Shown: in pieces, positions 1-64,000 of the stretch
Layout: each line of letters begins with the position of its first letter
Position numbering within the stretch: position 1 is the first letter of the stretch
Assembly: GCA_963771005.1 (NCBI GenBank)
Contig: CAVYRO010000008.1
Coordinates: forward strand, 762,102 to 826,101
From: an uncultured Bacteroidales bacterium
GTDB lineage: Bacteria > Bacteroidota > Bacteroidia > Bacteroidales > GCA-2748055
Reading direction: 5' to 3'
Length of the DNA stretch: 64,000 nt
Translations under genes and position numbers: made by a program
The notes under the pieces: model-generated
Seen by the model: the letters and a program-made list of their open reading frames with translations, nothing else
What the model was told of the DNA's origin: nothing
Database searches by the model: none

Positions 1-950
1 AGAACACCGTGGAGGAGGGTCAGGAATTCGGGCACGATACCTTCAACGGAATCGGTTACAAAGACCTGGTTGCTGTAAAGCTGGATCTTGTTCTTCTGGA
101 TCTCGAAATTACTCTTTATTTTCGGGAAATAGAGGATGCCTGTGAGGGTGAATGGATAATCCACATTCAGATGGATGTTGAAGAGCGGCTCACCGCCCAT
201 GGGGTACAGTTCCTGGTAGAATTCTTTATACTGTTCATCGGTTACATCAACAGGTTTTTCGGTCCAGAGCGGTTTCGTGTTATTGATGATATTGTCCTTC
301 CCGGTCTCAATCTCTTTGCCGTCCTTCCATTCCTTCTCTTTTCCGAAAGCGATCTCCACGGGCAGAAATTTACAATATTTATTCAGGATTCCGCTGATCC
401 TGTCCTCCTCCAGGAATTCCTTCGATTCCTCATCGATATGGAGGACAATGTCGGTCCCGAAACTTTCCTTTTCCGTTTCTTCAATTGTGTATTCAGGGCT
501 CCCGTCACATACCCATTTGACGGCAGGTGATCCTTCCTTGTATGATTTTGTGACCACCTCGACCTTCCCGGATACCATGAAGGCCGAATAAAACCCGAGG
601 CCAAAATGGCCGATCAGGGCGTTGCCGGCATTCTTATATTTTGAGAGGAATTCTTCGGCGCTTGAGAAAGCGATCTGGTTGATATACTTTTCCACTTCTT
701 CGGAAGTCATCCCAATACCCCTGTCGGAAACCTTCAGTGTTTTTTTCTTTCGGTCGAGTTCCACCCGGATGGTCTGGTCTCCCAGTTCACCCTGGAATTC
801 CCCGAGTGAAGCAAGAGTCTTTAATTTTTGAGTCGCATCCACAGCATTTGAGATCAGCTCCCTGAGGAAGATCTCATGATCCGAGTACAGGAATTTTTTA
901 ATGATCGGAAAAATATTCTCGGTAGTTACATCGATTTTTCCCTTATGCAT
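1..950 (-). CDS. htpG: Molecular chaperone HtpG (Hsp90 family), N-terminal ~316 aa; the rest runs off the left window edge
   Basis: Absent from the ORF track because it is open at the window edge. My minus-strand translation from ATG 950..948 reads MHKGKIDVTTENIFPIIKKFLYSDHEIFLRELISNAVDATQKLK...VSDRGIGMT...GHFGLGFYSAFMV, which carries the GHKL ATPase motifs of HtpG. No stop occurs down to base 1. Confidence 0.9.
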   Translation of the reverse strand, partial: MHKGKIDVTTENIFPIIKKFLYSDHEIFLRELISNAVDATQKLKTLASLGEFQGELGDQTIRVELDRKKKTLKVSDRGIGMTSEEVEKYINQIAFSSAEEFLSKYKNAGNALIGHFGLGFYSAFMVSGKVEVVTKSYKEGSPAVKWVCDGSPEYTIEETEKESFGTDIVLHIDEESKEFLEEDRISGILNKYCKFLPVEIAFGKEKEWKDGKEIETGKDNIINNTKPLWTEKPVDVTDEQYKEFYQELYPMGGEPLFNIHLNVDYPFTLTGILYFPKIKSNFEIQKNKIQLYSNQVFVTDSVEGIVPEFLTLLHGV

Positions 951-1052
951 AGTCTTGAATTTTTAATATTAAACATTCGCGCATAGCCTTTCAAAGCCCG
1001 TGCCACAGGATAAGAACTGCCATTTCGACAGTGCAGGTCAGGCTGTCAGCGA

Positions 1053-1895
1053 TCAATAGTTCCGGGCATCCACATCCTTCTCCAGGATGAATTTCCCGTC
1101 ATCGAAAGTAAGACCGTCGAATGATCCGTCAGGGTTATAGAACCGGTAATTGCCCTCGAGTATGGGTTGCATGGGCTCCAGGTGATCGAAAACGATCATA
1201 TCGAGATGCGGATTGTATCGTAAGGATATGACCACATCGGCAGAATATTCGAGGATGAACCTGTCGGTTCTTTTTTTATCGAGAACAAAATTGCCGCCAA
1301 AGACAGGTTCTCCTTTCCGGTCGAAGGTAAGAACATCGAGGAGTTTCTTTTGTGAGAACCGGGACGGATATTCATAGCCGAAAAGGACGTACCAGGTATT
1401 TTTTCTTTTCCTGAAAGAATGGATACCATAGCAGAGATAACCGAGCCAGTTGGAAGTATCGGATTGCACTACGGTCTCCGGGTTTTTAACATCCCGGTGC
1501 CGGTCAGTGAGCCCGAACACTTCAACCTCCTGTTTCTTTTTCCTGTTGCCTGTGAGATGCTGGATAAGCCCGTAGTAATGATATTCCGGGCCAGCGCTTT
1601 CAAGATACCATGTAAAGACCCTGACACGGTTGTCGGGTGAACGGAAGTTACCCACGTACTTAAGTTTGTCCCAGTTATAAAAGAAGCTGTCCCAGGAGGA
1701 GAGAGCAGAGCTGAGGTGATTCAAAAGTATTTCGTTCAGGGAATCCCTTTCCGGTGAATCGGGAAGTGAAAATAATCTTTCGAACCCGGATGAAATTTCC
1801 ATTTCCGTATTCGTCACCTTTGCAAAGTCAGGCTCCTGTGTAAAAGACCATATAGAAAGAAGACCAAAAAGGAGAATAAAAGAAATTTTCTTCAC
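1053..1895 (-). CDS. Exported protein of unknown function (280 aa)
   Basis: Intact ORF with GTG start. The N-terminus MKKISFILLFGLLSIWSFTQ looks like a signal peptide. I recognise no family motif. Confidence 0.6.
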   Translation of the reverse strand: MKKISFILLFGLLSIWSFTQEPDFAKVTNTEMEISSGFERLFSLPDSPERDSLNEILLNHLSSALSSWDSFFYNWDKLKYVGNFRSPDNRVRVFTWYLESAGPEYHYYGLIQHLTGNRKKKQEVEVFGLTDRHRDVKNPETVVQSDTSNWLGYLCYGIHSFRKRKNTWYVLFGYEYPSRFSQKKLLDVLTFDRKGEPVFGGNFVLDKKRTDRFILEYSADVVISLRYNPHLDMIVFDHLEPMQPILEGNYRFYNPDGSFDGLTFDDGKFILEKDVDARNY

Positions 1896-1933
1896 TGCAT
1901 TCCTATTTTGAAGAGAACGGGGATTTATGCCGA

Positions 1934-3127
1934 TTATTGGTTTTCAGCTGCCGAAATTGCTTCATTGATCATCCGGCATGACTCGCCGATCTCCTCATCT
2001 GTTATATTGAGAGGGGGTGAAATTCTGACAGCCGTTTCGCAGAACAGGAACCAATCTGTCACAAATCCCGCCTTCAGACCTTCCTCAACCACACGGTGCA
2101 TTAATTCCTTGCTCCCCAGTTCAACGGCAAGGAGAAGTCCCTCTCCCCTGATCTCTTTTACAGACGGGTGAGTCAGCCCTTGCCGGAAAAGTTTTTCTTT
2201 ACGCAGGACATCCCCGGTGAGCTTATCCCGGAGAATGATTCTCAGGGTTTCCAGCCCTGCCGCACATGAGACAGGATGTCCGCCAAAAGTGGTAATATGT
2301 CCTAAAACGGGATGATCTGAAAGGACTGACATTCTCTCCCTGGAAGCAATGAATGCTCCGAGGGGCATTCCTCCACCGAGTCCCTTGGCCAGGACGAGGA
2401 TATCGGGAACGGCGCCGGATTTCATAAATCCAAAAAGCTCTCCTGTCCTTGCAAAGGCTGTCTGGATTTCATCAAATACGAGAAGCGTGCCGGTTTGTGT
2501 GCACCGTTCACGTAGCGCCTTGAGAAATCCTTTGGCAGCAGGGATGACCCCTGCCTCGGCCTGCATCACCTCGGCCACCACACACGCAGTAGATGATGTA
2601 ATCTCACGTAGATCTTCGAATTTGTTGAATCCCAGCATACGCACACCGGGAAGGAGGGGCCGGAAAGGGGTTTTGAAATTCTCATCGCCGAGAATGCTGA
2701 GAGCACCCTGGGTACTCCCGTGATAGGCATGGCGGAAGGAAATTATTTCGTATCTGCCCGTTACCTTCTTGGCCAGTTTCATTGCCCCCTCGACAGCTTC
2801 TGCTCCGCTGTTGACAAAATAAACACTATCCAGTTGGGGGGGAAGAAGGTCTGACAGCAGGTGAGCGTATTCCACCTGCGGGGATTGGATAAATTCCCCG
2901 TAAACCATTACGTGCATGTGGCGGTCGACCTGTTCTTTCACAGCGCGAAGGATCTCCGGATGGCCATGTCCGAGGGCGGATACATTTACCCCCGAGATCA
3001 GGTCCATATACCGTTTATTTCCGGGGCCGTAAAGAAATATTCCTTTTGCCGATACTATTTCAATCAGCATTGGTGATGGTGAAGTCTGGGCGATATGGTT
3101 CAGGAAGAGGAACCGGCTGGAGACCAT
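1934..3127 (-). CDS. Class-III PLP-dependent aminotransferase (acetylornithine/ornithine aminotransferase-like)
   Basis: 397 aa. Motifs seen are ALGHGHP, DEIQTAFARTGELFGF and the PLP-lysine context VLAKGLGGGMPLGAF. Substrate cannot be assigned from sequence alone. Confidence 0.85.
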   Translation of the reverse strand: MVSSRFLFLNHIAQTSPSPMLIEIVSAKGIFLYGPGNKRYMDLISGVNVSALGHGHPEILRAVKEQVDRHMHVMVYGEFIQSPQVEYAHLLSDLLPPQLDSVYFVNSGAEAVEGAMKLAKKVTGRYEIISFRHAYHGSTQGALSILGDENFKTPFRPLLPGVRMLGFNKFEDLREITSSTACVVAEVMQAEAGVIPAAKGFLKALRERCTQTGTLLVFDEIQTAFARTGELFGFMKSGAVPDILVLAKGLGGGMPLGAFIASRERMSVLSDHPVLGHITTFGGHPVSCAAGLETLRIILRDKLTGDVLRKEKLFRQGLTHPSVKEIRGEGLLLAVELGSKELMHRVVEEGLKAGFVTDWFLFCETAVRISPPLNITDEEIGESCRMINEAISAAENQ

Positions 3128-3147
3128 TTCAGGAATAAATTACATAT

Positions 3148-3855
3148 CTATTTGATGATCAAATTGATATCCTTCATTAATTTTTCCTTGTATGATTTAC
3201 CGATGGGTATGCTTTTGGAACCGTCGTCTGTCTTAACAATAACAGAATTATCTTCAATGACATCGATACTGCTGGTATTGACGATATAGGAGCGGTGCAC
3301 CCTCGTGAATTTGGCGGCAGGAAGTTTCTGCTCAATGGCCTTCATGGTAAAGTGAATGGTATACTTTTCTTTGAAGGTATTGAATATCACGTAATTTTCA
3401 AGGGCTTCCACCCAGAGTATATCTTCGTATTTCAGCCGGACGAGGGTTGAGTTCTTCTTGATAAAAATCTCATCCTTACCGAGAACGTTCATTTTGTTCC
3501 TTTCGAAACGGGCGGTGGCTTTATCCACTGCTTTATAAAACCTGGAGTAGGTAACGGGCTTGAGCAGATAGTCGGTTACATCATATTCAAAGGCATCGAT
3601 TGCGTACTTGCCCTTGGATGAAAAAATAATGATCTGCGGGGGATTCTTCAATGAATTGAGAAAATCGATGCCGCTCATTTCCGGCATTTCGATATCCAAA
3701 AAGATCAACTCTATATCGTCGTCCTTCTTCATGACATTTATCGCCTCAACCGCATCTGAGAATGAATATCTCAGTACCAATCCCTCTGTCTTTTTAATGA
3801 ATTCTTCGAGAATTCTCCGCGACAGCTTATCGTCATCAATGATTATACAATTCAT
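3148..3855 (-). CDS. LytTR-family two-component response regulator (REC + LytTR DNA-binding domain)
   Basis: 235 aa. The N-terminal receiver has IIIDDD...ELIFLDIEMPEMSG...LLKP. The C-terminal part has FTRVHRSYIVN, typical of LytTR domains. Confidence 0.9.
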   Translation of the reverse strand: MNCIIIDDDKLSRRILEEFIKKTEGLVLRYSFSDAVEAINVMKKDDDIELIFLDIEMPEMSGIDFLNSLKNPPQIIIFSSKGKYAIDAFEYDVTDYLLKPVTYSRFYKAVDKATARFERNKMNVLGKDEIFIKKNSTLVRLKYEDILWVEALENYVIFNTFKEKYTIHFTMKAIEQKLPAAKFTRVHRSYIVNTSSIDVIEDNSVIVKTDDGSKSIPIGKSYKEKLMKDINLIIK

Positions 3856-3974
3856 TAAGTTCCCTTTTAATGGAGAAGAAAATAAATTTGATCAACAGTA
3901 TAAACTGTTTGGTCAAAGATAGAAAATTATACGGATTTTCAATAAGCGGGTTTCAATTTTAACGACAGGTTCGA

Positions 3975-4643
3975 TTAATTTTTATTTTTTAAAAATTGTC
4001 GTTCAATAAATTGAATGTCTTTAATGGATTTCCGGAGCCATTGCAATTTCAATTGCTTTTTTTCTTCGGGGGTGAATTTCCAGTTTATATCCGAAGCCTG
4101 GAGACGGCATATGAGATCCTGGAGGACAAGGGCTGCTGCTACTGATATATTATAGCTTTCGGTGAAACCGAAGAGCGGAATGCGTATGAATTCATCGGCA
4201 TTTTTTTCAAGGGTAGCGGATATCCCCGTGAGTTCGGTCCCGAAAAAGAGGGCGGCCCTGCCCTTATGGAGGTCAAAATCCGGCAGGGAGGCATCCCGGC
4301 TGTGGGGGCTTGTGGCCACGATACGGTAACCCTGGGATCTCAGTTGATTTATGGCGGCCATGGTATTGTCTTCACCGGTGCTATAGCTGTGAACGGTAAG
4401 CCATTTTTGCGCCCCGAGCGCCACCTCGCTGTCCATTTTGAAATTATGGCTGTTCTCAATGATATGGATATCCTGTATCCCGAAGCAGTCGCAAGTTCTG
4501 ACCACGGCGCTGGCATTTTGTGACTGGTAAATATCTTCCAGCGCCACAGTAAGATATCTGGTCCTGAATTCCAGCACCTTATCGAAACGTGCGATGCGTT
4601 CAGGAGTGACTAAGCCCGAGAGATACCTTATCAGATCATCCAT
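3975..4643 (-). CDS. trmH: SpoU/TrmH-family tRNA (guanosine-2'-O)-methyltransferase
   Basis: 222 aa. It is colinear with E. coli TrmH as I recall it: NASAVVRTCDCFG, LFFGTELTGIS, IPLFGFTESYNISVAAALVL (SPOUT knot motifs). Confidence 0.8.
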   Translation of the reverse strand: MDDLIRYLSGLVTPERIARFDKVLEFRTRYLTVALEDIYQSQNASAVVRTCDCFGIQDIHIIENSHNFKMDSEVALGAQKWLTVHSYSTGEDNTMAAINQLRSQGYRIVATSPHSRDASLPDFDLHKGRAALFFGTELTGISATLEKNADEFIRIPLFGFTESYNISVAAALVLQDLICRLQASDINWKFTPEEKKQLKLQWLRKSIKDIQFIERQFLKNKN

Positions 4644-4656
4644 GGGTCACATCTGC

Positions 4657-4686
4657 AAAAAAAAAGGGAGCAATGGTGGCTCCCTT
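4657..4686 (-). terminator. Rho-independent terminator downstream of hup
   Basis: The minus strand reads gaagggagc-caccatt-gctccctt followed by a run of nine T. It lies directly after the hup stop. Confidence 0.7.
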
Positions 4687-4706
4687 CAAGGCAGGACAAA
4701 TATTTT

Positions 4707-4979
4707 TTATTGAACAGCGTCACCCAGTTCGCTGCCTGCTTTAAATTTAACCACTTTTTTAGCACCAATGGTAATGGGAGCACCAGTTTGAGGATTTCTA
4801 CCGGTTCTTGAGTTTCTACCCGTAACTGAGAATGAACCAAAACCTACCAGTGCAACGCGATCACCTTTTTTGAGGGCACCGGTTGTAGTTTTAACGAAAG
4901 CATCCAAAGCTCTTTTAGCATCAGCTTTTGTCAGATTAGCCTCGGCAGCAATTGCATCGATTAATTGTGCTTTGTTCAT
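4707..4979 (-). CDS. hup: HU-family DNA-binding protein
   Basis: 90 aa: [11 protein letters not shown]...[27 protein letters not shown], the canonical HU/IHF fold signature. Confidence 0.95.
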
Positions 4980-5027
4980 AATAAAAAATTTTTAGGGTTA
5001 GTAATCATTAAAGTGTCAAATCGTATA

Positions 5028-5058
5028 CAAATATAGAGTATTTCTGATGTTTAGCAAA
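5028..5058 (-). promoter_or_regulatory. Bacteroidota-type sigma-A promoter for hup (-33 TTTG, -7 TAnnTTTG)
   Basis: The minus strand has TTTG (5058..5055), exactly 19 nt, then TATATTTG (5035..5028). This is about 48 nt upstream of the hup ATG. It matches the published Bacteroides consensus and spacing. Confidence 0.55.
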
Positions 5059-5235
5059 TTTCGGGGTAAAAAAATGCGGTTTTGTTGATAAAAGGACCGA
5101 TTTCTACCGGAAAAAGGGCTTAAATGCCGGTCTGACTGGTGTTGCGAAGGAATTATGAGGGCAAAAACAGAGTTGCGGGATCGGGAATCGAGATTATGAT
5201 TGTGAAGGAAATTAATAGGAGTTTAGGAGGAATTT

Positions 5236-5369
5236 GGTGATTTGGTGATTTGGTGATTTGGTGATTTGGTGATTGGTGAGAGGAAGAGGAAGAGGAAGAG
5301 GAACACGGATTTGACGGATTTGTGCGGATAATCACGGAGCTAATCTGTGATAATCTGTGAAATCTGTGG
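5236..5369. repeat. Intergenic short-word tandem repeats (ggtgattt x5; gaggaa x4; acggatt words; aatctgtga x3)
   Basis: Read directly: ggtgatttggtgatttggtgatttggtgatttggtgatt, gaggaagaggaagaggaagaggaa, cacggatttgacggatttgtgcggataatcacgg, taatctgtgataatctgtgaaatctgtgg. Confidence 0.9.
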
Positions 5370-5427
5370 TTAAACTCCCGGAATCCACCTGAGAAACCAT
5401 CTCAAACCATCTTCAATTAAACCCGCG

Positions 5428-5558
5428 GTGTTCTACATTCATGTTGCGCACCTACGGAGCGCTGGGACGCGCATTCATATTAAGCTATCGATATCAGCCA
5501 CCTACGGAGGCTTCCCGAACAAACTATCTGATTATTCGAACCTGAAACAACATCAAAC
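5428..5558 (+). repeat. Conserved 131-nt 'head' element, copy A (noncoding; candidate structured RNA or recombination/mobile-element end)
   Basis: Aligns to the reverse complement of 23740..23871 with 4 substitutions plus one t/ac length change. It contains two GC-clamped hairpins with the identical loop ACCTACGGA. Confidence 0.85.
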
Positions 5559-6006
5559 CATTCAAACCATTTCAAACCATCTCAAACCATTTCAAACCAT
5601 TTCAAACCATCTCAAACCATCTCAAACCATTTCAAACCATTTCAAACCATTTCAAACCATCTCAAACCATCTCAAACCATTTCAAACCATTTCAAACCAT
5701 CTCAAACCATCTCAAACCATCTCAAACCATTTCAAACCATTTCAAACCATTTCAAACCATTCAAACCATCTCTCAAACCATTTCAAACCATCTCAAACCA
5801 TTTCAAACCATCTCAAACCATTTCAAACCATTTCAAACCATTCAAACCATTTCAAACCATCTCAAACCATTCAAACCATTTCAAACCATCTCAAACCATT
5901 CAAACCATCAAACCATTTCAAACCATTTCAAACCATTTCAAACCATTTCAAACCATCTCAAACCATTTCAAACAATCCTCAAACAATCCTCAAACCATCT
6001 GAAACC
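5546..6006 (+). repeat. 10-bp tandem array A, about 46 units (ttcaaaccat / ctcaaaccat)
   Basis: The direct tandem decamers are visible as column-aligned text in the sequence. There are occasional 7-9-nt units, and the last units change to caaacaatcct. Confidence 0.95.
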
Positions 6007-6010
6007 TATT

Positions 6011-8797
6011 CTAAAATTTCCTTTTAGACACTTCATACTCCATTTCCTGATATCCGATTTCGCCTTTGTCTGAAATTGCTTCGATTACAACTTCCATTTT
6101 TCCCGTATAGTCAGCATTGTAAAATGAAGTGGAAGCCTTGCCCAAATTGTCGACCCTAAGTTTAGGCTCCCAGTGCACCAGGGCACGTAAATCCGGTTTA
6201 AACCAGTCTTCCGTCTTAAGATTTGGGTACTTCGGTTCATAAAATTCACGGGATGCAGAGAACACCGGAACAGCGGTTTTCAGGATACCTATGGTACGTA
6301 TAACCCCGGAAAGCCCTTTTCCTGCATACGTATATATTGCAATAACATTCCCTGTTTTTGAACCCGGCTCAAGCAACCAATTCATATAATTTTCAGGAAG
6401 TACTTTACTATAAAGCTCTCTAAAATTTTTGGCATTCTCAATTACTTCGAAACTTTTGACTTCACCGGGTGGGATGTTTGGAATGAGCGGGTAGTCATCA
6501 AACATAACCGGGATCCCGTCAATCACAATAAAGGTAGGGTCGGGATTATTCGCCCAGGCGTATAAAGTACCATCCGAATCTCTTATTATTCTCACTTTGT
6601 CAGGGAAATTGAATAAAAGGACGCTGTATAAGCCATACGACCATTTTTCTTCTCTTGCCTGAATGGTTTCTCCCTCGATAACTTCATCCGGCTTGCCGTA
6701 CTCATCAGCCATTTTCTTTCTTGCAGGGGTCATATTGTAACCCTGAACCGTTACTTCATCCAAAAAAATAGTCCCTTTTGATAAGGGAAAGGCTTCATCC
6801 ACCTTTTTACGTTCAATGTTCTTTTCAACAAAGGCATCGACCACACTGTCGGGTTTTTCTATTGAATTGACATGGTTAAAAGAAATCGCCGGTGATTCTT
6901 TTTTATCCAGTGTGATGGTACATTCTTTTTTCTTACCGGCCTTATTCGTACTCTGGATCATAATGTTCACGTTCTGTCCGTATTCATCATTCACATCAAA
7001 ACTAAACCTGCCCAGGCTGTCCACCTTTTCCACCTGAACCGAATGGTTATGCCCAAAAGTCATCAGGGTTAACTCTATATCATTTTTCCGCTTTTCCCGG
7101 TTAATTGCCTCCTTCACTGTTCCTGTGACGGTAAGCATGGCCTCAGGTGGGTACCTGATCCTATCCCTCGGATGGGTGTAATTGTACTTTCGCCAACCCT
7201 GGGTAAGTAACAGAGCGTCCAGGTCGCTGAAACGGTCTTCATCCTGAGCGAAATAATACCCGGGATTTTCAATATCCCCTTTTAAATCGGAATTCACCAG
7301 GAAATACGACAATATGTGTTGGCGTGTATCCTGCATTTCTCCCATTTGTGCTTTGTTCAGCACAAGCACCGATACGTTGGCGTTTACCGGATTTCCCGCT
7401 TTATCCGTGGTTTCAATAGCAAGTTTGGTCGGCTCGCGCTGTTCGTAAATATCCTTGTCGGATGAAATTGCAATATTGATCCGGCTTTCCGGCCTCTCAT
7501 TAAAATAGAGCCTCTCTGCAACGGGTTCCATTTGTTTGTTCATCATGGTAAAGGCAATGATGCCTTCCGGCAGCGAATTTGAGGGCAGCAAAAACGCCAG
7601 GTTACCTCTGTCTGGGTGGCCTTTTATGCTGTAGTAAGCAACTCCCCGGCAGGAGGCCCAAATCGTTATGCTGTCATTTTGCTGGTCGTTCGAAGAAGCC
7701 TTCACACTTATCCTGTTCCCGTCCTTTCTAACAGACAATACATTTCCTTTGAGAGCAACCTTGGGCAGAGGATACATTTTTGAAATCCCTTTTTCCGGAA
7801 CAGGCATAAGCCTCGCTGAGTAAATTGCATTGGGATCCGCATCGGTTATCGTAAAAGTTCCCATACCCAATTCATTGCTCTTGAACAAGGTGATCACCTC
7901 ACCTCTCCCGTTGACGATTTCACCTTCCACTTTCCTCCCCTTACCGCTGTAGTCCAACGCTTTGAAGCCGACCACACTTTGTAATCCCTGAACCAGTTCC
8001 CCGCTTTCAGGGAAAAATTGCAAATCGAGGTAATCTTTATCCAGTACGATCGTTTTGGAAAAACTCAAATGGTTTTTTGTCTCCATTTGAAGTGTGACAA
8101 ACCGGCAGGTATCCGGCAGAGCATAATTTAGCAGGTATTGATCCTCCTTGTTTTTCATTATGGCGATCGTATCTCTCCTGTCCTCGAAAGACAATATCAG
8201 AGTCAGGGCCTTTTTGTGAAGGCTGTCGATCGCAAAAGGGTTTAGCGTTGCCTCAAGACGGCGTTCCTGGCTCGGCTCCCTGACCAGCGTAACATTTGCT
8301 ATCGGGGTTGGTTTTGGATAGGTCGTAGATGCAAATACCCGGATATACTCCTTATAGAAAAAGTCGTTCCCGAAATTTTTATCCCATTGCGTATAAGCCC
8401 TGACCAGGTAAGTTCCTTCGATATAATTTGGTTGTAGCTGAAAAAAACCGTCTCCAATTCCCTTTTCAAGCTTGACTATTTTTTTTTCAACGATGCTTTC
8501 ATCGGGACCGATCAATTCCACATAAAGTACACCGCTTAATCCAGTGGGGACATGGTCGGCAGCACCGGCAACAATTGCCTTGAACCAGATGCTTTCATCC
8601 GTAGTGTAGGCCTTGCTGTCCAGTTGCAGGTAGATTTTCTCGGCCAAAGAAGCATTCGGGAACAGGTGGGAGGGCTGTGCCAAACACGGTATTGTCAGGA
8701 TAACAGGCAGGATCAATACTAAGAACTGCTTTCTTCGAAGGCGATATTTCGGATGAATGGTTTTCATTCCCGATTTTATACAGGTTCCGGGTCCCAT
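6011..8797 (-). CDS. Large exported protein, function unknown; macroglobulin(MG2)-like N-terminal region and a TonB-plug-like segment
   Basis: 928-aa intact ORF. The start is more likely the ATG at 8767 (MKTIHPKYRLRRKQFLVLILPVILTIPCLAQ signal peptide). The domain guesses come from residue patterns only, e.g. LDEVTVQGYN...FIVIDGIPV. Confidence 0.6.
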   Translation of the reverse strand: MGPGTCIKSGMKTIHPKYRLRRKQFLVLILPVILTIPCLAQPSHLFPNASLAEKIYLQLDSKAYTTDESIWFKAIVAGAADHVPTGLSGVLYVELIGPDESIVEKKIVKLEKGIGDGFFQLQPNYIEGTYLVRAYTQWDKNFGNDFFYKEYIRVFASTTYPKPTPIANVTLVREPSQERRLEATLNPFAIDSLHKKALTLILSFEDRRDTIAIMKNKEDQYLLNYALPDTCRFVTLQMETKNHLSFSKTIVLDKDYLDLQFFPESGELVQGLQSVVGFKALDYSGKGRKVEGEIVNGRGEVITLFKSNELGMGTFTITDADPNAIYSARLMPVPEKGISKMYPLPKVALKGNVLSVRKDGNRISVKASSNDQQNDSITIWASCRGVAYYSIKGHPDRGNLAFLLPSNSLPEGIIAFTMMNKQMEPVAERLYFNERPESRINIAISSDKDIYEQREPTKLAIETTDKAGNPVNANVSVLVLNKAQMGEMQDTRQHILSYFLVNSDLKGDIENPGYYFAQDEDRFSDLDALLLTQGWRKYNYTHPRDRIRYPPEAMLTVTGTVKEAINREKRKNDIELTLMTFGHNHSVQVEKVDSLGRFSFDVNDEYGQNVNIMIQSTNKAGKKKECTITLDKKESPAISFNHVNSIEKPDSVVDAFVEKNIERKKVDEAFPLSKGTIFLDEVTVQGYNMTPARKKMADEYGKPDEVIEGETIQAREEKWSYGLYSVLLFNFPDKVRIIRDSDGTLYAWANNPDPTFIVIDGIPVMFDDYPLIPNIPPGEVKSFEVIENAKNFRELYSKVLPENYMNWLLEPGSKTGNVIAIYTYAGKGLSGVIRTIGILKTAVPVFSASREFYEPKYPNLKTEDWFKPDLRALVHWEPKLRVDNLGKASTSFYNADYTGKMEVVIEAISDKGEIGYQEMEYEVSKRKF

Positions 8798-9230
8798 AAT
8801 TTTTAGGATTGATGATCTTTACCTGTTAATTTCTATAATCCTCAGTTTGCATTCTTCGCAGAGCTATCCCCTAAACGTCGGGAGCTTGGGAAGGCCTATA
8901 TACATATTACTGGGTATTCCAATTTAATCATCGTTTCTGATAAAATTTGCCAGATTAAAATAAAAATTTTAAAATTTCCGTCACAGGCCGCAAATTCCCT
9001 GGCCTGTGCCTTTATGTGATGGGGCTTCAGCCCAAAGAGATTCACCGGCGTTCATAGTCTCCATCCCTGTATTTACCTCCTCAAAAACTTGAATCTACTA
9101 CTTTCTACGCTCTACCTGATTGATGATATCTGCAAAAAATCAATCCCATCAATCTTCCATCAAACATCCTCACCTCTCCTCTTATCATTCAAAAATTAAA
9201 AGCCGCCATTTTCAATTAAAAAAAATATAG

Positions 9231-9238
9231 TACTTTTG
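9231..9238 (+). promoter_or_regulatory. Candidate -7 box (TACTTTTG = TAnnTTTG) for tRNA-Ser
   Basis: The motif ends 5 nt before the first tRNA base. The -33 position has only TTTC, so support is partial. Confidence 0.35.
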
Positions 9239-9243
9239 CGCCC

Positions 9244-9330
9244 GGAGGAATGGCAGAGTGGTCGAATGCGGCGGTCTTGAAAACCGTTGTCCGCTTGCGC
9301 GGACCGGGGGTTCGAATCCCTCTTCCTCCG
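9244..9330 (+). tRNA. tRNA-Ser (anticodon UGA), class II with long variable arm
   Basis: Hand-folded cloverleaf. Acceptor GGAGGAA/UUCCUCC, D stem GCA/UGC, anticodon stem GCGGU/ACCGU with loop CUUGAAA. Variable arm GUCCGC-UUGC-GCGGAC, T arm GGGGG-UUCGAAU-CCCUC. CCA is not encoded. Confidence 0.95.
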
Positions 9331-9356
9331 CTTGATTAGTTCGCAGTATTTTGCAA

Positions 9357-9390
9357 AAGCCTGAAATCAGTCTGATTTTCAGGCTTTTTG
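9357..9390 (+). terminator. Rho-independent terminator after tRNA-Ser
   Basis: gcctgaaatcag / ctgattttcaggc stem followed by TTTTT. Confidence 0.7.
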
Positions 9391-9735
9391 CACTTCCAAT
9401 AAACCATATTCTTTATATCTCACTAATGGAATATTATTCATGAATAGTCCTGTATATATCCCGCTTCAACAACCCCTTATTTATTATATTACTAAGGATC
9501 AATATCTTACATAATTCCTGATAATTTATTAATGGAACTCAAATGACTATCCATGGTTCAATGCTGGTTAAGAAAGACAGATGAATTGACGACATTTTCA
9601 AGAGTCATCAATTGGTTTGTAATTTAAGGTCTGGAGGTGAGAATAAAATAAATCCCTGCACCATTGTACAAGAGGTAAAAAAATTCCACAGAAACTCGGA
9701 GTTCAAAAGTAAGTGCATCTTTTCAGCAAATTTTT

Positions 9736-9813
9736 TGTATTGCAATACATATTTTTATCGAATTTTTTGTATTGCAATACATAATTTCGCCGGATTTATT
9801 GTATTGCATTACA
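9736..9813. promoter_or_regulatory. Three copies of the 14-bp palindrome TGTATTGCAATACA at exact 32-bp spacing (operator- or iteron-like array)
   Basis: Perfect palindromes lie at 9736..9749 and 9768..9781. A one-mismatch copy (TGTATTGCATTACA) lies at 9800..9813. Each is embedded in a ~32-bp AT-rich direct repeat unit. Confidence 0.5.
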
Positions 9814-10164
9814 ACTTTTTCGGATCTTTTCTGAGAAGGCATCGCATTTTTCAGGATCTTCGTCAGGCCCGAACTGATAATTGATGACTGTCAGAACGAT
9901 CTCATTTCATTACCGGAGAGTGGTAATCATTCTTCTTTTGATCTATTTTCCGGCGTATTCTGAAGAAATTTTATCTTACTTTTTTTTCCCCATATACCAT
10001 ATCAGTCTCGTTTTTTCGAAAAATTTCATATCTTCATATTTCGAAAAAGTTTAGTTTACGGTGGAAGCAGAGATAAACTGCCAACGGAGTCATCGCAAGC
10101 TGCCTCGTAAATGACCCTGTGTAGCCTGAAAATACAGGGAATCTGGTAACCGTTTATACTGCCT

Positions 10165-11617
10165 ATGAGACACTTCGTCCTGCCCATGCTGTGTATGGTC
10201 TGCATCACTGTTTCCGGACAGGCCCAGGATCATCATGATTACAACCGGGAATTTTCCGAAGTCGTAAAAACATATAATGCATTCGCCTTGAAGCCTCTCA
10301 AGGCCGGATTCTGCGACTCTTCAAAGTTCAAATCCGATCTGATCCATGCGCTGGATCCCGGGCAGGTGATCTTCAGTGCATCCGATATCCTGAAGATCAG
10401 GAAGACAGATCCCCTCACCTTTCTGGACCCATCAGGTTCGTACAACCTGGAAAGAGGGAACCTTGTCAATATATATACAAGGAGCCTGGAGAGCTCTTTA
10501 GAGATCCTCTGTGAACTGGATACACTAAAGCCCAGTCTCCTGAAAGCCGATTCCACCCTGAATCCTTACACCTGGGATGAGGACTATTATTCCAGGGATA
10601 AAAAGGAGAGATGGCAGGCGCTGCTCAAATATAAATTACTCAATAATCTTTATGATAAGACAAGAAGAGATTCAACCGGGCTTACTGCCGATATTCCCGA
10701 CAGTTCCCTGATGAATGTTCTTTACATGATCACCCGGACCGAAAAGAAAACGCTGATGGATATTCTCAAGAGCAAACAGGGACCGGAACGAAAGGTTTTC
10801 GATGCTTACGCGAACAGTATGTTGTTGCAGGCCGATCCGCACAGCTCCTATTTTTCACAGGAAAGTTTCACGGATTTCAGGGATCACCTGTCTTCACAGT
10901 CGATGTCATACGGCATAAAGCTTGAACAGAAACCGGATGGCAGGTTTGTGATCGCGTCCATTCTTCCCGGCAGTTATGCCTGGAAAAAAGGACAAATCCG
11001 GGTTGGCGACGTTATCACGAAACTCGGCATCCCGGGATCCCAATCGATGGAGCTGGATTTCGCAGAGTACAGGGACATCAGCGATTATATCGGAAACCCG
11101 GAACCTTCGGAACTGACGCTGACGATCCTTGATGGATCGGGAAACCCCAAAGAAATTACATTTCCCCGGGAAGAGAATGCTGAAAGAGAGAATTCGGTGA
11201 GAGCCTATGTTCTGAATGGCCCCAAACGGGTGGGATATATTGTCCTGCCGGCATTTTGAAGAGCTTAAAAAACGATCCGCAGAAAGGGTGGATACCTGCA
11301 GAAAATTCAGGGAGATCAGCCGGATTGACAGTATCGGCATCGGTTATCTGAAGAAATATACCTTCATTCCGCTTCAACTTGAAAAATTCAAAGCCGGCAA
11401 AGATGAGCAGGAAATGCTCATCAATGAGATCAATGCCCTTGCATCGGACAGCACCAGGAATTTTACGGTCGAGAACATCAGGGCGGACCAGCGCATGATC
11501 AGGATGAGTGAATATCACGCAGACTTCCTGAGACAAGAATCCGGATCCCTTCTATCCGATCCTTATCTAGAGGAAACCTGGTTCATTCTTACGGATTACC
11601 TCGAATTAAATAAATGA
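10165..11617 (+). pseudogene. Decayed tail-specific (C-terminal processing, S41, Prc/Tsp-like) peptidase lacking the catalytic domain
   Basis: ORF 10165..11259 has the Prc-like N-domain and PDZ: DPHSSYFSQESFTDF...GIKLEQKPDGRFVIASILPGSYAWKKG...RVGYIVLPAF. It then stops. The C-terminal tail (DPYLEETWFILTDYL) continues in another frame (11216..11617). No DLRxNGGGS or catalytic Lys motif is present in any frame. Confidence 0.6.
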
Positions 11618-12678
11618 TCAAAACCATGAATACATGTAAAGATTTTATGCTCATTATCCTGCCTCTGGTCCTTATCAATGCATCACCATCAGCGCTTGAA
11701 GGACAGAGTCCCGCCGAAGCCGTTGCATATATGAATGTCATCGACGGTCAATACCAAAACATCCGCAATGATACCTGGGATTATACCAGTACCATGGCGC
11801 ACAGCCGGAGTGCAAGGAAAGTCGAAAAAAAACGGGCCGATCTAATGAAGACCATTCAAAAGTCCATCCAGGTGGTCAGGCACCTGCCTGCATTCAACAA
11901 TGATATTTCACTCCGGGATTCGACCCTTGCATACCTGAAGATGAATTTCTATATCCTGAACAACGATTTTGCAAAGATCATCGATATGGAGGAGGTGGCC
12001 GAACAATCATACGACCTGATGGAAGCTTATCTCCTGGCTCAGCAGAAGGCAGGTGAAAAACTGCAGGCTGCATCGTCCGTCATCGATGAGCAGTATAAGT
12101 CATTTGCCGGCAGGTACGGGGTGAACCTGATCGAAAGTCACGACCATGTTACACAAAACCTCGAAAAAGCAAATGAAGCGCTTACCTATTACAATAAGAT
12201 TTATCTCATCTTCTTTAAAGCCTACAAGCAGGAAGCATACCTGATCGAAGCCATGAATAAAAAGGAAGTCAGCGCCATAGAACAGAACCGGAATGCATTG
12301 TCGGTATTTTCAGATGAGGGTCTTCAGAAACTGGACAGTATTCCAAATTTTAAAGCGGATAATTCGCTTCATACGACATGCAGTAAGATGCTGACCTTTT
12401 ATAAGGAAGAAGCTGATCAGAAAATCCCGGTTATCTCCGATTTTATGCTAACTGCCGCCGGTTATGATAAGATGGTTGCACTATTCAACGCGAAAGACAA
12501 AGAGCTTTTAACCCAGGATGAGGTGAACGAATATAATAATACGTTAAAAGAATTCAAGAATGGAATAAGTCAATTTAACAGTACAAACAATTACCTGAAT
12601 TCGAGGCGAAGTAGTTATACCACGAGCTGGAATAATTGCGTAAACTCATTTATGGCGAGGCATATACCTCAAAAATAA
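11614..12678 (+). CDS. Exported alpha-helical protein of unknown function (354 aa)
   Basis: Intact ORF whose ATG overlaps the preceding stop (ATGA). Hydrophobic N-terminus. No family motif recognised. Confidence 0.6.
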   Translation: MIKTMNTCKDFMLIILPLVLINASPSALEGQSPAEAVAYMNVIDGQYQNIRNDTWDYTSTMAHSRSARKVEKKRADLMKTIQKSIQVVRHLPAFNNDISLRDSTLAYLKMNFYILNNDFAKIIDMEEVAEQSYDLMEAYLLAQQKAGEKLQAASSVIDEQYKSFAGRYGVNLIESHDHVTQNLEKANEALTYYNKIYLIFFKAYKQEAYLIEAMNKKEVSAIEQNRNALSVFSDEGLQKLDSIPNFKADNSLHTTCSKMLTFYKEEADQKIPVISDFMLTAAGYDKMVALFNAKDKELLTQDEVNEYNNTLKEFKNGISQFNSTNNYLNSRRSSYTTSWNNCVNSFMARHIPQK

Positions 12679-13116
12679 TATAGGGATGAAATGGATTTAA
12701 GTGATTAATTCCTGTATTTCATTTATAATTTGGATTGAAAGAATTTTTAGGATATCCATATTGAATTAATCCTTAAATCCTTATAATCAGGTAAATCAAG
12801 ATTCGGACATTTATTCATGTTTTTTAGCTCTCCCTTTTTATCCTTCTCATTTTATTCTTAGATTTACTTCAGTCCGGGACAGCCGTTTAACAGGAATGCC
12901 GGAAGACTGATAAGAAATCTTCGACCATTGTTTGCGGGTGGTTTGGGAATCGGCATAGGAATCGGACTACCACGCGGCGGATCTCCTCCCCGGATCTGGG
13001 ATGAAGGTGGGATTGCCATATAATTTCCTGATAATTTCAGGATCATGCAGATAGTAATGAAAGGTTAAACCTGGAACCTGGAACGCTTTACAGAATATGT
13101 AATTATAATCATTAAG

Positions 13117-14700
13117 ATGAAATTCAAAATAATTCTTCTGTTGCTTATTTTCCCGGTCTTCGGTTCGCAGGCGCAGGAGTATGAAAAGTATATTACAGAA
13201 CTGGAATCTGTTCTTGATGACAAAAGTACCTATATCCAACAACGGGAAGAACTTATTCAGCAGAAAAAGGAGGAACTTCATATCTTTGAATCTTCAAAAG
13301 AATTTGAAAAACAGATTCAATTATGCCTGCAATTGGTTTATGAATACCAATCCTATATTTATGACTCGGCCCAACACTACATAAGTCAGGCGAAGAAAAT
13401 TGCTTACCAGTCGAATAATAAGTCTTTGATAGCACATGTTAAAACCAGGGAGGGATTCGTGTTGCTGTCTTCAGGGCTTTTTAAGGAAGCAGTTGATACC
13501 CTGACTTCAGTCCATCCGGAATTTTTAAGTGATTCATTAAAGAGTAATTTTTTTTCCACACTTGCCCGGGCATATTACGATCTGGCCGATTACGGGCGTG
13601 ATCCCGTTTTCATGCCGGAATACATCTCGAGGGGGAATACCTACCTGGACAGTGCTTTGCTATTTGTTAAACCAAACACCAATGAATTCTGGGCAATAGA
13701 AAGCCTGCAGAGAATGAAAAAGTCAGACTGGAGCGGAGCCAAGTTCGCATTTCAATACTGGATGAATAATTTCGATCTTCCCAGACATTACAGCGCTATT
13801 GCTACCTCAAGTTTAGCTTATATCTATGATATGACAGGGTTCACCGACCTCGCCATTGAATATTTTGCCAGGGCAGCCATTGCTGATGTAAAAACGGCTA
13901 CAATGGAAACGGTGGCTTTACGGAACCTGGCTACCCTGTTATTTCAGAAAGGTGAAGAAAAGAGGGCGTACCGTTTTATTATTGAAGCATTGAATGATGC
14001 TTCCTATTACAATGCCAAGCACCGGAAACTGGAAGCCGGACATATATTACCAATTATTGAAGGTGAACGGATAAATGTAATAAAGAATCAGCGCGACCGT
14101 GTACTTATATTCACCGTTTTCATTTCGGTCCTGTTGGTTGCGTTGATTGTGGCTCTTATCATCATCTGGATATCTTTTAAACGGCTGAATGCTGCGCGTC
14201 TTGCTGTTCAGGAGTCGAATGAAAAGCTTAAGGAAGCAAACAAAATCAAGGATGAATACATTGCCTTGTTTTTCAACCAGAACTCCGAATATATTGAAAA
14301 AATCGAACGCTTGCAGAAATGGGTTAAACGGAAGGTGGCAGCAAACCAATTCGAAGGACTGAAGAAACTCTCCCAGAATATAAGCGTTGAGAAAGAAAGG
14401 ATAGCACTGTATGAACAATTTGACCAGATCTTTTTGAAACTGTTCCCAAATTTTACGGAAGAATTTAATAATCTCCTCAAACCGGATGAACGAATTCACC
14501 TAAATGATGGTCATCTGATGAATACGGACCTCAGAATTTATGCATTAATTCGCCTTGGGATCAATGACAATGAAAAAATAGCCAGTTTCCTGAATTACTC
14601 CGTCAATACGATATATACGTATAAAACGAAAATTAAAGGAAAAGCCAACTGTCCTTCAGATCAGTTCAAGAAGAAAGTGATGGAAATCAAATCGATCTGA
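13117..14700 (+). CDS. DUF6377-type PUL regulator (N-terminal signal, TPR-like sensor region, one TM helix, coiled coil, C-terminal HTH)
   Basis: 527 aa. Conserved stretches as I remember them for this family: AIADVKTATMETVALRNLATLLFQKGEEKRAYRFIIEALNDASYYNAKHRK, the TM segment VLIFTVFISVLLVALIVALIIIWI, and the C-terminal LRIYALIRLGINDNEKIASFLNYSVNTIYTYKTKIK. Confidence 0.75.
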   Translation: MKFKIILLLLIFPVFGSQAQEYEKYITELESVLDDKSTYIQQREELIQQKKEELHIFESSKEFEKQIQLCLQLVYEYQSYIYDSAQHYISQAKKIAYQSNNKSLIAHVKTREGFVLLSSGLFKEAVDTLTSVHPEFLSDSLKSNFFSTLARAYYDLADYGRDPVFMPEYISRGNTYLDSALLFVKPNTNEFWAIESLQRMKKSDWSGAKFAFQYWMNNFDLPRHYSAIATSSLAYIYDMTGFTDLAIEYFARAAIADVKTATMETVALRNLATLLFQKGEEKRAYRFIIEALNDASYYNAKHRKLEAGHILPIIEGERINVIKNQRDRVLIFTVFISVLLVALIVALIIIWISFKRLNAARLAVQESNEKLKEANKIKDEYIALFFNQNSEYIEKIERLQKWVKRKVAANQFEGLKKLSQNISVEKERIALYEQFDQIFLKLFPNFTEEFNNLLKPDERIHLNDGHLMNTDLRIYALIRLGINDNEKIASFLNYSVNTIYTYKTKIKGKANCPSDQFKKKVMEIKSI

Positions 14701-14864
14701 GAAAGAGAAAGAGGAAGAGGAACACGGATGATACGGATCTATACGGATTTACACGGATTTATAAGTATCGCGCAAGAGGAATACGGATGATTCGGGTTTT
14801 CGCAGATTTGTTAAGCGATAAATCAACAAATCAACAAATCAACAAATCAACAAATCAACAAATA
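14701..14864. repeat. Intergenic short-word repeats (aagaggaacacggat, acggat words, atcaacaa x5)
   Basis: gaaagaggaagaggaacacggatgatacggatctatacggatttacacggattt ... aaatcaacaaatcaacaaatcaacaaatcaacaaatcaacaaat. It starts immediately after the stop of 13117..14700. Confidence 0.9.
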
Positions 14865-14871
14865 AAAAAGG

Positions 14872-16845
14872 TCAGGGAATAATCACCTTCATCGTTTGGC
14901 TTTGGTTCCAGCTTACGATATAAAATCCCGGGTGTAAATTGCAAACAACAAGGGAATCGTCATGCAGGAATCCCTGGTAACATTCTCTTCCCCATATATC
15001 ATAAACCGAGACCAGTGTATCGGGTTTTCCGGAAATATGGAGGTTTCCATCCAAGGCAAATACACGGATGGCAGATGCTTCAACCCGGGGAATGGATAGA
15101 TTATTGCAGTTCTCGGTGAATGAAAAAGAAGCAGGTACCGGATTGGTGTCGGAAGATGCACCGATATTTTCATATTGAATTTTACACCAGGTGCCCTCCC
15201 CTTTCGGATTGGAGAAGTAGATGCCGTATCGCCCCGTCCCGTCAATTTTAATATCCCTGAGTGCGAGCTTATTTATATGATGCGTTGTGCTGCCGATGAA
15301 GACGGCATCGTGCTTCGAGTTGTAAAAATCAATATGGTGTATGTATATGTTTTGCAGGTCATATTGAGAACTGCTGTTTATGTGCAATGCCCCCTGAGCA
15401 TTCCCCCAAAGATCCCCGTCTACACCGACGGGACCGGCGGATACCCCGCCTTTATAAACGGAAATTTCATAAAACTCACTGTAACCGTCCTCGCTGAATG
15501 GCATTCCGGGGAAATCGCAGGTGACGCGGAACCCGGCTTCCATGGGATCTTTGATAACAATATTGTACGCTTTATTCTGCTTACCGCCGAAAAAACCCAG
15601 TCCCGAAGCACGCCAGTTATTTTCACTGGTACAGTAACGGAAGATGTTATTCTCGCACAATCGGTCGGCCCGCGACCAGGACGCCATATCGTCGTCTCCG
15701 TTATTCCGGAAGCTGCAATGTTCCACAACTGAATTCTTGCACCCGTAAGCCAGGTTCATCCCGTCAGCATAGTTATTGCGGAAACGGCAATGCTGAATAT
15801 TCAGGTTTCCCGAACCTTCAATCCAGCCGCCACATTCGAAATGTTCTATCCACAGATTACGGATTCCGGAATTGGATCCAAAACTGCCCATAAGGCCTTT
15901 GCCTACCTGGTAAACCGGGTCATTATTGTAATACCGTTTATTATTCAGGGTATTGAGGTACAATCCTTCCAGTGCCACATCGTTGCTGTAAGTTTCAATT
16001 CCCCGGTTGTTATAGGTACTTTTCTCATCTGAAGATGCAGAGAAATAGATTTCAGTGTACCACATTCCTGCTCCGATGATCCTGGTACCGTTTCCGTTTA
16101 TGGTAATGCGGCTGACAACATCATACCTGCCTTCAGGAATGTAAATGGTTTTACCGGCGTTTTGTGAGATAAACTGCTGTAAATTTCCTTTGTCAACCGA
16201 ATACGAAATCTTGTTTTCATCCGTGATCTCCTCAAAGGTTACCATTTCGGGTACCTCTTCCAGTTCCACGAAATCAATAGTATAGGGGACATCATTCTCA
16301 TCCGTTTTCTCCAGACGAAAAATAGCATCTGCCGGTATTTTCTCCTCCAGTTTCAGATGGATTTCATCGAAACGCATCCTGGGAAACTTTGTTACATCAG
16401 GAGTATTGTCGGGATATTTACTTCCTGATCTAAGAATATATTGCCAGGCCCAATAGGAGTTCAGTATAATAGTATCAGCCGGATTATCATTGATATATAA
16501 TACCAGGCTGCCTGTTAGCCCTTTTCCTTCCGTATCATCGGGTATTGAAAAGCGGATCGTCAGCCCGTCTGCCACTTCGTCATTTGTCCATTGAACCCAT
16601 GCTCCTTTTGCTATCAGTTGAACAGCAACCTGGTCTGAGGCCTCGGATTGTAATTCACGCTGATCGAAGGTTTGCGATAAGAAGTTGCCGTTAGTTTCAC
16701 AATACCCCGGCCCGGCTTCATATCTGAGATAGGGATGATCAAAATATCCCCGTTGAATTTCATCATCCATAAAGGGAACATGCTGGGCATTCAGGTTTGT
16801 AAGAAGCAAAAACATTCCGCTAACAAGGAGACTTTTTTTATTCAT
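14872..16845 (-). CDS. Right-handed beta-helix glycoside hydrolase with N-terminal CBM-like domain and T9SS C-terminal sorting domain; GH87-like (alpha-1,3-glucanase/mycodextranase-like) is a guess
   Basis: The track ORF begins at a TTG (16920). The ATG at 16845 gives the signal peptide MNKKSLLVSGMFLLLTNLNAQ. Beta-helix repeats include NNGDDDMASW. The N-terminus RYEAGPGY...EASDQVAVQL...LTIRFSIPD resembles CBM6/35-like modules. The C-terminus VSVYDIWGRE...LHPGFYIVSW...MKVIIP is T9SS-CTD-like. Confidence 0.7.
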   Translation of the reverse strand: MNKKSLLVSGMFLLLTNLNAQHVPFMDDEIQRGYFDHPYLRYEAGPGYCETNGNFLSQTFDQRELQSEASDQVAVQLIAKGAWVQWTNDEVADGLTIRFSIPDDTEGKGLTGSLVLYINDNPADTIILNSYWAWQYILRSGSKYPDNTPDVTKFPRMRFDEIHLKLEEKIPADAIFRLEKTDENDVPYTIDFVELEEVPEMVTFEEITDENKISYSVDKGNLQQFISQNAGKTIYIPEGRYDVVSRITINGNGTRIIGAGMWYTEIYFSASSDEKSTYNNRGIETYSNDVALEGLYLNTLNNKRYYNNDPVYQVGKGLMGSFGSNSGIRNLWIEHFECGGWIEGSGNLNIQHCRFRNNYADGMNLAYGCKNSVVEHCSFRNNGDDDMASWSRADRLCENNIFRYCTSENNWRASGLGFFGGKQNKAYNIVIKDPMEAGFRVTCDFPGMPFSEDGYSEFYEISVYKGGVSAGPVGVDGDLWGNAQGALHINSSSQYDLQNIYIHHIDFYNSKHDAVFIGSTTHHINKLALRDIKIDGTGRYGIYFSNPKGEGTWCKIQYENIGASSDTNPVPASFSFTENCNNLSIPRVEASAIRVFALDGNLHISGKPDTLVSVYDIWGRECYQGFLHDDSLVVCNLHPGFYIVSWNQSQTMKVIIP

Positions 16846-17120
16846 AACCGGGAAATTTTCGTAATTCAGAAAACCGAAATTACGAATAGATCTGAAAATT
16901 TCTAAATGCCTGCTTTTCAAACTATGGCTTTACCTCCTTCCCAGGGGTATTTTGGTTGAATTTACCTCTTTTAAATCTATATTTTTCCGCCTCTGATTAA
17001 AACTATAATGTTGATTCACTGTTATTTATACAACAAGCACATCTATATTATCCTTAAAATTTACTTTTTGCTGTCTTAAACTCCCTATTTTTATGCTATT
17101 CATTCACTAAATGTAAACTT

Positions 17121-17945
17121 ATGAAAAAATTTACTTTGATTGCCGCATTATTATTAATGATCGCGGTGATTTCAAAATCACAAACACTTAATAATCCAAA
17201 AGACGCCGATGGCTACTACATTGTTAAGTGGGACTGTTCTACCGATTCTTTTGCAGCTTCAAATGACATTGAAGCAGATGAAACTTTCACATTTGCCGTT
17301 GATGTCACCGGAACTCCCTTTGAAGACTGGTTAAAAGAAACCCCTACTGCCGCGGGTGCAACACGAGCCCTGGCTATTAACAAGTGGACAAATTTTGGCG
17401 ATGTGAGCGGTGGAACCAACCGTTTGAAGCAAATAAAAGAGAATATTTATGGCGCTACCTGGAATATTATTCAGATGGCCTCGACCATGAATGTTGAATC
17501 GGCCACCGGAACTGACTCCGTAGTTTATATCTACGGTCAGGTTTTCGGTTTTGAATATACAGCGGATAATCCGGGCGCAGGATGGTGGATGTGGCCTGAA
17601 GGGGTTGCGGAAGGTACGGCCATCGATCCCGGTACTGGTGCTATATTTAAAACTCTAGCCTATACAGGTACCAAAACCAGCCCTGAGATCTGGAGTGATG
17701 ATGTTGAAGGGGGCTTGTTCTTCTCCAATAATACACCGGAGAAAGGATATGGTCTGCCATGCGCATTATCTACAGGTGTTTCCAAAGTTTTCAGGAGTGA
17801 AGCTGAAATCGTTGGTCATGAATACTATAATGTACTGGGAGTAAGGCTGCCGATAGCACCAAAGAAAGGTTTTTATATTCACCGGATATTGAGATCTGAC
17901 GGCACCTCAGAGGTAGTCAAAGAGTTCAAACTCATTGATCAGTAA
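17121..17945 (+). CDS. Secreted protein of unknown function with probable T9SS C-terminal sorting domain
   Basis: 274 aa. Signal peptide MKKFTLIAALLLMIAVISKSQ. The C-terminus YYNVLGVRLPIAPKKGFYIHRILRSDGTSEVVKEFKL resembles type-A T9SS CTDs. Confidence 0.6.
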   Translation: MKKFTLIAALLLMIAVISKSQTLNNPKDADGYYIVKWDCSTDSFAASNDIEADETFTFAVDVTGTPFEDWLKETPTAAGATRALAINKWTNFGDVSGGTNRLKQIKENIYGATWNIIQMASTMNVESATGTDSVVYIYGQVFGFEYTADNPGAGWWMWPEGVAEGTAIDPGTGAIFKTLAYTGTKTSPEIWSDDVEGGLFFSNNTPEKGYGLPCALSTGVSKVFRSEAEIVGHEYYNVLGVRLPIAPKKGFYIHRILRSDGTSEVVKEFKLIDQ

Positions 17946-17962
17946 GCATTGCCTGTTACAGG

Positions 17963-17998
17963 AAAGCGAGGTATACCGGCTTCGCTTTTCTTTTCCTC
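17963..17998 (+). terminator. Candidate terminator between 17121..17945 and susC-like gene
   Basis: aaagcga / tcgcttt stem (17963..17969, 17982..17988) followed by the T-rich tcttttcctcttc. Confidence 0.4.
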
Positions 17999-18033
17999 TT
18001 CAAACCGTTTAGATCGCTTTACAACCTATTTTC

Positions 18034-21000
18034 ATGAAAAACCTGAAGTTATTCATATTCATTTCTGGTTTGGTCTTATATTTTCTTCCGGGTGCGGTCG
18101 TAAATGCCCAGCCAAACAAAACCATTACAGGCAAAGTTACTGACACCAACAATGAAGTCATCATCGGTGCAACGATTTCGGCAACAGTTTCGGATAAAAT
18201 GGTTGGTGGCACTATATCGAATACCAGCGGGGAGTTTGAAATTTCAGTTCCCGAAGGAAGTATCCTGAAGGTCTCTTTTATAGGATACAAGCCTTATCAG
18301 GAAAAGGTGACAGAAGAAAAAGATGTATATAATGTAGTATTGGAAGAGGATGTAAAGTCTCTGGATGAAGTGGTAGTGGTTGGGTACGGAACTCAGAAAA
18401 GATCCGAATTAACAGGATCCATTTCATCGGTAAGTGCGGAAGATATACAGGATTTTTCATCCAACAGCCTTGCCGAATCACTAAGTGGTATGGCTGCAGG
18501 GGTCATGGTAACGAAAAGCGAGGGAACTCCCGGAAGTGAAGCGGACATCATTATTCGCGGTGCAGGTTCTCTCAATGGCATGGCTCCCTTATATGTTGTT
18601 GACGGGGTTCCTCAGGATGCCGGATTTAATTTTAACATGCGGGATGTTGAGTCCGTCGAGATTCTGAAAGATGCCGGGTCTGCAGCCATTTATGGTTCAC
18701 GCGCCGCAGGCGGAGTGATCCTTATCACAACAAGGCGGGGCAAAGAGGGAAGCAAACCTGCGATAAACCTTAATGCCCGTTCCGGCTTCCGCAATATTTA
18801 TACGGATATTAAACTATTGAACACCAAAGAATGGATACGTGCCAGGGATGCATTTGGCACAGGAAGCACGCTGGATGTTCTTGGTGCAAAAAATGTTGAT
18901 GATCTGCCCAATACCGACTGGATGGATGTAATGTTCGGAACCGGAATTGAACAGGAGTATAACCTTTCTGTCGCATCCGGCAATGAGAAAACCAACTTCT
19001 TTCTTTCAGCAGGTTATATGGGTGAAAAAGGCGTTTACCTGGATACACGCGCCGATCGTTTTTCTTTTCGAAACAATATCGATCATAAATTTAATGACCA
19101 TATTACCCTGGGTGAATCGATATATGGCAGCGCCGTGAAAACCAATCCGGCAACAACTTCTTCCATCTACAATCATACCATTCCTTTTCGTACCGTCCCG
19201 GTCTCCCCCGTCTATGATGAGAATGGAAATTATGCAAAGACAAATGACAAGGCGGGTAGCGGACCGAACTTCGCCGGACTGGAAGATGCATTCCATGTCT
19301 TCAACGATAATAACTATAACTTAAGTACCCAGGCATACCTTGCCATTAATTTCTTCGAGGGATTGGGCCTGAAGATTACCGGAGCCGGGGAATTCACAGG
19401 TTTCTCAAAAAATGATTTTACAGAATTCCGTGATTTCGGTCCTGTCCAGATAAGCCCCCAACATCTTAATTCCTATGCGGGTACCATGCAAAACCTGATG
19501 TTTAATTCTGTACTTACGTATAGCAAACAAATTAGTGATCATAATTTCAGGATAATGGCCGGTACCGAATTCTGGAAACTTGACGGATACAACCTGAATG
19601 TTACTTCATACGATTTCTCCATTCCGGTTGCTCAATCCATAGCTTTAGCTTCGGCCGGTCCCACCAAAGATGCTTATGATAATTTACCTGTTGAGCGCCG
19701 GGGATCTTATTTCGGACGGTTTAACTATAATTACCAGGGAAAATACCTGGTAACTGCTAATTTCCGTGCAGATGCTTCCGACCGTTTTGTAGGAAGCAAT
19801 CGCTGGGGTTACTTCCCTTCAATAAACGGCGGATGGCGTATCAGTAAAGAAAACTTTGTTCAGGCATTTACGAAAAACTGGCTGAATGATGCCAAAATAC
19901 GTGCCAGCTGGGGGATACTGGGTAACGACGTCAGCGTTCCGCAATTTATGTACCAGTCAACCTGGTCAGGAACCGGGATCAGTCATTCATTTGATGGGAC
20001 CTCCACGCAGCAAGCCGGTTACTGGCTGGCCGTTTTTGGAAATGAAAATTTAAAATGGGAAGAAATCACTCAGGTCGATCTGGGTTTGGATTTAAGCTTT
20101 TTCAGAAACCGGTTGACATTCTCGTATGATTATTATAACCGGCAGACAAGAGATATGCTTTATCGTGGCGATCTTCCTTTATCGTCAGGAATGAGTTACT
20201 ATTTCAGCAGTGATGACCCCGCTAACACAGTACCGGTATATTTCAATGCGGGACTGGTAGAAAATCTCGGACATGAATTCACGGTTGGCTGGAAAAACAA
20301 AAAACGCGACTTCTTTTACAGCATAACTACCAACGTATCCTTCAACTCGAACCTGGTTAAACAGGTCGGGGATGAACCGGGTGCAACACCCATCGATGAG
20401 GGGCTGAACAATGCCTGGAATTTGATCACACGTACACAGGACGGTTATCCCATGAGCATGTTTTATGGTTATGAAGTTATTGGCATATTCCGGAACCAGG
20501 AACAGGTTGATCAATATAATCAGGCAGCCCTGAATGCCTGGCGGGCGGATAATCCCGATCATACCAGTTTTGATCCGGAAACCGGTCAGCCGTTGAACCT
20601 GGATGGCCAGCCCATAGGAATTTATTATCAGAAAAAGCAAACAGGAATAGGAGATTTAATATTTGACGACAACGGGGAAGGAAGAGTCACCCCGCTTTCT
20701 CGCAAGTTCATCGGTAACCCGTGGCCTAAGATGTTCCTGGGCCTCAATATAAACCTGGAATATAAAAGGTTTGATCTAAGTGCGGTTTTCCAGGGAGCAT
20801 TCGGTTTCGATATTATGAACCTGGTAAAACCCTATACACAGATGTTTAGTTCCGACAATACTACAGCAGATATTTTCAAAACATCCGGATTTGGTGTCGG
20901 CAATGATAAAGTTACCGCTTATCCCCGCGTAGGATACGTGGATGAGAACGGTTCATTTATTGGCGACGGGGCAGCCAATAAAAACTATTCGACCGTGTCG

Positions 21001-21258
21001 GGGTATATGGTGGAAAAAGGGGATTACCTCAAATTAAAAAACCTGTCACTGGGCTATAACCTGCCTGACAAGTTAGGTCAGAAAGCAGGAATGAACAAAG
21101 CGCGCTTATATGTCAGTATTCAAAATGCTTTCACCCTGACAGGATATTCGGGCATAGATCCGGAAATTGGTGGCGGGGTGCTTATGCGGGGAATTGACCA
21201 TCAAAATCGCTACCTGCCCTCACGTTTGATCTCATTTGGGATCGACCTTACTTTTTGA
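18034..21258 (+). CDS. SusC/RagA-family TonB-dependent outer-membrane transporter (PUL 1)
   Basis: 1074 aa. CarboxypepD_reg-like ITGKVTD..., plug LDEVVVVGYGTQKRSELTGSISSV, and the terminal beta-strand ...SFGIDLTF. Confidence 0.95.
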   Translation: MKNLKLFIFISGLVLYFLPGAVVNAQPNKTITGKVTDTNNEVIIGATISATVSDKMVGGTISNTSGEFEISVPEGSILKVSFIGYKPYQEKVTEEKDVYNVVLEEDVKSLDEVVVVGYGTQKRSELTGSISSVSAEDIQDFSSNSLAESLSGMAAGVMVTKSEGTPGSEADIIIRGAGSLNGMAPLYVVDGVPQDAGFNFNMRDVESVEILKDAGSAAIYGSRAAGGVILITTRRGKEGSKPAINLNARSGFRNIYTDIKLLNTKEWIRARDAFGTGSTLDVLGAKNVDDLPNTDWMDVMFGTGIEQEYNLSVASGNEKTNFFLSAGYMGEKGVYLDTRADRFSFRNNIDHKFNDHITLGESIYGSAVKTNPATTSSIYNHTIPFRTVPVSPVYDENGNYAKTNDKAGSGPNFAGLEDAFHVFNDNNYNLSTQAYLAINFFEGLGLKITGAGEFTGFSKNDFTEFRDFGPVQISPQHLNSYAGTMQNLMFNSVLTYSKQISDHNFRIMAGTEFWKLDGYNLNVTSYDFSIPVAQSIALASAGPTKDAYDNLPVERRGSYFGRFNYNYQGKYLVTANFRADASDRFVGSNRWGYFPSINGGWRISKENFVQAFTKNWLNDAKIRASWGILGNDVSVPQFMYQSTWSGTGISHSFDGTSTQQAGYWLAVFGNENLKWEEITQVDLGLDLSFFRNRLTFSYDYYNRQTRDMLYRGDLPLSSGMSYYFSSDDPANTVPVYFNAGLVENLGHEFTVGWKNKKRDFFYSITTNVSFNSNLVKQVGDEPGATPIDEGLNNAWNLITRTQDGYPMSMFYGYEVIGIFRNQEQVDQYNQAALNAWRADNPDHTSFDPETGQPLNLDGQPIGIYYQKKQTGIGDLIFDDNGEGRVTPLSRKFIGNPWPKMFLGLNINLEYKRFDLSAVFQGAFGFDIMNLVKPYTQMFSSDNTTADIFKTSGFGVGNDKVTAYPRVGYVDENGSFIGDGAANKNYSTVSGYMVEKGDYLKLKNLSLGYNLPDKLGQKAGMNKARLYVSIQNAFTLTGYSGIDPEIGGGVLMRGIDHQNRYLPSRLISFGIDLTF

Positions 21259-21264
21259 CAAAGT

Positions 21265-21343
21265 AAAGGCGAAAGGAGAAAGGCGAAAGGCGAAAGGGCC
21301 CTCGGAGAGGCAAGGAGAAAGGAGAAAGGCGAAAGGCGAAAGT
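21265..21343. repeat. Hexamer/heptamer word repeat (gaaagg / cgaaagg) in two ~33-bp direct halves
   Basis: aaaggcgaaaggagaaaggcgaaaggcgaaaggg ... caaggagaaaggagaaaggcgaaaggcgaaagtgg. It lies in the susC-susD intergenic spacer. Confidence 0.9.
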
Positions 21344-21442
21344 GGAGGAATAGGACCAGGGGGGTGATGAACGGAGCTGGAGAGAATAAACAAATAAACA
21401 TATCTGAAAAGCGAAACTTTATTAGATGACAAAGTAAGCAAT

Positions 21443-23299
21443 ATGAAAAAGGCCATATATATTATCCTGATAATGTCATTTGCGGGTTGCAAGGATTTCT
21501 ATGAAATTTCGAACCCGCAGACCCTGTCGACCGATAATTTTCCGGCTACGATTGATCAGGTAGATCTGGTCCTGACTTCGAGTTATGCAGGCCCCTACGG
21601 AATCGGACTTTATTCGTTTTACTGGTTTCCCATGGGGATCTATTTGTTTGATCATACCACCAATACCTATGGATCCTACGACGAACGTGGCACCCAGATG
21701 GATAATTACACGGACCTCAACAGCCGGTATACCACGCAGATGTATGTTGATATTTGCAAATGGGCAAATTTGTCGACCACAGCCATTGAGGCAATAGATC
21801 ACTACGAGGAAACGAATGCAAAAACAGAGGAAATGGAGCAACTCGGTTATATGCGGGGCCAGGCTCTTTTCAACCGTGCCCTTGCCTACTGGCATGCACA
21901 GCTGTTTTTCGAAATTGATCCTGAGGGTCTGGGTTTCCCTATCTTCGATGTGGTGGCAACCGACCTGGAGGGTATGAAAAGGAAACGAGCTACGGTAACA
22001 GACACATGGGATTTTGTCATAAATGACCTCGAGACAGCCATCCCTCTCTTAACCGGCCATCATGACAAATACCGCGCCTCTGAATGGGCGGCTAAAGGCT
22101 TACTGGCAAAAGTATATATGCAGTCGCTTTCTATTTTTCCGGAAAACAAGAATAAGGCTGCAGACCTCCTGGAGGATATCATTAATAACAGCGGTAAACA
22201 GTTGGTCTCCCCTGAAATTTACCAGGATATGTTTTACGGAAATGTACTGAATGAATTCAATTCTGAATCCCTGTATGAACTCAGCATGACTACGAACTGG
22301 AATCAGAACGGTCCATGGGCGGGTTATACAACCGGCAGTGGAATGCCCATGGTAATGGCTCCCTGGTATATGGATCTGACGATCCGTTTCAGGCCGGGTA
22401 TAGAAGGAGCCGTCGATCCTTTGACCCGGGAGCTGGATGTGATCACTTCGAAAAAGAGCAGCGAGTGGGGAAATAATTTCATTCATGATGCCAATATAAA
22501 ACGTTTTGGGTTCGAGGGAATTGATGGCGATACCGTACCCAGAAGGACGCTGAATCCTGATTATAACCCCTCTTTACCCCGTTCTGCAGATAATTATCCG
22601 TACAGGACACAGGATCCCGATTACCGTGAAAAGAGCCTCAACCTGAAAAATAACAAAGACCTCGTGGATCCGCGTTTAATGCTTTGTGCAGGCCAGCCGT
22701 ATGTGGATGAATATATCGACGACAAAGGCAATAGAACATATTACGACAGGTCGCTGGAAGTAAACAACCGCCCCGATCTTATAACCTGGCAACACCGTAA
22801 ATTCACGAATATTCGCGGTGTTGAAACCGGACCTGCTCCTTATGGGAAAAACGAAAGCAGCGATGCGAATTATCCGGTAATCCGGCTTGCAGATATTTAT
22901 CTTCTCTATGCTGAACTGATAAAGGATGATAATCCTTCCCTGGCATTGGAATATATAAATAAAGTCCATAGAAGGGCGTATGGGTATTCACCGGATTCGC
23001 CCAGCCCATACGATTATGCCAGCCTGAACGATCGCACCAAAACTGCCGGGGAGAATGATCATCTTGCGAACGATGTTCTTAAGTATGAACGCTGGGCAGA
23101 GCTGTTTGCAGAAGGACAGTGGTGGTGGGATGTAAGAAGATGGAAGATAGGCCCGGCAGAGGCAGATTTTTATGTTGAAACCAGGCATGGAGACATAACC
23201 TGGAAAGGCGATGAATCTTATGTCCAGCCTATTCCGCAACTGGAGCTGGAAAGAAATGAAAATATTCAGCAATCCAGGGGATATCCGGGGGTTAGGTAG
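21443..23299 (+). CDS. SusD/RagB-family nutrient-binding outer-membrane lipoprotein (PUL 1)
   Basis: 618 aa. Lipoprotein signal ILIMSFAGCKD. TPR-like SusD pattern (RALAYWHAQLFF, RLADIYLLYAE, RWAELFAEGQWWWDVRRW). Positioned directly after the susC-like gene. Confidence 0.9.
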   Translation: MKKAIYIILIMSFAGCKDFYEISNPQTLSTDNFPATIDQVDLVLTSSYAGPYGIGLYSFYWFPMGIYLFDHTTNTYGSYDERGTQMDNYTDLNSRYTTQMYVDICKWANLSTTAIEAIDHYEETNAKTEEMEQLGYMRGQALFNRALAYWHAQLFFEIDPEGLGFPIFDVVATDLEGMKRKRATVTDTWDFVINDLETAIPLLTGHHDKYRASEWAAKGLLAKVYMQSLSIFPENKNKAADLLEDIINNSGKQLVSPEIYQDMFYGNVLNEFNSESLYELSMTTNWNQNGPWAGYTTGSGMPMVMAPWYMDLTIRFRPGIEGAVDPLTRELDVITSKKSSEWGNNFIHDANIKRFGFEGIDGDTVPRRTLNPDYNPSLPRSADNYPYRTQDPDYREKSLNLKNNKDLVDPRLMLCAGQPYVDEYIDDKGNRTYYDRSLEVNNRPDLITWQHRKFTNIRGVETGPAPYGKNESSDANYPVIRLADIYLLYAELIKDDNPSLALEYINKVHRRAYGYSPDSPSPYDYASLNDRTKTAGENDHLANDVLKYERWAELFAEGQWWWDVRRWKIGPAEADFYVETRHGDITWKGDESYVQPIPQLELERNENIQQSRGYPGVR

Positions 23300-23320
23300 G
23301 AGATTTGGAGGACGGTTTTG

Positions 23321-23402
23321 TTTAAGGATTGTTTGAGGTTGTTTGAAATGGTTTGAAATGGTTTGAAATGGTTTTTAAGAGGAACACGGATTTGACGGAT
23401 TT
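23321..23402. repeat. Mini decamer array (gtttgaaatg x3 plus variants) followed by the 26-mer aagaggaacacggatttgacggattt
   Basis: The units are the reverse complement of the array-A unit. The 26-mer at 23377..23402 is identical to 5296..5321. Confidence 0.9.
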
Positions 23403-23404
23403 AG

Positions 23405-23430
23405 ACGGATTCCGATGGCTATCGGAACGG
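23405..23430 (+). repeat. 26-bp direct repeat, left copy (acggattccgatggctatcgGaacgg)
   Basis: Matches 23870..23895 at 25 of 26 positions. The two copies bracket array B plus head B. Confidence 0.9.
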
Positions 23431-23750
23431 GTTTAATGGTTTGAAATGGTTTGAAATGGTTTGAAATGGTTTGAGAAGGTTTGATGTTGTTTGATGTTGT
23501 TTGATGTTGTTTGATGTTGTTTGATGTTGTTTGATGTTGTTTGATGTTGTTTGATATTGTTTGATATTGTTTGATATTGTTTGATGTTGTTTGATGTTGT
23601 TTGATGTTGTTTGATGTATGTTTGATGTTGTTTGATGTTGTTTGATGTTGTTTGATGTTGTTTGATGTTGTTTGATGTTGTTTGATATTGTTTGATATTG
23701 TTTGATGTTGTTTGATGTTATTTGATGTTGTTTGATGTTGTTTGATGTTG
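23431..23750 (-). repeat. 10-bp tandem array B, about 32 units (plus strand gtttgatgtt / gtttgatatt; first units gtttgaaatg)
   Basis: The column-aligned decamers are visible in the text. One 11-nt unit near 23611 shifts the register. Confidence 0.95.
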
Positions 23751-23871
23751 TTTCAGGTTCGAATGTATCAGATGGTTTGTTCGGGAAGCCTCCGTAGGTG
23801 GCTGATATCGATAGCCAAATATGAATGCGCGTCCCGGCGCTCCGTAGGTGCGCAACATGAATGTAGAACAC
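23740..23871 (-). repeat. Conserved 132-nt 'head' element, copy B (inverted relative to copy A)
   Basis: The reverse complement aligns base-for-base with 5428..5558 (see copy A). Confidence 0.85.
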
Positions 23872-23895
23872 GGATTCCGATGGCTATCGTAACGG
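23870..23895 (+). repeat. 26-bp direct repeat, right copy (acggattccgatggctatcgTaacgg)
   Basis: See 23405..23430. It overlaps the last 2 nt of head B. Confidence 0.9.
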
Positions 23896-23992
23896 ATTTT
23901 GACGGGTGATCACGGATGGAATTGTTTGATGATGTTTGAGAAGTTGTTCGGGGATTTTTTTTGTTTAAACCACTTATACCCTTCGAAAGGCA

Positions 23993-24019
23993 CCCCCCTC
24001 GCTCTTCAGGAGAGGGGGG
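23993..24019. repeat. GC-rich hairpin (cccccct / agggggg) of the REP type common in Bacteroidota intergenic DNA
   Basis: 7-bp C/G stem with a 13-nt loop, followed by ccgggggggtgagg. Confidence 0.45.
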
Positions 24020-24252
24020 CCGGGGGGGTGAGGTGTACGGGAGGATGGATATGGAATGCAGGAGGATCAATGTAAAAGTTCAGATGGTTTCCATTTTCAC
24101 AGCCTGGTATTTATTTACAAATTCAGATATAGAATAAACCTGGTTAATCCAACTTTTTAATCATTGACTTTTCATATACTCTACGCTTGCCCGTAATGCG
24201 CAGGCTTAACATTCTTGTTGCTTTATTTGTGATGTAAAACTTATTTAAGTAA

Positions 24253-26261
24253 ATGAAAAACAGGTTACAAGCAATCGTTTATGTTGTAATAATCTCAGGT
24301 TTCCTATTTTCATGCAACACCCGTAGGCTACAGGTTAGTTCCCCGGACAATACGGTCAAAGTCCTGTTCTCCCTGGTCGACGGTAAACCTCAATACACGA
24401 TAGCCAAAAACGGGAAAACCATAATTGAACCTTCAGCGATGGGATTTGATATCATGCATCATACCGATGGCCATACCCGCTATTATCTATTGTCTTTCGG
24501 GCAAGATTCAAAAAGAGAAACGTGGGAACAACCCTGGGAGAATTCAGATATGTTGAAGACTGGCACAATGAGTTGACCATTCATTTAAAAGAAAAAGGCG
24601 GTAAAAATATTTTAATGGATATTCATTTCCGGGTTTTTAACGATGGAGTGGGTTTCAGGTATACTTTCCCAAAACAGCCTGAACTTGATTCGGTTGTAAT
24701 TACAGATGAGCTGACTCAATTCACTTTTCCTGAAGAACACCAGGTGTGGTGGATCCCGGTGCATTCTGAGAACAGTTATTATGAAAGTCTATACCGTAAA
24801 AATCTTATTAGCGATACCGATACGATTAACACTCCGGCCACTTTTGAAACCGCCGCGGGTCTTTATTTAGCCATTCACGAGGCAAATCTCACCGATTTTG
24901 CATCTATGACACTCAAAAAAATCAACGCTAAACAATATGTGAGCCAGCTCGTCCCATGGTCTGACGGGGTGAAAGTCTATGCGAAAACCCCCTTCGAGAG
25001 TCCCTGGAGAACCCTCATTATCGGAGAGAAACCGGGTGACCTTGTTACTTCGACATTAATGCTCAATCTGAACGATCCCTGTAAACTGGCGGATGTTTCC
25101 TGGATTGAACCTTCCAAATACATAGGGATCTGGTGGGGTATGCACCTTGGGAAATATACCTGGGGACAGGGACCACTCCATGGTGCAACTACGGAAAATG
25201 TAATGAAGTATATTGATTTTGCAAGTGAAAACGGATTTGACGGTGTGCTGGCAGAAGGGTGGAATCAGGGCTGGGATGGTGATTGGTCGGTTGATGGCAC
25301 TAAATTCAGTTTTACCGAAAGTTATCCTGATTTCGATAGGGAAAGGATCACATCTTACGCTGCCGTCAAAAATGTTCGTTTAATAGGTCACAATGAAACC
25401 GGGGGTGCAGTTACGAATTATGAAAACCAGCTGGAGGAGGCTTTTGCACAATACCATCATTATGGAGTGAATGCGGTCAAAACAGGTTATGTAAATAAAT
25501 ATCTCGATGGTACGGAGTGGCATGATAGTCAGTTTGGGGTGCGACACTACCGGAAAGTTCTGGAAACCGCAGCAAAATACCATATCATGATCGACAATCA
25601 TGAACCGGTGAAAGGAACCGGATTTCAACGTACTTACCCCAATCTTATGACACAGGAAGGTGGAAGAGGTCAGGAATATGATGCCTGGTCAGCCGATGGG
25701 GGAAATCCTCCTTCGCATACAACAATTCTGCCTTTTACAAGAATGCTGGCCGGTCCTTTCGATTTCACCCCCGGCACTTTTAATTTCGACTACAGCGCGG
25801 TTAAAGGAACAAGGGTAAATACTACCCTGGCTAAGCAGCTGGCTTTATATGTGATCATCTTTAGTCCCCAACAAATGGCTTCCGATCTGCCTGAAAATTA
25901 TGAGGGAAATCCTGCCTTTGAGTTCATAAAACAGGTTCCCTGTAACTGGTCCGATACCAGGGTTATAAATGCGGAGATCGGAAAATTTGTGACCATTGCC
26001 CGAAAAGACCGTGACAGTGATGAATGGTATGTGGGAAGCATAACTAATGAGGAGGCGAGAACCCTTGAGATGGATCTAACCTTCCTGGATGAGAGCAGAG
26101 ACTACAGGGCCGAAATATATGCGGATGGTGATGGTGCCGATTACCGCACCCATCCCGAACCTGTGAAAATGACCACCCGGATGGTTGATTCAGGAACGCG
26201 TTTGAAACTCGAACTGGCACCGGGAGGTGGTACGGCGATACGTTTTGTACCTCTGCCGTGA
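24253..26261 (+). pseudogene. GH97 alpha-glucosidase (SusB-like) interrupted by a 1-nt frameshift
   Basis: ORF 24253..24576 carries the lipoprotein signal plus the GH97 N-terminus. ORF 24522..26261 carries FRVFNDGVGFRY, LAEGWNQGWDGDW and IDNHEPVKGTGFQRTYPNLMTQEGGRGQEY. The two frames join at ccctgggagaattc (24533..24546); one extra G would give ...EQPWGEFRYVEDWHNEL. Confidence 0.75.
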
Positions 26262-26469
26262 AAAAAGCAAATACAAACAAATTCCCACGCTACATCCCGA
26301 ATCCTAAAGTGAAAACCAATAACTCAGCCTGACCAGGAATATGTTCCCTGGACAAAGATTGAAAAGTCATTTACCCGAATCGGTGAACGAGCAGTGGGGA
26401 TCATCGTTATAACGCGGATTTGAATCAATTTGAAGAGGTGCTTGAAGAATTACAAAATTGATGTGGTCT

Positions 26470-26503
26470 AAACCTGACAGATTTTGAAAACTTGTCAGGT
26501 TTC
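26470..26503. other. Perfect 10-bp-stem hairpin (aaacctgaca / tgtcaggttt) about 80 bp upstream of the TA-like pair
   Basis: Arms at 26470..26479 and 26494..26503, with a 14-nt loop. Confidence 0.6.
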
Positions 26504-26558
26504 GAAACAAACAGAACACATCATTATTTGTACTATACTTATTATCAGCTTTTTTTTG

Positions 26559-26566
26559 TATTTTTG
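26559..26566 (+). promoter_or_regulatory. Candidate -7 box TATTTTTG (TAnnTTTG) for the DUF433/DUF5615 operon
   Basis: It ends 17 nt upstream of the ATG at 26584. No well-spaced -33 TTTG is present. Confidence 0.3.
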
Positions 26567-26583
26567 AGGATAAAACATTTCTC

Positions 26584-26805
26584 ATGTCACTTAGTGAAAG
26601 GATAACAATAGAACCGGGTAAACGAGGTGGGAAACCTTGTATAAGAGGAATGAGGATTACCGTTCAGGATATTTTAGAGTACCTGGCATCGGGCATGACT
26701 ATTGATGAAATTCTGGATGATTTTCCATATTTAGAAAAAGAGGATATCCTTGCAAGTCTCAGTTTTGCAGCTCATAAAGAGCAAAATGAAACCTATGGGT
26801 CATGA
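26584..26805 (+). CDS. DUF433-family small protein (antitoxin-like partner)
   Basis: 73 aa. ITIEPGKRGGKPCIRGMRITVQDILEYLASGMTIDEIL.DFPYLEKEDI is the DUF433 signature as I recall it. Confidence 0.8.
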   Translation: MSLSERITIEPGKRGGKPCIRGMRITVQDILEYLASGMTIDEILDDFPYLEKEDILASLSFAAHKEQNETYGS

Positions 26806-27131
26806 AACTGTTAATTGACCAGAATCTTTCTCCTAAATTAGTTAATAATTTCAGAGATTTATTCCCAGAAAGTAAGCATGTTTCAAATATTGGACTCGAT
26901 AAATCTCCAGATACTGAAATTTGGGATTATGCAAAAAACAATGGCTTTATAATTCTCTCAAAAGATACAGATTTTATTAACATTAATGCACTTAGAGGTT
27001 TTCCACCTAAGATTATCTGGCTAAAACATAAAAACTGTTCTACCTTTGAAATCATTAGAATAGTCCAAAATAGTCTGCACTACATTCAGAATTTTGATAA
27101 GGACAATAATGGAATACTCATTCTTAGATAG
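26802..27131 (+). CDS. DUF5615-family PIN-like putative nuclease (toxin-like partner)
   Basis: 109 aa. MKLLIDQNLSPKL...DTEIWDYAKNNGFIILSKDTDF. It has a 4-bp ATGA overlap with the DUF433 gene. Confidence 0.75.
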   Translation: MKLLIDQNLSPKLVNNFRDLFPESKHVSNIGLDKSPDTEIWDYAKNNGFIILSKDTDFININALRGFPPKIIWLKHKNCSTFEIIRIVQNSLHYIQNFDKDNNGILILR

Positions 27132-27291
27132 CACCATTTATTTCTGATTAAGGGCAAATTGTCACCGCAATTATACTTAATTATCATCCCTTTATAGCTG
27201 ACCGTGATGTGCCATACCATGGAAAGCAGGCTGAGGGCCCCAAGCAGGATGGCCACAAAGGCAGAAGTCTTAAGACTCTTCATTCGTCGGA

Positions 27292-28341
27292 TCAAACCTG
27301 ATCCGAAATTAAATCCAGAATGATTTTCTCCAAGCCGTATTCTATCGACCAGTTTGGATAATCACCCGTAAATTTCGAATAATCAGTGATCCACCATTTA
27401 TGATCTCCTATCCGGGGATCTGGTAAAAATTTAAAATTTGCTTTAATTCCGGTGATTTCAGATATCCTGGATATCGCCTCAATAATTGAGCAGCTGTTTT
27501 CTCTTCCGCCCCCGATATTATAAACAACAGATCTGCCAGGGTTTAAATAATATTCGTAATAGGCTTTCGCCAAATCATCAGCATGAATATTATCTCTTAC
27601 CTGCTTTCCGTTAAAACCGAAAATTGAATATGTAGTGTGGGTAAGGATTGACTTAACCAAAAAGGAAAGAAAACCATGCAGTTCAACACCCGAATGGAAA
27701 CGGCCGGTAATACAATTCGGCCTGAATACACAAGTTTTCATATTGTAGTAATAGAAATATTCCTGGCATATTAAATCACTTGATAACTTGGAAATGCCAT
27801 AGGGCGAATGTCGTGATTGATCAACTGAAAGGTTCTCATTGAAGCCATTATAAAATTGATGATCCTTATTCACATCAAATCGCGTGTCTCCCTCATAAAA
27901 AGGAATTTGATTTATTGAATCTCCGTAAACCTTGCTGCTGGAGGACTGAATGAAAACTGCATTTTGACAATTATGTCTTGCCAATTCGAGTAAATTTAAA
28001 GTGGCTAATGCATTCACTTTGAAATCTAAAACAGGATATTTCCCTGAATAGTCGTGACTGGGTTGCGCTGCTGTATTTACAATTAATTTAATATCAGAAT
28101 TGAAATCATTAATAAGTCTTTCGAGGAAGGGTGTGTTTAAGATATCAATATAATAGTGATTATAGTTCCCAAAATTCCCGGTTAAATATTTGATATTTTT
28201 TTGGACGGACGCCGCATTCCCAAAATAAAACGCTCTGCTGTCGTTATCAATTCCAATGATCAAATCAAATTTGCCGGAAAGATATCTGACTAACGCGCTT
28301 CCTAGCAGGCCGCCGGATCCGGTTATTAATGCGATTTCCAT
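27292..28341 (-). CDS. NAD-dependent sugar-nucleotide epimerase/dehydratase (extended SDR)
   Basis: 349 aa. Rossmann motif ITGSGGLLGS and catalytic YGISK (YxxxK). Confidence 0.85.
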   Translation of the reverse strand: MEIALITGSGGLLGSALVRYLSGKFDLIIGIDNDSRAFYFGNAASVQKNIKYLTGNFGNYNHYYIDILNTPFLERLINDFNSDIKLIVNTAAQPSHDYSGKYPVLDFKVNALATLNLLELARHNCQNAVFIQSSSSKVYGDSINQIPFYEGDTRFDVNKDHQFYNGFNENLSVDQSRHSPYGISKLSSDLICQEYFYYYNMKTCVFRPNCITGRFHSGVELHGFLSFLVKSILTHTTYSIFGFNGKQVRDNIHADDLAKAYYEYYLNPGRSVVYNIGGGRENSCSIIEAISRISEITGIKANFKFLPDPRIGDHKWWITDYSKFTGDYPNWSIEYGLEKIILDLISDQV

Positions 28342-28438
28342 CTTTGAGAGTAATTAATTTCTAGGCTTAGTTTATAAAAATGCCAGGGGCACATCAACGA
28401 GTGAGTGTAAATACGATCTTTAAAAAGGCTTTTTTTGA

Positions 28439-30112
28439 TCATCTTCTGGTAATATAATGATTGCCAATTACGGCAACATCTACCCCGTTGTTCCGGATAA
28501 AGAAATCGATCGTATCACCGGGTGAAAGACACATAGGTTCCCCGGCATTGTTCAGGGATGTATTGATTATCATCGGAATGGATGTCAATTGTTTGAAATT
28601 TAAAATTAAATTGTACAGACCGGGGTTGCCGGATCCATCCACCGCCTGAGGCCGTGAAGAATGATCTATGTGAGTGATTGCCGGGACTAAATAAGCCTTG
28701 TCTTTCTTAACATTGACCGTCGTTAACATATATTTTGAAAGCGCAGTGGGTTTCGAATCGAAAAATGTCTCGTATTCGCTCTCAATTATGCTCGGAGCCA
28801 ACGGTCTCCACAGTTCCCTTCCCTTGATCTTATTCAGCTTGATGTATATATCCCGCTTTCTCGGATCTCCGAACAAAGATCTCGCTCCTAACGCTCTCGG
28901 ACCGAATTCCGACCTGCCACTGTGCCATGCCACTATTTTTCCCCGGGCAAGATCACCGGCAACTTTCTCCGATATATCCTTATCGTTCAAAAATGAATAA
29001 GGTACATTCCGGGTTATCAAAGATTTCTGAATTTCGTCGTCACTGTACTCCTTACCCAGGAATGCATTCAGATCTCCATTCGGCTGATATTTTTTCGTTT
29101 CCGATAAGAGCCTGGATGTTTCAAAGGCAGCACCAATCGCAGTGCTTGCATCATTCGATCCGGGGGGGACAAATATTTTATCAAAAATTCTCTGATTTTC
29201 TAAGAAGGCGTTAGCGGAACAGTTCAATGCCACACCGCCGGTAAAGACTAAATTATTCTCATTGGGGAACAGGCTCCCGGCATATCTGGCAATATCGCCG
29301 ATAATTTGGTTTACATGGTATTGCACAGTGGCTGCGAAGTCGATGTATGACAATACCTCAGCCTTGTCGCCCACCTTGTAGGGATAAAAATTACCCGAAA
29401 AATAGTCGATATACCTGTTGCACACTTCATCAGTGGCCGGATTGCTATTAAAAATTATCTTCTGTTCAAATTCCCCCGTTTTACCATTGAAACTTAAAGG
29501 AAAGTCATTCAGCGGATCCCCGTAGGAAGCCAATCCCATAAATTTACCGGGATTATCATAGCCCAATCCGGAGAAATAGGAAGCTGCTTCGTAGAGCAAC
29601 CCGATCGAATACCGTACGGGATAGGACTTCACTATCTTTATGCCGTCCATTGTGGCCAAACCGATGGTAATGCTTTCATTTTCACCCTGTCCGTCGATGC
29701 ATAAACAGACAGCACTGTTAAAACCGCTTAAACAAAACCCGGCAACCATATGGCAGAGGTGGTGCCGTATAGAATAAACTGCCGGCACCATGGCCGAATC
29801 CGGAAAAAATGATGATGGGAAAAAATTCCGGGTCCATTCATTTTTCTTATTAGAAGGAAAGACGGTAGAATCCACTTCATTGATATTCCAGCTCGTACAG
29901 ACAGCTTCCATATCCTTCAGAGCAAGAGAGCAGGAAGACAGCAGATCGGAACTTGAATAAACCGGTGAAAGGCCGGGAGACCTTTTCACCCGGGTAAACC
30001 TTTCTTCTTCTATAGCGGATAGCAATCTTCCGCCAGATACCAGGCTGGCTGCGGCGTCATGCGAAAAAGTACCGAAGTACCCTGTTAATCCCAAAACCAA
30101 TGGCTGTTCCAT
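28439..30112 (-). CDS. NodU/CmcH-family carbamoyltransferase
   Basis: 557 aa. The N-terminus LGLTGYFGTFSHDAAASLVSGGRLLSAIEEERFTRVKRSPGLSP matches the family pattern (HD..A.L...G......EER..R.K). The length is typical. Confidence 0.85.
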   Translation of the reverse strand: MEQPLVLGLTGYFGTFSHDAAASLVSGGRLLSAIEEERFTRVKRSPGLSPVYSSSDLLSSCSLALKDMEAVCTSWNINEVDSTVFPSNKKNEWTRNFFPSSFFPDSAMVPAVYSIRHHLCHMVAGFCLSGFNSAVCLCIDGQGENESITIGLATMDGIKIVKSYPVRYSIGLLYEAASYFSGLGYDNPGKFMGLASYGDPLNDFPLSFNGKTGEFEQKIIFNSNPATDEVCNRYIDYFSGNFYPYKVGDKAEVLSYIDFAATVQYHVNQIIGDIARYAGSLFPNENNLVFTGGVALNCSANAFLENQRIFDKIFVPPGSNDASTAIGAAFETSRLLSETKKYQPNGDLNAFLGKEYSDDEIQKSLITRNVPYSFLNDKDISEKVAGDLARGKIVAWHSGRSEFGPRALGARSLFGDPRKRDIYIKLNKIKGRELWRPLAPSIIESEYETFFDSKPTALSKYMLTTVNVKKDKAYLVPAITHIDHSSRPQAVDGSGNPGLYNLILNFKQLTSIPMIINTSLNNAGEPMCLSPGDTIDFFIRNNGVDVAVIGNHYITRR

Positions 30113-30115
30113 TAT

Positions 30116-31042
30116 TTATGACAAGTTAAAACTATGGCATTCCGAACTATGAGTCACATTCCTCTCATTATGTAACGGGGGTGCAACTATTTGCAACAAT
30201 TCAAAACTTATGTCCCGTTTACATTTATTTACGTTTTTCAGAAGTCCGGCTTTTCTTAGATTCCATTTCGTAATAGGGTGATGTAAATGGAAAACCGGAT
30301 CCAAAGTATTCCACGATTCTTCCAATCCCGCTTCTTTTGCCCGCAATCGGATCTCAATGTCTCCCCAACCCCACCCGTACAGGTCGGTCGGGTAATCAAA
30401 CCGATCCAGGACGGCTTTATTAAATGCCTGGAAATCTCCACTGTTTTTCCAGCAATCCAACCCAAAGATTTTTAAATATCTTGAAGCATCTGTCCTTCGG
30501 TGTTCCCAGGAAGAAGGTTCAAAACCGCAAACCGGAAACTCGGTTCCATCTCTTTGATCGATTATTACTTCATGATCGCAATAAATCAATTTCCCAGAGT
30601 TCAAAAAAATCTGCGTCTGATCCGGATCCATCCACAATTTGGTTCCCTGATATATCATGAGATGCTTCTCACTGACGGAATCGATAAACCATCTGATAAT
30701 GCGGCTGTTTACGATTATGTCGGCATTGAGGGTGATGATATTTTGATGGGTCGATTCCTTTATACCCAACAGTTTGGCATTCCATTCGGAAAAACCTTTG
30801 GGATCCGGTGCATTAATGACTTTTGCATTTCTTACCTTAATCCCTTTATCGTAAGGATTTGCATAATTGACAACAATGATCTCATCGATTCCTGTCCGAT
30901 GCAATCCCTGAACCGTTCTGTCCAGGAGGGTCCGGTTATAATTACCCCGGGCACAGAAATCGAAAATGCCGATGCATGAATCCTTACTGAAATATTCATT
31001 ATCAGGTATCCGGTCAGAATATGCTATAACTGCAGTTAACAT
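30116..31042 (-). CDS. GT-A-fold glycosyltransferase-like protein (distant GT2/GT7-like)
   Basis: 308 aa. The LNADIIV (DxD-like) and GWGWGDIEIRLRAKEAG motifs resemble the C-terminal motif of GT-A galactosyltransferase-type enzymes. Only 3 nt separate it from the carbamoyltransferase start. Confidence 0.5.
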   Translation of the reverse strand: MLTAVIAYSDRIPDNEYFSKDSCIGIFDFCARGNYNRTLLDRTVQGLHRTGIDEIIVVNYANPYDKGIKVRNAKVINAPDPKGFSEWNAKLLGIKESTHQNIITLNADIIVNSRIIRWFIDSVSEKHLMIYQGTKLWMDPDQTQIFLNSGKLIYCDHEVIIDQRDGTEFPVCGFEPSSWEHRRTDASRYLKIFGLDCWKNSGDFQAFNKAVLDRFDYPTDLYGWGWGDIEIRLRAKEAGLEESWNTLDPVFHLHHPITKWNLRKAGLLKNVNKCKRDISFELLQIVAPPLHNERNVTHSSECHSFNLS

Positions 31043-31307
31043 TTAAAGTTGTTTGAATTTAAAAGTAAGGGATCCGTATTGATAACAGAATGCTCTTAAA
31101 AAATTATAATACCAGAATACAAACCTGAAGCGCAGTGGAATCAGCCTGCTGTACTCCTTACCCTGCTGGATCAAAGACCCCAAAAATATTTTATGGATAT
31201 TAATCAATAATCCTGTCCTTGTTTCTGTTGAGATCAGCCCCCAGTGATCGGTCTTGTTTCTGAATATTATATGCATCTTTGTTCCCAAACCATAATTGAG
31301 CCACCTG

Positions 31308-33098
31308 TTATCCGGTGGTTATATAGGCATAGACAGGAAGATAAGCGTAGACCGGAGATATACGTTGGGGAGACCTGCCGGTAAATTGATTTGCTTTTAT
31401 AAATCTGTCGCAATACAAAGATGCATCCCGGAAATCTCTTTTAAACAAGCTTTTCCATGCCAGGATCAAGCTCACTGAATCGGAATATCTTTCCATCATC
31501 CCGGGATCAATTTTAAAGCCGGATCCGGGATGCCCGGGTATAAGCGAGATTGTCAACAATCTTTCAAAATACATCGCTGTGTCTTTATCTATGGCCAGGA
31601 TCCTATCGGCGAATACCTTGCTTTCCTTACCAAATCCCGTCATGCAGAATTGCATGTACAGGGTGTTTAATGTCCAGTAGTCAGGAGTTTGTTTACCGTC
31701 TTTATCCAATTGAAGCAAAGCATATCTGATCGCTTCCGTGTAATCTCCCTTTTCGAAATATAACGAGCTGATCTGCCGGAATACCCCCTCATTGTTTCCG
31801 TACTTAAGTGCTGTCAGCATGGTCTCCAGTGCTTTTTCGTTTTTCCCCGTAAATTGATAGAGCGAGCCCAGCAAACCGTAACCCGCTCCAATGGTTGAAT
31901 CGACGGATAAGGCCTTATTGGCAAAATAAAAGGCGGAGTCGAGCAGTACCGGATCGTATTCCTGGGATGAATAAAGAGAATAGTAGATCCATCCTAACTG
32001 GATCATAGGCCATGTGAACGAGGAATCGGCCCCGAGGGATTTTTTTAAAAGGATCATGGCCTTTCGTTCGAGATCGGCGGGGTCTTTACTTAACTGGGCC
32101 TGCTTATGCAATTCGAACCCGTTGTAGTAATAATTCAATGAGACATAATTCTGCGTATTTATTTGCTTATACCATTTGACATCATCCGGACCCACGGTCG
32201 ATCGGATCTCCGACGCTATCTGCAAAGCTATCTCCTTTTGAAACTCGATGAAATCGCTGACTTCCGTGATCTCCCTGGTGAATTGCTTCGAGAGCAGGTG
32301 CCGGTCGGATTTTGCATCCATCAACTGGATATTCAGTACGACCGTATTGCCATATTTCTGTCCGCTGCCTTCAACGATATACTTCACGCCGAGATCATTG
32401 GCGATCTGGGTGAGCGAAAGATTGGAATTCCGGTATTTTTCGACGGTTGTCCGGGATCGCACATTGAATCCGTCAATGTTTGCCAGGTTATTCAGGATCG
32501 ATTCCATGAGGCCATTGATAAAATATGTATTGGAAGAATCCCGGCTGTCATTGATAAAGGGTAAGATGGCCATGGTCCTTATTCCGGCATTGTATTTACC
32601 ATCGTCCTTATTATGAGGGATAACAAAAAAATGTGCACCCAGAAATAAAATGAAGCCCGTCAGCAAAACAGATGAGGTAAGGAGAAACAATTTTTTGTTC
32701 ACCCGGTAAACCTGGAATTTTTCGTTCACTTCGCGGGTTGTTCCCGGTATGACCTGTAGGGCTTTATTTCTTACCTCCCCCGGTGGAAAACCATATTGGT
32801 CATGGAAACATTTGGTGAAATAGGATATGCTGTTAAAACCTACCTGCCATGAGACCTCGGATATGGTCTGGGAAGTTTCCGTTAACAGCATCTTTGCATT
32901 TTCGAGCCGGATTTGACGGATATACCGGCTAACCGAATATCCTGCAATTTCCGTTACCCTACGATGGAGATTGGACCTGCTCATTCCCATCTTGTGGGCA
33001 AGCTCATCAACGCCGAATTGAGGATCAGCGAGATTGACTTCGATGATTCCGTTGAGTTTCGCGAGAAACTCCTCTTCCCTGCTTGAGCCTGGAGTCAT
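31308..33098 (-). CDS. Membrane-anchored AraC-family regulator: N-terminal AraC HTH, one TM helix, extracytoplasmic TolB-N-like plus TPR domain
   Basis: 596 aa. AraC HTH: LAHKMGMSRSNLHRRV...ISEVSWQVGFNSISYFTKCFHDQYGFPP. TM: LFLLTSSVLLTGFILFLGAHFFVI. TPR-like repeats fill the C-terminal half. Confidence 0.75.
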   Translation of the reverse strand: MTPGSSREEEFLAKLNGIIEVNLADPQFGVDELAHKMGMSRSNLHRRVTEIAGYSVSRYIRQIRLENAKMLLTETSQTISEVSWQVGFNSISYFTKCFHDQYGFPPGEVRNKALQVIPGTTREVNEKFQVYRVNKKLFLLTSSVLLTGFILFLGAHFFVIPHNKDDGKYNAGIRTMAILPFINDSRDSSNTYFINGLMESILNNLANIDGFNVRSRTTVEKYRNSNLSLTQIANDLGVKYIVEGSGQKYGNTVVLNIQLMDAKSDRHLLSKQFTREITEVSDFIEFQKEIALQIASEIRSTVGPDDVKWYKQINTQNYVSLNYYYNGFELHKQAQLSKDPADLERKAMILLKKSLGADSSFTWPMIQLGWIYYSLYSSQEYDPVLLDSAFYFANKALSVDSTIGAGYGLLGSLYQFTGKNEKALETMLTALKYGNNEGVFRQISSLYFEKGDYTEAIRYALLQLDKDGKQTPDYWTLNTLYMQFCMTGFGKESKVFADRILAIDKDTAMYFERLLTISLIPGHPGSGFKIDPGMMERYSDSVSLILAWKSLFKRDFRDASLYCDRFIKANQFTGRSPQRISPVYAYLPVYAYITTG

Positions 33099-33417
33099 TT
33101 TGGTTTTTAAAAGACAGGTTGTAAATCATTTAGGAGGATTCTTTCTGTTCTAACAAATTACAAGTGGTTCTGTTTAGAGATTTTTTACATTATCTGTTTC
33201 CCAGGATAGCCATAGATCGCAACAATTTCGCTCTAACAAACTTTCAGCCTCCTTAACTTCCGACTTTCGTTCCACTGGAAAATGCCGGATCACAATTCAC
33301 AAGGTTTTTTATAAATTATTAACCTCCCATGACCTCCACTTTTTTTTCGCATTCATCAGGATCTTTTGATTTCACCAAAAATGATCTTATTTTTATAAAT
33401 CCTTATACCCTTACGCA

Positions 33418-33984
33418 ATGGACTTAAACTCTAACTGGGACAAGGTGAAGGAAGGAGATGAGAAAGCCTTTGAGGGGTTCGTGAAAGAAATGAGTCCGTT
33501 CCTCCTGAGGTATATTCTCTTTATTACCGGCGATCCGAGGATCACGGATGAAATATTGCAGGATGTCTTTTTAAAACTCTGGACGGGCAGGGAAAAAATC
33601 ATGATCCGGGGAACGATCAAATCTTACCTCTACAAAACTGCCAAAAATCACAGCATAAACTATCTCCTGGGTCAAAAAACCAAAAAATCTTCAGTTCATA
33701 ACCTTGTAAGCGGTGAATCCTGGCAATTCATTTCGGAAACGCTTGAATTTAATGATGAAATCATTGAAAAACTTGAGGCAAAGGATACCCTTACCCGGGT
33801 TGAAGACTGTGTGAAGGAACTCCCGGATCAATGCAGGGCCATATTTGAACAGAGCAGATTCCGGGGTAAGTCCAACAAAGAAATCGCCGTTCATTTTAAA
33901 ATTTCCGAAAACACCGTCCGGGCTCAACTATGGAGAGCCTTGGTCAAATTAAGATCGGCCCTTTTCCATCCGCCCCGGCCCTAA
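33418..33984 (+). CDS. ECF (sigma-70 family, group 4) sigma factor
   Basis: 188 aa with region 2 and region 4 patterns (LPDQCRAIFEQSRFRGKSNKEIAVHFKISENTVRAQLWRAL). An anti-sigma gene follows it. Confidence 0.9.
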   Translation: MDLNSNWDKVKEGDEKAFEGFVKEMSPFLLRYILFITGDPRITDEILQDVFLKLWTGREKIMIRGTIKSYLYKTAKNHSINYLLGQKTKKSSVHNLVSGESWQFISETLEFNDEIIEKLEAKDTLTRVEDCVKELPDQCRAIFEQSRFRGKSNKEIAVHFKISENTVRAQLWRALVKLRSALFHPPRP

Positions 33985-34089
33985 ACCTTACCCGCACTGT
34001 GATAATTTTCCAAACGTTCCATTATTTTCATCTCTGTGTAATCAGCCGGTATAAAAATCTTGTCTTATATATCAGAAGCTTCTAATTTT

Positions 34090-35250
34090 ATGAGTACCAC
34101 GGAAAACATCAATGAGCGTATTCAAACGCTGATCCTTGCATTTCTCGATAATTCGATCACGCGTGAGGAATTGAAAACTTTAAAAGAATGGCTGAAAAAT
34201 AATGATGAAAATCTCGGGTATTTCAGCCAGGTCAGGGCTGCCTGGTACCTGTCAGACAGAAATCAGGCAGATCTATCCATTGACACCGATAAATTGTGGT
34301 TATCCATCAGGGATAGGATGAAATTACCAGGGATTTACGGCGAAAAGAAGAAAACCTACCATTCAACCTCTTTTCCTGTATACCGAATGGCCGCCGTCTG
34401 GGTCCTTTTTCTCCTGGCAGGGACTTTTCTGGGGTATTACATTCCTGCACCAAAAGGACCTGCGACTGAAATATCCCAGGTAACGGTTCCCATTGGTTCC
34501 CGGAGCCAGGTCCAGTTGCCCGATGGCAGCATGGTCTGGTTGAATGCAGGCAGCACCCTGAAATACGGAAACGATCTCAATGGTAAAATCCGGAAGGTCG
34601 AACTTTCCGGGGAAGGATTCTTCAAGGTGGCCCACGATCCTTCCCGGCCCTTCGTAGTCGAGGCAAACCAACTGTTTGTCAGGGCGCTGGGAACCACATT
34701 TAATGTAAAAGCATATCCTGAGGAGAACAGGATCATTACCACACTTGTAGAAGGTAAAATAAAACTTGAAGGTAAAATAAACAAGGCCGGCCCTTTTGAA
34801 CTGACCATGGAACCTAATCAAAAAATTACATATTACCCTTCGAGTAATTCATTCAGCAAGAATGTTCAACCTCCTGAAATTGCTGAAAAAGAAGAAGTTG
34901 ATGAACTGCACGAGAAACCTGTCCTCGTAGTTGCCAATACGGTTTATAAAACCAACCATGTAAATACCGCCATTTACACCTCATGGAAAGACAAAAAATG
35001 GATCATAGAAGGGGAGACTCTCGGGGACCTTGCGGTAATGCTGGACAGGCGGTATGATGTGGAGATCGTTTTTACTTCCGAAGATTTGAAACGCTATCAT
35101 TTCTCCGGAATAATTGCAAATGAGACTTTGGAACAGGTACTTGATATTTTGAGGCTGACCGTACCCATGTCCTACAAGATGAAGAAGGGAGAGGTTGAAT
35201 TGTCGCTGGATCCTGAACTGCAAAAGAAATACGAATCAGCTTATAAATAA
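34090..35250 (+). CDS. FecR-family transmembrane anti-sigma factor
   Basis: The track ORF starts at TTG 34060; the first ATG is at 34090. One TM helix (AAVWVLFLLAGTFLGYYI). FecR core: LPDGSMVWLNAGSTLKY...VELSGEGFFKVAHDPSRPFVV....VRALGTTFNV. Confidence 0.9.
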   Translation: MSTTENINERIQTLILAFLDNSITREELKTLKEWLKNNDENLGYFSQVRAAWYLSDRNQADLSIDTDKLWLSIRDRMKLPGIYGEKKKTYHSTSFPVYRMAAVWVLFLLAGTFLGYYIPAPKGPATEISQVTVPIGSRSQVQLPDGSMVWLNAGSTLKYGNDLNGKIRKVELSGEGFFKVAHDPSRPFVVEANQLFVRALGTTFNVKAYPEENRIITTLVEGKIKLEGKINKAGPFELTMEPNQKITYYPSSNSFSKNVQPPEIAEKEEVDELHEKPVLVVANTVYKTNHVNTAIYTSWKDKKWIIEGETLGDLAVMLDRRYDVEIVFTSEDLKRYHFSGIIANETLEQVLDILRLTVPMSYKMKKGEVELSLDPELQKKYESAYK

Positions 35251-35323
35251 TACTGTGATGAACCCAAATCCAATATTGTCCAAAAAAATTCAAACGCATG
35301 AAAAATAAATTCATTTAAAAAAG

Positions 35324-35349
35324 AATTGGGACTGGTCAGAGTCCCAATT
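35324..35349. other. Perfect 10-bp hairpin between the anti-sigma and susC-like genes
   Basis: aattgggact-ggtcag-agtcccaatt. An A-run lies on the 5' side, so the U-tract would be present only in a minus-strand transcript. Confidence 0.6.
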
Positions 35350-35420
35350 CCGCAAGAAGTATTCAACGCATTCTTAAGCTTAGAATACATCAAATAATTA
35401 TTAACTAACACTACAAAGCT

Positions 35421-38400
35421 ATGAAAAAGATCGTTAAAGGGCGAGTTGCGCGCCTGCCAAGTTGTTATTTCAAAACCATCCTTATCATGAAATTTCTAAT
35501 ACTACTAACTATCATTTCAGGTTTGGACGTTTCAGCAAGCCTGTATTCCCAGACTGCCAGGCTGAATGTAAACGTGGAGAATAAGCCGATCCGGGACGTT
35601 TTAAAATTAATTGAATCCCAAAGCTCCTTTCGTTTCTTCTACAGTGATGATTTCAATGACCTGGGGAAGAAAGTAAGCCTTAATATAAAGGATAAAATGA
35701 TCGACCAGGTAATGATCCGGTTACTGGACCAGGGAACCATAACATATAAAGTTCTGAATAACAATGTAGTGGTGCTTACACCGGTCTCTTCCCCCCTGGA
35801 TATTCAGCTCAAGACCATTACAGGGAAGGTCACGGATGAAGACGGTCAGCCGATGGCCGGGGTAACCGTGCTTGAAAAAGGGACAAACAACGGGACCATT
35901 ACGGATATACAGGGTAATTTTACCATCAATGCCTCCCCGGGGTCAACCCTTGTATTTTCATTCGTAGGGATGAAAACGCAGGAAGTCCTGGTCGGAGAAC
36001 AGGTAAGCATCAATTTGCAAATGACCGGTGAGGTAACGGCCCTTGATGAAGTCGTGGCCGTTGGTTACGGTACGCAGAAAAAGGCCAACCTGACCGGATC
36101 CGTGGCCTCGGTTTCGGGCAATGAACTGCAGGACCGGCCCATGCCAAATGTGGCCGAGGTATTGAGAGGTGTTACACCCAACCTTAATATCAGTTTCAAC
36201 GGTTACGGTGCAGAACCCGGTTCTTCACGAAGCTGGAATATCCGCGGAATGGGATCGATAAACGGTGACGATTCGCCCCTGATCCTGATCGACGGCGTTG
36301 AATCGGATATCAATGAAATAAATCCCCAGGATATCGAAAGCGTTTCAGTGCTTAAGGATGCCTCCGCCTCGGCTATTTATGGTTCGCGGGCACCTTTCGG
36401 TGTAGTGCTGATAAACACAAAGAAGGGAACCAAGGGCCAGATGCATATTCAATACAACAACAACGTTTCGTTCGACAGGCTCCTGGGAGTAAGTCATATG
36501 TATAATTCGGTTATCTATGCCACTGCACTGAACCAGGTCGCTGCAAATTCGGGAAGCGCCCCCGTTTTCTCGGATGAACAGGTGGGAAGAATGCAGGCCT
36601 TTATGGACGGGACTCTGAAAGAGGAATATAATCCAGCCAACCCGGCTCATTCCATATGGCAGACACGGCAGACGGGAAATGCGAATTATGACTGGCCCTA
36701 TGAATACCTGAGTAATCATAAATTCGACCAGAGCCATAATCTGAATATTAGCGGCGGAAATGATATCAGCCAGTATTACATTTCCCTGGGTTACTATGAC
36801 GAAAACGGTTTTTACGCTGTGGGATATGACGATTACAAAAGGTATAATGCACTGGCTAATTTCACCACCAAGGTTACCGACTGGCTGAAATTTGATCTGA
36901 ATACAAAGTATGCAAATTCGCAAACCGATTATCCTCTCGGGATAACAACGGTTGAGCGGAGGTATTTCTGGACCAATTTTTATATTTTCGGTCCCAATGT
37001 AGCCAAATACAATGCCGACGGCAGCCTTTCGAATCCCATGTACCGGTCACTTCAAAGTTCGGGAAGGGATAAAACCACGACCAATGACTTCCTGATCACC
37101 CTCAAGTCGGAACTGGAACCGGTCAAAGGGTGGAAAACGGATATTTCGTTCAATTATAACATAGTGGGCATGAACCAGACGGTAAACCCGATACCTATCC
37201 CGGTTCAGCTCCAGGATGGCAATGTGGGTAATGTGGGAAAACCGTCGGCTGCATACGAAGATTATTTTTCGAATTCACCCTACGCCCTTTTCAATATAGT
37301 GACATCCTATGAAAGAAAAGTGGGCAATCACTATTTTAAAGCTCTGGCCGGATATGAGCAGGAGCAGAAATCCTATACCTGGCTCTATGCCCGGGGGGAT
37401 AACCTGATTACCCAGCTTGTTCCCTCGTTAAGCACGGCGCTTGGCACAAAAGTGGCCGATGATGCAAAATGGGACTGGGCAACACAGGGTGTTTTTGGAC
37501 GATTGAACTATAACTACAATGAAAAATACCTCCTGGAGTTCAGTGCAAGATATAACGGGTCCTCAAGGTTTGATCCCGATACAAGGTGGGGATTTTTCCC
37601 GTCCGGATCTGCGGGTTACCAAATTTCCAAGGAAAATTTCTGGGAACCTATAGAACGTTATGTTAACAATTTAAAGATCAGGGCTTCCTATGGTTCACTC
37701 GGGAACCAGAATGTGGCAAATTATTTATACATCCCAACCGTTCCCGTAGCAAGTGAATCCCCCTACATTATAGCCGGTGAACGCCCTCCCTATGCACAAA
37801 CACCGGGGATCATCAGCGCAGGTCTGACATGGGAAACGATAACCACATTGAATTTTGGACTTGATGCCGCCTTCCTGAAGAACAGACTGACCTTGAATTT
37901 TGACCAGTTCAACCGGAAAACTTCCGATATGTTCGGCCCCCAGGGAACGCTGCCTTACAGCTTAGGCACGGTCACACCGGATGCCAATAATGCGGAAATG
38001 GAAACCAGGGGTTTCGAACTGATGCTGGGGTGGAGAGACGGCTTCGCAAACGGTCTTTCTTACAATGTACAGGTTAACCTGGGCGATAACTATTCGACCA
38101 TCCTTACCTATACGAACGATAACGGGCTGATCTCCGACTGGTATGAAGGAAAAAGGGTTGGTGAAATCTGGGGGTATGAAAGTAACGGTATCATACAAAG
38201 CCAGGCAGAAGCAGACCAGATGGCTGACCAGACCGCAATCTTCCCCAACTGGGGTCCCGGAGATATCGAATACAAGGATCTGAACAGGGACGGAAAGATC
38301 ACCAGCGGCGCCGGAACATTATCCGACCATGGCGATAAGGTAGTTATCGGTAACAGTTCCCCGAGGTATAATATCGGTATATCCGGTGGAGTCAACTGGA

Positions 38401-38906
38401 AAGGTGTTGATTTCAACATGCACTGGCTGGGTCTTGGCAGGCATGACTGGTTCCCTCCCGTGTATAGCGGCACATTCTGGGGGCTGACCTATACCTACCT
38501 GAACACCGCTATCCTGGAAGGCTCGCCGGTACTGGATTATTGGAGACCTGCCGATGAGACCAACATGTTTGGACCCAATACAGACGCTTACCTGCCAAAA
38601 CCTTATGGTAACAATGCTGAACTCAGGAAAAACAGGGAAACGCAATCAAAGTACCTTCTTAACGCTGCTTATTTACGATTGAAGAATGTTCAACTGGGAT
38701 ATACGATCCCAGCCAAATTTTCGGAAAAATTATTGATCCAGAGAGCAAGAATCTATATTTCAGGCGAAAACCTGATCACGATCAAAAACATTCCGAAATC
38801 AATCGATCCCGAACAGGCTATCCCGGTAACAGGAAGCTATACAGACCAGGGCGCTTACTACCCGATGGCAAAATCTGTTTCAATCGGTTTAAATGTAACA
38901 TTCTAA
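35421..38906 (+). CDS. SusC/RagA-family TonB-dependent transporter with N-terminal STN signalling domain (PUL 2)
   Basis: 1161 aa. The STN-like extension (NVENKPIRDVLKLIESQSSFRFFYSDDF) precedes the CarboxypepD_reg domain (ITGKVTDEDGQPMAGVTV) and plug (LDEVVAVGYGTQKKANLTGSV). It ends ...SIGLNVTF. Confidence 0.95.
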   Translation: MKKIVKGRVARLPSCYFKTILIMKFLILLTIISGLDVSASLYSQTARLNVNVENKPIRDVLKLIESQSSFRFFYSDDFNDLGKKVSLNIKDKMIDQVMIRLLDQGTITYKVLNNNVVVLTPVSSPLDIQLKTITGKVTDEDGQPMAGVTVLEKGTNNGTITDIQGNFTINASPGSTLVFSFVGMKTQEVLVGEQVSINLQMTGEVTALDEVVAVGYGTQKKANLTGSVASVSGNELQDRPMPNVAEVLRGVTPNLNISFNGYGAEPGSSRSWNIRGMGSINGDDSPLILIDGVESDINEINPQDIESVSVLKDASASAIYGSRAPFGVVLINTKKGTKGQMHIQYNNNVSFDRLLGVSHMYNSVIYATALNQVAANSGSAPVFSDEQVGRMQAFMDGTLKEEYNPANPAHSIWQTRQTGNANYDWPYEYLSNHKFDQSHNLNISGGNDISQYYISLGYYDENGFYAVGYDDYKRYNALANFTTKVTDWLKFDLNTKYANSQTDYPLGITTVERRYFWTNFYIFGPNVAKYNADGSLSNPMYRSLQSSGRDKTTTNDFLITLKSELEPVKGWKTDISFNYNIVGMNQTVNPIPIPVQLQDGNVGNVGKPSAAYEDYFSNSPYALFNIVTSYERKVGNHYFKALAGYEQEQKSYTWLYARGDNLITQLVPSLSTALGTKVADDAKWDWATQGVFGRLNYNYNEKYLLEFSARYNGSSRFDPDTRWGFFPSGSAGYQISKENFWEPIERYVNNLKIRASYGSLGNQNVANYLYIPTVPVASESPYIIAGERPPYAQTPGIISAGLTWETITTLNFGLDAAFLKNRLTLNFDQFNRKTSDMFGPQGTLPYSLGTVTPDANNAEMETRGFELMLGWRDGFANGLSYNVQVNLGDNYSTILTYTNDNGLISDWYEGKRVGEIWGYESNGIIQSQAEADQMADQTAIFPNWGPGDIEYKDLNRDGKITSGAGTLSDHGDKVVIGNSSPRYNIGISGGVNWKGVDFNMHWLGLGRHDWFPPVYSGTFWGLTYTYLNTAILEGSPVLDYWRPADETNMFGPNTDAYLPKPYGNNAELRKNRETQSKYLLNAAYLRLKNVQLGYTIPAKFSEKLLIQRARIYISGENLITIKNIPKSIDPEQAIPVTGSYTDQGAYYPMAKSVSIGLNVTF

Positions 38907-38921
38907 AAAAAAAAATTGATT

Positions 38922-40643
38922 ATGAGAAAGTTAAATATAATCGTAAGCATTATTGCATTGTTCATGTTGATCAGTTCATGCAATAAAGATTTCCTGGACC
39001 GGTCCCCTTTGGATGAGGTCGGTGAATCTGATTTTTTCAAAAGTCCCAATGACCTTGAGACCTATTTGAACCAGTTTTACAATTTCGGCGTATCGCATGA
39101 GTATGGCTCGGATGTGGGAACGGATAATGCGATTTATAAATCTATCAGCACCTGGCTCGACGGGGAGAATACATTGGATGATGCCGTTTCTCCCAATTTT
39201 GGACCGGTAAGGAGCATTAACTACTTCTTTGACAACTACAGGCGGGTAGAGGAAAACGCTGATTTTTCCGAATATCAGCAGTTCCTGGGAGAGGCTTATT
39301 TCTTTAAAGCCAGGATCTATTTCGGACTGCTTGAAAGTTATGGTAATATTCAATGGTACAACTCCGTGCTGTCTACAGATTCTCCGGATTTATACAAGAA
39401 AAGGGATCCCCGGAACGTAGTGGCCGATAATATCATTGCCTGCCTGGATACGGCAGTCATGTACATGGATGAAGACAGGACCGACGGAGCTTCCCGCCTG
39501 AACAAATGGATGGCATTGCTCTTACAAAGCAGGATCGCCCTCTATGAAGGTACATGGGAAAAGTATCACAACGGTGATCCGTTCGGCGTGAGCAATTCCC
39601 AGCCGGAAAAATATCTCAACAAAGCCGTTGAAGCGGCAACCCAGATAATGAACTCTGGTTTATACGATGTTTATACAACCGGTAAACCTACAGAGGATTA
39701 TTATGACCTGTTCGCCACTTTGCGTACCTATTCAGATAATCCGGAAGTTTTACTCTGGAAGGAATATAACAATGAACTGGGGAAGGGGGAGACGGTTTTC
39801 AGAAGACAGAGGAATTACGGGCAGTACACTCCCTATGACCATACGTTCACCAAGGAACTTGCCGATGCCTACCTGTGTACCGACGGTAAGCCTATTTCGG
39901 TGAGCCCATTGTTTATGGGTTATGATTCACTGGTGCTTGAAGAGCAGAACAGGGATCCCAGATTTTATCAAACGATATCCACTCCCGATCAACCCTGGGT
40001 GATCCATTCCGACGGATCGGTGACCTATTTCAGAGAGCTCTATGATAAACTTAACAGCGGGGAAGCTTACAATGCCTCATGCGGGTATTGTATGAGAAAA
40101 GGTTATGATGCACGGGAAATTTACCAGGTACCCCAGTATGGCGAAGAACCGGGTATTGTGTACAGGTATGGTGAAGTCCTCCTCAACTTTGCCGAAGCAA
40201 AAGCCGAACTGGGTTCAATCACCCAAACCGACCTGGATATCTCCGTCAATAAGCTCCGTGACAGGGTGGGAATGGCACACCTGGAGATGGCCGACATTAC
40301 GGCTGATCCCAATTGGGATTTCCCTGCCCTTTCGCCCCTGATCAACGAGATCCGGCGTGAGAGGAGGGTCGAATTGGCGCATGAAGGCTTCAGGGGGATG
40401 GATATATCAAGGTGGTCTGCTGCCGGTGAACTGATCGTCGGAAAAAGGCCAAAAGGACTTAAGGCGTCACAGCTAAATTCCAATCCCTTCCCGGTGGATG
40501 CCAACGGCTTTCTCGATCCCTACAGGGATGCGATACCTTCAGGGTACGGTTTTCATGTCGGACGGGATTACCTGAATGCGATACCCAAAAGCCAGCTTGT
40601 TCTGAATCCTGAGTTGAACCAGAATCCGGGCTGGACGGAATAG
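38922..40643 (+). CDS. SusD/RagB-family lipoprotein (PUL 2)
   Basis: ATG at 38922 (track start 38916 is TTG). Lipobox FMLISSCNKDF. SusD-like helices (EAYFFKARIYFGLL, YRYGEVLLNFAEAKAEL, RRVELAHEGFR). Confidence 0.9.
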   Translation: MRKLNIIVSIIALFMLISSCNKDFLDRSPLDEVGESDFFKSPNDLETYLNQFYNFGVSHEYGSDVGTDNAIYKSISTWLDGENTLDDAVSPNFGPVRSINYFFDNYRRVEENADFSEYQQFLGEAYFFKARIYFGLLESYGNIQWYNSVLSTDSPDLYKKRDPRNVVADNIIACLDTAVMYMDEDRTDGASRLNKWMALLLQSRIALYEGTWEKYHNGDPFGVSNSQPEKYLNKAVEAATQIMNSGLYDVYTTGKPTEDYYDLFATLRTYSDNPEVLLWKEYNNELGKGETVFRRQRNYGQYTPYDHTFTKELADAYLCTDGKPISVSPLFMGYDSLVLEEQNRDPRFYQTISTPDQPWVIHSDGSVTYFRELYDKLNSGEAYNASCGYCMRKGYDAREIYQVPQYGEEPGIVYRYGEVLLNFAEAKAELGSITQTDLDISVNKLRDRVGMAHLEMADITADPNWDFPALSPLINEIRRERRVELAHEGFRGMDISRWSAAGELIVGKRPKGLKASQLNSNPFPVDANGFLDPYRDAIPSGYGFHVGRDYLNAIPKSQLVLNPELNQNPGWTE

Positions 40644-40678
40644 AATACAGATAAATTCGGTTACTGACAAGGTTTTTA

Positions 40679-40739
40679 CCACAGGATTGCACAGATTAAA
40701 ACAGATTAATGTATCATGAAAATCTGTGTAATCCCGTGG
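40679..40739 (+). terminator. Long imperfect hairpin built from 'acagatt' word repeats, downstream of susD-like gene
   Basis: ccacaggattgcacagatt (40679..40697) pairs with aatctgtgtaatcccgtgg (40721..40739). That gives 17 of 19 positions, one mismatch being G-U compatible. It is followed by tttatcc. Confidence 0.4.
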
Positions 40740-40844
40740 TTTATCCAATCCATGATCATCCGTAGCCGTTCGATCGCTGGTAATTCAATTTCCGGATTGA
40801 ACTCCGGCTGATTCACAGAAAGGAATTCCATTAACACAATTACT

Positions 40845-42056
40845 ATGATTAACAGAAACATATCTTCCCGGCGTGGTTTTATTAAAACAGGATTCGTTAT
40901 CGCCGGAGCCGGCGTTTTTGGCACTTCACCGCTTTCCGGTGATGATTGCAAACCTGAAACGGTCAATGCCCCCGGTCCGATCCCGCTGAATAATATTTTA
41001 ATCGATTACCAGCAAATATCTCAAAGAGGCGGAGGCCTCACAAGTTCGGAAATCTGTGACGAAGCCGGATGGGAAAGCAAGCGGTCATCCATTATTTGTC
41101 GCTCCGGCTTAATGCTTGGCGAACCGCCGGTAGTTCATCCCGGACCTGTTAAAGCAGATATTCTGAACGAAACAGCACGTGACGGATATAAGGAGCTGAA
41201 AGTAAGATTTTTGAGCGGGACGGGCGATATGATAAAAGGATTTCTGCTTATTCCTGATGACGCGGGCTCTTCATCGCCACGTCCGGGTATAATCGCATTG
41301 CACAGTACCGGCCCTGGGGCAACCCAGACGGTAGGTATTACGCCGAGGGAGGGTCGAAGTTACGGCATGGAACTGGCCCAACGCGGATATGTGGTGCTGG
41401 CTGTTGATACCATCACCGCCGGGGAACGAGTTTATCCCGGCTATGAACCCTATTTTACCGACGAATTTTATAGTGAATACCCGCACTGGTCGGCTATGGG
41501 TAAAATGTTGTACGACCATAAGAGAGGCCTGGATTATTTATGCAGCCTCGACGTCGTTGATGCCGGCCGGTTAGGTTGCATCGGGCATTCCCTTGGGGGA
41601 TATAATTCTTTTTTCCTTCATGCATTCGAACCGAGAATTAAAGCTGCAGTCGCGTCCTGTGGGCTCAGCCCTATGGGAGGAACCAATATGCCCTATCAGT
41701 TTGCAAGGAACGAATGGTTTGTTCATTTTAATCCTGCTTGCAGGGAATACATCCGGTCGGGAATGATTCCATGCGACATGCACGAAGTTATGTCGCTTTG
41801 TGCCCCAAAACCTTTCTTTAATTATTCGGCGAAAGCGGACAGCATTTATTATCCAAAATCCGCGCATACTGAAGGTGATTTCTCAGACTGGTGGAATACG
41901 GTCGATAAAGCATTGACTATGGTCGCCAAAGTTTATGCTATTTATGGCGCCTCCGGTGATTTCATACGCATTGATGGTGAAGGCGACCATGATTTTCCGC
42001 GGGATGTGAGAAACCGGGCTTATGAATGGCTGGATGAAAAACTCGGTAAACTATAG
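40845..42056 (+). CDS. Alpha/beta-hydrolase (esterase / dienelactone-hydrolase-like) with twin-arginine signal
   Basis: 403 aa. Tat motif SRRGFIK and nucleophile elbow GHSLGG. Confidence 0.75.
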   Translation: MINRNISSRRGFIKTGFVIAGAGVFGTSPLSGDDCKPETVNAPGPIPLNNILIDYQQISQRGGGLTSSEICDEAGWESKRSSIICRSGLMLGEPPVVHPGPVKADILNETARDGYKELKVRFLSGTGDMIKGFLLIPDDAGSSSPRPGIIALHSTGPGATQTVGITPREGRSYGMELAQRGYVVLAVDTITAGERVYPGYEPYFTDEFYSEYPHWSAMGKMLYDHKRGLDYLCSLDVVDAGRLGCIGHSLGGYNSFFLHAFEPRIKAAVASCGLSPMGGTNMPYQFARNEWFVHFNPACREYIRSGMIPCDMHEVMSLCAPKPFFNYSAKADSIYYPKSAHTEGDFSDWWNTVDKALTMVAKVYAIYGASGDFIRIDGEGDHDFPRDVRNRAYEWLDEKLGKL

Positions 42057-42124
42057 AAAAGAAACCCGGGAAAGCGGAATACATAGCTAAAACAAAATGG
42101 CGGATTCATAAAAAATACTAAAAT

Positions 42125-43480
42125 ATGAAAAGAAGGACTTTTATAAACCGGTCCGTTATAAGTATCGCGGGTACAGCAATGGCAGTATCGCCGGTTGCCC
42201 CGGTCTTATCGTCATGCAGCCGGACCGGTAAAAAACTGACTCTGGCCCTGATGGGCTGCAGGGATGCGAAAGCGGGGATGATCAGCCAGGCATTAAAGGG
42301 AATGCAGGATATCAGCATTAAGAGTGTGTTTGATTTTGACAGGACGCAATGCACCGAAGCTGCCCGGTTGATCCGCCAATCCCCGGATCAGCTGCCTGAG
42401 GAAGCAAGCGATATGGAATCCATATTGAAGGACCGGGAAATTGACGCGATATTCATTTTCCTGCCCGAGCACTGGCGGGCTCTTGCCGCAGTAAGGGCCT
42501 GCGAGGCAGGTAAAGATGTATATATCGGTGCCGGCCTGCCTGCACATACTGTTTGGGAAGGTACCCAGGTGCTCAGGGCGGCCCGGAAATATAAAAGACT
42601 TATCCAGTGCGGATTCACGTTGAGAAGTTCGGAAAGTGTATCCGCAGCGAAGGAGTATATCACAAGTGGGCAGTTGGGTAAGGTCGTTCAGATCAATGTT
42701 TTAAGCCTGGATAAAAATATGCCGGAGAACTCAGGAACAGACCAGGCAAAACCGGAAGGGCTGGATTGGGACGGTTGGATAGGACCGGCACCTTATGAGA
42801 CCTACAACCGGGGGTTATATCAGAGGGAGGTTGTGAATTCAGGAGAAGGATTCTGGAATTTCAATTCCGGCAGGATGGCCAAAGCCTCCTATGGATTTGA
42901 CCTGGCCAGGATGGTGATGGGAGATCCGCCGGATCCGGTTTCCGTCTGTAGCTACGCGAGTAACCCTTCACAGGGAGTGAAGGGAGAATTGCCGGAACGT
43001 CAGTGTGTGATTTTTGATTTCGGAGATTTTGTAATGAACTGTGAAACAGGACAAACCTATAAGTACATGAAAGAAGGCCCGGTTTCGATGGAGAACGGAA
43101 TTGCTCCCTGGATTTTGCTGGCAAACCGCATTGAAGTGTATGGCCAGAAAGGTTTGATGTACATGGATACGGAGACCGGCGGCTGGCAGGTACTGAATAA
43201 CGAAGGAAAGGTCGTTCAACAGGGGATGGGAGATTTCCCCGAAGAGAAGCATATCCGGAATTTTACCGGCTGGATCCGAAGCAGGGATCTGACTGCCGGA
43301 AACATAGAACAAGGCTTGTGCAGCGGTAATCTTGCTCACCTGGCAAATATTGCCTACCTGGCCGGAAACAAGCAGATCCTCTTTGATGCCGGCAAAGGGG
43401 AGATAACAAATGACAGGGAAGCGAATAGCATGTTAAAAACAAATTACAGAAGTGAATACCGGATGCCGGAGAAATTATAA
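42125..43480 (+). CDS. Gfo/Idh/MocA-family NAD-binding oxidoreductase with Tat-type signal (GH109-like or glycoside 3-dehydrogenase-like)
   Basis: 451 aa. N-terminus MKRRTFINRSV...SSC. The Rossmann region and length are typical of exported Gfo/Idh/MocA proteins found in PULs. Confidence 0.75.
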   Translation: MKRRTFINRSVISIAGTAMAVSPVAPVLSSCSRTGKKLTLALMGCRDAKAGMISQALKGMQDISIKSVFDFDRTQCTEAARLIRQSPDQLPEEASDMESILKDREIDAIFIFLPEHWRALAAVRACEAGKDVYIGAGLPAHTVWEGTQVLRAARKYKRLIQCGFTLRSSESVSAAKEYITSGQLGKVVQINVLSLDKNMPENSGTDQAKPEGLDWDGWIGPAPYETYNRGLYQREVVNSGEGFWNFNSGRMAKASYGFDLARMVMGDPPDPVSVCSYASNPSQGVKGELPERQCVIFDFGDFVMNCETGQTYKYMKEGPVSMENGIAPWILLANRIEVYGQKGLMYMDTETGGWQVLNNEGKVVQQGMGDFPEEKHIRNFTGWIRSRDLTAGNIEQGLCSGNLAHLANIAYLAGNKQILFDAGKGEITNDREANSMLKTNYRSEYRMPEKL

Positions 43481-43525
43481 CTGAGAAGAGAAAAAAAATA
43501 AAAGATATAAAAATCGCGATTAAAT

Positions 43526-44803
43526 ATGAAAAATCATACTAATCATAAGAGTGCGAATGAAAAGGTGGTATTAGGTCTTATCGGAGCCGGGGGCAGAGGG
43601 ACCTACCTGGCCCTGAACTTCTGGAAGAATTGTCCCGGCATCGAGTTCAAATATATCTGCGACGTGGATAAATCCAGGGGAGGCAGAGCCATGGAGGAAC
43701 TTTCGAAGGAACAGGAACATAAGCCTCTTTGGGTGGAGGATATGCGTAAGGTGTATGAGGATAAGGATGTGGATGCCGTGATCATAGCTACACCGGAACA
43801 CTGGCACGCTCTGGCTTTTATCCGGGCCTGCCAGGCGGGAAAGGATGTTTATATCGAAAAAAATATTTCCCAGAGTATTCCGGAAGGATTAAAAATGATC
43901 GAAGCCGCTCAAAAGTACAAGCGTGTTGTACAGGTCGGGACGCAAAACCGAAGCTCCGATTATGGATATTCAGCACGCGAATACCTGAAAAAAGGAAAGT
44001 TAGGGAAAATAGTAAGCATTAAAAGCCATTGTTTACTTTCGGGTGACAAACCCTGGTTTTTAAAGGAAGACTCCCCTGCCCCTCCGGGATTAAACTGGGA
44101 TATGTGGCTCGGACCTGCACCCCTCGTTCCTTACAATGTCAGCCGTCATAAAGCACCGTACGACTGGTGGGAATATTCACCGGGCCTGGCCATGGCCATG
44201 ACGGCCCACGTGATCGATTTTACACGGTTGGTCTTAGGTGATCCCGATGATCCCAAATCCGTATATTGTGCCGGCGGCCGTGTTTTATACGATGACAAGA
44301 GGCCCATCCCGGACATGCAGTCCGTCATCTTCGGTTTTGAGGATTTCAATATCACGCTTGAAAGTGCGAGTTTTGGGAATTATATGGCTAAGTCAGGCCC
44401 TGAGATCAGGTTCGGTAAGAAATTTCCGGACTGGAAACTTAACAGCACGAGGATCGAAATATACGGCACGGAAGGCTACATGTTTTTAGGGATCATGGGC
44501 GGTGGCTGGCAGGTATTTGACAGCGATGGTACTATCCGCGATCAGGAATACGGCTATTTCCCGGATGAAAATCATCAGAAAAATTTCATCAGTTGCGTCC
44601 GTTCCGGTAAGACCCCGAACGGAGACATCGTTAACGGACATAAGGGTGCATCCCTGATCCATCTGGCCAACCTATCCTATCGCACCGGCAACAAACAATT
44701 ATTTTACGATAATAAGACAGGGAGAATGACCAACTCGGAACTGGCAAATCAGATTTCCGAAGGATCATACAGGTCCGTGTATGCCCTGCCCGAGGTGATC
44801 TGA
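43526..44803 (+). CDS. Gfo/Idh/MocA-family oxidoreductase (no obvious signal peptide)
   Basis: 425 aa. GLIGAGGRG Rossmann motif, EKN/ATPEHWH pattern. Paralogous in layout to 42125..43480. Confidence 0.8.
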   Translation: MKNHTNHKSANEKVVLGLIGAGGRGTYLALNFWKNCPGIEFKYICDVDKSRGGRAMEELSKEQEHKPLWVEDMRKVYEDKDVDAVIIATPEHWHALAFIRACQAGKDVYIEKNISQSIPEGLKMIEAAQKYKRVVQVGTQNRSSDYGYSAREYLKKGKLGKIVSIKSHCLLSGDKPWFLKEDSPAPPGLNWDMWLGPAPLVPYNVSRHKAPYDWWEYSPGLAMAMTAHVIDFTRLVLGDPDDPKSVYCAGGRVLYDDKRPIPDMQSVIFGFEDFNITLESASFGNYMAKSGPEIRFGKKFPDWKLNSTRIEIYGTEGYMFLGIMGGGWQVFDSDGTIRDQEYGYFPDENHQKNFISCVRSGKTPNGDIVNGHKGASLIHLANLSYRTGNKQLFYDNKTGRMTNSELANQISEGSYRSVYALPEVI

Positions 44804-44935
44804 CGAAGGACGTAAAAGAGTCCAGGGAAGTAATTGCAGGGACCGCAGGCACACACGGGTCTATACCCGCTGGCCGCAAAAGATGCATAGGCTATGTTAT
44901 TTACCTGATATAAACACAAAAACATGAAAAAGTAA

Positions 44936-45259
44936 AAAACGCTCCATACGCATGATTATTGGTCGGCGCAAACCGATCCTGAACAAAGATCCACAGTCGA
45001 TGAAGGGTTTAAAGACAATCTCTTTTGTTTTAAACCTCAGGAAACCATTGATTTTATGAATCATCTGGAGGAACCCTGGATCGCATACAAGATTTTGGCA
45101 GCAGGTGCCATTCACCCGGAGAAAGCCTTCCCGCATGCTTTTAACAGCGGAGCAGACTTTATCTGCGTTGGAATGTACGATTTTCAGATCGTTGAAGATT
45201 GTAACATCGCACTGGATTCCCTTGCAAATATTAACAGGGTAAGGCCATGGCGGGGATAG
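44936..45259 (+). pseudogene. Probable 3' gene remnant (open frame without a credible start)
   Basis: The frame is open from the stop at 44933..44935. It reads ...DYWSAQTDPEQRSTVDEGFKDNLFCFKPQETIDFMNHLEEPWIAYKILAAGAIHPEKAFPHAFNSGADFICVGMYDFQIVED... This looks like a globular C-terminal domain. The first ATG is at 45056, and only ~130 bp separate it from the upstream gene. Confidence 0.35.
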
Positions 45260-45310
45260 TAGCCGGCTCCCCGGCAGGTAAAAACTGATAAATCAACAAG
45301 AAGAGTAAGA

Positions 45311-46096
45311 ATGGAAAAGGTAAAAAAGAAAACGAAGCAGATATTTTGGATATTTTTAGGTCTGGCAGCATTAGTGATCATGGTGCTCGCGTTCGAAGTG
45401 ATCCGTACTTACGGGAGAACTCAGGTGCAGGTAAATATACATCAGAACAAGGAACTCATTTACCGTTCAACGTTCGGGGAACCTCCCCAGTTTGCGGTTT
45501 GGCTGGAAAGTCCCGAAACAGGGCGTTCTGTTACAGTCTTTGTCACACACCGTGCAGGTATTGGCGACTGGGAAGGCAAATCGGATGTTCCTGTGGCATT
45601 GCCGAGATGGCATGAATTGTTTAAGGGGGAAGGAGGGCAAAATACCGCCCGTGCCGAAGAGGCGACTGATGATTACCCCCAGGCTGTATCGGGCGCCACC
45701 CCGAAGGACGATTATTTTTCCGTAAGAGCGGAGGTTAAACCGGGCACGCGTTGGATATGCTGGGTTGAGATGAACCTTGCAGGTGATTACAACGAGGCAT
45801 ATCCCGAACAGGATCTGGAAAGCATGGAGGTGGATGAATTTGCATGCGGACAACCGGCTTTAATTTATCGCTCCGAAATTGTGGCTGATGAAGGCTCGAA
45901 GTATGATCTCAGCCTGGTGAACCAATCAGTCTGGAAGGACGGGATAACCACGCTGGAACCTGTAAGTGAAGGTATGACCACGGCAAAAGATGTATTCGAT
46001 AAGATGGATATCGAGATTATCCGTCCAAAACCAAAGCTGATAAACTGGCATAAGATCTTTACATCTAAAGATAAGGCTTCTCAAAGTACCAATTAA
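45311..46096 (+). CDS. Membrane-anchored protein of unknown function, DUF2271-like
   Basis: 261 aa. TM anchor IFWIFLGLAALVIMVLAF. PQFAVWLESPETGRSVTVFV...ALPRWHE...AVSGATPKDDYF resembles the DUF2271 pattern (low-confidence recollection). Confidence 0.5.
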   Translation: MEKVKKKTKQIFWIFLGLAALVIMVLAFEVIRTYGRTQVQVNIHQNKELIYRSTFGEPPQFAVWLESPETGRSVTVFVTHRAGIGDWEGKSDVPVALPRWHELFKGEGGQNTARAEEATDDYPQAVSGATPKDDYFSVRAEVKPGTRWICWVEMNLAGDYNEAYPEQDLESMEVDEFACGQPALIYRSEIVADEGSKYDLSLVNQSVWKDGITTLEPVSEGMTTAKDVFDKMDIEIIRPKPKLINWHKIFTSKDKASQSTN

Positions 46097-46108
46097 AGGA
46101 GGATTCAA

Positions 46109-47140
46109 ATGAAAATTTCACGCAAACCAGGATTTAACTCCCTGCTGTTCATTATTGCAGGTGTCTTTCTTTTTGTGACATGGAACGCTGCATTGAATGC
46201 AGCAAACTACATAACCGTAGCAACCATCGGAGGCGGACCGCCGGCCATGGATAAGTCGCTCGGAATGCAACAGGCGGTTGAAAAAGTGAAAGCATTCTGG
46301 CAGAATCAACTGGCCCAGGTACTACCGGATAAACCCGATCTGATCGTCTTACCGGAACATTGTGATCTGCCGGGAGGATGGTCTTCCCTGAGAAATGAAT
46401 ACCTGCAAACCCGTAAAAACCAGATCCGGGATTTTTTCGCATCAATTGCCAGGGAATATCATTGTTACATCGCATATGGCACGCACAGGCAATTGGAGGA
46501 CGGAAGTTTGCGCAATTCGCTCATGGTTATCGACAGAAATGGAGATGTGGCCGGAATTTATAACAAGAATTTTCCCACCATCGGTGAAATGGAAAGCGGG
46601 ATAAAAGCAGGAAATAAAGCACAGCTTATCCGGTGTGATTTTGGAACTATCGGATGCGCCATTTGCTTTGACCTGAATTTTAAGGAATTGAGAGAGACAT
46701 ACGAGGCAGAAAAACCGGATATCATCGCATTTTCCTCCATGTACCACGGCGGGTCGGTACAGGAGGACTGGGCGTACTCGTGCCATTCGTTTTTCATAGG
46801 GGCCATCGGATCAACGAAAACCCCGTCACAGGTTCGCAACCCGCTGGGAAAGATCGTTGCCGGAAGCACGAACTATTTTAATTATGCCGTGACCCGGATT
46901 AACCTCGACAGCCGGGTAGCTCACCTGGATGAGAACAGGCAGAGATTCAGCGATATGAAAGCAAAATACGGTAAAAAAGTGACTATACTGGACCCGGGAG
47001 AACTTGGCCCGGTTCTCCTATCCAGTGAAGATCCGGACATAAGTGTGGATCAGATGATCAGGGAATTCCATATCGAACTTTTTGATGATTATTTTGCCCG
47101 GTCAAGGGCAGTCCGGCTGAAGCCGGAAAACAGGGAATAG
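46109..47140 (+). CDS. Carbon-nitrogen hydrolase (nitrilase superfamily) with N-terminal signal/anchor
   Basis: 343 aa. Candidate Glu-Lys-Cys triad: LIVLPEHCD, IYNKNFP, IGCAICFDLNF. Hydrophobic N-terminus LLFIIAGVFLFVTW. An AAGGAGG Shine-Dalgarno-like motif lies 7 nt before the ATG. Confidence 0.8.
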   Translation: MKISRKPGFNSLLFIIAGVFLFVTWNAALNAANYITVATIGGGPPAMDKSLGMQQAVEKVKAFWQNQLAQVLPDKPDLIVLPEHCDLPGGWSSLRNEYLQTRKNQIRDFFASIAREYHCYIAYGTHRQLEDGSLRNSLMVIDRNGDVAGIYNKNFPTIGEMESGIKAGNKAQLIRCDFGTIGCAICFDLNFKELRETYEAEKPDIIAFSSMYHGGSVQEDWAYSCHSFFIGAIGSTKTPSQVRNPLGKIVAGSTNYFNYAVTRINLDSRVAHLDENRQRFSDMKAKYGKKVTILDPGELGPVLLSSEDPDISVDQMIREFHIELFDDYFARSRAVRLKPENRE

Positions 47141-47190
47141 GGTTCCGGATTTGAATATCTTGTATCTGCATTATCTTATTTTATCCATCC

Positions 47191-47509
47191 GGAATCGTAG
47201 GGACAGGTCGTGACCTGTTGGAATCGTAAGAACGGATTGCGATCAGTTGGAATCGTAAAGACGGGTTGCGACCTGTTGGAATCGTAAAAACGGGTTGCGA
47301 CCTGTTGGAATCGTAAAAACGGGTCGCGACCTGTTGGAATCGTAAAGACGGGTTGCGACCTGTTGGAATCGTAAAGACGGGTTGCGACCTGTTGGAATCG
47401 TAAAGACGGGTTGCGACCTGTTGGAATCGTAAAGACGGGTTGCGACCTGTTGGAATCGTAAAGACGGGTTGCGACCTGTTGGAATCAGAACGACAGGTCG
47501 CGACCTGCC
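47191..47509 (+). repeat. Tandem array of 11 x 29-bp units (ggaatcgtaaagacgggttgcgacctgtt), each containing a 16-nt hairpin-forming dyad
   Basis: Unit starts at 47191, 47220, 47249, 47278, 47307, 47336, 47365, 47394, 47423, 47452 and 47481, an exact 29-bp period. The first and last units are degenerate. It lies between the convergent genes 46109..47140 and 47535..49157. Confidence 0.95.
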
Positions 47510-47534
47510 CCTACAACACTGCCCGCGTCCTACA

Positions 47535-49157
47535 TTATTTTCCAAAACCATGAGACGCCCTGATCTCCCTGTAAACCTTTTCAGCCCTTTCAAGATAACT
47601 CATTGCCTCGGCTGTTTCTTCCTCTGTCGCGAAACCTGAATAATTCGTGATCCAGTTCCGGCCCGATTCCAGGTATCTGAGCAAATAATCCAACGATTCT
47701 TCAAAATAAACCTGTTCATTATCCCTCAAAAAATAAACCGGATTCGTATGGGCATATACTGTAAGGTTTCTCGGCAACATCTGTTCATAGTCGACCGATG
47801 TCACCCTTCCGGCTATCCAGGTACTCCGGTTAAGTGGTATTTCAGCCTCCATTTCGGCGGTATAGAGACCTCCCTTTTCCCTTAGATCCAGCATATCTTT
47901 CCAGGCTACGACCCTCCCGTTTGCAACGATGTCGAGCCTTCTGAAGGGAAGCATTGATTCAGCGCGGAGCCTTGCTTTTACTACCTTCTGCCCATGAAAA
48001 TCAATCGTTTCACCGGTTAAATGATCATCAACCGAAAAGGTAAGCATGGGGCTATTGGTGATAAATCCCCTCCCCTTTTTCATTCCGTCGATCCAGTTGT
48101 TATAGGTTTTTTCGCCTTCAAGACGTACGTAAAGCCTGTTGCTTCCCACAGGGATATCGTTATCCATTTTGTCCGTACCGGATGCCACGGGAATATGGAA
48201 CCCGGCATTCAGGTACTGGTAATAGATGACCACCCCGGGCATCTCGGGAAATTCTACCGGCGACAATCCGGAATAATCCCACGGTCCCTTGTGACTCGGG
48301 AGACCAGTCGGGTCGTTGTAGGTCATGATCTCCACCGCATCGATCAGCCCCAGGGGAAAGGCGATGGCGGATTCCAGCCCAGGCAGGTTGGAAAAATGCG
48401 CCCAGACGTTCGATGCATGTTGCTGTGCAGATTCTTCAAGCCGGGGCGAGAGGAGCACGTTGGGGTGGGCTCTTCCGCCATCGGGTTCCAGGGGCTGGAT
48501 GATCTTTTTCAGATCGAGCAGGCTGGCATGACCCAGATCCCAGTCGCGGATCTCCTGTCCCACATAAATAAACTGATCATTAGTGGAGATCTTATCCAGT
48601 GAGCCCGTGAATTTTTCCACATCATGGGTAAAATCGCTGGTGAGCAGATTGACAACATGAAGATCTTCGGCCTGCATTTGCTGAAAAGAGGATTCAAGCG
48701 CAAGGAAATGGACATGCGTATCGCCGCTCATGAACCCTTTCCTGGACATGTCGATCCAACGCTCAAGCTTGAATTCCTGTTTGTCCCCTGTTGGCTGTGA
48801 AGGATAAATGACCCTGTTTAAGGGAAATGTTTCGGGGCCACGACGGATCTCGATATAGAGGCTGTCGTCCGGGCTGGTTATGCTGAAATTCCCGTCAATA
48901 TACCAACGTTTTTTCCCCAGGTAATTGACGTATTCATGCGGGTCGTCAACGGGTACATCATACCCCATGTTGTTCCAGACGGCAACAGTGCACCATGCCG
49001 TCTTCCCGGTTTCTTCATCAACAACGCGGCCCGAATATGAATTTTGTCCGAAGGCAGATGAAAGTGGGAAAAAGATAATCAAAGCAAGAATAAGGCTGTT
49101 ATTTATCCTGCGTACACCGAAAATCATCCGGGATCCTGAAGTGATAGGGTTTTTCAT
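47535..49157 (-). CDS. Exported CehA/McbA-type (PHP-like) metallohydrolase
   Basis: 540 aa. Signal LILALIIFFPLSSAFGQ and metal-binding start motif SGDTHVHF. The family call is from memory of this motif and length only. Confidence 0.55.
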   Translation of the reverse strand: MKNPITSGSRMIFGVRRINNSLILALIIFFPLSSAFGQNSYSGRVVDEETGKTAWCTVAVWNNMGYDVPVDDPHEYVNYLGKKRWYIDGNFSITSPDDSLYIEIRRGPETFPLNRVIYPSQPTGDKQEFKLERWIDMSRKGFMSGDTHVHFLALESSFQQMQAEDLHVVNLLTSDFTHDVEKFTGSLDKISTNDQFIYVGQEIRDWDLGHASLLDLKKIIQPLEPDGGRAHPNVLLSPRLEESAQQHASNVWAHFSNLPGLESAIAFPLGLIDAVEIMTYNDPTGLPSHKGPWDYSGLSPVEFPEMPGVVIYYQYLNAGFHIPVASGTDKMDNDIPVGSNRLYVRLEGEKTYNNWIDGMKKGRGFITNSPMLTFSVDDHLTGETIDFHGQKVVKARLRAESMLPFRRLDIVANGRVVAWKDMLDLREKGGLYTAEMEAEIPLNRSTWIAGRVTSVDYEQMLPRNLTVYAHTNPVYFLRDNEQVYFEESLDYLLRYLESGRNWITNYSGFATEEETAEAMSYLERAEKVYREIRASHGFGK

Positions 49158-49447
49158 AAAAAATTATTTTAAAATTTTCCGTATTGCCTGCCTTTCACTT
49201 TTTTCCGTACCCAACCGGATCTTCGTTTGTCACAATAGCGATTTCATGTAGATCCCTTGAACAAACGGATGCGGGTAAATGTTGTCCTGACCTTTCCAAA
49301 GGGGAAGTAGTAAAATGGAATAAGCACTTGGTCCGGGTTAAATTAACGGCTTTTGAGCAGTCTACAGCGATATCATTTCCCCCGGCTTGCTCCCTCACCA
49401 TATCCTCCAAAAAGTTTTAAGTTTAATTATTGATTTTTGAATCTGGA

Positions 49448-50350
49448 TTATGCTGGTTCCACACCAAGAGGTTGATTAACCGATGCTTGAACGGCCCGCA
49501 CAAAAGCACCAGGTCTTTCAAGCTTTGGGTCATCCCGTGTATCTTCAATGATGTGAAGTGGCCATCCCAGTTTTTCACTTATCTTGATCGCAACCTTCAC
49601 GCTGTTAGCCTTATCATGCCTTCCCCAGATAAGTGTTACCGGAACATCCATTTTCTTCAGTTCATCCGGGGGGATTTTTTCACTCAAGGCACTCATTACT
49701 CCTCTGGCTGCTGATTTCTTCTCCGGGTTCTTAGCAGAAGCTAAACTGTAATCGAGGAAGGGTTGCCAGTGCCGGCCCATACCTTTTTCTAGTCCGTTCA
49801 TATCATACATACATTGCGTCAAAAAACGTTTCTGGCTTTTCCTGGAGGGACTTAGCATGAAACGAAGAAATTCAAGTGCGAACCGCGGGGCAGGACGAAA
49901 AGCCGAAAGCCCGAGTGAATCCACCAAAATAAGCTGTTTCACTTTTTCACTATATTGAATAGCATACCGTGCGGCAAGAGCTCCGCCTACCACATGACCG
50001 ACGAGTACCGGAGGGATTTTGCATGTCTGATCAAGAAATTCATCCAGCCAGTCCAAAAGAGTTTCCCTGCCGAGTTTTTTCTTCGGTGACCCGGATGAAC
50101 CGTGACCCGGAAGGTCAGGTACAATGACCCTGAATTTTTTAGCAAGCTCCGGAATAACGCGCATCCACCATACCGAGGGTTCGCCCGGACCATGTAAGAG
50201 CACCAAAGGAGTGCCGTAGCCACCTTCAAGAAAGGCAGTTGAAACACCGCCTGCTTTAAGGTATCGTTCTTTTACCGGCAGATCAGCCAGTAATTCTTTT
50301 CTGTAGACATCCGTTCCTTTCCGGGCTACATCTTCGTTATTTGTTTCCAT
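49448..50350 (-). CDS. Alpha/beta-fold hydrolase homologue lacking the catalytic Ser and His (probable pseudoenzyme)
   Basis: 300 aa. HGPGEPS...VPDLPGHGSS is a typical oxyanion/lid region. However, the nucleophile elbow reads GHVVGG (codons ggt cat gtg gta ggc gga). The usual ..GH....E.P reads TRDDPKLERP. Confidence 0.75.
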   Translation of the reverse strand: METNNEDVARKGTDVYRKELLADLPVKERYLKAGGVSTAFLEGGYGTPLVLLHGPGEPSVWWMRVIPELAKKFRVIVPDLPGHGSSGSPKKKLGRETLLDWLDEFLDQTCKIPPVLVGHVVGGALAARYAIQYSEKVKQLILVDSLGLSAFRPAPRFALEFLRFMLSPSRKSQKRFLTQCMYDMNGLEKGMGRHWQPFLDYSLASAKNPEKKSAARGVMSALSEKIPPDELKKMDVPVTLIWGRHDKANSVKVAIKISEKLGWPLHIIEDTRDDPKLERPGAFVRAVQASVNQPLGVEPA

Positions 50351-50741
50351 GACTTTTTATTTTTAATTTGATAACAAAAATAAAATCTGCAGCTGCTTGA
50401 TGCATCGGTCAGAATATGCATTTTAGTAAACAAAGGGCATGGGGGATTTCCGCCAGGATAATTCAGAAATCGGATACCGTAGAGGGTTGTTTAAGAGTTG
50501 TTTCGCTCGAAAATAAGCTGGTTATATACCTAATATTCAAATTCTCAGATCATGTCTGTTTGAAACAGCAATATCGAATAATGAATATATCGCATGCCGA
50601 ATTATGAAGGACAATGAAGTACCGGTTACGATGGCTGACATCTGATTGCTGACAATTGATTGCTGACTACTGACAAATCTATGGAATTCTGGAGACCAAC
50701 TCCCACAGATAATTCACATCCGGGATTTTGGTAAATAAAAT

Positions 50742-51329
50742 TCAGAGCATCTTATGTTTATAGGCAAATGCGATGGCTTCGGCACGGGAGTTAACCTGAA
50801 GCTTATTAAAGATATTGCTGAGGTGCCTCTCAACAGTCCTATCGCTGATGAATAATTTACCGGCTATTGCTTTGTTTGTTCCTCCTTCGGAAACACATTG
50901 CAGAACCTGGATCTCACGTAACGTAAGACCATGAAGATCCGGCGCATTTTTTTCGTCGATCAAAGCCTCAACTCTCCTGAGATCCGGCAGGGCTTAGAAT
51001 TCTTTAAAGATCCATTGTGCCGCCTTTAATTCCAATCTAGCAGAATCATGATCCTCTTTATCTTTGTAGGCAATTCCTAAAAGGAGTCTGACAACTGCAG
51101 TCTCATAAGGTGCATCAAGCATAGTCCACAAATTCATTGATCTTCGAAGTGTTTTAATCGCAGCCGAAGGATCCATTTCTTTTAGAAGAACAGCGCCCTC
51201 ACAATACGCTGTTACAGCCTGCAGAAAGATCGTATCATAGTTTTTGGCAAGATCGTCCAATTCTGCAAGGGCCGATCGCGCTTCTGTTATTTTATCTTGT
51301 GACAGCATTATTTCAGTATAGGCCGGCAA
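50742..51329 (-). pseudogene. Remnant of a large LuxR/MalT-type regulator: last TPR-like segment plus LuxR HTH, split by an in-frame TAA and lacking the N-terminal ~700+ aa
   Basis: ORFs 50994..51329 and 50742..50963 are in the same frame, separated only by the stop at 50994..50996 (...AAQWIFKEF*ALPDLRRVEALIDE...). The HTH is LTLREIQVLQCVSEGGTNKAIAGKLFISDRTVERHLSNIFNKLQV. The upstream frame closes at a TGA just before 51329. Confidence 0.65.
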
Positions 51330-51531
51330 ATTTCACTCGTGCCGGAAGGCTCGTGTTTAATGTAAATCGTACTGGTTAAGTGAATAGCTGTTCCTGTTTG
51401 AACAGAAAACAATGTATGTTCGTTCAGAAAAATCAGGGAAACTTTGATAACCACATCTTGTTTATTTGGCGGTTTAACTTCGAATTTATATCTTTCATCC
51501 TATAATAACTTTGATTCTAAAGGGATAATGG

Positions 51532-51589
51532 AACCCACATGATTGATAATTATAAAGTTACCTTTGTGTTATCATCAATCATGTGGGTT
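51532..51589. other. Strong isolated hairpin, 16-bp perfect arms (aacccacatgattgat / atcaatcatgtgggtt)
   Basis: Arms at 51532..51547 and 51574..51589, with a 26-nt AT-rich loop. It sits ~80 bp upstream of 51667..52605 and ~200 bp upstream of the LuxR remnant. Confidence 0.7.
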
Positions 51590-51666
51590 TCATTTTATAA
51601 GCAACCCTATACGATGACCCGCCACCCAACCGGCAGACTATTGAAACCACGTAAATCCAAATAACA

Positions 51667-52605
51667 GTGAAAAAAATCAGCATCAGCATAATTCTGATAC
51701 TACTGATAATATGCAATATTCAGGGACAATTAACCGGAACAAAGGGAAGACTGATATTTGAGGAAACACTTGATCTGCAGCCCCAAAGCAGCTGGATTGA
51801 CATTCCCGATTCAATAAATAATATTTGGGATACCGGTTCTCCCGGCAAAACATATTTCGATTCAGGGTATGATGATACTACAGCCATACTGACTGATCTC
51901 AAAAATTATTACAGGAATAACTGCAATGATTATTTCTCCATCAAAATACCTCTGAACGAAAATTATTGGGGAGAGGGAATTCTATCCTTTTATCATAATT
52001 TCGACACGGATACATTGAGAGATGGCGGAATCATTGAGATTTCCTATGACAACGGGATTTCATGGATAAACATTAAAGATGATGTATATCACATTGATTA
52101 TCACTATATTGGATTGTATGCTGATACAATTTCCGGTGGGGAATACGGATTCTCAGGAAAATCAGAGGGATGGCAGTATGTTGAATTATATTGGTATTGG
52201 AGAGCTCTGGCCAGGAAAAAATCGATCCCGGAAGATCCTGACTACTCCCCAATCCTCAGATTCAGATTTATAAGCGATGACAATAACACGAGTAAAGAAG
52301 GCTGGATGATCGATAATATAATATTCAGGGGTTACGATTTGACGGGTATGGTGAAAAGCCCGGACTACAACAAGATCCAAATTTATCCGAACCCGGCAAG
52401 CGAGTATATTGCTTTTAAATCAATGAACAATTCAAAGGAAGGATTTTCACTTATATTATTTGATACGAATGGCAGAATGATCAAATACATGGATATCGCA
52501 GATGAAAAAATAAGTATTAAGGATATGAATCCGGGTATATATATCTATAGGTTGCAGCAGGGGAATAACATCCAGGTTGGACAATTTGTAAAAATTCAGG
52601 AATGA
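51667..52605 (+). CDS. Secreted protein with T9SS (Por) C-terminal sorting domain, function unknown
   Basis: 312 aa, GTG start, signal peptide. The C-terminus IQIYPNPASEYIAFKS...FDTNGRMIKYMDI...MNPGIYIYRLQQGNNIQVGQFVKIQ is a textbook type-A CTD. Confidence 0.8.
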   Translation: MKKISISIILILLIICNIQGQLTGTKGRLIFEETLDLQPQSSWIDIPDSINNIWDTGSPGKTYFDSGYDDTTAILTDLKNYYRNNCNDYFSIKIPLNENYWGEGILSFYHNFDTDTLRDGGIIEISYDNGISWINIKDDVYHIDYHYIGLYADTISGGEYGFSGKSEGWQYVELYWYWRALARKKSIPEDPDYSPILRFRFISDDNNTSKEGWMIDNIIFRGYDLTGMVKSPDYNKIQIYPNPASEYIAFKSMNNSKEGFSLILFDTNGRMIKYMDIADEKISIKDMNPGIYIYRLQQGNNIQVGQFVKIQE

Positions 52606-52684
52606 ATCCCGGATCGACCTGAGAGCTTTTTTGGTAAACTAGTAAAGACCAGATCATTAATTTTAACCAGTTAAACCTGAACTC

Positions 52685-53269
52685 ATGAATAAAAAAATTA
52701 TTTTCCTGTTACTAATAACCTCGACACTGGCTACAAGATGTAAAAAAGATGATCCCGAATCTGAACCCGCACTCATAAAAATCAGCGGAACACTTGATTT
52801 AAAAAAGGAAAGTAACCTGACGCCTGATACCAAAATATATATACTCTGGGCGTCGGAGCAGGGAGAATATGTTTTTGGCCGCGGTAGCATCGATTATGAA
52901 GCAAAGACCTTCAGCATCGTAATGAAGGACAGCATTCCTGAAGCTGCAATGCATTCGGAAAATTTCGGCATCGGATTCATCTTCGCATCCAATAATCCGG
53001 GTATTGAAGAGAAACTGTATGAAGAAGGATTTATTGATGAGGAAATGGTAAAGGGCGCTGCCGGTGGTTTTTGTATAATCTTTAAAAAGTCTTCCGAAGT
53101 GCTTTTCGATTCATGGAATCAATGGTCGGGTGAATTCGGCAAAGGGTACACTGTTGGCAAAGGATATGAGATCCCTGATGAATATGACGGCTTTATGCCC
53201 TTTGATAAGAATTCAGTTGTATTGATCATCGATGATCTGAATAATATAGAATTCACCAACTGGAGTTAG
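52685..53269 (+). CDS. Lipoprotein of unknown function
   Basis: 194 aa. Lipobox-like LLITSTLATRCKKDD. Confidence 0.6.
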   Translation: MNKKIIFLLLITSTLATRCKKDDPESEPALIKISGTLDLKKESNLTPDTKIYILWASEQGEYVFGRGSIDYEAKTFSIVMKDSIPEAAMHSENFGIGFIFASNNPGIEEKLYEEGFIDEEMVKGAAGGFCIIFKKSSEVLFDSWNQWSGEFGKGYTVGKGYEIPDEYDGFMPFDKNSVVLIIDDLNNIEFTNWS

Positions 53270-53348
53270 CTGCCACCGCGAAAAATTACCGTGGCCCAGC
53301 TTGTAAATACCCTGCTCAACTTTGTCTCAAAATTTTTGTTAGAAGGTG

Positions 53349-53936
53349 ATGAACCACAAGAATCACAAACCAATGAACAGGGGAAAATTTTTACTTACTG
53401 CCCTGGCCTTCTTTCCGGTGGCTGCTCTTGCCAAAAAACCGGGTAAGCTCAATGCCAGGGAAAACAAAGGTTTTAAGGTAAATTCCGGTGAAGCAAGGTA
53501 TGGCCAGCACTATAAGATGAAGGGCGTGACATTAAATGTCCTGGACAACAAGATCTCTTCCAGGGATACAGATGGAGATATTGCAGTTTTTGAACAAAAC
53601 GGTTTTACACCCAAAGGCGGACCTCCTTTGCATATCCATCCTTTCCAGGATGAATTCTTTTATATCGTCGAGGGAGAATATCTTTTCCAGGTGGGTGAGG
53701 AGAAATATCAAATGAAATCAGGGGATACCATATTTCTGCCCAGGAATATACAACATGCATTTGTTCAGTTAACGGAGCGTGGTAAGGTAATGGTTTCGTA
53801 TATCCCCGCGGGTAAGATGGAAGACTTTTTTAAAGCTACGGATTCCTGGACTTCTCCCCCGGATCCGGAAGAAATTAAAAAAGTATTTGAAGACCATGAT
53901 ATGAAAGTGGTCGGACCACCTTTGAAAGCCGGTTAA
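53349..53936 (+). CDS. Cupin-domain protein with N-terminal signal peptide
   Basis: The GPPLHIHPFQDEFFYIVEGEY...GDTIFLPRNIQHAF two-motif cupin signature is present. The start may be ATG 53349 or 53373 (MNRGKFLLTALAFFPVAALA). Confidence 0.8.
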   Translation: MNHKNHKPMNRGKFLLTALAFFPVAALAKKPGKLNARENKGFKVNSGEARYGQHYKMKGVTLNVLDNKISSRDTDGDIAVFEQNGFTPKGGPPLHIHPFQDEFFYIVEGEYLFQVGEEKYQMKSGDTIFLPRNIQHAFVQLTERGKVMVSYIPAGKMEDFFKATDSWTSPPDPEEIKKVFEDHDMKVVGPPLKAG

Positions 53937-54123
53937 TGCCATGATCCTGCAGAAATTCGACGCATACGGATTGTCAATCCCCCACTCGGATTCCCCGGAA
54001 CGGAAGCATGGAAATAGCTCAAGGCTTTGAGCGACCCTTCTCTATATAGAATGCATTATCTTTAGGTATTCTCTTGATCAGAGGCAATCATCGGTTCAGC
54101 AGGACCCGAAAATTACATTTCAA

Positions 54124-55071
54124 ATGAAGGTGGCAGTTGCACAATTTCAGCCCAAGGACGGGGATAAGGACTACAACCTGTCCGTGATCGCAGGATTGAC
54201 CAGGCTGGCCGGATCCGGTGGAGCAGATATAATCAGCTTCCATGAGATGTCTGTGACTGCATACACCTTTACCAAAGATCTGGCCTACAACGAACTCAGC
54301 GGCCTTGCCGAAGAAGTGCCAAACGGCCCGTCCGTGGAGAGATTGATACGGATGGCTTTAGATAACAATATCGCGATCCTGTCCGGTCTGTTGGAGAAAG
54401 AGCATGAAAAGATTTACAACACCTATCTGTGTGTCACGAAAGATGGTGTTATCGCCAGGTATCGAAAACTCCACCCTTTCATAAATAAACATATATCACC
54501 GGGAGAAGAGTATTGCATTTTCAACCTGAAAGGCTGGAAGTGTGGCATCCTGGTTTGCTATGATAACAATGTAATAGAAAATGTCAGGGCCACCACATTG
54601 CTCGGCGCAGAACTGATCTTTGCACCTCATGTCACCGGATGTACACCCTCGGCATCCCCCGGTAGTGGCTATGTTGATGACCGGCTATGGCAGAACAGGA
54701 AGAACGACCCCGATTCCCTGCGCCGGGAATTCGACGGACCGAAAGGAAGAGGCTGGCTTATGAAATGGCTCCCTGCCCGGGCATATGATAACGGGGTGTA
54801 TTATGCCTTTACCAACCCTGTAGGCTATGACGGTGAACAGTTGAAGAACGGAAATTCAATGATCATAGACCCATACGGTGAGATATTGACCGAAACAAGG
54901 TCATTCGATGATGAGATCACCGTAGCGGAAATTACCAGGGATAAACTGACTCTGGCAGGCGGATATCGCTACCGGAACGCAAGAAGACCGGAATTATACA
55001 GGGCAATAATCAGCCAGGACCATGAACCGGTTTTGAAACCGGTCTGGATGCAAAAAAATGAAAAAGAATGA
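54124..55071 (+). CDS. Carbon-nitrogen hydrolase (nitrilase superfamily), cytoplasmic type
   Basis: 315 aa. Triad contexts IISFHEMSV, YRKLHPF and CGILVCYDNN. Confidence 0.85.
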   Translation: MKVAVAQFQPKDGDKDYNLSVIAGLTRLAGSGGADIISFHEMSVTAYTFTKDLAYNELSGLAEEVPNGPSVERLIRMALDNNIAILSGLLEKEHEKIYNTYLCVTKDGVIARYRKLHPFINKHISPGEEYCIFNLKGWKCGILVCYDNNVIENVRATTLLGAELIFAPHVTGCTPSASPGSGYVDDRLWQNRKNDPDSLRREFDGPKGRGWLMKWLPARAYDNGVYYAFTNPVGYDGEQLKNGNSMIIDPYGEILTETRSFDDEITVAEITRDKLTLAGGYRYRNARRPELYRAIISQDHEPVLKPVWMQKNEKE

Positions 55072-55414
55072 ATCCGGGAACTGGACGGGATCTGTGATCG
55101 TCTCACATACCCCACCCTACCCCGGGAACAGTCCGCGTTATTCCGACGAATGCCCTCATGTGGTGTACCTTCCCGAATATGATCTGTATTATCTCTTCGT
55201 CACACAGATGTACGGAAAGAACAGCCAGACCACGGTGTATGCCTCCCCCAACCCCATGTATTTTGGAATTGATGATGAACAGCGGAAGATCTGTACGCTG
55301 CCGGTAGCTGCTCCTGAAATAATAAAATACAATGGTAAGTATCTGATCTTTTGCCTGACGGATGAGCTTGACGGCATAAGGGTGGCCGAATTGAGGTGGG
55401 AACCGGCGCCGTGA
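55058..55414 (+). CDS. Small hypothetical protein, possibly a C-terminal fragment of a beta-propeller-type protein
   Basis: 118 aa, overlapping the previous gene by 14 nt. ...YLFVTQMYGKNSQTTVYASPNPMYFG...APEIIKYNGKYLIF...GIRVAELRWEP resembles the last blades of larger proteins. No N-terminal part is present. Confidence 0.35.
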   Translation: MKKNESGNWTGSVIVSHTPPYPGNSPRYSDECPHVVYLPEYDLYYLFVTQMYGKNSQTTVYASPNPMYFGIDDEQRKICTLPVAAPEIIKYNGKYLIFCLTDELDGIRVAELRWEPAP

Positions 55415-55545
55415 AATTGCGGAAACGGTAAACCCCTCAGGTTGAAACTCCGGCAATAATCCATTCTGAATTCTTGTACGGCGAATTATGTTGACCGGCG
55501 CCATGATTTTTAATAACTTTCCAAACAAAGCGACAAGTATTCATC

Positions 55546-55890
55546 ATGATCACCGGAGCGCACGTCATAATTTACAGTTCAAATCCCGCGGCTGACCGGA
55601 AATTTTTTAAAGACGTTTTGAAATTTCCGAATGTCGATGTTGGAGAAGGATGGCTTATTTTCGGTCTGCCCCCTTCGGAAATGGCCGTACATCCTTCGGA
55701 TGAGAACGGGACCCATGAATTTTACCTGGTTTGCAGCGATATCATTCAATTCCTTGAAGAAATGGCGGAAAATAATATCCTGTGCAGTCCGGTTGAGACC
55801 CAACCCTGGGGTCTTCTGTCTCACGTTACCCTGCCCGGGGGAGGCCGATTGGGAGTTTACGAGGCCAGGCATGAAAGACCGGGTGGTTGA
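55546..55890 (+). CDS. VOC/glyoxalase-bleomycin-resistance family protein
   Basis: 114 aa. The beta-alpha-beta-beta-beta pattern (ITGAHVIIYSSNPAADRKFFKDVLKF...FYLVCSDI...) is typical of small VOC proteins. Confidence 0.7.
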   Translation: MITGAHVIIYSSNPAADRKFFKDVLKFPNVDVGEGWLIFGLPPSEMAVHPSDENGTHEFYLVCSDIIQFLEEMAENNILCSPVETQPWGLLSHVTLPGGGRLGVYEARHERPGG

Positions 55891-56095
55891 TTATAAATCA
55901 TCTTAAGAAATATAATCTAGCCCGTTATACATTTCACCACCGGATTGTTTCTATGTAACGGACCTGAAATGAAGATCTGTTTTGAGCCTGAAGGTACCTT
56001 CAGGCCCTTGACATTTTTCCATACGGGTTGAGGAAACATATACCGCGAGCGGAAATATTGCCTATCTGAAATCTGTCGATAAAACTGGTATAAGA

Positions 56096-58246
56096 ATGAT
56101 TGTGCTGAACACCATGGAACTCAGTTTGCCATTGACGAACCCGGTATTAAAATTCCTGGTGATCCTGGTCATTATACTGACCACCCCGATCCTTCTGAAT
56201 AAACTCAAAATTCCGCATCTCCTGGGCCTCATCATTGCCGGCGCCATTGTAGGGCCCAATGGATTTAACCTTCTTTTACGCGACAGCAGCATCATATTAT
56301 CGGGTACAGCAGGATTATTGTACATCATGTTCCTTGCCGGCCTGGAGATCGACCTGGCAGATTTCAGGAAAAACAGCTCGAAAAGCCTGGTCTTTGGTCT
56401 CTATACTTTCCTGATCCCGATCACCCTCGGTACATTGACCGGAATTTACATCCTGAAATTCACGGTTCTCACTTCTGTACTGCTTGCCAGCATGTTCGCG
56501 TCGCATACCCTTATTGCATACCCGCTGCTCAGTAAACTGGGGGTATCCAAGAACCGTGCAGTGAATATCGCCGTCGGCGGAACGATGATCACCGACACGC
56601 TGGCACTCCTCGTGCTGGCAGTAATCGTAGGGATGGCAACAGGGGAAGTCAATTCAGCATTCTGGACGCGGCTTTCCGTTTCCATCCTGGTTTTCGGGTC
56701 GGTGATCCTGTTAATTTTCCCGGTCATAGGACGCTGGTTCCTGAAGCGGTACGAAGACAACGTCTCTCAATACATCTTTGTACTTGCTATGGTTTTTCTC
56801 GGGGCGGTTCTCGCGGAGGCTGCAGGCATCGAAGCCATCATCGGGGCATTTTTATCAGGACTCGCACTCAACCGGCTTATCCCTCACACTTCACCGTTGA
56901 TGAACCGGATCGACTTTGTAGGGAATGCCGTATTCATCCCATTTTTCCTTATCGGGGTGGGTATGCTGATCGATTACCGTGCCTTCTTCAATGATATTGA
57001 CACCATAAAAGTGGCTGCCGTAATGACTGCGATTGCCACCTTTGCAAAATTCACTGCAGCGTGGCTCACTCAAAAAACATTCAGGTTTTCAGCTGATGAA
57101 CGCCGGCTGATCTTTGGGCTGAGCAATGCACAGGCGGCGGCAACTCTTGCAGCCGTACTTGTAGGTTATAATGTGATCACCGGTGAGACGGCAACCGGGG
57201 AACCCATCCGTTTACTGAATGAAAGCATCCTGAACGGGACGATCATCATGATCCTTATTACCTGCACGATTGCTTCCTTTTCGGCACAGAAAGGAGGAAA
57301 GAATATCCTGTTGAAAGAATCGTCGGCTATCGAAACTGATGACGTGGAAAACACGGAAAGGATACTGATCCCGGTTAGCAATCCGGAAACACTCGGGGAA
57401 TTGATCAACTTAAGCGTAATCCTGAAGTCGAAAGAGAATAAGAAAGGCTTATACGCCCTCAACATCATAAACACCAATAAACAAGGAATTACTGATCCGG
57501 ATACTAAGGCGCAAAAAATACTTGAAAAAGCGGTGATCGCTGCTTCAGCCACGGATATCCAGCTGAATAAATTACTCCGATTCGATACCAATATCGTTAA
57601 TGGGATCAGCGCGGTGATCAGAGAGCAGAATATAACCGACCTGGTGATGGGTCTCCATGTAAAAAAAGGACTTTCCGAAACCTTTCTCGGTAAACTGACA
57701 GAAGGGATACTATCCAAATGCAATACGACCACTTTTGTTTACAAACCGGTTCAGCCCATTGCCACCATAAAAAAACATATCATCATCATTCCACGCAATG
57801 CGGAGAAAGAGATCGGTTTTCCGTTCTGGCTTTCAAAGGTCTGGAATATCCGGAAAAATACGGGTTCAAAACTGGTCTTTTATGCGAGTGAACCTACGAA
57901 CCATGTCATAAAAAAGATACAGGCAGATCATCCCATACCCGCTGAGTTCAGGGTCTTTGATGACTGGGATGACTTCCTTATTATTTCCCGGGATTTGAAG
58001 GCTGATGACAATCTCCTGATCGTACTAAGCAGGACACATAAGCCCTCTTATCATGAAAAAATGGCTAAGATCCCGATGTACCTGAATAAATATTTCCAAT
58101 CCAACAGTTTTATCCTGGTCTATCCCATGCAATTCGGCGTGACGGACACGGAGGCGATCGATCTTAACAATCCTTCCCTTCTTGAGCCCATTGAGAAGCT
58201 CGATGAATTCGGGAAAAATATTTCGAGGCTTTTCAAACGAAAATAG
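56096..58246 (+). CDS. CPA2-family cation:proton antiporter with C-terminal cytoplasmic (USP-like) regulatory region
   Basis: 716 aa, with ~12 predicted TM helices in the first ~400 aa (LLGLIIAGAIVGPNGFNLL, MFLAGLEIDL). A soluble tail of ~300 aa follows. Confidence 0.8.
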   Translation: MIVLNTMELSLPLTNPVLKFLVILVIILTTPILLNKLKIPHLLGLIIAGAIVGPNGFNLLLRDSSIILSGTAGLLYIMFLAGLEIDLADFRKNSSKSLVFGLYTFLIPITLGTLTGIYILKFTVLTSVLLASMFASHTLIAYPLLSKLGVSKNRAVNIAVGGTMITDTLALLVLAVIVGMATGEVNSAFWTRLSVSILVFGSVILLIFPVIGRWFLKRYEDNVSQYIFVLAMVFLGAVLAEAAGIEAIIGAFLSGLALNRLIPHTSPLMNRIDFVGNAVFIPFFLIGVGMLIDYRAFFNDIDTIKVAAVMTAIATFAKFTAAWLTQKTFRFSADERRLIFGLSNAQAAATLAAVLVGYNVITGETATGEPIRLLNESILNGTIIMILITCTIASFSAQKGGKNILLKESSAIETDDVENTERILIPVSNPETLGELINLSVILKSKENKKGLYALNIINTNKQGITDPDTKAQKILEKAVIAASATDIQLNKLLRFDTNIVNGISAVIREQNITDLVMGLHVKKGLSETFLGKLTEGILSKCNTTTFVYKPVQPIATIKKHIIIIPRNAEKEIGFPFWLSKVWNIRKNTGSKLVFYASEPTNHVIKKIQADHPIPAEFRVFDDWDDFLIISRDLKADDNLLIVLSRTHKPSYHEKMAKIPMYLNKYFQSNSFILVYPMQFGVTDTEAIDLNNPSLLEPIEKLDEFGKNISRLFKRK

Positions 58247-58325
58247 TTCAGCCGCGGAATGCAGGATTGCCAATTACCTGACTGGGAATGAACATCCAAA
58301 ACTATAACTAGAGTTTGCAAGAAAA

Positions 58326-58534
58326 CTCGACGGCCCTTCGGCTCCGCTCAGGGACCGGTGACTTCATTCAAGAGGGTTAAATTTTCGGATGGTGGTAAGG
58401 CAGGAAAAAGGGCCCTATGTATAAATTTAAAATTCAGTGACTTTCGCAAGAAGGCCCTTTTGCCTGCCTTACTACCATCCGAAAAGTTCTTCGTTCATCG
58501 AATTGACCGGTCCCTGAGCCGAAGGGTCATCGAG
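58326..58534. repeat. ~210-bp palindromic (hairpin) element, MITE/REP-like
   Basis: Inner arms: ttttcggatggtggtaaggcaggaaaaagggcc versus ggcccttttgcctgccttactaccatccgaaaa (31 of 33 complementary). Outer arms: ctcgacggcccttcggctccgctcagggaccggt versus accggtccctgagccgaagggtcatcgag. The central part between the arms is less symmetric. Confidence 0.85.
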
Positions 58535-58544
58535 CTCACTGATA

Positions 58545-59075
58545 CTAACTACAAGGTACCCCCCCGGAAAGGTCGATGCTTATCCTGCTGTGTAAGTCAT
58601 CCGAAAAATGTAAATCGGACAAGCTGATAGTTAAGGGGTCAATGCCTCTGAGCGGGGAGGCATTTATCATGAAACCGGTATCTGAAGCGGTGTAAATAAG
58701 CCTGATGATGCCTGCCGTATCGGTCAATAATGCGCCGAAGTAATCATAATCCTTCATGAAAATCATCATCCTCTGCTTTAATTCCATGCCAGGATCACTA
58801 GAATTTCCATTCGCAAAAAAATCAAGGATTAGCTTGTTTCGGGGAATGATACTGCTCAATATCTCACCATCCCTGATATGTTCCATTCTCCATTCTTCTA
58901 TATCTTTGATTTTGAGAGTGGCAATAGCGGTAAGTTCATTCTGTTTTTCGCTTATTATCTTTTTCTTTTGAGAGGAATAGAATAAAAAACCGCCCAGTCC
59001 GACAAGAAGAACGACAATCCAAATAACTGCTAAAAATTGCCATGGAATTCGTTCCTTCGAGGCCTTTGAAAGCAT
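58545..59075 (-). pseudogene. Truncated sensor protein: N-terminal TM helix plus part of a Cache/PAS-like extracytoplasmic domain, no transmitter domain
   Basis: 176 aa. WQFLAVIWIVVLLVGLGGFLFY, then a sensor-like region (DYDYFGALLTDTAGIIRLIY). The ORF ends 11 nt from the palindromic element. Neither a second TM nor any kinase motif follows. Confidence 0.4.
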
Positions 59076-59268
59076 AAGATTAAATATTTGTTCCGCGCCA
59101 CTCTAAATTAACAAATTGCAGGGGTGAATGTTATTAAAAGTTTATGAACCCGCACCTACGACAATGGGATACTTTCCATGGTTCACTGGTTCATTTTCCG
59201 GACGAACAGGAAAGGAAGAAAAGCCATCAATCGAAGATCCGGAATGAGCCTTTTTTTCAATGCTTATT

Positions 59269-60051
59269 TTATTTATGATCCGCATACCTCCACCAACCCA
59301 GTGTGCCGGCCATTCCAAGAATACTGGTCATAACAACGATTACATAACTTACGGGGGTAAGCCGGATACCTTCCGGAGCGGTTCCGAAAATACCCGGAAC
59401 CGACCAGGGGAAATAGGGTCCCAGCCCTATCAGTCCGGAGAAATTTGCCATGATAAGTGTAAGTATCACAATGCCCATGGGAAGAAGGATGCCTCCGCTG
59501 TAACTGGCGAAAAATGCCACAGGCGTACAAAGCAGGATCGAGAGAAGGCAAACAATGGAGAATGTATACAGGAAATGTGAAAAGACTTCGCCCGACCATC
59601 CGGTGATGCCTGCAAGACGGCCGAAAACCAGGCCCGCTACCAGGAAAACCACTGAAAGGATTATGCTCCACAGGCCGGACACGATCAGCTTGGAAATTAC
59701 GATGGATGACCGTGAAACCGGAAGGGCCAGGATGTCCTTCACGGTATGGTCGGTAAACTCCCGGCCGAAAACCCAGCTCGTGATGAACCCGTAACCGACC
59801 AGTCCCACCCCGGCTATGCCCTGTATTAGCAGGCTCATATAATTCTCCCATGATGCCTCTCCCATCTTAAGCAGGGTGGCCTTGGTGCCGAACATACCGA
59901 GTTTCGCGGCTGTCTCGGGATGTTGCATAACGAACATCATGAGCCCCATCATGAAGGCAACAAACGCAAAAAACAACATGGAGAGCCGGAACACTCCCGA
60001 CTTCCTTACTTTCAGGCTCTCTGCCCAAAAAGAAACCTGGAGATTTTTCAT
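59269..60051 (-). CDS. ABC-2-type transporter permease
   Basis: 260 aa with six hydrophobic segments. It has a 4-bp overlap with the upstream ATPase gene. Confidence 0.8.
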   Translation of the reverse strand: MKNLQVSFWAESLKVRKSGVFRLSMLFFAFVAFMMGLMMFVMQHPETAAKLGMFGTKATLLKMGEASWENYMSLLIQGIAGVGLVGYGFITSWVFGREFTDHTVKDILALPVSRSSIVISKLIVSGLWSIILSVVFLVAGLVFGRLAGITGWSGEVFSHFLYTFSIVCLLSILLCTPVAFFASYSGGILLPMGIVILTLIMANFSGLIGLGPYFPWSVPGIFGTAPEGIRLTPVSYVIVVMTSILGMAGTLGWWRYADHK

Positions 60052-60971
60052 GACTTTTCTCCTTCCGTTTTTATCGTTCGTAAGAAAAAAGTTTCAAGAT
60101 CTTCCTCAACAACATGCAACTGGGATGGCGGTATTTTATTTCTGACTAAAAATGTTGCAATGGTCTCTGGGTGATCAATGCTTTCCCTGTTATGGATCAC
60201 CAGTAAGTTGTCATGAGTCCTTTCTGCAGGAATGCCCTTTTCAAGCAATTTATTTGATGCCAGTACATTGTCCGCCGTATTGACTACCAGTCGTTTCTGG
60301 CAAAGCTTCTCGAGCTCTGCCGTATTCACTTCCCGAATCAATAGGCCATTGTGGATAATCCCGATCCGCGTGGCAAATTTGGAGATCTCGCCCAGGATAT
60401 GACTCGAAATGAAAACGGTCACGCCATGATTTTCCGCCAGGTCGCGGAGCATCTCCCGGATCTCGTATATCCCTGCAGGGTCGAGACCATTTGCCGGTTC
60501 GTCGAGGATCAGGATATCCGGGTTATGGATGATGGCTTTGGCAATTCCCAGTCGTTGGGCATTCCCCAGTGAAAGGTTCCCGGCTTTCCGGTTTGCGTAC
60601 CGGGTCAGTTTCATCTTTTCCATGACCCCCTGCACTGCGTTCCTGTCATCCACCAGCCTCAGCCGGCGGATCATCTCCAGGTTCTCCCTGACGGTAAGTC
60701 CGGGATAGGAATACGGCATTTCAACCATATAACCGGTATTTTTCCATAGCCCGGTGTTCGCGGGAGTGACTTTCTTTCCCCTGATAAAGGCCTCGCCCCT
60801 GTCGGGTGAAACCATTCCCAGCAGCATCCGGATCGTTGTCGTTTTCCCGGCACCGTTCAGCCCCAGGAATCCATAGATCTCACCCCGTCCAATTTCCAGG
60901 GAAACTTCCGAGACAGCCTTCACATCTTTGAATGATTTGGTCAGATTCTCTGTCCTGATGATGGCATCCAT
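60048..60971 (-). CDS. ABC transporter ATP-binding protein (ABC-2 exporter type)
   Basis: 307 aa. Walker A GLNGAGKTT, signature LSLGNAQR, Walker B ILILDEP. Confidence 0.9.
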   Translation of the reverse strand: MDAIIRTENLTKSFKDVKAVSEVSLEIGRGEIYGFLGLNGAGKTTTIRMLLGMVSPDRGEAFIRGKKVTPANTGLWKNTGYMVEMPYSYPGLTVRENLEMIRRLRLVDDRNAVQGVMEKMKLTRYANRKAGNLSLGNAQRLGIAKAIIHNPDILILDEPANGLDPAGIYEIREMLRDLAENHGVTVFISSHILGEISKFATRIGIIHNGLLIREVNTAELEKLCQKRLVVNTADNVLASNKLLEKGIPAERTHDNLLVIHNRESIDHPETIATFLVRNKIPPSQLHVVEEDLETFFLRTIKTEGEKS

Positions 60972-61192
60972 GAGTTGCTGTTTAATATTCAGACATCAGA
61001 TGTAAAATTGCGGCAGATTCTTTATCTCCTGAAGATAAACCTTTTCGAATCGGACAAAACAACCTCTGAAATGTTCCGTATTCCCTCACACCTCTCCGAC
61101 AGCCATTCCAGGAAATTGCCTGCTTTATTCTTGCTCAATGGTTAAAGGGACAAAACCGGATTCGAAGTGACAAAAAACTATTCCTGCCCGGA

Positions 61193-62266
61193 TTATTCCA
61201 TTTTAACCTGCCGGGGAAGTTCGAAATAAAATTCAGATCCCCTGCCCGGCTCGCTCTTCACTCCGATATGGCCTTCATGAATGTTCACAATTTTCTTTGC
61301 TATAGCAAGCCCCAGACCTGTACTTCCTTCACCGCCTGTGGGTTCCGTACTTGTTTTCTGGAAATACTGAAATAATTTATGCTGCTCTTCCGCAGGAATT
61401 CCCACACCCTCGTCAATTATCTCACTCCGGATGTTGTCTTCTGGTGTAACAGAAACCCTTACAATTATTCTGCTTTCCGGGTTGGAAAATTTTATGGCAT
61501 TGGTCAAGAGATTATCCACAACCTCACCCAGGTATTTATCATCAAAAGAGAATGACAAGGCAGGATCGTCTGCTTCAAGAAAGATTTTTATATGTTTTTT
61601 ATCAGCGAGCAGTTGATTCATATAAATCCGGTTGTTCAAAAAGTCAATGTAGTTATGCGATTTGAGTGAGAAATAGACATTGCCCGTTTCAATCTTTGAA
61701 ACATCCAGCAGGTCTTTTAGCAGTAAAAGGGCATTCTTACTCAATTCCCTGATATAACCCAATTTAAGAATAACACCCTCATCCAGCTTGTGCTTGTCTT
61801 CCGAGAGTAAAAGTTCGGAAAATGAATAAATGGTTGAGATAGGATTCCTTATATCGTGAGCGGCAATCCCGATAAACTTGTTTTTTTCCATATTAAGTGC
61901 CTGGAGACCTTCATTTATCAGTTTTATCTTCTTTTGCTGCATGATGATGTTATGCACGAGCAAGCCAATGACAAGGAATATGGATAACCGGACAAAGGCA
62001 TTCCAGAGTATTACAAAGGTATTTGGCTCTTCCCTGAAATAATAATCTGCCGAAAACCAAACTATAGAGGCAAAAAATGCGATCATTATTACGAGAACTT
62101 TCCCTGATTTCTCCGAGATGGAAATAAGTATCAACGGGAAAAGGTAGAACAGCGAAAATGAAATTTCGGAACCTGTTCTGAAGTCGACCAAGCCAATAAG
62201 AAGGATCAACGCCACGGAGACAGCCACGAGTGCAAATTTATGCTCCGTCAGTTTTTTCGTTTTCAT
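61193..62266 (-). CDS. Membrane-bound sensor histidine kinase (HisKA + HATPase_c)
   Basis: H-box IAAHDIRNPIS, N-box LLTNAIKFS, G-boxes DEGVGIP and GTGLGLAIAKKIV, with 4 N-terminal TM segments. The track start 62332 is GTG; ATG 62266 (MKTKKLTEHKF) is more likely. Confidence 0.85.
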   Translation of the reverse strand: MKTKKLTEHKFALVAVSVALILLIGLVDFRTGSEISFSLFYLFPLILISISEKSGKVLVIMIAFFASIVWFSADYYFREEPNTFVILWNAFVRLSIFLVIGLLVHNIIMQQKKIKLINEGLQALNMEKNKFIGIAAHDIRNPISTIYSFSELLLSEDKHKLDEGVILKLGYIRELSKNALLLLKDLLDVSKIETGNVYFSLKSHNYIDFLNNRIYMNQLLADKKHIKIFLEADDPALSFSFDDKYLGEVVDNLLTNAIKFSNPESRIIVRVSVTPEDNIRSEIIDEGVGIPAEEQHKLFQYFQKTSTEPTGGEGSTGLGLAIAKKIVNIHEGHIGVKSEPGRGSEFYFELPRQVKME

Positions 62267-62483
62267 AACCTGACTATTATCATTGTATTGTCTGCCATTG
62301 GACATAAAAAAAAAATTGAAAAGTCGATGCACCGGATGTACTGCCGGACTTTCAGGATAGCAGGCCTAAAGGGATGCATGACATCCTGTAAATTTATAGA
62401 ATTTATTTCACAGCAGGATTAAGGGGTAACAGGTAAAAAAAATAATATTGAGTGATACAAGCCTAAACTCCGGATCATGTAAT

Positions 62484-62594
62484 GTCAGAATCAGGATGGG
62501 CAGGATGAAAGGATTTACAGGATTGCTGCTTCACGGAAAAATGTTATTAACCCCCATCCTGCACATCCTGACATCCTGAAAATCCTGATTCAGA
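62484..62594. repeat. 'caggat' word-repeat hairpin; a related direct copy lies at 62745..62780
   Basis: gtcagaatcaggatgggcaggatgaaaggatttacaggatt faces cccatcctgcacatcctgacatcctgaaaatcctgattcagac. The string aatcaggatgggcagga recurs at 62748. Confidence 0.8.
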
Positions 62595-62831
62595 CGTTTT
62601 ACCGTTCCTTTAAGGAACCTCCCAAAATTCCGACCTGATTTTCATCTTTGTAAATCCTGGGTTTACCCCTTAATGTAAAAAACAAGAAAAAATCAGCGTA
62701 GGAGATTCAAAAATTTTTCATTTTAAGATTAAAAAAACAATGTCTAAATCAGGATGGGCAGGAATTTATGATTAATCCGGATATACCAATGACCTTGAGA
62801 TTTTGATCCGGGTACTAAGAAAATCCGGCAA

Positions 62832-64000
62832 TTATCTAACCGTTGTAATTGTAAAAATACTCCGCTCCTTCACCGTAGATTTAACAGAACCTTGTTCAAA
62901 ATCAGTTACTTCAGTTTGTATGCAATTTTCCGAACGGCTTGTCCTGAATTGATATACTTTTTTTGAAAAGACATCCTGTGACATACCTTTTAATGATATA
63001 TCCAGTTCTACATCCTGTTCTACCATACTGTACCCGATGATGGTAAAATCTTTCCGGTCTGCTGAGACAAAGGTCAGAATTTGTACATTACGAAGTGGTT
63101 CGCCATAGTTCCTGTAAGGATGATCCTCGCTGAGAGAGTACTCAATCCGGTAACCACTGCGAATGAATCCTGGTTTTACGAACCGGAAAAGTTGTCTGGC
63201 AGCATAAAATCGGGGCTTTGGCCTGTAAACCCATGCCAGCGTATCTGTCTTAAGTACCCCGTAATCACTCCATACCCCATCGTGTTTATGCAAATTATCA
63301 AAAGCATCCCAAATCAATCCGGCATTGTATCCTCCTTTCAGATAACTCATGATACGCCGGTTTGAACGCCAGGCAATTTCAAATTCAATGGTTTTTGACA
63401 CATCCAGGTCCCCATATTCAGTCATCCACAGGGATTTTGATTTATACGGGGTCGAATCGAGACTGTCTCTTAAATTCCGGAATACCGAGTTCCGGTCTAC
63501 CCAGGCAGGCGATAAATCCATTTCACCTCCATTTCCATAATTATGATTACAAAAAACGGCTATCTCATCCATCATAGTGGTGTCGTTCCATATTGGGACA
63601 AGCCGGTCATAATGAATGGCGGCATCATCGGTTACTGCAAGTCGAATACCGTCTAATCCGTGTACTTTCAGTTTGGCAATTATGGCTTTGATGGCCACAA
63701 CCATGTCTGCAGATATAATCATTGGACCTTCACGGGTACCATTGAGGTCGGTTTCATTAAACGGGGCAAAAAGATGAAATTCAAGCTTTTCTTTATTTCT
63801 GGCCCAATTCAGCATGGTCGCCACCATTTCGGCATAGCCATCAAAATCGGTCAGTCGTACGGGGTTAGCGGGGTCACAAAGCTCCGTTCTGACTTTGCCG
63901 CTAACATTAAAAAAAGGCTCAATCCCCTTTGAGTTCAGGTACCGGAATGTCTCCCAGGCATCCTTAAAATCAGGGCCGGAATAAACCTCATTCAGATATT
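62832..64000 (-). CDS. Clan GH-A (TIM-barrel) glycoside hydrolase with C-terminal beta-sandwich, GH30/GH5-like; the 5' end is off the window
   Basis: The frame stays open from 63827 to base 64000 (...YLNEVYSGPDFKDAWETFRYLNSKGIEPFFNVSGK...). Candidate acid/base is FNETD and candidate nucleophile LWMTEYGD. The family assignment is tentative. Confidence 0.6.
   Translation of the reverse strand, partial: YLNEVYSGPDFKDAWETFRYLNSKGIEPFFNVSGKVRTELCDPANPVRLTDFDGYAEMVATMLNWARNKEKLEFHLFAPFNETDLNGTREGPMIISADMVVAIKAIIAKLKVHGLDGIRLAVTDDAAIHYDRLVPIWNDTTMMDEIAVFCNHNYGNGGEMDLSPAWVDRNSVFRNLRDSLDSTPYKSKSLWMTEYGDLDVSKTIEFEIAWRSNRRIMSYLKGGYNAGLIWDAFDNLHKHDGVWSDYGVLKTDTLAWVYRPKPRFYAARQLFRFVKPGFIRSGYRIEYSLSEDHPYRNYGEPLRNVQILTFVSADRKDFTIIGYSMVEQDVELDISLKGMSQDVFSKKVYQFRTSRSENCIQTEVTDFEQGSVKSTVKERSIFTITTVR

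Follow-up and report, generated by a model that had tools for sequence, protein, structure and literature searches.

Two nearly identical heads lie in inverted orientation in the window, by which we mean the whole 64-kb stretch of DNA analysed here. They are best explained as solo REP-like non-autonomous repeats with arrays generated by slippage, tied to a Y1 enzyme, a reading to which we assign a probability of roughly 0.6. On this reading, the element is a selfish or semi-domesticated repeat, and neither a new kind of gene nor a switch for the 18-kb segment between the two copies. Of the three readings offered in the earlier note, an autonomous transcription unit, a non-autonomous mobile element and a substrate for inversion, the second comes closest to the evidence.

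Head A (5428..5558, + strand) and its paralogue head B (132 nt; 23740..23871, - strand) match end to end in a pairwise alignment and are 96% identical; they differ, as noted before, by four substitutions (T/C, AA/TG, T/C) and one T to AC replacement, with exact blocks of 35, 18, 41, 7 and 25 nt in common. A 35-mer taken from the head is present at just two places in the window, with shuffles predicting 0, and a covariance model run over all window positions finds only head A (5440..5527, + strand; 62.3 bits, E 5e-15) and head B (23859..23772, - strand; 61.9 bits), the next-best match scoring 9.7 bits. Head A consists of an 18-nt leader, hairpin 1, a spacer with the motif GCTATC, hairpin 2 and a 45-nt tail ending in AACATCAAAC. 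Hairpin 1 (5446..5462, + strand) reads GCGC-A-CC-TAC-GG-A-GCGC, with six base pairs, one A·A mismatch and a TAC loop, and appears in the centroid fold of head A. In hairpin 2 (5496..5512, + strand; AGCC-A-CC-TAC-GG-A-GGCT, from sequence and fold) the same core is enclosed by a different, compensating outer stem. Head B carries the corresponding hairpins 1 and 2 on the - strand at 23837..23853 and 23787..23803, with CACCTACGGAG at 23840..23850 and 23790..23800, respectively. Conservation at the nucleotide level, with the open reading frames beginning MFYIHVAHL... being artefacts, had been proposed earlier and is borne out: these frames give low-complexity matches only, with 0 significant stretches and no real Pfam domain, the changes between the heads would be one synonymous, three non-synonymous and one frameshift, and spacer lengths across the family of related modules vary out of frame. 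The surrounding DNA, which had been described as unrelated, is not entirely so: both 5' flanks contain decamer-like units and a common GAACACGGAT motif.

The core of the heads is a module composed of hairpin 1, a GCTAYC motif and hairpin 2, which was found at well over 100 intergenic sites in Bacteroidota and Ignavibacteria assemblies. A species scan (one genome per species, two CACCTACGGAG cores 34-44 nt apart) yielded 48 loci, about 28 of which are non-coding Bacteroidota or Ignavibacteria sites that carry these hairpins, in many cases clustered in tandem or inverted arrangement. When metagenomes were scanned with the hairpin-1 19-mer of the window, 110 loci emerged, nearly all with a second hairpin at a fixed distance and GCTACCAAC before it. 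Modules are about 75-90 nt in size, with the hairpins about 34 nt apart and the GCTAYC motif in between, and both window heads match 78 modules from other genomes column for column. Nearly all modules (100/105) are intergenic; where a gene was called on both sides (48 modules), 17 contexts are convergent, 27 tandem and 4 divergent. Family members are found at gene 3' ends in both orientations, also singly, and as many as six of their hairpins may follow one another in tandem. Both heads lie just behind a stop codon, a position typical of the family. CAAAC decamer arrays were absent from the 161 fetched loci and from the window beyond the two heads. The leader, the tail and the CAAAC units had no match among these loci, plasmids, phages and viral contigs, and leader and tail are lineage-specific.

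Throughout the family, a variable compensating outer stem surrounds an invariant core, C-A-CC-TAC-GG-A-G, with its A·A mismatch. The covariation analysis suggested in the earlier note was positive for both hairpins. Among 80 modules, hairpin 2 shows 69 cells changed on both sides compared with 29.9+-4.5 in shuffles (0/500), and its position is 90.9% paired compared with 26-51% in slid controls; the outer stem of hairpin 1 (61 family hairpins) shows 52 such cells compared with 29.4+-3.7 (0/500). G·T wobbles outnumber A·C mismatches both in hairpin 2 (30 to 11) and in the outer stem of hairpin 1 (20 to 6), which indicates that folding is selected on the strand bearing CCTACGG.

Among genes lying within 1.5 kb of modules, the largest family encodes a protein of about 153 aa and is represented at 9-10 independent loci. 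This protein matches PF01797 (Y1_Tnp; E 1e-22 to 1e-27) and scores 62-71 bits against the NCBIfam IS200 model (cut-off 55) and 23-41 bits against the NCBIfam RAYT model (cut-off 80). Its motifs DHIH, WQ and Y---Q--HH are those that define subclass 1.2, which is entered without REP in Quentin et al. 2018 (PMC6006769), and we classify it as a predicted Y1 HUH transposase of this IS200-like subclass. The exact hairpin-1 19-mer of the window directly adjoins Y1 genes at three loci. In a reciprocal test with four Y1 homologues picked blind to repeats (Flavobacterium branchiophilum, Hydrotalea sandarakina and two MAGs), all four genes have reverse-strand hairpins upstream and a forward two-hairpin module downstream. 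The covariance model, whose training did not include these loci, matches both sides of all four genes (E 1e-4 to 1e-8) and nothing in 34 kb of control loci. The arrangement fadB-[Y1]-thiolase is kept in two Flavobacterium-level relatives (Y1 88%, FadB 86% identical), no tnpB partner gene was seen beside Y1, and the enzyme is apparently encoded by a low-copy, resident gene; tblastn found no Y1 gene in the 64-kb window. By analogy with IS200/IS605 TnpA and RAYT/REP systems, the module is probably handled as single-stranded DNA by the Y1 enzyme, for which the hairpins of one strand would be the recognition site, with cleavage and rejoining next to them, so that modules might be copied or moved in trans.

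Hairpin covariation and one-strand G·U tolerance fit RNA as well as single-stranded DNA, and hairpins and repetitive tail might act in transcripts, either as an autonomous small RNA or as a 3'-UTR stabiliser or terminator, a role proposed for REPs. The preference for gene 3' ends, with far more convergent than divergent contexts, and a slight bias of modules toward the orientation of the upstream gene (45 vs 30) are in line with such a function. We nevertheless consider it unlikely. The two orientations are equally frequent in tandem contexts (15 vs 12), without strand bias, and tight bracketing of a transposase gene would be unexpected for an RNA gene. Rfam contains no match for the head even at E <= 10, the whole-head fold is no better than that of shuffles (z = +0.4 to -0.9), and a pattern scan of the head strand detected no Bacteroidetes-type promoter, all of which speaks against the autonomous transcription unit considered earlier. 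In addition, each head in the window is antisense to both neighbouring genes, and the selected strand is thus absent from their mRNAs. This antisense placement, the presence of just two copies in 64 kb, the lineage-specific leader and tail and the absence of a Y1 gene from the window also count against the REP-like reading. A canonical Bacteroidetes promoter for hup (TTTG-N19-TATATTTG; 5028..5058, - strand; pattern scan) is located between hup (4707..4979, - strand; Bac_DNA_binding) and head A, which is therefore not the hup promoter.

The CAAAC arrays reported to follow each head were recovered with Tandem Repeats Finder. Array A (5553..6006, + strand; period 10, 45.7 copies) contains CATTTCAAAC as its commonest unit (22 times), CATCTCAAAC (13 times) and variants, and stops 5 nt short of 6011, the first base of the stop codon in the convergent gene for a 928-aa protein (6011..8797, - strand; from the ORF list). 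Array B (23318..23753, - strand; delimited by Tandem Repeats Finder, reading, unit census and local matches) comprises a main stretch (23439..23753, - strand; period 10, 31.4 copies) and a distal stretch (23341..23374) with 3.4 copies of GTTTGAAATG at 100% identity; the latter is, as stated earlier, the exact reverse complement of CATTTCAAAC. The array is interrupted by an insert of about 60 nt (about 23376..23435), which carries GAACACGGAT and CGATAGCCATCGGAATCCG, and ends about 20 nt from the stop of SusD (21443..23299). Its head-proximal units are AACATCAAAC (18 times), identical to the last decamer of the head, and AATATCAAAC (5 times); its distal units are those of array A (CATTTCAAAC, 5 times), and the distal ends of both arrays are homologous (CAAACAAYCCTCAAACAATCCTYAAAC). 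Further short-period arrays are located 5' of head A (5232..5368, + strand; (ATTTGGTG)6, (AGAGGA)4, CACGGATTTG repeats and (TAATCTGTGA)3; Tandem Repeats Finder), where a 34-nt segment (5296..5329) is 91% identical to 23377..23410 in a local match. Judged by their units, the arrays would be simple-sequence repeats seeded from the last decamer of the head, AACATCAAAC, and grown by replication slippage. Because the copies share the proximal unit and the distal end, head and array were probably duplicated together as one unit, after which turnover would have been far more rapid in the arrays than in the head. Neither the lack of G in the arrays nor their position on one side of the module is explained by slippage.

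A rival reading is a polar transcription insulator, in which the C-rich, G-free array would serve as an ideal Rho loading site: transcription out of the module toward the convergent gene 3' end would be terminated, the incoming C-free sense transcript would not, and the unit of module and array would be retained for blocking antisense read-in. On the head strand, a single G is present in the 454 nt of array A and 9 in the 436 nt of array B, with 29-34% C, and polarity is reversed (G-rich, C-poor) in the arrays 5' of head A. The succession of a module and a G-poor short-period array recurs in other genomes: of 32 arrays close to modules, 24 are found on the hairpin-2 side, and among these 24, G is rarer than C on the module strand in 18 and amounts to <=2% in 11. 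In 12 of the 18 cases that could be called, the gene past the array is convergent, with its 3' end toward the array, a split that is not significant and stems from crude ORF calls. The argument is one from composition, however, 450 nt far exceeds what a Rho loading site needs, and short-period arrays are also present in 12% of module-free intergenic segments, so that we regard an insulator as improbable. Counting against the REP-like reading, co-occurrence of array and module is only weakly enriched given intergenic length (27/133 module-bearing vs 29/235 module-free segments; odds ratio 1.8, p = 0.049), module-bearing segments being twice as long as module-free ones.

Slightly less probable still is a one-off duplication of non-functional intergenic DNA without any mobility system. 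It would agree with the small number of copies in the window, with the unmatched leader, tail and CAAAC units, and with the lack of the element at the 928-aa gene in three relatives (protein 62-69% identical). It does not account for a head core, two hairpins and GCTAYC at the same spacing, that is common to >100 loci across the phylum, for scores of 62 bits against the family model, or for the position of both copies at the family-typical site behind a stop codon, which chance leaves unexplained. Under the REP-like reading, the two copies would have landed behind the stops of two genes that chance to face each other, and their inverted placement around 18 kb thus looks incidental. The segment between them includes tRNA-Ser (9244..9331) and a PUL with SusC (18034..21258) and SusD; the GH97 gene starts at 24253/24522. 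Homologous inversion of this segment, giving two genomic isomers, is very improbable: although the heads with their exact blocks of 35 and 41 nt and the CATTTCAAAC units common to both arrays in inverted orientation are of a length sufficient for RecA-type recombination, the ORFs scanned within the segment or next to it yielded no domain of a recombinase or invertase. Four substitutions, an indel and different array units make frequent exchange or gene conversion unlikely, and nothing regulatory would be swapped, since each junction is located behind a stop codon. Family members elsewhere are single and in any orientation, the heads are arranged opposite to the modules around the Y1 gene, and GC skew follows gene orientation with no sign of inversion.

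The earlier view that no element of this architecture has been described does not hold for either part, since the head belongs to a widespread REP-like module family tied to an IS200-like Y1 transposase and the arrays fall into the known class of long simple-sequence or heptamer-type (STRR) intergenic repeats (PMC4679880). MacGregor 2015 (PMC4679880), citing Mrazek 2007, places such repeats in Cyanobacteria, Beggiatoaceae and some Bacteroidetes and connects them with neither a Y1 enzyme nor a hairpin module. Like the window arrays, they are intergenic head-to-tail repeats of 5-11-nt units in up to tens of copies, with lineage-specific units that are missing at the same site in close relatives and with different unit types adjoining one another between the same two genes (PMC4679880). 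In contrast to them, the decamer array has its start at a defined position of a conserved hairpin module, would have been copied with it, and has a 10-nt unit that is essentially G-free on the module strand. With IS200/IS605 elements the family shares a protein that passes the NCBIfam IS200 and Pfam Y1_Tnp models and mismatched sub-terminal hairpins that are read on a single strand; a solo hairpin fragment without a gene is also reminiscent of PATE or MITE-like IS200/IS605 derivatives. However, the modules flanking the gene are inverted whereas LE and RE share one orientation, hairpins can follow one another in tandem, and the gene has a low copy number, stays at the same chromosomal site in relatives and lacks a visible tnpB partner. 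Similarities are extensive with REP/BIME sequences and REPtrons of E. coli, Pseudomonas and Stenotrophomonas: short, imperfect palindromes whose stems change in a compensating manner, numerous extragenic copies that are single or in direct or inverted clusters and mosaics, mainly behind gene 3' ends, a conserved GTAG/CTAC tetranucleotide, and one resident Y1 HUH gene (RAYT = TnpA-REP) bracketed by inverted copies. Unlike these named examples, the family resides in the phylum Bacteroidota, and its module combines two different hairpins as a fixed pair, about 50 nt from each other, whereas REP is single and REPIN an inverted doublet. To the disadvantage of the REP-like reading, it departs from canonical REP/RAYT in two defining features, namely the place of GTAG/CTAC, which forms loop and closing pairs here and the 5' foot of the hairpin in REP, and the class of the enzyme, which is class 1 (IS200-like subclass 1.2, Y---Q--HH) and below the RAYT cut-off here and class 2 (Y---NP) in RAYT.

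The two heads, which the earlier note had presented as a nearly identical pair, are indeed full-length copies of one another. Head A (5428..5558, forward strand) and head B (23871..23740, reverse strand) are collinear from end to end in a pairwise alignment; they differ by four substitutions and the replacement of one T by AC, and share exact blocks of 35, 18, 41, 7 and 25 nt. A 35-mer taken from the head occurs exactly twice in the window and never in shuffled sequence, and both its count and a covariance model search gave two heads in the 64 kb. Each head contains the sequence CACCTACGGAG twice, 50 nt apart, and each copy forms the centre of a hairpin; in head A these are hairpin 1 at 5446..5462 (forward strand; GCGC-A-CC-TAC-GG-A-GCGC) and hairpin 2 at 5496..5512 (forward strand; AGCC-A-CC-TAC-GG-A-GGCT). 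Core, A·A mismatch and TAC loop are identical between the two, and the outer stems are different yet complementary. Two 17-nt hairpins per head with compensating stem variation correspond to the short imperfect palindrome (20-40 nt) by which REP sequences are recognized. The gene context was also as first described, with hup (4707..4979, reverse strand), a gene encoding a 928-aa protein (6011..8797, reverse strand), tRNA-Ser (9244..9331), genes for an alpha-1,3-glucanase and a DUF6377 protein followed by susC and susD (reaching 23299), and a GH97 gene beyond susD. The GH97 gene extends over two frames, with GH97_N profile positions 1-69 encoded at 24253..24576 and positions 66-229 together with the catalytic and C-terminal domains at 24522..26261; this split indicates a frameshift near 24520-24576, be it through pseudogenization, sequencing error or recoding. 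A G+C-rich inverted repeat, CCCCCTCTCC-TGAAGAG-CGAGGGGGG (24000..24060, reverse strand), is located between the start of this gene and head B.

The proposal that the heads are non-coding proved right. ORFs starting at the GTG of the head have no real protein family support (Pfam gave only low-complexity matches for 5428..6027 and none for 23419..23871), and the changes between heads A and B comprise one synonymous and three non-synonymous substitutions and one frameshift; on these grounds the protein-coding reading was rejected. Modules and arrays of this kind create spurious ORFs, such as those of 199 and 150 aa in the window. Nor does the head correspond to a described RNA family, since no curated Rfam 15 model matched it: the window at gathering score gave only the tRNA-Ser, the region 5150..6050 gave no match at E ≤ 10, and 18 related loci gave only a tRNA. 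A structured fold of the whole head was dismissed as well, as it was no better than that of shuffled sequences on either strand; the centroid structure shows, and supports, only the two small hairpins. A scan for sigma-70 promoters and terminators around head A stayed at chance level, and a scan for Bacteroidetes promoters found none on the strand of the head and the hup promoter well away from it. CRISPR was rejected on account of the short repeat period and the absence of spacers, and a likeness of GGTGCGCA to the XerC arm of dif was discounted, as the outer stem is not constant within the family.

When one genome per species was searched for two CACCTACGGAG-type cores spaced 34-44 nt apart, 48 loci were found, about 28 of them in non-coding DNA of Bacteroidota and Ignavibacteria (Chitinophagaceae, Bacteroidales, Rikenellaceae, Prevotellaceae, Mucilaginibacter, Chryseolinea, Marivirga and others); matches in Firmicutes are coding Thr-Pro-Thr-Glu repeats and irrelevant here. 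The non-coding loci share the same hairpin with varied outer stems, arranged in tandem units of 25 or 50-62 nt and in inverted clusters. A mosaic of about 350 nt with one to four tandem units is present on at least six contigs of one Bacteroidales MAG, and the strict pattern was found at no fewer than seven sites in one Bacteroidales MAG. The hairpin-1 19-mer of the window, searched for in metagenomes, yielded 110 loci, nearly all of which possess a second hairpin with its loop 59-63 nt downstream and GCTACCAAC before it (GGCCTC-TAC-GAGGCC, GGCTCC-TAC-GGAGCC, TGCCCC-TAC-GGGGCA and other forms); in an alignment, both window heads match these modules column for column. The 18-nt leader and the 45-nt tail of the head and the CAAAC arrays were absent from all related loci; leader, tail and array are lineage-specific parts. 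The head had no match among plasmids, phages and viral contigs, and homologues of the 928-aa protein reach no more than 69% identity; the nearest ones are not syntenic, and have spacers of 40-110 nt without modules after the gene. Outside Bacteroidota, the CACCTACGGAG core was seen in tandem 14-18-nt arrays or long hairpins (loci L008, L015, L021, L024, L031, L040 and L045), the carriers being a Proteobacteria MAG, a Spirochaetaceae MAG, Dictyobacter kobayashii, a Myxococcales MAG and Bordetella genomosp. 7; these may be related elements or cases of convergence. A full-text literature search with the core sequences returned only primers and unrelated matches, and the CCTACGG motif is absent from the supplementary REP table of Quentin 2018; in the literature searched we could not find a description of a two-hairpin module with an invariant CC-TAC-GG core across Bacteroidota and Ignavibacteria.

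Covariation among the copies, a check already suggested in the earlier note, exceeded that of shuffles for both hairpins. Hairpin 2 was evaluated in 80 modules collected with a search pattern that fixed hairpin 1 and left hairpin 2 free; 90.9% of its pairs are standard, compared with 26-51% when the partner is slid by one to three columns, and 69 cells have changed on both sides versus 29.9±4.5 in shuffles, none of 500 of which reached this value. For 61 hairpins of the hairpin-1 type, in which only the 11-nt core had been fixed by the search, 52 cells of the outer stem have changed on both sides versus 29.4±3.7 after shuffling (again 0/500). G·T wobbles outnumber A·C mismatches both in hairpin 2 (30 vs 11) and in the outer stem of hairpin 1 (20 vs 6). 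The hairpins are under selection, and on one strand: covariation together with the excess of G·T pairs indicates that structure matters on the CCTACGG strand, as single-stranded DNA or RNA. The modules are intergenic in 100 of 105 non-redundant cases, and where a gene was called on both sides (48 modules), 17 lie between convergent, 15 and 12 between tandem (the two orientations) and 4 between divergent genes. They are biased to gene 3' ends without strand preference, which is the REP pattern, and the window elements fit this bias, ending 5-25 nt from a stop codon.

Clustering of all ORFs within 1.5 kb of modules revealed as the largest family proteins of about 153 aa from 9-10 independent loci, with 38-62% identity. 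They match PF01797 (Y1_Tnp) with E values of 1e-22 to 1e-27; encoded beside modules in other genomes, they pass the cut-off of 55 for the NCBIfam IS200 model NF033573 (62-71 bits) and fail that of 80 for the RAYT model NF047646 (23-41 bits). Their motifs DHIH, WQ and Y---Q--HH are those of class 1, 'subclass 1.2' (motifs as in PMC6006769), which was described as being found mostly in Cyanobacteria and Bacteroidetes at low copy, without typical IS200 ends and with 'no' REP (PMC6006769). Runs of hairpins lie on both sides of these Y1 genes within tens of nucleotides. A profile of five proteins recovered at least 8000 homologues, often named 'REP element-mobilizing transposase RayT' at JGI and 'IS200/IS605 family transposase' at NCBI; many are located on contigs shorter than 2 kb, and modules and arrays break short-read assemblies.

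In a reciprocal test, four Y1 homologues were picked regardless of repeats (Flavobacterium branchiophilum, Hydrotalea sandarakina and two MAGs), and all four have one to five reverse-strand hairpins upstream and a forward module, CGCTCCTACGGAGCT ... GCTACAAACAGTA-AACCTCTACGAGGTT, downstream. A covariance model built from the metagenome modules matched both sides of each of these genes, on the minus strand upstream and on the plus strand downstream (E values 1e-4 to 1e-8), and had no match in 34 kb of control loci. The flanking modules are inverted in 7/7 reciprocal-test loci, and inverted copies around the Y1 gene are found in the loci L162-L169, L087, L010 and others, all from other genomes. 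That a module consistently brackets a subclass-1.2 Y1 gene is something for which we could not find a description in the literature searched. In two Flavobacterium-level relatives the Y1 gene has the same position between fadB and a thiolase gene (L162/L163 3001..3462; L168 3001..3462), and Y1 is 88% identical between them, FadB 86%; Y1 thus looks vertically inherited rather than mobile, and it seems to behave like a resident gene and not like a hopping IS. The surroundings in these relatives are a beta-oxidation cluster, with fadB (3HCDH/ECH) preceding the thiolase gene. In a Prevotellaceae MAG (L036, 6500..6800), a small four-helix-bundle gene (23S_rRNA_IVP / bAvd-like) is located beside a hairpin module and heptamer arrays. 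L163 (5326..5673) also has this gene and L162, syntenic with L163 in other respects, lacks it, a pattern suggesting a small insertable gene that moves together with these repeats. No Y1 gene was found within the 64-kb window; its heads are solo copies of the module by which Y1 genes are flanked in other genomes.

Inversion of the 18-kb segment between the heads had been considered earlier. The inverted repeats around it are real, as the head alignment shows, but a role in inversion is unsupported: the scanned ORFs in or beside the segment, three of which have no Pfam match, contain no recombinase domains, and GC skew follows gene orientation and is uninformative in this respect. The modules flanking Y1 genes have hairpin 1 turned towards the gene on either side, whereas in the window the hairpin-1 ends face outwards, and the segment is therefore not a giant REPtron or composite element. 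Read along the local coding strand, each head falls between two genes of like direction (928-aa gene to hup; susD to GH97), and since these two gene pairs point in opposite directions, the inverted bracket mirrors the directions of the pairs. The inverted placement of the heads around the PUL is most likely incidental.

The CAAAC arrays directly behind the heads were found as described in the earlier note, array A at 5553..6006 (period 10, 45.7 copies) and array B at 23439..23753 (31.4 copies) with a further stretch at 23341..23374; within the window they occur behind the two heads only. The decamer pattern has 61 matches in the window versus 0 in shuffles, and ORFs over the arrays have no protein-family support. 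Array A contains the units CATTTCAAAC (22 times) and CATCTCAAAC (13 times), array B contains AACATCAAAC (18 times) and AATATCAAAC (5 times) near the head and CATTTCAAAC (5 times) at its far end, so that the main unit of array A is shared with array B, as had been stated. The last ten bases of the head, AACATCAAAC, are a unit of array B, both arrays terminate in CAAACAAYCCTCAAACAATCCTYAAAC, and array B includes an insert of about 60 nt related to the sequence 5' of head A and to 14708..14730. In the simplest history, a head with a short array would have been copied as one piece, and the arrays would then have expanded different units by slippage, which we infer as their source, the head keeping 96% identity.

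Other short-period arrays in the window are located at 5232-5368, 14731-14863, 21265-21342 and 62555-62588, and the intergenic units include (ATTTGGTG)6, (AGAGGA)4, (TAATCTGTGA)3, (ATACGGATTT)3, (AAATCAAC)5.5, (AAAGGCG)11 and (CATCCTGAA)4. The intergenic DNA of the source genome is unusually rich in such arrays, as seen at 5232..5368, 14708..14863, 21265..21342 and 62555..62588. Copies of the motif GAGGAACACGGAT lie at 5296..5329 and 14708..14730, and array B contains one (23377..23410) in inverted orientation with respect to the head; GAACACGGAT is the reverse complement of the 5' junction of head B. Short-period arrays are common in related loci too. The window arrays belong to a known class, the long simple-sequence or heptamer arrays described in Cyanobacteria, Beggiatoaceae and some Bacteroidetes (PMC4679880). 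A further hairpin array, again at gene 3' ends but of a sequence that has no relation to the heads, lies at 47191..47507 between the convergent genes 46109..47140 (forward strand) and 47535..49157 (reverse strand); it consists of 10.9 head-to-tail copies of the 29-bp unit GGAATCGTAAAGACGGGTTGCGACCTGTT without spacers, with a perfect palindrome ACAGGTCGCGACCTGT in the last unit, a near-perfect one ACAGGTCGTGACCTGT in the first, and degenerate copies inside.

On the hairpin strand, array A has one G in 454 nt and array B nine in 436 nt, all inside the insert; on the same strand, the arrays that precede head A on its 5' side are rich in G and poor in C. Of 32 arrays found in other genomes no more than 250 nt from a module, 24 are on its hairpin-2 side (p = 0.007; 21 vs 5 loci); 18 of these 24 have less G than C on the module strand and 11 have at most 2% G. 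The arrangement of a module leading into a G-poor short-period array thus recurs beyond the source genome. Co-occurrence of arrays and modules as such is only weakly enriched, with segment length as a confounder: 27/133 intergenic segments with a module have an array, compared with 29/235 of those without a module (odds ratio 1.8, p = 0.049). According to crude ORF calls, what follows beyond the array is the 3' end of a convergent gene in 12 of the 18 cases that could be called. For one-sided arrays beside a module, G-poor on the hairpin strand, we could not find a description in the literature searched either. This polarity might result from slippage combined with selection against structure beside single-stranded hairpins, or the C-rich, G-free arrays might function in Rho loading on outgoing transcripts. 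A third candidate is that the arrays are a by-product of the Y1 reaction. In its full form, head and array would constitute a phylum-wide, undescribed REP-type system whose partner, the subclass-1.2 Y1 enzyme, seeds the one-sided G-free arrays by cutting and rejoining on the hairpin-2 side; we consider this improbable, with a probability of roughly 0.15. If true, it would explain mechanistically how the heptamer and decamer satellite arrays of Bacteroidota arise, and might extend to Cyanobacteria, the other phylum with both subclass 1.2 and such arrays.

The reading that suits the head best is that of a non-autonomous, REP-like module of two hairpins followed by a satellite tail, belonging to a phylum-wide family tied to a resident IS200-like Y1 enzyme. 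This fits the earlier proposal of a non-autonomous mobile element, which the Y1 enzyme may mobilise; the heads might also have some regulatory role. On this reading they are repeats of a selfish or semi-domesticated kind, and no special switch is likely to control the PUL between them, which removes the puzzling 'orphan architecture' of the window. Should these relationships prove true on the genome scale, there would be a candidate substrate for subclass 1.2 and, in Bacteroidota, a REP-like counterpart of the proteobacterial system, and the origin of intergenic satellite arrays could be tested.

The initial impression that no described element has such an architecture has to be revised, as the heads are members of a REP-like module family and the arrays belong to a known simple-sequence class. 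Canonical REP sequences carry GT[AG]G 0-2 nt 5' of the hairpin foot (Quentin 2018; Di Nocera 2013), whereas in the module GTAG is in the loop and closing pairs (CTCC-GTAG-GTG on the complementary strand) and the foot bases are variable (GCGC, AGCC, TCG and others). A Y1 HUH gene bracketed by inverted repeats, as found in other genomes and not in the window, resembles a REPtron, but the module-linked enzyme is of class 1 (Y---Q--HH) and not of the RAYT/TnpA-REP class 2 (Y---NP). Because GTAG position and enzyme class both deviate, the module, although it works like a REP, is not a member of the canonical GTAG-REP/RAYT system; we found no description of a REPtron layout with a class-1 enzyme in the literature searched, which is not proof that there is none. 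A TnpA of the IS200 family beside the modules of other genomes recalls IS200/IS605 elements; however, the end hairpins of the latter have the same orientation on one strand, while the modules around Y1 are inverted, and IS200/IS605 elements occur in several near-identical copies per genome, while Y1 keeps one chromosomal position between relatives and diverges at the rate of its neighbour. The mosaic of about 350 nt is similar to the BIME mosaics of enterobacteria, and the arrays, with head-to-tail units of 5-11 nt in non-coding DNA that extend further than expected by chance, resemble long simple-sequence or STRR-type arrays.

What the first reader, a model, noticed from the sequence alone, without database searches (positions are those of the whole stretch)
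5546..6006. Decamer arrays (about 46 and 32 units) with helical-turn periodicity and two-state unit polymorphism
Seen directly: array A alternates irregularly between ttcaaaccat and ctcaaaccat. Array B (23431..23750) alternates between gtttgatgtt and gtttgatatt, in runs such as 7 G-type, 3 A-type, 3 G-type.

The unit sequence differs between the two arrays except at their head-distal and head-proximal ends. The heads, by contrast, are ~95% identical. The arrays therefore evolve fast, probably by slippage or unequal exchange, next to a constrained head.

Every unit carries an AAA/TTT tract phased at 10 bp. By established A-tract physics this predicts intrinsically curved DNA (inference). Every unit also places TTTG, the Bacteroidota -33 promoter word, once per turn on one strand.

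A period of 10 is not a multiple of 3, so the arrays are not coding.
Basis: partly seen in the sequence, partly recalled or inferred. Interest (0 to 1): 0.5.

Follow-up and report, generated by a model that had tools for sequence, protein, structure and literature searches.

The report
Orphan repeat arms filling intergenic gaps
The two 10-base arrays are real, non-coding and fast-changing, but they are just two of about 330 such arrays in this genome; these arrays form the outward-facing "arms" of gene-less mosaic repeat elements between genes, and they are not special curved-DNA or promoter devices.

Summary
Both arrays exist as described: A has about 46 units and B about 31. The flanking ~126-nt heads are ~95% identical.

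They are not a local oddity. The genome holds 584 period-10 tandem arrays and about as many 8- and 9-mer arrays, together ~7% of intergenic DNA. Another part of this genome was already flagged by this scan (e1-3611907, e1-3611913).

New here:
1. **Polarity rule.** Reading away from the nearest gene, an array always reads GTTTG (58:0 within 30 bp). Within a gap, GTTTG arrays never follow CAAAC arrays (0 of 200). A is therefore a right arm and B a left arm of dyad-symmetric elements.
2. **Link to small genes.** The same decamer brackets a decayed four-helix-bundle (23S-rRNA-IVP/Avd-like) gene in this genome and an intact one on a metagenome contig. Of 30 IVP genes across Bacteroidia, 29 carry short word arrays at their ends.
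3. **The head.** It is a REP-like hairpin doublet, and the same doublet flanks an IS200-type Y1 transposase gene.
4. **Array length.** Sister heads 98% identical carry about 46 versus about 12 units, so arrays change length quickly.
5. **Curvature and promoters.** The commonest unit is predicted straight, and no array contains a full Bacteroidota promoter.

The parts
4707..4979 (-). HU-type DNA-binding protein gene; left boundary of the intergenic gap that holds array A
   Evidence: Pfam Bac_DNA_binding, 117.8 bits
5028..5058 (-). Only full Bacteroidota promoter consensus in the window (TTTG-N-TAnnTTTG); it serves the HU gene and lies outside the repeats
   Evidence: Pattern search, 1 match in 64 kb
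5232..5279 (+). ATTTGGTG x6 array, a left-arm type word. The same 8-mer brackets an intact IVP gene elsewhere in the genome
   Evidence: TRF; IVP gene at G000:C6:91862 flanked by this word and its complement; 8-mers obey left/right polarity, p = 3e-24
5305..5340 (+). CACGGATT-type words (left-arm orientation)
   Evidence: polarity of this word family
5341..5380 (+). AATCTGTG words (right-arm type). These are the arm words of a PDDEXK_3 (GxxExxY) gene cassette. The left/right switch point of the element lies at about 5340
   Evidence: PDDEXK_3 gene at G000:C4:134150 bracketed by CACAGATT ... AATCTGTG
5425..5550 (+). Head A: REP-like doublet of two small hairpins with the shared loop ACCTACGGA, plus a 3' tail of decayed decamers
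   Evidence: About 10 copies in the genome; the same doublet flanks a Y1_Tnp gene; compensatory stem variants
5553..6006 (+). Array A, about 46 units of CAAACCATYT. It is the right arm and ends 5 bp from the stop codon of the next gene
   Evidence: polarity rule
6011..8797 (-). 928-aa gene; right boundary of the gap. Its C-terminus is unchanged relative to orthologues that have no array downstream
21443..23299 (+). SusD-family gene; left boundary of the gap that holds array B
   Evidence: Pfam SusD_RagB and SusD-like_3
23318..23374 (+). Degenerate and then regular GTTTGAAATG units starting about 20 bp after the SusD stop codon (outer part of the left arm)
23405..23430 (.). Hairpin module (TTCCGATGGCTATCGGAA core); a second copy lies at 23870-23895. 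It is a common module, not a target-site duplication
   Evidence: 25 of 26 identical; about 90 copies genome-wide
23439..23753 (+). Array B, about 31 units of GTTTGATRTT (left arm). Its unit is the head-proximal unit type, expanded
23754..23880 (-). Head B, the inverted copy of head A

Best explanation
Arrays A and B are non-coding, expandable "word" arms of gene-less, dyad-symmetric mosaic elements that occupy the gaps between genes in this genome.

The elements are built like small-gene cassettes found across Bacteroidia. In those cassettes a short gene, of the four-helix-bundle IVP/Avd-like or the PDDEXK_3/GxxExxY family, sits between tandem arrays of a short GTT-containing word on its left and the complementary AAC-containing word on its right. 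In this species the arms have multiplied without the gene. A is a right arm abutting the stop codon of the 928-aa gene. B is a left arm abutting the stop codon of susD.

Once in place, an arm grows and shrinks by slipped-strand mispairing or unequal exchange, involving one to a few units at a time. That process produces the length differences between sister copies and the mixture of single-base unit variants.

The head is a separate module: a REP-like hairpin doublet related to the sequences that flank an IS200-type Y1 transposase gene. It has been copied about 10 times together with a few array units, and these then expanded independently.

Shown: abundance, intergenic location, polarity, length differences between paralogues, the head's link to the Y1 gene, and the IVP link of the decamer word in two places. 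Inferred: the cassette origin of these two arrays, slippage as the length-change mechanism, and the absence of a host function.
For: - **Family size.** There are 584 period-10 arrays, 518 of period 8 and 244 of period 9. Of 334 CAAAC chains, 330 are intergenic. Short-period arrays cover 1.18% of the genome and about 7% of intergenic DNA.
- **Polarity.** Arrays within 30 bp of a gene boundary read GTTTG away from the gene in 58 of 58 cases, and in 83 of 88 at 30-100 bp. After stop codons of genes of 750 nt or more the ratio is 69:1. In 200 gaps the orientation strings are G (98), C (85) and GC (17), never CG. The rule holds in all four gene-orientation classes. It also holds for the 8-mer and ACGGATT words.
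- **Same rule elsewhere.** In other genomes and metagenomes, reading the table for arrays within 60 bp of a gene gives 13 that obey and 1 that does not.
- **Cassette link.** IVP and PDDEXK_3 genes in this genome are each bracketed by inverted word arrays. An IVP pseudogene at G000:C4:137610 lies between GTTTG and CAAAC decamer arrays. Metagenome contig L051 has an intact IVP gene (115 bits) embedded in decamer arrays that include both A-type and B-type units. Of 30 IVP loci from 401 Bacteroidia genomes, 29 have short-period arrays at the gene ends. Array coverage is 21.5% within 160 bp of the gene against 1.2% further away, and 12 of 20 two-sided cases are inverted.
- **Fast length change.** Head pairs 98.4% and 97.6% identical carry about 46 versus about 12 units and about 31 versus about 4 units. 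A three-unit block (29 bp) is repeated inside A. Congeneric orthologues of the 928-aa gene have no array downstream.
- **Head.** A Y1_Tnp gene (72 bits) is flanked by the same hairpin doublet. The hairpin occurs with at least 5 compensatory stems, and the exact 15-mer core occurs 68 times.
Against: - Only 1 of 200 array-bearing gaps in this genome holds any IVP remnant, and regions A and B hold none. The cassette origin of this particular decamer therefore rests on two loci plus the general architecture.
- Most external decamer arrays stand alone, without a small gene.
- The IVP-flanking words in other genomes are mostly 7-mers, not 10-mers.
- The polarity could instead come from selection (see rival 1).
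- No terminal inverted repeat, target-site duplication or empty site was identified, so how arms spread is unknown.
Confidence: 0.58

Rival explanations
1. The arrays are ordinary microsatellite-like or MITE-like insertions with no cassette ancestry, and the polarity is a product of selection. The GTTTGAAATG strand carries ATG and TGA in every unit, so it has stop codons in all three frames. It is therefore harmless, or even protective, just after a gene, but harmful in a 5' leader because each unit forms a mini upstream ORF. The CAAAC strand has no start or stop codon, so it is tolerated upstream of genes, but it would extend a protein if the array encroached on a gene's 3' end.
For: This predicts the same geometry in all four gene-orientation classes. 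Polarity is absolute close to genes and disappears beyond 200 bp. The CAAAC strand is open in all frames, as the 199-aa spurious ORF shows. In a Lewinellaceae genome the array itself supplies the stop codon of the upstream gene. 199 of 200 gaps have no cassette gene.
Against: A ratio of 58:0 behind intact native stop codons requires very strong selection against a sequence that lies after the stop. In array A the native C-terminus is intact. Inner arrays more than 250 bp from both genes still keep the single G-to-C order. Several IVP-cassette arm words have no stop codon in either orientation yet keep the GTT-left/AAC-right layout.
Confidence: 0.16
2. One reading: the arrays are intrinsically curved DNA and/or phased promoter words, kept because they shape local chromosome architecture or transcription.
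For: The wedge model predicts 17 degrees per turn for B and 12-14 for A. That is above the 95th percentile (9.6) of random 200-mers from the window. Every unit carries TTTG on one strand.
Against: The commonest unit genome-wide is predicted nearly straight at 5 degrees per turn. Units of 8, 9, 11 and 12 bases break the phase in A. Words of period 7, 8 and 9 behave the same way. No TAnnTTTG occurs inside the arrays, and the HU gene has its own promoter outside them. Sigma-70-like and terminator-like hits are at chance level. Arrays are absent at the orthologous locus in congeners, so no conserved role is needed there.
Confidence: 0.06
3. The arrays act at the RNA level. Because of the polarity, 3' untranslated regions carry (GGUUUGAAAU)n, which could bind a single-strand-binding regulator or protect or destabilise the transcript. 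A comparable role has been proposed for TAACTGA heptamer repeats.
For: The orientation relative to the upstream gene is strictly fixed within 60 bp of stop codons (94:2). The variable positions are transitions (A/G on the GT-rich strand) in both arrays. Published precedent exists for short direct repeats with a patchy distribution that includes Bacteroidetes (PMC4679880).
Against: The same geometric rule holds at gene starts, where the transcript would carry the opposite strand. There is no Rfam match. The unit has no stable self-structure, and the head does not fold better than shuffled sequence. No expression data could be obtained.
Confidence: 0.07
4. The head and array form one mobile unit, with the head as leader and the array as minisatellite as in the BrickBuilt MITE. 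The Y1 transposase moves it, and the arrays exist because of the head.
For: All head copies are followed by CAAAC-type units in the same relative orientation. Five of the 10 copies cluster within 140 kb. A Y1 transposase gene with related hairpins is present.
Against: Only 3 of the 14 arrays with 20 or more units, and about 10 of some 330 arrays in all, are near a head. The longest arrays (105, 96 and 57 units) have none. Head 5' boundaries differ between copies. The 26-bp 'bracket' around B is a module with about 90 copies, not a target duplication.
Confidence: 0.08

Closest known systems
BrickBuilt, a MITE with an internal minisatellite in Porphyromonas gingivalis (PMC4596501)
   Same: A Bacteroidota element that is strictly intergenic, multi-copy, species-limited and non-coding. 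It is built as a leader, a tandem short repeat without spacers, and a tail. Copy number of the repeat differs between copies.
   Different: BrickBuilt has one 23-nt unit, 19 copies and defined small inverted ends. Here there are hundreds of arrays of several word lengths (7-10 nt) combined as modules, no defined terminal inverted repeats, a strict outward polarity, and most arrays have no leader.
REP / REPIN sequences with their RAYT (Y1 HUH) transposase; BIME-type mosaics
   Same: The head is a short extragenic hairpin with compensatory stem variants. It has tens of copies, some in tandem clusters, and a Y1 transposase gene is flanked by the same hairpins in inverted orientation.
   Different: This applies to the head, not to the decamer arrays, which have no dyad within the unit. 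The transposase scores below the NCBIfam RAYT model cut-off (18.5 against 80) and just below the IS200 model cut-off (52.9 against 55). GTAG lies in the loop, not at the foot of the hairpin.
TAACTGA heptamer direct repeats (Beggiatoaceae, Cyanobacteria, some Bacteroidetes; PMC4679880), and cyanobacterial STRR heptamers (from my own knowledge)
   Same: Short words in head-to-tail intergenic arrays, with arrays of up to tens of copies. Distribution across phyla is patchy, suggesting horizontal spread with no known mechanism. This genome also has CAACTGA/TAACTGA arrays beside an IVP gene.
   Different: Those are 7-mers, mostly just upstream of start codons. No link to small-gene cassettes and no polarity rule was described in that paper.
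Intervening sequences of 23S rRNA genes that carry an IVP gene between inverted repeats (from my own knowledge, not tested here)
   Same: The same protein family (PF05635) sits between inverted flanking repeats.
   Different: Those lie inside rRNA genes and are cut out of the RNA. Here the arms are tandem word arrays in ordinary intergenic DNA and are mostly gene-less.

Membership tests
MITE with internal minisatellite (BrickBuilt-like) | Multi-copy, non-coding, strictly intergenic | tested here: met
   330 of 334 arrays are intergenic. There is no protein-family hit above cut-off for the array ORFs.
MITE with internal minisatellite (BrickBuilt-like) | Defined terminal inverted repeats and a target-site duplication | tested here: inconclusive
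   No fixed termini were found, and head 5' boundaries vary. The 26-bp direct repeat around B is a module with about 90 copies. No empty site was available.
MITE with internal minisatellite (BrickBuilt-like) | Leader plus tandem repeat plus tail as one unit | tested here: not met
   Only 3 of the 14 arrays with 20 or more units have a head nearby, and about 10 heads serve some 330 arrays.
REP/REPIN-RAYT (applies to the head) | Short extragenic hairpin in many copies with conserved structure | tested here: met
   The exact 15-mer core occurs 68 times. Stems TGCC/GGCA, GCGC/GCGC, AGCC/GGCT, CGCC/GGCG and GGCC/GGCC surround one shared loop.
REP/REPIN-RAYT (applies to the head) | A Y1 HUH transposase gene flanked by the same hairpins | tested here: met
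   The ORF at G000:C6:75425-75883 scores 72 bits for Pfam Y1_Tnp, with doublets on both sides in opposite orientation.
REP/REPIN-RAYT (applies to the head) | The transposase belongs to the RAYT subfamily | tested here: not met
   NCBIfam REP_Tyr_transpos scores 18.5 bits against a cut-off of 80. The IS200 model scores 52.9 against 55.
A-tract intrinsically curved DNA | A-tracts of 4 or more bases in phase with the helical repeat, giving net curvature | tested here: inconclusive
   The tracts are only A3/T3. The wedge model (parameters from memory, validated on the A4T4/T4A4 contrast) gives 5 degrees per turn for the main unit, 23 for the C variant, 17-18 for B units, 12-14 for real A and 17 for real B. 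No experiment was done.
Bacteroidota promoter | TTTG (-33) plus TAnnTTTG (-7) at about 19-21 bp spacing | tested here: not met
   There is one match in the window, at 5028-5058, outside the arrays.
Phase-variable simple-sequence contingency locus | Repeat tract inside a reading frame or between promoter elements of the controlled gene | tested here: not met
   A and B start 5 bp and about 20 bp after stop codons. A lies more than 490 bp from the HU promoter.
Small-gene (IVP / GxxExxY) cassette arms | Tandem word array on the left and its reverse complement on the right of a small gene | tested here: met
   This applies to the decamer word as a class: the IVP pseudogene at G000:C4:137610 and the intact IVP gene on L051. 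The general rule holds in 29 of 30 IVP loci.
Small-gene (IVP / GxxExxY) cassette arms | A cassette gene or its remnant present between the arms at this locus | tested here: not met
   There is no IVP or PDDEXK_3 similarity in 4980-6010 or 23299-24255 (all E > 0.1). A and B are orphan arms.
CRISPR array | Repeats separated by unique spacers | tested here: not met
   The units are head to tail with no spacers.

The most novel reading that the evidence does not exclude
The word arrays, nearly all of which contain GTT on the left arm and AAC on the right, may be iterated recognition or crossover sites of an undescribed mobilisation system for small-gene cassettes (Avd-like four-helix-bundle IVP genes, GxxExxY nucleases). 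That system is widespread in Bacteroidia. On this reading the genome's hundreds of decamer arrays are its amplified empty arms. The fixed outward polarity would then reflect how the element is inserted, not selection, and array growth could be part of the mechanism and not simple slippage.
Probability: 0.2. Interest if true: 0.75.

Novelty: new variant of a known kind. Interest (0 to 1): 0.5.

Why it matters
For this finding, the result removes a tempting but mostly wrong reading (bent DNA, promoter words) and places the arrays in a genome-wide system.

More broadly, the strict polarity rule gives a concrete handle on an unexplained phenomenon. So does the near-universal presence of word arrays at the ends of IVP/Avd-like genes across Bacteroidia. 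The phenomenon is short "word" arrays with patchy phylogenetic distribution, such as TAACTGA and STRR repeats, for which no spreading mechanism is known. In the library I could search, no paper links the IVP family to such arrays.

In practice, these arrays break assemblies: two contigs of this genome end in them. They also create long spurious ORFs and inflate intergenic DNA. Annotators should mask them.

Tried and rejected
- **Known RNA families.** Rfam at gathering thresholds on the whole window gave only a tRNA. A permissive search of 5000-6100 gave nothing.
- **Structured head.** Folding either strand of either head is no more stable than shuffled sequence (z between -0.5 and +0.3). Hairpin support rests on compensatory stems only.
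- **Coding arrays.** ORFs 5428-6027 and 23419-23871 have no Pfam hit above cut-off.
- **Orientation relative to replication.** No consistent relation to GC skew or contig position was seen, and head copies occur in both orientations within 150 kb.
- **Strain or read comparison.**
  - The HU protein has no exact record elsewhere.
  - The head 37-mer is absent from metagenome contigs.
  - Congeners share only 68-73% amino-acid identity and lack the arrays.
  - The proposed VNTR test therefore could not be run, and paralogue comparison was used instead.
- **Target-site duplication around B.** The 26-bp repeat is a common module.
- **Telomere-like ends.** Arrays lie near two contig starts but not at the very ends. 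I read these as assembly breaks.
- **Specific kinship of IVP genes.** The C4 IVP pseudogene and the L051 IVP share only 37% identity, tied with another IVP copy, so no specific lineage link could be shown.
- **Cassette gene between ACGGATT-type arms.** None was found in this genome.
- **Literature search for the decamer strings.** No paper was found.
Full report
**Observation.** Tandem Repeats Finder reports 5553-6006 (period 10, 45.7 copies) and 23439-23753 (period 10, 31.4 copies). Array A has 22 CAAACCATTT and 13 CAAACCATCT units. Nine further units are 8, 9, 11 or 12 bases long, so the 10-bp phase is not strict. The 9-mers each lack one T of a T-run and could be homopolymer errors of a long-read assembly.

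Array B, read on the same strand as A, consists of AACATCAAAC units with blocks of AATATCAAAC, and it ends in A-type units. A begins with one B-type unit. The heads, 5425-5550 (+) and 23754-23880 (-), are 95-96% identical. A shuffled contig contains no chain of three such units, whereas the real contig has 83.

**The arrays are two of hundreds.** The window lies in a 6.1-Mb, 10-contig genome. Running TRF on all of it gives 584 period-10 arrays, 518 of period 8 and 244 of period 9. The commonest decamer is the A-type unit. A stricter chain search finds 334 decamer arrays, and 330 of them are intergenic. Short-period arrays make up 1.18% of the genome and roughly 7% of its intergenic DNA. Gaps that carry them have a median length of 577 bp, against 187 bp for all gaps.

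A and B are the fourth and sixth longest arrays. The longest have 105, 96 and 57 units and have no head nearby. Arrays are over-represented between convergent genes: 9.6% of such gaps, against 3.2% of tandem and 5.8% of divergent gaps.

This scan had already described the mosaic repeat family on another piece of this genome (e1-3611907, e1-3611913). My work agrees with that description and adds to it.

**Distribution.** The exact three-and-a-half-unit pattern occurs 337 times in this genome. It is absent from all five congeners and from 34 of 35 other relatives searched. Among 185,579 species genomes it occurs in only 6 stretches: uncultured Bacteroidales, a Bacteroidota MAG, a Lewinellaceae MAG, a Mariniphaga MAG and a MAG labelled Proteobacteria. 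JGI metagenome records hold 17 stretches, with G+C from 34 to 58%.

The A/G (T/C) alternation of the unit is seen in those distant sequences too. It is therefore neither a sequencing artefact nor a local mutation. Orthologues of the 928-aa gene in two congeners (73% and 68% identity) end with the same C-terminal residues and have no array downstream. The expansion is specific to this species lineage.

**Polarity.** This is the main new result. An array near a gene boundary always has the strand that reads GTTTG running away from the gene.

| Distance to nearer gene boundary | Obeys | Violates |
|---|---|---|
| under 30 bp | 58 | 0 |
| 30-100 bp | 83 | 5 |
| 100-200 bp | 53 | 16 |
| 200-400 bp | 31 | 34 |
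| over 400 bp | 16 | 20 |

Restricting to genes of at least 750 nt, which are certainly real, arrays 4-60 bp beyond a stop codon are 69:1.

Along the plus strand, the 200 array-bearing gaps read G only (98), C only (85) or G then C (17), and never C then G. GTTTG arrays sit at a median relative position of 0.28 in the gap and CAAAC arrays at 0.72 (p = 2e-27). This holds in all four gene-orientation classes. Inner arrays hundreds of bases from both genes keep the single G-to-C order. The 8-mer ATTTGKTG and the ACGGATT words obey the same geometry.

In the sequences fetched from other organisms, my reading of the table for arrays within 60 bp of a gene is 13 that obey and 1 that does not.

The gaps are therefore dyad-symmetric structures, and the decamer arrays are their outer arms. 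A, at the right edge of its gap and 5 bp from a stop codon, is a right arm. B, starting about 20 bp after the susD stop, is a left arm. In gap A the left side carries ATTTGGTG and CACGGATT words and the right side AATCTGTG words and decamers, with the switch near 5340.

**What the arms belong to.** The genome has five PDDEXK_3 (GxxExxY) genes and six IVP (PF05635, four-helix-bundle, Avd-like) genes or remnants. Each is bracketed by a tandem word array on one side and its reverse complement on the other.
- One intact IVP gene uses the ATTTGTTG 8-mer seen at 5232-5279.
- One PDDEXK_3 gene uses the CACAGATT/AATCTGTG words seen at 5341-5380.
- A decayed IVP gene at G000:C4:137610 lies between GTTTGAAATG units and CATTTCAAAC units.

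On metagenome contig L051 an intact IVP gene (115 bits) is embedded in decamer arrays that contain both A-type and B-type units.

To see whether this is general, I searched 401 Bacteroidia genomes with that IVP protein. Of these, 146 have a homologue at E of 1e-15 or better. Of the 30 best loci, 29 have short-period arrays, mostly 7-mers, at the gene ends. Array coverage is 21.5% within 160 bp of the gene and 1.2% further away. In 12 of the 20 two-sided cases the arms are reverse complements within one mismatch per unit. By my count from the table, about 22 of 26 left-arm words contain GTT.

In this genome, however, only 1 of 200 array-bearing gaps holds any IVP remnant, and gaps A and B hold none. 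A and B are orphan arms. The cassette origin of this particular decamer is an inference from two loci plus the general architecture.

**The head.** It has about 10 copies, 88-100% identical, and five of them lie within 140 kb. Its core is two small hairpins with the same loop, ACCTACGGA, and different 4-bp stems. Genome-wide this hairpin occurs with at least five compensatory stem pairs. The exact 15-mer core occurs 68 times, partly in 54-55-bp tandem clusters.

The same doublet flanks, in opposite orientations, a 152-aa gene at G000:C6:75425-75883. That gene is an IS200-type Y1 transposase: Pfam 72 bits; NCBIfam IS200 model 52.9 against a cut-off of 55; RAYT model 18.5 against 80. Two further Y1 genes each have their own repeat family.

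The head is therefore REP-like. Its conservation is explained by recent copying at least as well as by constraint. It is not thermodynamically structured beyond chance and matches no Rfam family. The 3' 50 nt of the head look like decayed decamers. Heads were therefore copied with a few array units attached, and these then expanded on their own.

**Array dynamics.** Head A and the copy 6.8 kb upstream of it are 98.4% identical and share about 270 nt of upstream mosaic, yet they carry about 46 versus about 12 units. Head B and its closest relative (97.6%) carry about 31 versus about 4 units of the same unit type. This comparison of paralogues stands in for the strain comparison I could not make.

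The long arrays mix the main unit with one or two single-base variants at positions 8-9 of the unit: T/C, T/A, or T versus CACTT, depending on the array. By a runs test the mixing is random in A (z = 0.6) and in two other long arrays, and blocky in B (z = -2.4). A three-unit block is repeated within A. Array edges next to genes are more degenerate than the interiors. These features fit slipped-strand mispairing and unequal exchange of one to a few units, but the process itself was not observed.

I used a dinucleotide wedge model with Bolshoy-Trifonov parameters taken from memory. It reproduces the classic contrast: A4T4 curved at 22 degrees per turn, T4A4 straight at 1.6. Its predictions:

| Sequence | Degrees per turn |
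|---|---|
| CAAACCATTT (main unit) | 5 |
| CAAACCATCT | 23 |
| B units | 17-18 |
| Real array A | 12-14 |
| Real array B | 17 |
| Random window 200-mers (mean; 95th percentile) | 7.1; 9.6 |

B, and partly A, may therefore be bent. Curvature cannot explain the family, though, because its commonest unit is straight and its other words have periods 7-9.

TTTG is in every unit, but TAnnTTTG is in none. The only full Bacteroidota promoter consensus in 64 kb is the HU promoter at 5028-5058. Sigma-70-like and terminator-like hits are at chance level.

**Alternatives.** The strongest rival is selection. The GTTTGAAATG strand has ATG and TGA in every unit, and the other strand has neither. Selection on translation signals would therefore give the same geometry at both gene starts and gene ends. 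I rank it second for three reasons. A ratio of 58:0 behind intact native stop codons seems too strict. The order rule persists far from genes. Arm words without stop codons keep the same layout in IVP cassettes. The data do not exclude it.

**Literature.**
- BrickBuilt (PMC4596501) is the nearest described Bacteroidota element.
- TAACTGA repeats (PMC4679880) are the nearest described short-word arrays. That paper reports a patchy distribution including Bacteroidetes and no mechanism, and it does not mention IVP genes or inverted arms.
- No paper in the searchable library links the IVP family with heptamer arrays, and only seven mention the family at all. None contains the decamer strings.

**Verdict.** The arrays are ordinary members of an unusual, largely undescribed repeat system. 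The added value is the polarity rule, the IVP link and the identity of the head. How the arms spread remains unknown.

Noticed in passing
window 47191-47507: Eleven head-to-tail copies of a 29-bp unit (92% matches). This is a different kind of repeat from the word arrays.
   Followed up: no
window 24253-26261: The GH97 gene downstream of array B is split into two overlapping ORFs (24253-24576 with the GH97_N start; 24522-26261 with the rest). This is either a frameshift or an assembly indel.
   Followed up: partly
window 14699-14863 and 21265-21342: Further patches of the same mosaic: ACGGAT words and AAATCAAC x5.5 at 14.7 kb, and an AAAGGCG heptamer array x11.6 about 100 bp upstream of susD.
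   Followed up: no
window 9729-9820: An AT-rich 32-bp unit repeated 2.9 times, near the tRNA at 9244-9330.
   Followed up: no
G000:C6:74900-77800 (L013): An IS200-type Y1 transposase gene sits beside a small GIY-YIG gene. It is followed by about 100-bp tandem repeats that each carry the ACCTACGGA hairpin. Two more Y1 genes (G000:C8:90259, G000:C3:36648) each have their own private tandem repeat family.
   Followed up: partly
G000:C2:1668172-1669307, C3:519447-520157, C8:1489930-1491031: Tandem clusters of 13-20 copies of the REP-like hairpin at 54-55-bp spacing.
   Followed up: no
G000:C10:464652 region (L038): An IVP gene is flanked by GAAAGG-type arms and by a long CTGACAA/CTGATAA array. That array is the TAACTGA-type heptamer repeat published for Beggiatoaceae, Cyanobacteria and a few Bacteroidetes (PMC4679880).
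   Followed up: partly
L064-L093 (30 Bacteroidia genomes): 29 of 30 IVP (PF05635) genes carry short tandem word arrays directly at both or one of their ends, usually 7-mers with GTT on the left and AAC on the right. I found no description of this in the searchable literature.
   Followed up: partly
L051 and L041: In other organisms the decamer arrays are followed by arrays whose unit contains GCGAAGC, a heptamer known (from my own knowledge) to form an unusually stable DNA mini-hairpin.
   Followed up: no
window 5425-23880: Heads A and B are inverted copies 18 kb apart, around a tRNA and a polysaccharide-utilisation locus. Recombination between them would invert the segment. This is the subject of another note (e1-2224363).
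   Followed up: no

Follow-up and report, generated by a model that had tools for sequence, protein, structure and literature searches.

We found that positions 33,418 to 49,157 of the window, a 64,000-nucleotide stretch of DNA from an uncultured Bacteroidales bacterium, contain a sigma/anti-sigma/SusC/SusD system that is genuine and in which no classical glycoside hydrolase is recognisable. Import through SusC/SusD would be under ECF-sigma/anti-sigma control, and the periplasmic machinery would centre on a redox cassette of three proteins instead of a glycoside hydrolase. The explanation that we prefer, to which we give about an even chance, is a membrane-tethered periplasmic sugar/glycoside dehydrogenase; a carrier with covalently attached flavin would re-oxidise the NAD(P)H bound to it, and an esterase and an amidase would be accessories. 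The gene content, synteny, motifs and DUF2271 homology are the demonstrated part of this explanation.

The regulatory and uptake genes and the list of downstream genes given in the original prediction were recovered by profile matches and motifs, the STN domain below its gathering score. An ECF-type sigma factor of the Bacteroidetes subfamily (33418..33984, plus strand) matched TIGR02985 with 134.6 bits (cutoff 126.4), together with Sigma70_r2 and r4_2, and is followed by a FecR-type anti-sigma factor (34060..35250, plus strand; PF04773, 58.9 bits; PF16344, 59.7 bits). The FecR ORF as listed starts with TTG and has 396 aa, against 319 aa for its orthologue in the related locus L004, and its 5' end may be over-extended. 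The SusC-like TonB-dependent transporter (35421..38906, plus strand; TIGR04056, 875 bits; Plug; CarboxypepD_reg) has an N-terminal STN-like signalling extension at aa 72-121, before the CarboxypepD_reg domain, where PF07660 scored 23.4 bits and thus less than the gathering score of 28.4; its L004 orthologue has a clear precomputed STN match, and its L010 orthologue is 56% identical. The SusD-like lipoprotein (38916..40643, plus strand; PF07980, 159 bits) shares 64-68% identity with its orthologues in L010 and L008. These three loci, L004, L008 and L010, are orthologous PULs which kept sigma/FecR/SusC/SusD with Gfo, the DUF2271-like gene and the CN-hydrolase. The predicted lack of a classical glycoside hydrolase was borne out, as none of the ORFs between 40845 and 49157 matched a GH or PL family in Pfam or NCBIfam. 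As regards co-transcription with susCD, a scan for consensus promoters and terminators gave a result no better than chance.

The core of the downstream region was a conserved cassette, in the order Tat-lipoprotein Gfo, signal-less Gfo and membrane-anchored DUF2271-like protein. It was present in genomes of Bacteroidales and Marinilabiliales, with only 43-70% identity in the DUF2271-like protein and with varying flanks, and the arrangement was found independently in loci L002-L006. Among the 74 informative loci (those with enough upstream sequence), 59 had a Gfo gene directly upstream of the DUF2271-like gene on the same strand, and 43 had two. The second Gfo gene, which lies immediately 5' of the DUF2271-like gene at a median distance of 42 bp from its stop codon, had an orthologue (at least 40% identity) in 67 of 80 loci. 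The RR Tat motif was found in the distal Gfo of 42 of 45 loci, followed in 36 of 45 by a lipobox-like Cys, and in the proximal Gfo of only 6 of 59 loci. Of the partners of the Gfo pair, the DUF2271-like protein shows the tightest linkage.

In the window, the first member of the pair (Gfo1; 42125..43480, plus strand) is a Gfo/Idh/MocA paralogue with a Tat signal (KRRTFI) and a lipobox-like LSSC; it matched PF19051 with 49.6 bits and PF01408 with only 18.8 bits. The second (Gfo2; 43526..44803, plus strand) is a signal-less dehydrogenase of the same family (PF01408, 56 bits; PF19051, 61 bits), and the gap between the two genes is just 45 bp, leaving no space for a signal peptide. The Gfo2 motifs GAGGRG, EKN, QNRS and His are intact, and GAGGRG, EK, QNRS and His were kept in every locus, from which we infer that Gfo2 is the catalytic NAD(P)-binding subunit. 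Most loci have an intact Gfo1; in the window, L004 and L008 its ORF is full-length and four motifs are gone (the Rossmann GxGxxG, the EK Lys, QN and His). Gfo1 of the window is a degenerate pseudo-dehydrogenase, and probably it no longer catalyses but only escorts Gfo2 in export and tethers it to the membrane. The original prediction contained neither this degeneracy nor the tight linkage and the flavinylation motif of the DUF2271-like partner.

Such motif loss would also be expected if the locus were a decaying or reduced PUL, a partly degraded copy that no longer performs the complete pathway. The gene remnant reported earlier (44936..45259, plus strand) is real, and its source can now be named: behind a stop codon, about 107 codons in frame encode the C-terminus of a DoxX-fusion membrane protein (tblastn against the DoxX-fusion at L084:6891-8468, 40% identity over its residues 411-524, E 7e-23). 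Full-length copies, about 520 aa with a DoxX Pfam match, occur in a minority of the related loci. Moreover, a 743-aa gene and the AP_endonuc_2 gene of the closest orthologous PULs, L004 and L008, are missing from the window. Nevertheless, we regard decay as very unlikely. Besides the remnant and the motif loss in Gfo1, all ORFs of the locus are intact, and the isolate locus L010 is likewise minimal (SusC/D, Gfo, CN-hydrolase and DUF2271-like gene). L004 and L008 share the full-length degenerate Gfo1 with the window although identity is only 35-36%, so it must have been retained for a long time.

The original prediction had named GH109 glycosidases and 3-dehydrogenases among exported Gfo proteins, and only the second kinship held. 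Their best PDB matches were 8TDF and 8TDH (Gfo2 against 8TDF, E 5.9e-24, motifs shared), and BT_2158_fam was their top NCBIfam model. The closest characterised proteins that they resemble are therefore the AL3/BT2158-type glycoside 3-dehydrogenases of an oxidative, elimination-based pathway. GH109 alpha-N-acetylgalactosaminidase (2IXA) is also a periplasmic, often Tat-exported protein of the Gfo/Idh/MocA fold, but it aligned with the Rossmann part of Gfo2 only (E 5.6e-5) and not at all with Gfo1, so GH109 membership is not supported. Like the AL1-AL4/BT2156-BT2159 3-keto-glycoside pathway of Alistipes and Bacteroides thetaiotaomicron (10.1101/2024.03.25.586180; PMC8121099), with which its Gfo proteins share their best structural and HMM similarity, the locus has a Gfo/Idh/MocA pair with one Tat-signal member and one without, and, as far as its sequence tells, a tightly bound cofactor, a periplasmic setting and no classical glycosidase. 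The differences are also considerable. The scores of its Gfo proteins (76 and 107 bits) are far under the equivalog cutoff of 750, the degenerate paralogue in the window is the Tat-bearing Gfo, and its tightest partner, the DUF2271-like protein with a flavinylation motif, is unreported for AL/BT. Regulation differs as well, by ECF-sigma/SusCD in the window and by SusR or a DUF6377 regulator in AL/BT.

Pathway hallmarks were found in the cassette-bearing loci: ThuA (fusions in 14), DUF1080 3-keto-disaccharide hydrolase (6) and AP_endonuc_2, the last in L004 and L008; aldo-keto reductase was a neighbour in 18. Together with the Gfo kinship, they favour the non-hydrolytic, oxidation-initiated route predicted before. 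However, the route is not complete in the window, which, unlike AL/BT, has neither the AP_endonuc_2 lyase nor the DUF1080 hydratase. The same hallmarks point to 3-keto chemistry and argue against oxidation at the anomeric C1, by which the Gfo pair would act as an aldose/oligosaccharide 1-dehydrogenase forming a lactone, the Tat alpha/beta-hydrolase as lactonase, and downstream enzymes on aldonic acids. We consider C1 oxidation quite unlikely. Glucose-fructose oxidoreductase (GFOR, a weak match) and aldose-aldose oxidoreductase were indeed among the PDB matches, the alpha/beta-hydrolase has weak dienelactone-hydrolase-type matches, and 6 loci have MR_MLE sugar-acid dehydratase-like genes and L004 a DHDPS gene, but the similarity to 8TDF, 8TDH and BT_2158_fam is much stronger.

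The DUF2271-like protein (45311..46096, plus strand) has 261 aa, an N-terminal TM helix and the motif A-[VI]-[ST]-G-A-T-P-K (T130). Its earlier assignment proved right, though by transitive homology: the protein itself had no Pfam or NCBIfam match even at E<=10, below every DUF2271 HMM threshold, whereas 23 of 36 close and 77 of 92 distant relatives matched PF10029 (DUF2271; best E 1.2e-8), and by this chain it is a divergent DUF2271 relative. In the alignment of the 36 relatives [S/T]-G128-A129-T130-P131 was invariant, and in the 92, with identity down to about 20%, the consensus was DAVTGATP, its T and P being conserved in 90% or more. The AF2 model (pLDDT 75) consists of a helix at 2-33 and then beta strands forming a beta-sandwich, and the Lys-rich N-terminus, by the positive-inside rule, suggests a periplasm-facing domain. 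DUF2271 is an experimentally shown ApbE substrate that carries flavin on the Thr of [S/T]GA[S/T] (PMC8238504). Judged by sequence, the invariant [S/T]-G-A-T-P-K motif of the family is this ApbE flavinylation signature, and the DUF2271-like protein is probably an ApbE-flavinylated electron carrier with covalently bound flavin. It resembles the DUF2271/PepSY-like ApbE systems (PMC8238504; PMC11334425) in its homologous domain, equal motif position and extracytoplasmic setting. It differs from them in falling under the Pfam threshold, in its own N-terminal TM anchor and C-terminal extension of about 100 aa, and in being tied to Gfo dehydrogenases without an adjoining ApbE, PepSY or DUF4198 gene.

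Several observations count against the explanation that we prefer. A search of the window and of +/-10 kb in 88 related loci found no ApbE/Ftp homologue, so a genomic tie to a flavin transferase is missing, and more distant DUF2271-like family members occupy unrelated gene contexts. The DoxX-fusion, a putative membrane electron outlet, is reduced to a remnant here, the 261-aa protein scores below the DUF2271 thresholds, and Gfo2 of the window's clade lacks the Asp aligned with that of 'GDMACH' in 8TDF. In addition, the characterised AL/BT pathway is redox-neutral and an external acceptor is unnecessary (10.1101/2024.03.25.586180), and this too weighs against it, as do the lyase, hydratase and 743-aa genes missing from the window. 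On this basis the locus might perform redox-neutral NAD-dependent glycoside cleavage (AL3/BT2158 plus partners, or GH109/GH4-like), in which oxidation is transient and the pathway itself regenerates the cofactor, and the DUF2271-like protein would have a structural, anchoring or substrate-binding role. In the characterised relatives, bound NAD is recycled when the 3-keto product is reduced, and the beta-sandwich fold, like the lack of a nearby ApbE, would suit such a subunit, the fold being generic. We nonetheless hold this to be unlikely: a purely structural protein would hardly have an invariant [S/T]GATPK and be homologous to a proven flavinylation substrate, GH109 similarity is negligible, and no AL1- or AL2-type lyase or hydratase is encoded in the window.

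Two hydrolases probably complete the locus as accessories. The Tat-signal alpha/beta-hydrolase (40845..42056, plus strand; twin-arginine motif SRRGFIK, nucleophile elbow GHSLGG) had weak Pfam matches (Peptidase_S9, GCE_fung, DLH) and matched the CE15 structure 8q6s with E 1.5e-8; it is distantly CE15-like and a candidate esterase or lactonase. Homologues were detected by phmmer in 21 of 80 related loci, and an orthologue with 62% identity has the equivalent position in L008. The exported carbon-nitrogen hydrolase of the nitrilase superfamily (46109..47140, plus strand; PF00795, 66 bits; N-terminal signal or anchor) starts 12 bp past the DUF2271-like gene; its Glu-Lys-Cys triad is intact (E83, K153 and C186, plus E160, at least 97% conserved among 18 orthologues). 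About a quarter of the related loci (19/80) have a homologue, and in L010 the gene sits between the Gfo and DUF2271-like genes. The triad and this recurrence bear on the acylated or amidated substrate of the original prediction, which is a candidate. The plus-strand unit ends at a 29-bp tandem repeat array of 10.9 copies (47191..47507; TRF score 508, 92% matches) in the convergent intergenic spacer. Beyond it lies a CehA/McbA-family metallohydrolase with a signal peptide (47535..49157, minus strand; NF038032, 134 bits, cutoff 80), for which neither a Pfam match at E<=10 nor a PDB match was obtained that would back the earlier 'PHP-type' label. It had been counted as part of the PUL; because the gene runs convergently and none of the 80 related loci has a homologue, it is probably a separate minus-strand unit instead.

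A SusC homologue was found within 10 kb of the cassette in only 14 of 80 loci, so the cassette is not intrinsically a glycan-PUL module. This would agree with a non-glycan substrate, SusC/D importing a small amide-, nitrile- or ester-bearing compound (a cyclitol, the aglycone of a cyanogenic or other plant glycoside, an N-acyl compound or a xenobiotic) for Gfo proteins acting as inositol-type dehydrogenases. Inositol dehydrogenase models ranked second among the NCBIfam matches, and an amidase and an esterase would be suitable accessories. The recurrent neighbours, however, handle sugars (GH2 exo-glucosaminidase, RbsD/FucU, MFS sugar transporters, ROK kinase and SIS, besides DUF1080 and ThuA), and the probability of a non-glycan substrate appears slight.

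In the dehydrogenase-carrier mechanism that we prefer, Gfo2 would fold in the cytoplasm with its cofactor and pair with Gfo1, and the heterodimer would be exported by Tat through hitch-hiking and then tethered to a membrane. The pair would oxidise an imported sugar or glycoside, most likely at C3 as in the AL3/BT2158 enzymes. Its tightly bound NAD(P)H would be re-oxidised by the adjacent membrane-anchored DUF2271-like protein, in which ApbE would have linked FMN covalently to Thr130, in the invariant SGAT motif, and electrons would pass on to the membrane, in some related loci perhaps through the DoxX-fusion protein. Ester or lactone groups of the substrate or oxidised product may be stripped by the alpha/beta-hydrolase, and amide, N-acyl or nitrile groups by the CN-hydrolase. 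A similar division of labour is known from the FAD-type glucoside 3-dehydrogenase LacABC/G3DH, whose small subunit is a Tat-signal 'hitch-hiker'. As in the roles proposed here, its catalytic subunit has no export signal of its own, an escort supplies the Tat signal, and a further subunit is devoted to electron transfer. In LacABC this is a cytochrome c, on which the enzyme depends (PMC8121099). The proteins are unrelated: in the window an NAD-Gfo would stand for the FAD-GMC enzyme, a Gfo paralogue for the small subunit, and the DUF2271-like protein, with putative covalent FMN, for cytochrome c. Zymomonas glucose-fructose oxidoreductase (PMC8121099) is an earlier case of a Gfo enzyme exported by Tat with its cofactor, tightly bound NADP, already in place, but it is a homo-oligomer with the signal on the catalytic subunit, working ping-pong with a second sugar and without a protein electron acceptor. 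How periplasmic Tat-Gfo dehydrogenases re-oxidise tightly bound NAD has been stated to be unresolved, and 'specialized proteins such as cytochromes' were proposed (10.1101/2024.03.25.586180; PMC8121099). If our reading is true, the cassette may explain how exported Gfo sugar dehydrogenases dispose of their electrons.

We found that the gene inventory of PUL 2 (33418-47140, plus strand) given in the original prediction was essentially correct, as judged by ORF listing and HMM scans. Genes for an ECF sigma factor (33418-33984) and a FecR-type anti-sigma factor (34060-35250), both above their HMM cutoffs, were followed on the plus strand by those for a SusC-like TonB-dependent transporter (35421-38906; TIGR04056, 875 bits) and a SusD-like lipoprotein (38916-40643; PF07980, 159 bits). 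The susC and susD genes were adjacent, with a spacing of 9 bp, as expected of a PUL, and the position of the sigma and FecR genes upstream of an STN-extended SusC was that of a trans-envelope signalling PUL. The STN-like N-terminal extension of SusC (aa 72-121) scored 23.4 bits (E 5e-5), under the Pfam gathering score of 28.4; the match was clear in the SusC orthologue of L004, a related locus. The FecR ORF as listed had a TTG start and encoded 396 aa, versus 319 aa in the L004 orthologue, and its residues 2-120 were covered by a spurious Endotoxin_N match; the real start probably lies further downstream. After SusD, following a gap of 200 bp and all on the plus strand, came an alpha/beta-hydrolase of 403 aa with the twin-arginine signal SRRGFIK, two Gfo/Idh/MocA proteins, a 261-aa DUF2271-like protein with an N-terminal TM helix (45311-46096), and an exported CN-hydrolase of 343 aa, whose gene started 12 bp after that of the 261-aa protein. 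The first Gfo protein (Gfo#1; 42125-43480, 451 aa) carried a Tat signal and a lipobox-like LSSC. The second (Gfo#2; 43526-44803, 425 aa) had no signal peptide and no room for one, since the gap preceding it was 45 bp; a 507-bp spacer separated it from the 261-aa gene. No GH or PL family was identified by Pfam or NCBIfam for any ORF in 40845-49157, so the predicted lack of a classical glycoside hydrolase was borne out and PUL 2 was not a classical-CAZyme PUL. An Rfam scan of 32500-51000 found no family, and a promoter and terminator scan of 33000-50600 gave counts no higher than those in shuffled sequence, the sigma-70 consensus used being inappropriate for Bacteroidota.

The CehA/McbA-family metallohydrolase gene on the minus strand (47535-49157; NF038032, 134 bits against a cutoff of 80; no match in Pfam or PDB to back the label PHP-type) had been counted as part of the PUL, and this assignment was not upheld. 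None of the 80 related loci described below had a homologue, and the gene was convergent to the PUL and co-directional with a different alpha/beta-hydrolase gene (49448-50350). Thus, it probably belongs to a neighbouring unit. A tandem repeat (47191-47507; 29 bp x 10.9 copies, 92% identity, consensus GGAATCGTAAAGACGGGTTGCGACCTGTT) filled the spacer where the CN-hydrolase and CehA-like genes converge; each of its units held an imperfect palindrome, and a spurious 116-aa repeat ORF (47243-47593) arose from it on the minus strand. Downstream, some 7 kb from the PUL, genes were found for a cupin-domain protein (53346-53936) and for a further CN-hydrolase that had no signal (54124-55071; PF00795, 130 bits); a link between this pair and the exported CN-hydrolase is possible. 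On the other side, just upstream of the AraC/TPR neighbour of the PUL, a minus-strand cluster (27292-31042) resembled a cassette for sugar modification by O-carbamoylation: it encoded an NAD-dependent epimerase/dehydratase, a carbamoyltransferase (NodU/CmcH type) and a protein of 308 aa faintly similar to nucleotidyltransferases. A separate PUL (PUL 1, 13117-26261) contained a GH87-like alpha-1,3-glucanase (14872-16920, minus strand), SusC/SusD (18034-23299) and GH97 (24522-26261), and looks like an alpha-glucan locus. Its DUF6377 regulator is of the type also found as AL5 in the AL oxidative cluster.

The oxidative breakdown of glycosides by Tat-exported Gfo/Idh/MocA proteins, a non-Koshland route, was described recently (10.1101/2024.03.25.586180; PMC8121099). 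Among solved structures, the two Gfo proteins of PUL 2 best matched 8TDF and 8TDH (Gfo#2 at E 5.9e-24, Gfo#1 at E 1.3e-17), and the alignment to 8TDF kept the Rossmann motif, HxHA, EK, Q(N), LNWD..GPAP..PYN and the catalytic His. The sister entry 8TDI is the 'P2B11 glucuronide-3-dehydrogenase', from the study that defined the AL1-AL4 / BT2156-BT2159 pathway; from this entry and the P2B11 preprint we infer that 8TDF and 8TDH are AL3/BT3-type enzymes. The top NCBIfam model for both proteins was the BT_2158_fam glycoside 3-dehydrogenase (NF058561), with scores of 76 (Gfo#1) and 107 bits (Gfo#2) against a cutoff of 750, and they appear by these scores to be homologous to the BT_2158 family but not equivalogs. 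Gfo#2 contained GAGGRG, EKN, QNRS and the His, with the aligned active-site Asp missing; Gfo#1 lacked all of these motifs. The original prediction had also raised membership in GH109, which found no support: Gfo#2 matched 2IXA (NagA, GH109) at E 5.6e-5 over residues 12-118, which is the Rossmann region only, and Gfo#1 did not match it at E<=1e-3. This negligible similarity ruled GH109 out. Of the proposed oxidation-initiated route, then, the chemistry itself stays plausible, while GH109 and the CehA-like gene drop out of it. The window also lacked an AL/BT-type lyase (AP_endonuc_2) and a DUF1080 hydratase/hydrolase, and hence the set of genes of the characterised 3-keto-glycoside pathway; L004 and L008, which are orthologous PULs, did have AP_endonuc_2, and six related loci had DUF1080.

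Searching species-representative genomes with a profile of the 261-aa family gave 125 relatives, from which 80 loci were kept, all of them from Bacteroidales or Marinilabiliales (Prolixibacteraceae, Rikenellaceae, Tannerellaceae, termite-gut Prevotellaceae, and Draconibacterium). Of the 74 loci whose upstream sequence reached at least 1.5 kb, 59 had a Gfo gene directly upstream on the same strand; 43 loci had two such genes, and a median of 42 bp lay between the stop of the proximal Gfo and the DUF2271-like gene. The DUF2271-like proteins of these loci were only 43-70% identical to that of the window and the flanking genes varied widely, which argues that the linkage is maintained and not merely inherited. 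A SusC homologue was found within 10 kb in only 14 of the 80 loci; therefore, the cassette of Gfo#1, Gfo#2 and DUF2271-like genes is a portable module that some PULs have recruited. Its recurrent neighbours were an aldo-keto reductase (18 loci), a ThuA-isochorismatase fusion directly upstream of the Gfo pair (14), a Zn-ADH (12), RbsD/FucU (11), SIS and ROK proteins (11 and 10), two clusters of MFS transporters (11 each), a DegT aminotransferase (10), a GH2 exo-beta-glucosaminidase (8), the DUF1080 3-keto-disaccharide hydrolase (6) and MR_MLE (6), which agree with 3-keto-sugar chemistry and sugar handling. The substrate of PUL 2 might also be something other than a glycan, a possibility against which this list has to be weighed. 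Gfo linkage was absent at two loci with very distant family members of 25-37% identity (L087:1870-3733 and L088:4526-6072), and the association with Gfo is thus a feature of the Bacteroidales/Marinilabiliales subfamily specifically. The neighbours of these distant members were an SDR/epimerase-type NAD-binding protein and a flavodoxin-like FMN reductase, and outside Bacteroidales the carrier family may serve other redox enzymes.

The two Gfo positions differed in their export signals. At 45 loci the distal Gfo (Gfo#1 type) had an RR Tat motif in 42 cases and, behind it, a lipobox-like Cys in 36, while only 6 of 59 proximal proteins (Gfo#2 type) had the motif. GAGGRG, EK, QNRS and the active-site His were kept by Gfo#2 in every locus examined. 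Gfo#1 was intact in most loci; its catalytic Lys was gone in L007, L009 and L011, and all four motifs were gone in the window, L004 and L008, where it was still a full-length ORF with 35-36% identity. The simplest reading would be a heterodimer, exported in folded form by Tat on the signal of Gfo#1, which in the clade of the window would have become a pure escort and membrane tether. A Tat-lipoprotein Gfo beside a signal-less Gfo is likely an additional case of Tat hitch-hiking, and this clade would make visible the evolutionary series from an active Gfo#1 paralogue to a pure escort. The FAD-type glucoside 3-dehydrogenases have a parallel architecture of catalytic subunit, Tat hitch-hiker and cytochrome c, but the proteins of the cassette are unrelated to them.

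The 261-aa protein itself had no Pfam or NCBIfam match even at E<=10. Its family comprised 569 homologues and, at the 50% level, 543 clusters, and PF10029 was matched by 23 of 36 close and 77 of 92 distant members (best E 1.2e-8), most of these matches presumably falling below the gathering score. The family therefore appears to be a divergent DUF2271 branch. In 36 members of 52-64% identity, G, A, T and P were invariant in A-[VI]-[ST]-G128-A129-T130-P131-K, and in 92 members down to about 20% identity the consensus was DAVTGATP, with T and P conserved in at least 90%. The window protein reads AVSGATPK, and it has the features of an ApbE substrate, namely [S/T]GA[S/T], for which a preceding D-x-x is preferred, in a probably extracytoplasmic domain, and an N-terminal signal-anchor helix. 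The [S/T]GAT motif of the family is accordingly predicted to be an ApbE recognition motif. In DUF2271, ApbE was shown experimentally to flavinylate the Thr of [S/T]GA[S/T], and a Thr-to-Ala change abolished the modification (PMC8238504). In the AlphaFold model (pLDDT 75), residues 2-33 formed an N-terminal TM helix and a beta-sandwich came next, with the motif in a low-confidence loop before strand 135-142; the richness of the N-terminus in Lys points to an N-in orientation, which would place the motif in the periplasm, where ApbE acts. No ApbE was detected in the window or within 10 kb at 88 loci (phmmer, E. coli Ftp query, E<=1e-3), so a cognate ApbE in the gene cluster was missing throughout and the case for flavinylation is weakened. 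In Bacteroidota, however, the gene for ApbE usually lies at another place in the genome, alongside nqr or rnf.

True orthologues of PUL 2, with SusC/D 56-68% identical, were found in Prolixibacteraceae (L004, L008 and L010), the family of the nearest relatives. L004 comprised sigma, FecR, SusC, SusD, Gfo#1, Gfo#2, the DUF2271-like protein, a 743-aa protein, Nramp, an M20/M28 peptidase, DHDPS, a CN-hydrolase and AP_endonuc_2; L008 included a 62%-identical alpha/beta-hydrolase at the same position and a stand-alone DoxX of 180 aa after a third Gfo-like gene; and L010, from the isolate Mariniphaga sediminis, had sigma, FecR, SusC, SusD, Gfo, CN-hydrolase and DUF2271-like genes. The 743-aa gene (L004:10754-12985 and L008:10721-12952; 82% identical between the loci, no Pfam match) was directly downstream of the DUF2271-like gene in both and absent from the window. 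Between Gfo#2 and the 261-aa gene, a remnant of 107 in-frame codons (44936-45259) was 40% identical (E 7e-23) to residues 411-524 of a protein of about 520 aa that recurs in related loci and begins with a DoxX membrane domain. In this family the N-terminal DoxX (quinone-associated membrane) domain is joined to a C-terminal domain of about 350 aa without Pfam match; examples are L084:6891-8468 and L017 at about 13547-15100 (minus strand), and the fusion recurs in 9-12 of 80 loci beside Gfo, alpha/beta-hydrolase or DUF2271-like genes. It is a candidate for the membrane electron outlet of the cassette. Compared with L004 and L008, the PUL of the window is thus a reduced version, lacking the 743-aa gene and AP_endonuc_2 and retaining only a remnant of the DoxX fusion. 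The locus might accordingly be decaying, a reading to be set against the full-length Gfo#1 ORF.

The CN-hydrolase was a member of the nitrilase superfamily (PF00795, 66 bits against a cutoff of 23.2); E83, K153 and C186, which make up its Glu-Lys-Cys catalytic triad, and E160 were at least 97% conserved in 18 aligned orthologues, its best NCBIfam model was Lnt (39 bits, below cutoff), and it was present in 19 of 80 loci. The alpha/beta-hydrolase was 24% identical (E 1e-10) to one in 19-21 loci, with the same G-x-S-L-G-G elbow. Based on the conserved triad and this recurrence, both enzymes are plausible functional parts of the unit. The alpha/beta-hydrolase appears weakly CE15-like, with a partial match to 8q6s (E 1.5e-8 over aa 199-334) and a GCE_fung score of 22.7 against a cutoff of 27 bits. 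As a CE15 glucuronoyl esterase it was rejected, the match being partial and the motif GHSLGG, not the GCSRxG of the CE15 nucleophile. C1 is another possible site of oxidation, in which case the hydrolase would be a lactonase; the kinship of the Gfo proteins with glycoside 3-dehydrogenases points to C3.

The cassette, in which one Gfo bears a Tat signal, the other has no signal and the third protein carries a flavinylation motif, combines two known kinds of system, 3-keto-glycoside systems and ApbE-flavinylated carriers. We tentatively hypothesize, giving it somewhat less than an even chance, that it forms a novel type of dehydrogenase complex for sugars or glycosides in the periplasm of Bacteroidota, in which an NAD(P)-loaded Gfo is carried through Tat by a lipoprotein Gfo paralogue and delivers its electrons to a membrane-anchored DUF2271-family carrier with covalent FMN. 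Tethered to the membrane, the Gfo#1/Gfo#2 complex would oxidise the imported substrate, C3 being the most likely position; the FMN of the carrier would then re-oxidise the bound NAD(P)H, and the carrier would pass the electrons on to the membrane. The pathway as characterised is redox-neutral, so that a carrier may not be needed or may have a purely structural role. The re-oxidation of tightly bound nicotinamide in the NAD-free periplasm was explicitly left open (10.1101/2024.03.25.586180; PMC8121099), and for BT2158 a second, unidentified substrate was proposed by Liu et al. (PMC8121099). A flavinylation-motif protein adjoining Gfo genes in most of 80 species-level genomes is a concrete candidate for this re-oxidant. 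Flavinylation, complex formation, export mode and co-transcription are predictions from sequence, and the cassette renders the mechanistic question directly testable. In the literature searched, no paper dealt with both flavinylation and Gfo/Idh/MocA enzymes, and none tied ApbE to 3-keto-glycoside metabolism.

For annotation, PULs without GH genes should not be written off as incomplete. If the carrier is flavinylated, ApbE-dependent flavinylation would be extended to carbohydrate catabolism. If the proposed complex is real, the 'missing' re-oxidant of Tat-exported Gfo dehydrogenases would be named, ApbE flavinylation would gain a new function, and periplasmic glycan oxidation would be coupled to membrane electron transport in organisms without cytochrome-c-type acceptors.
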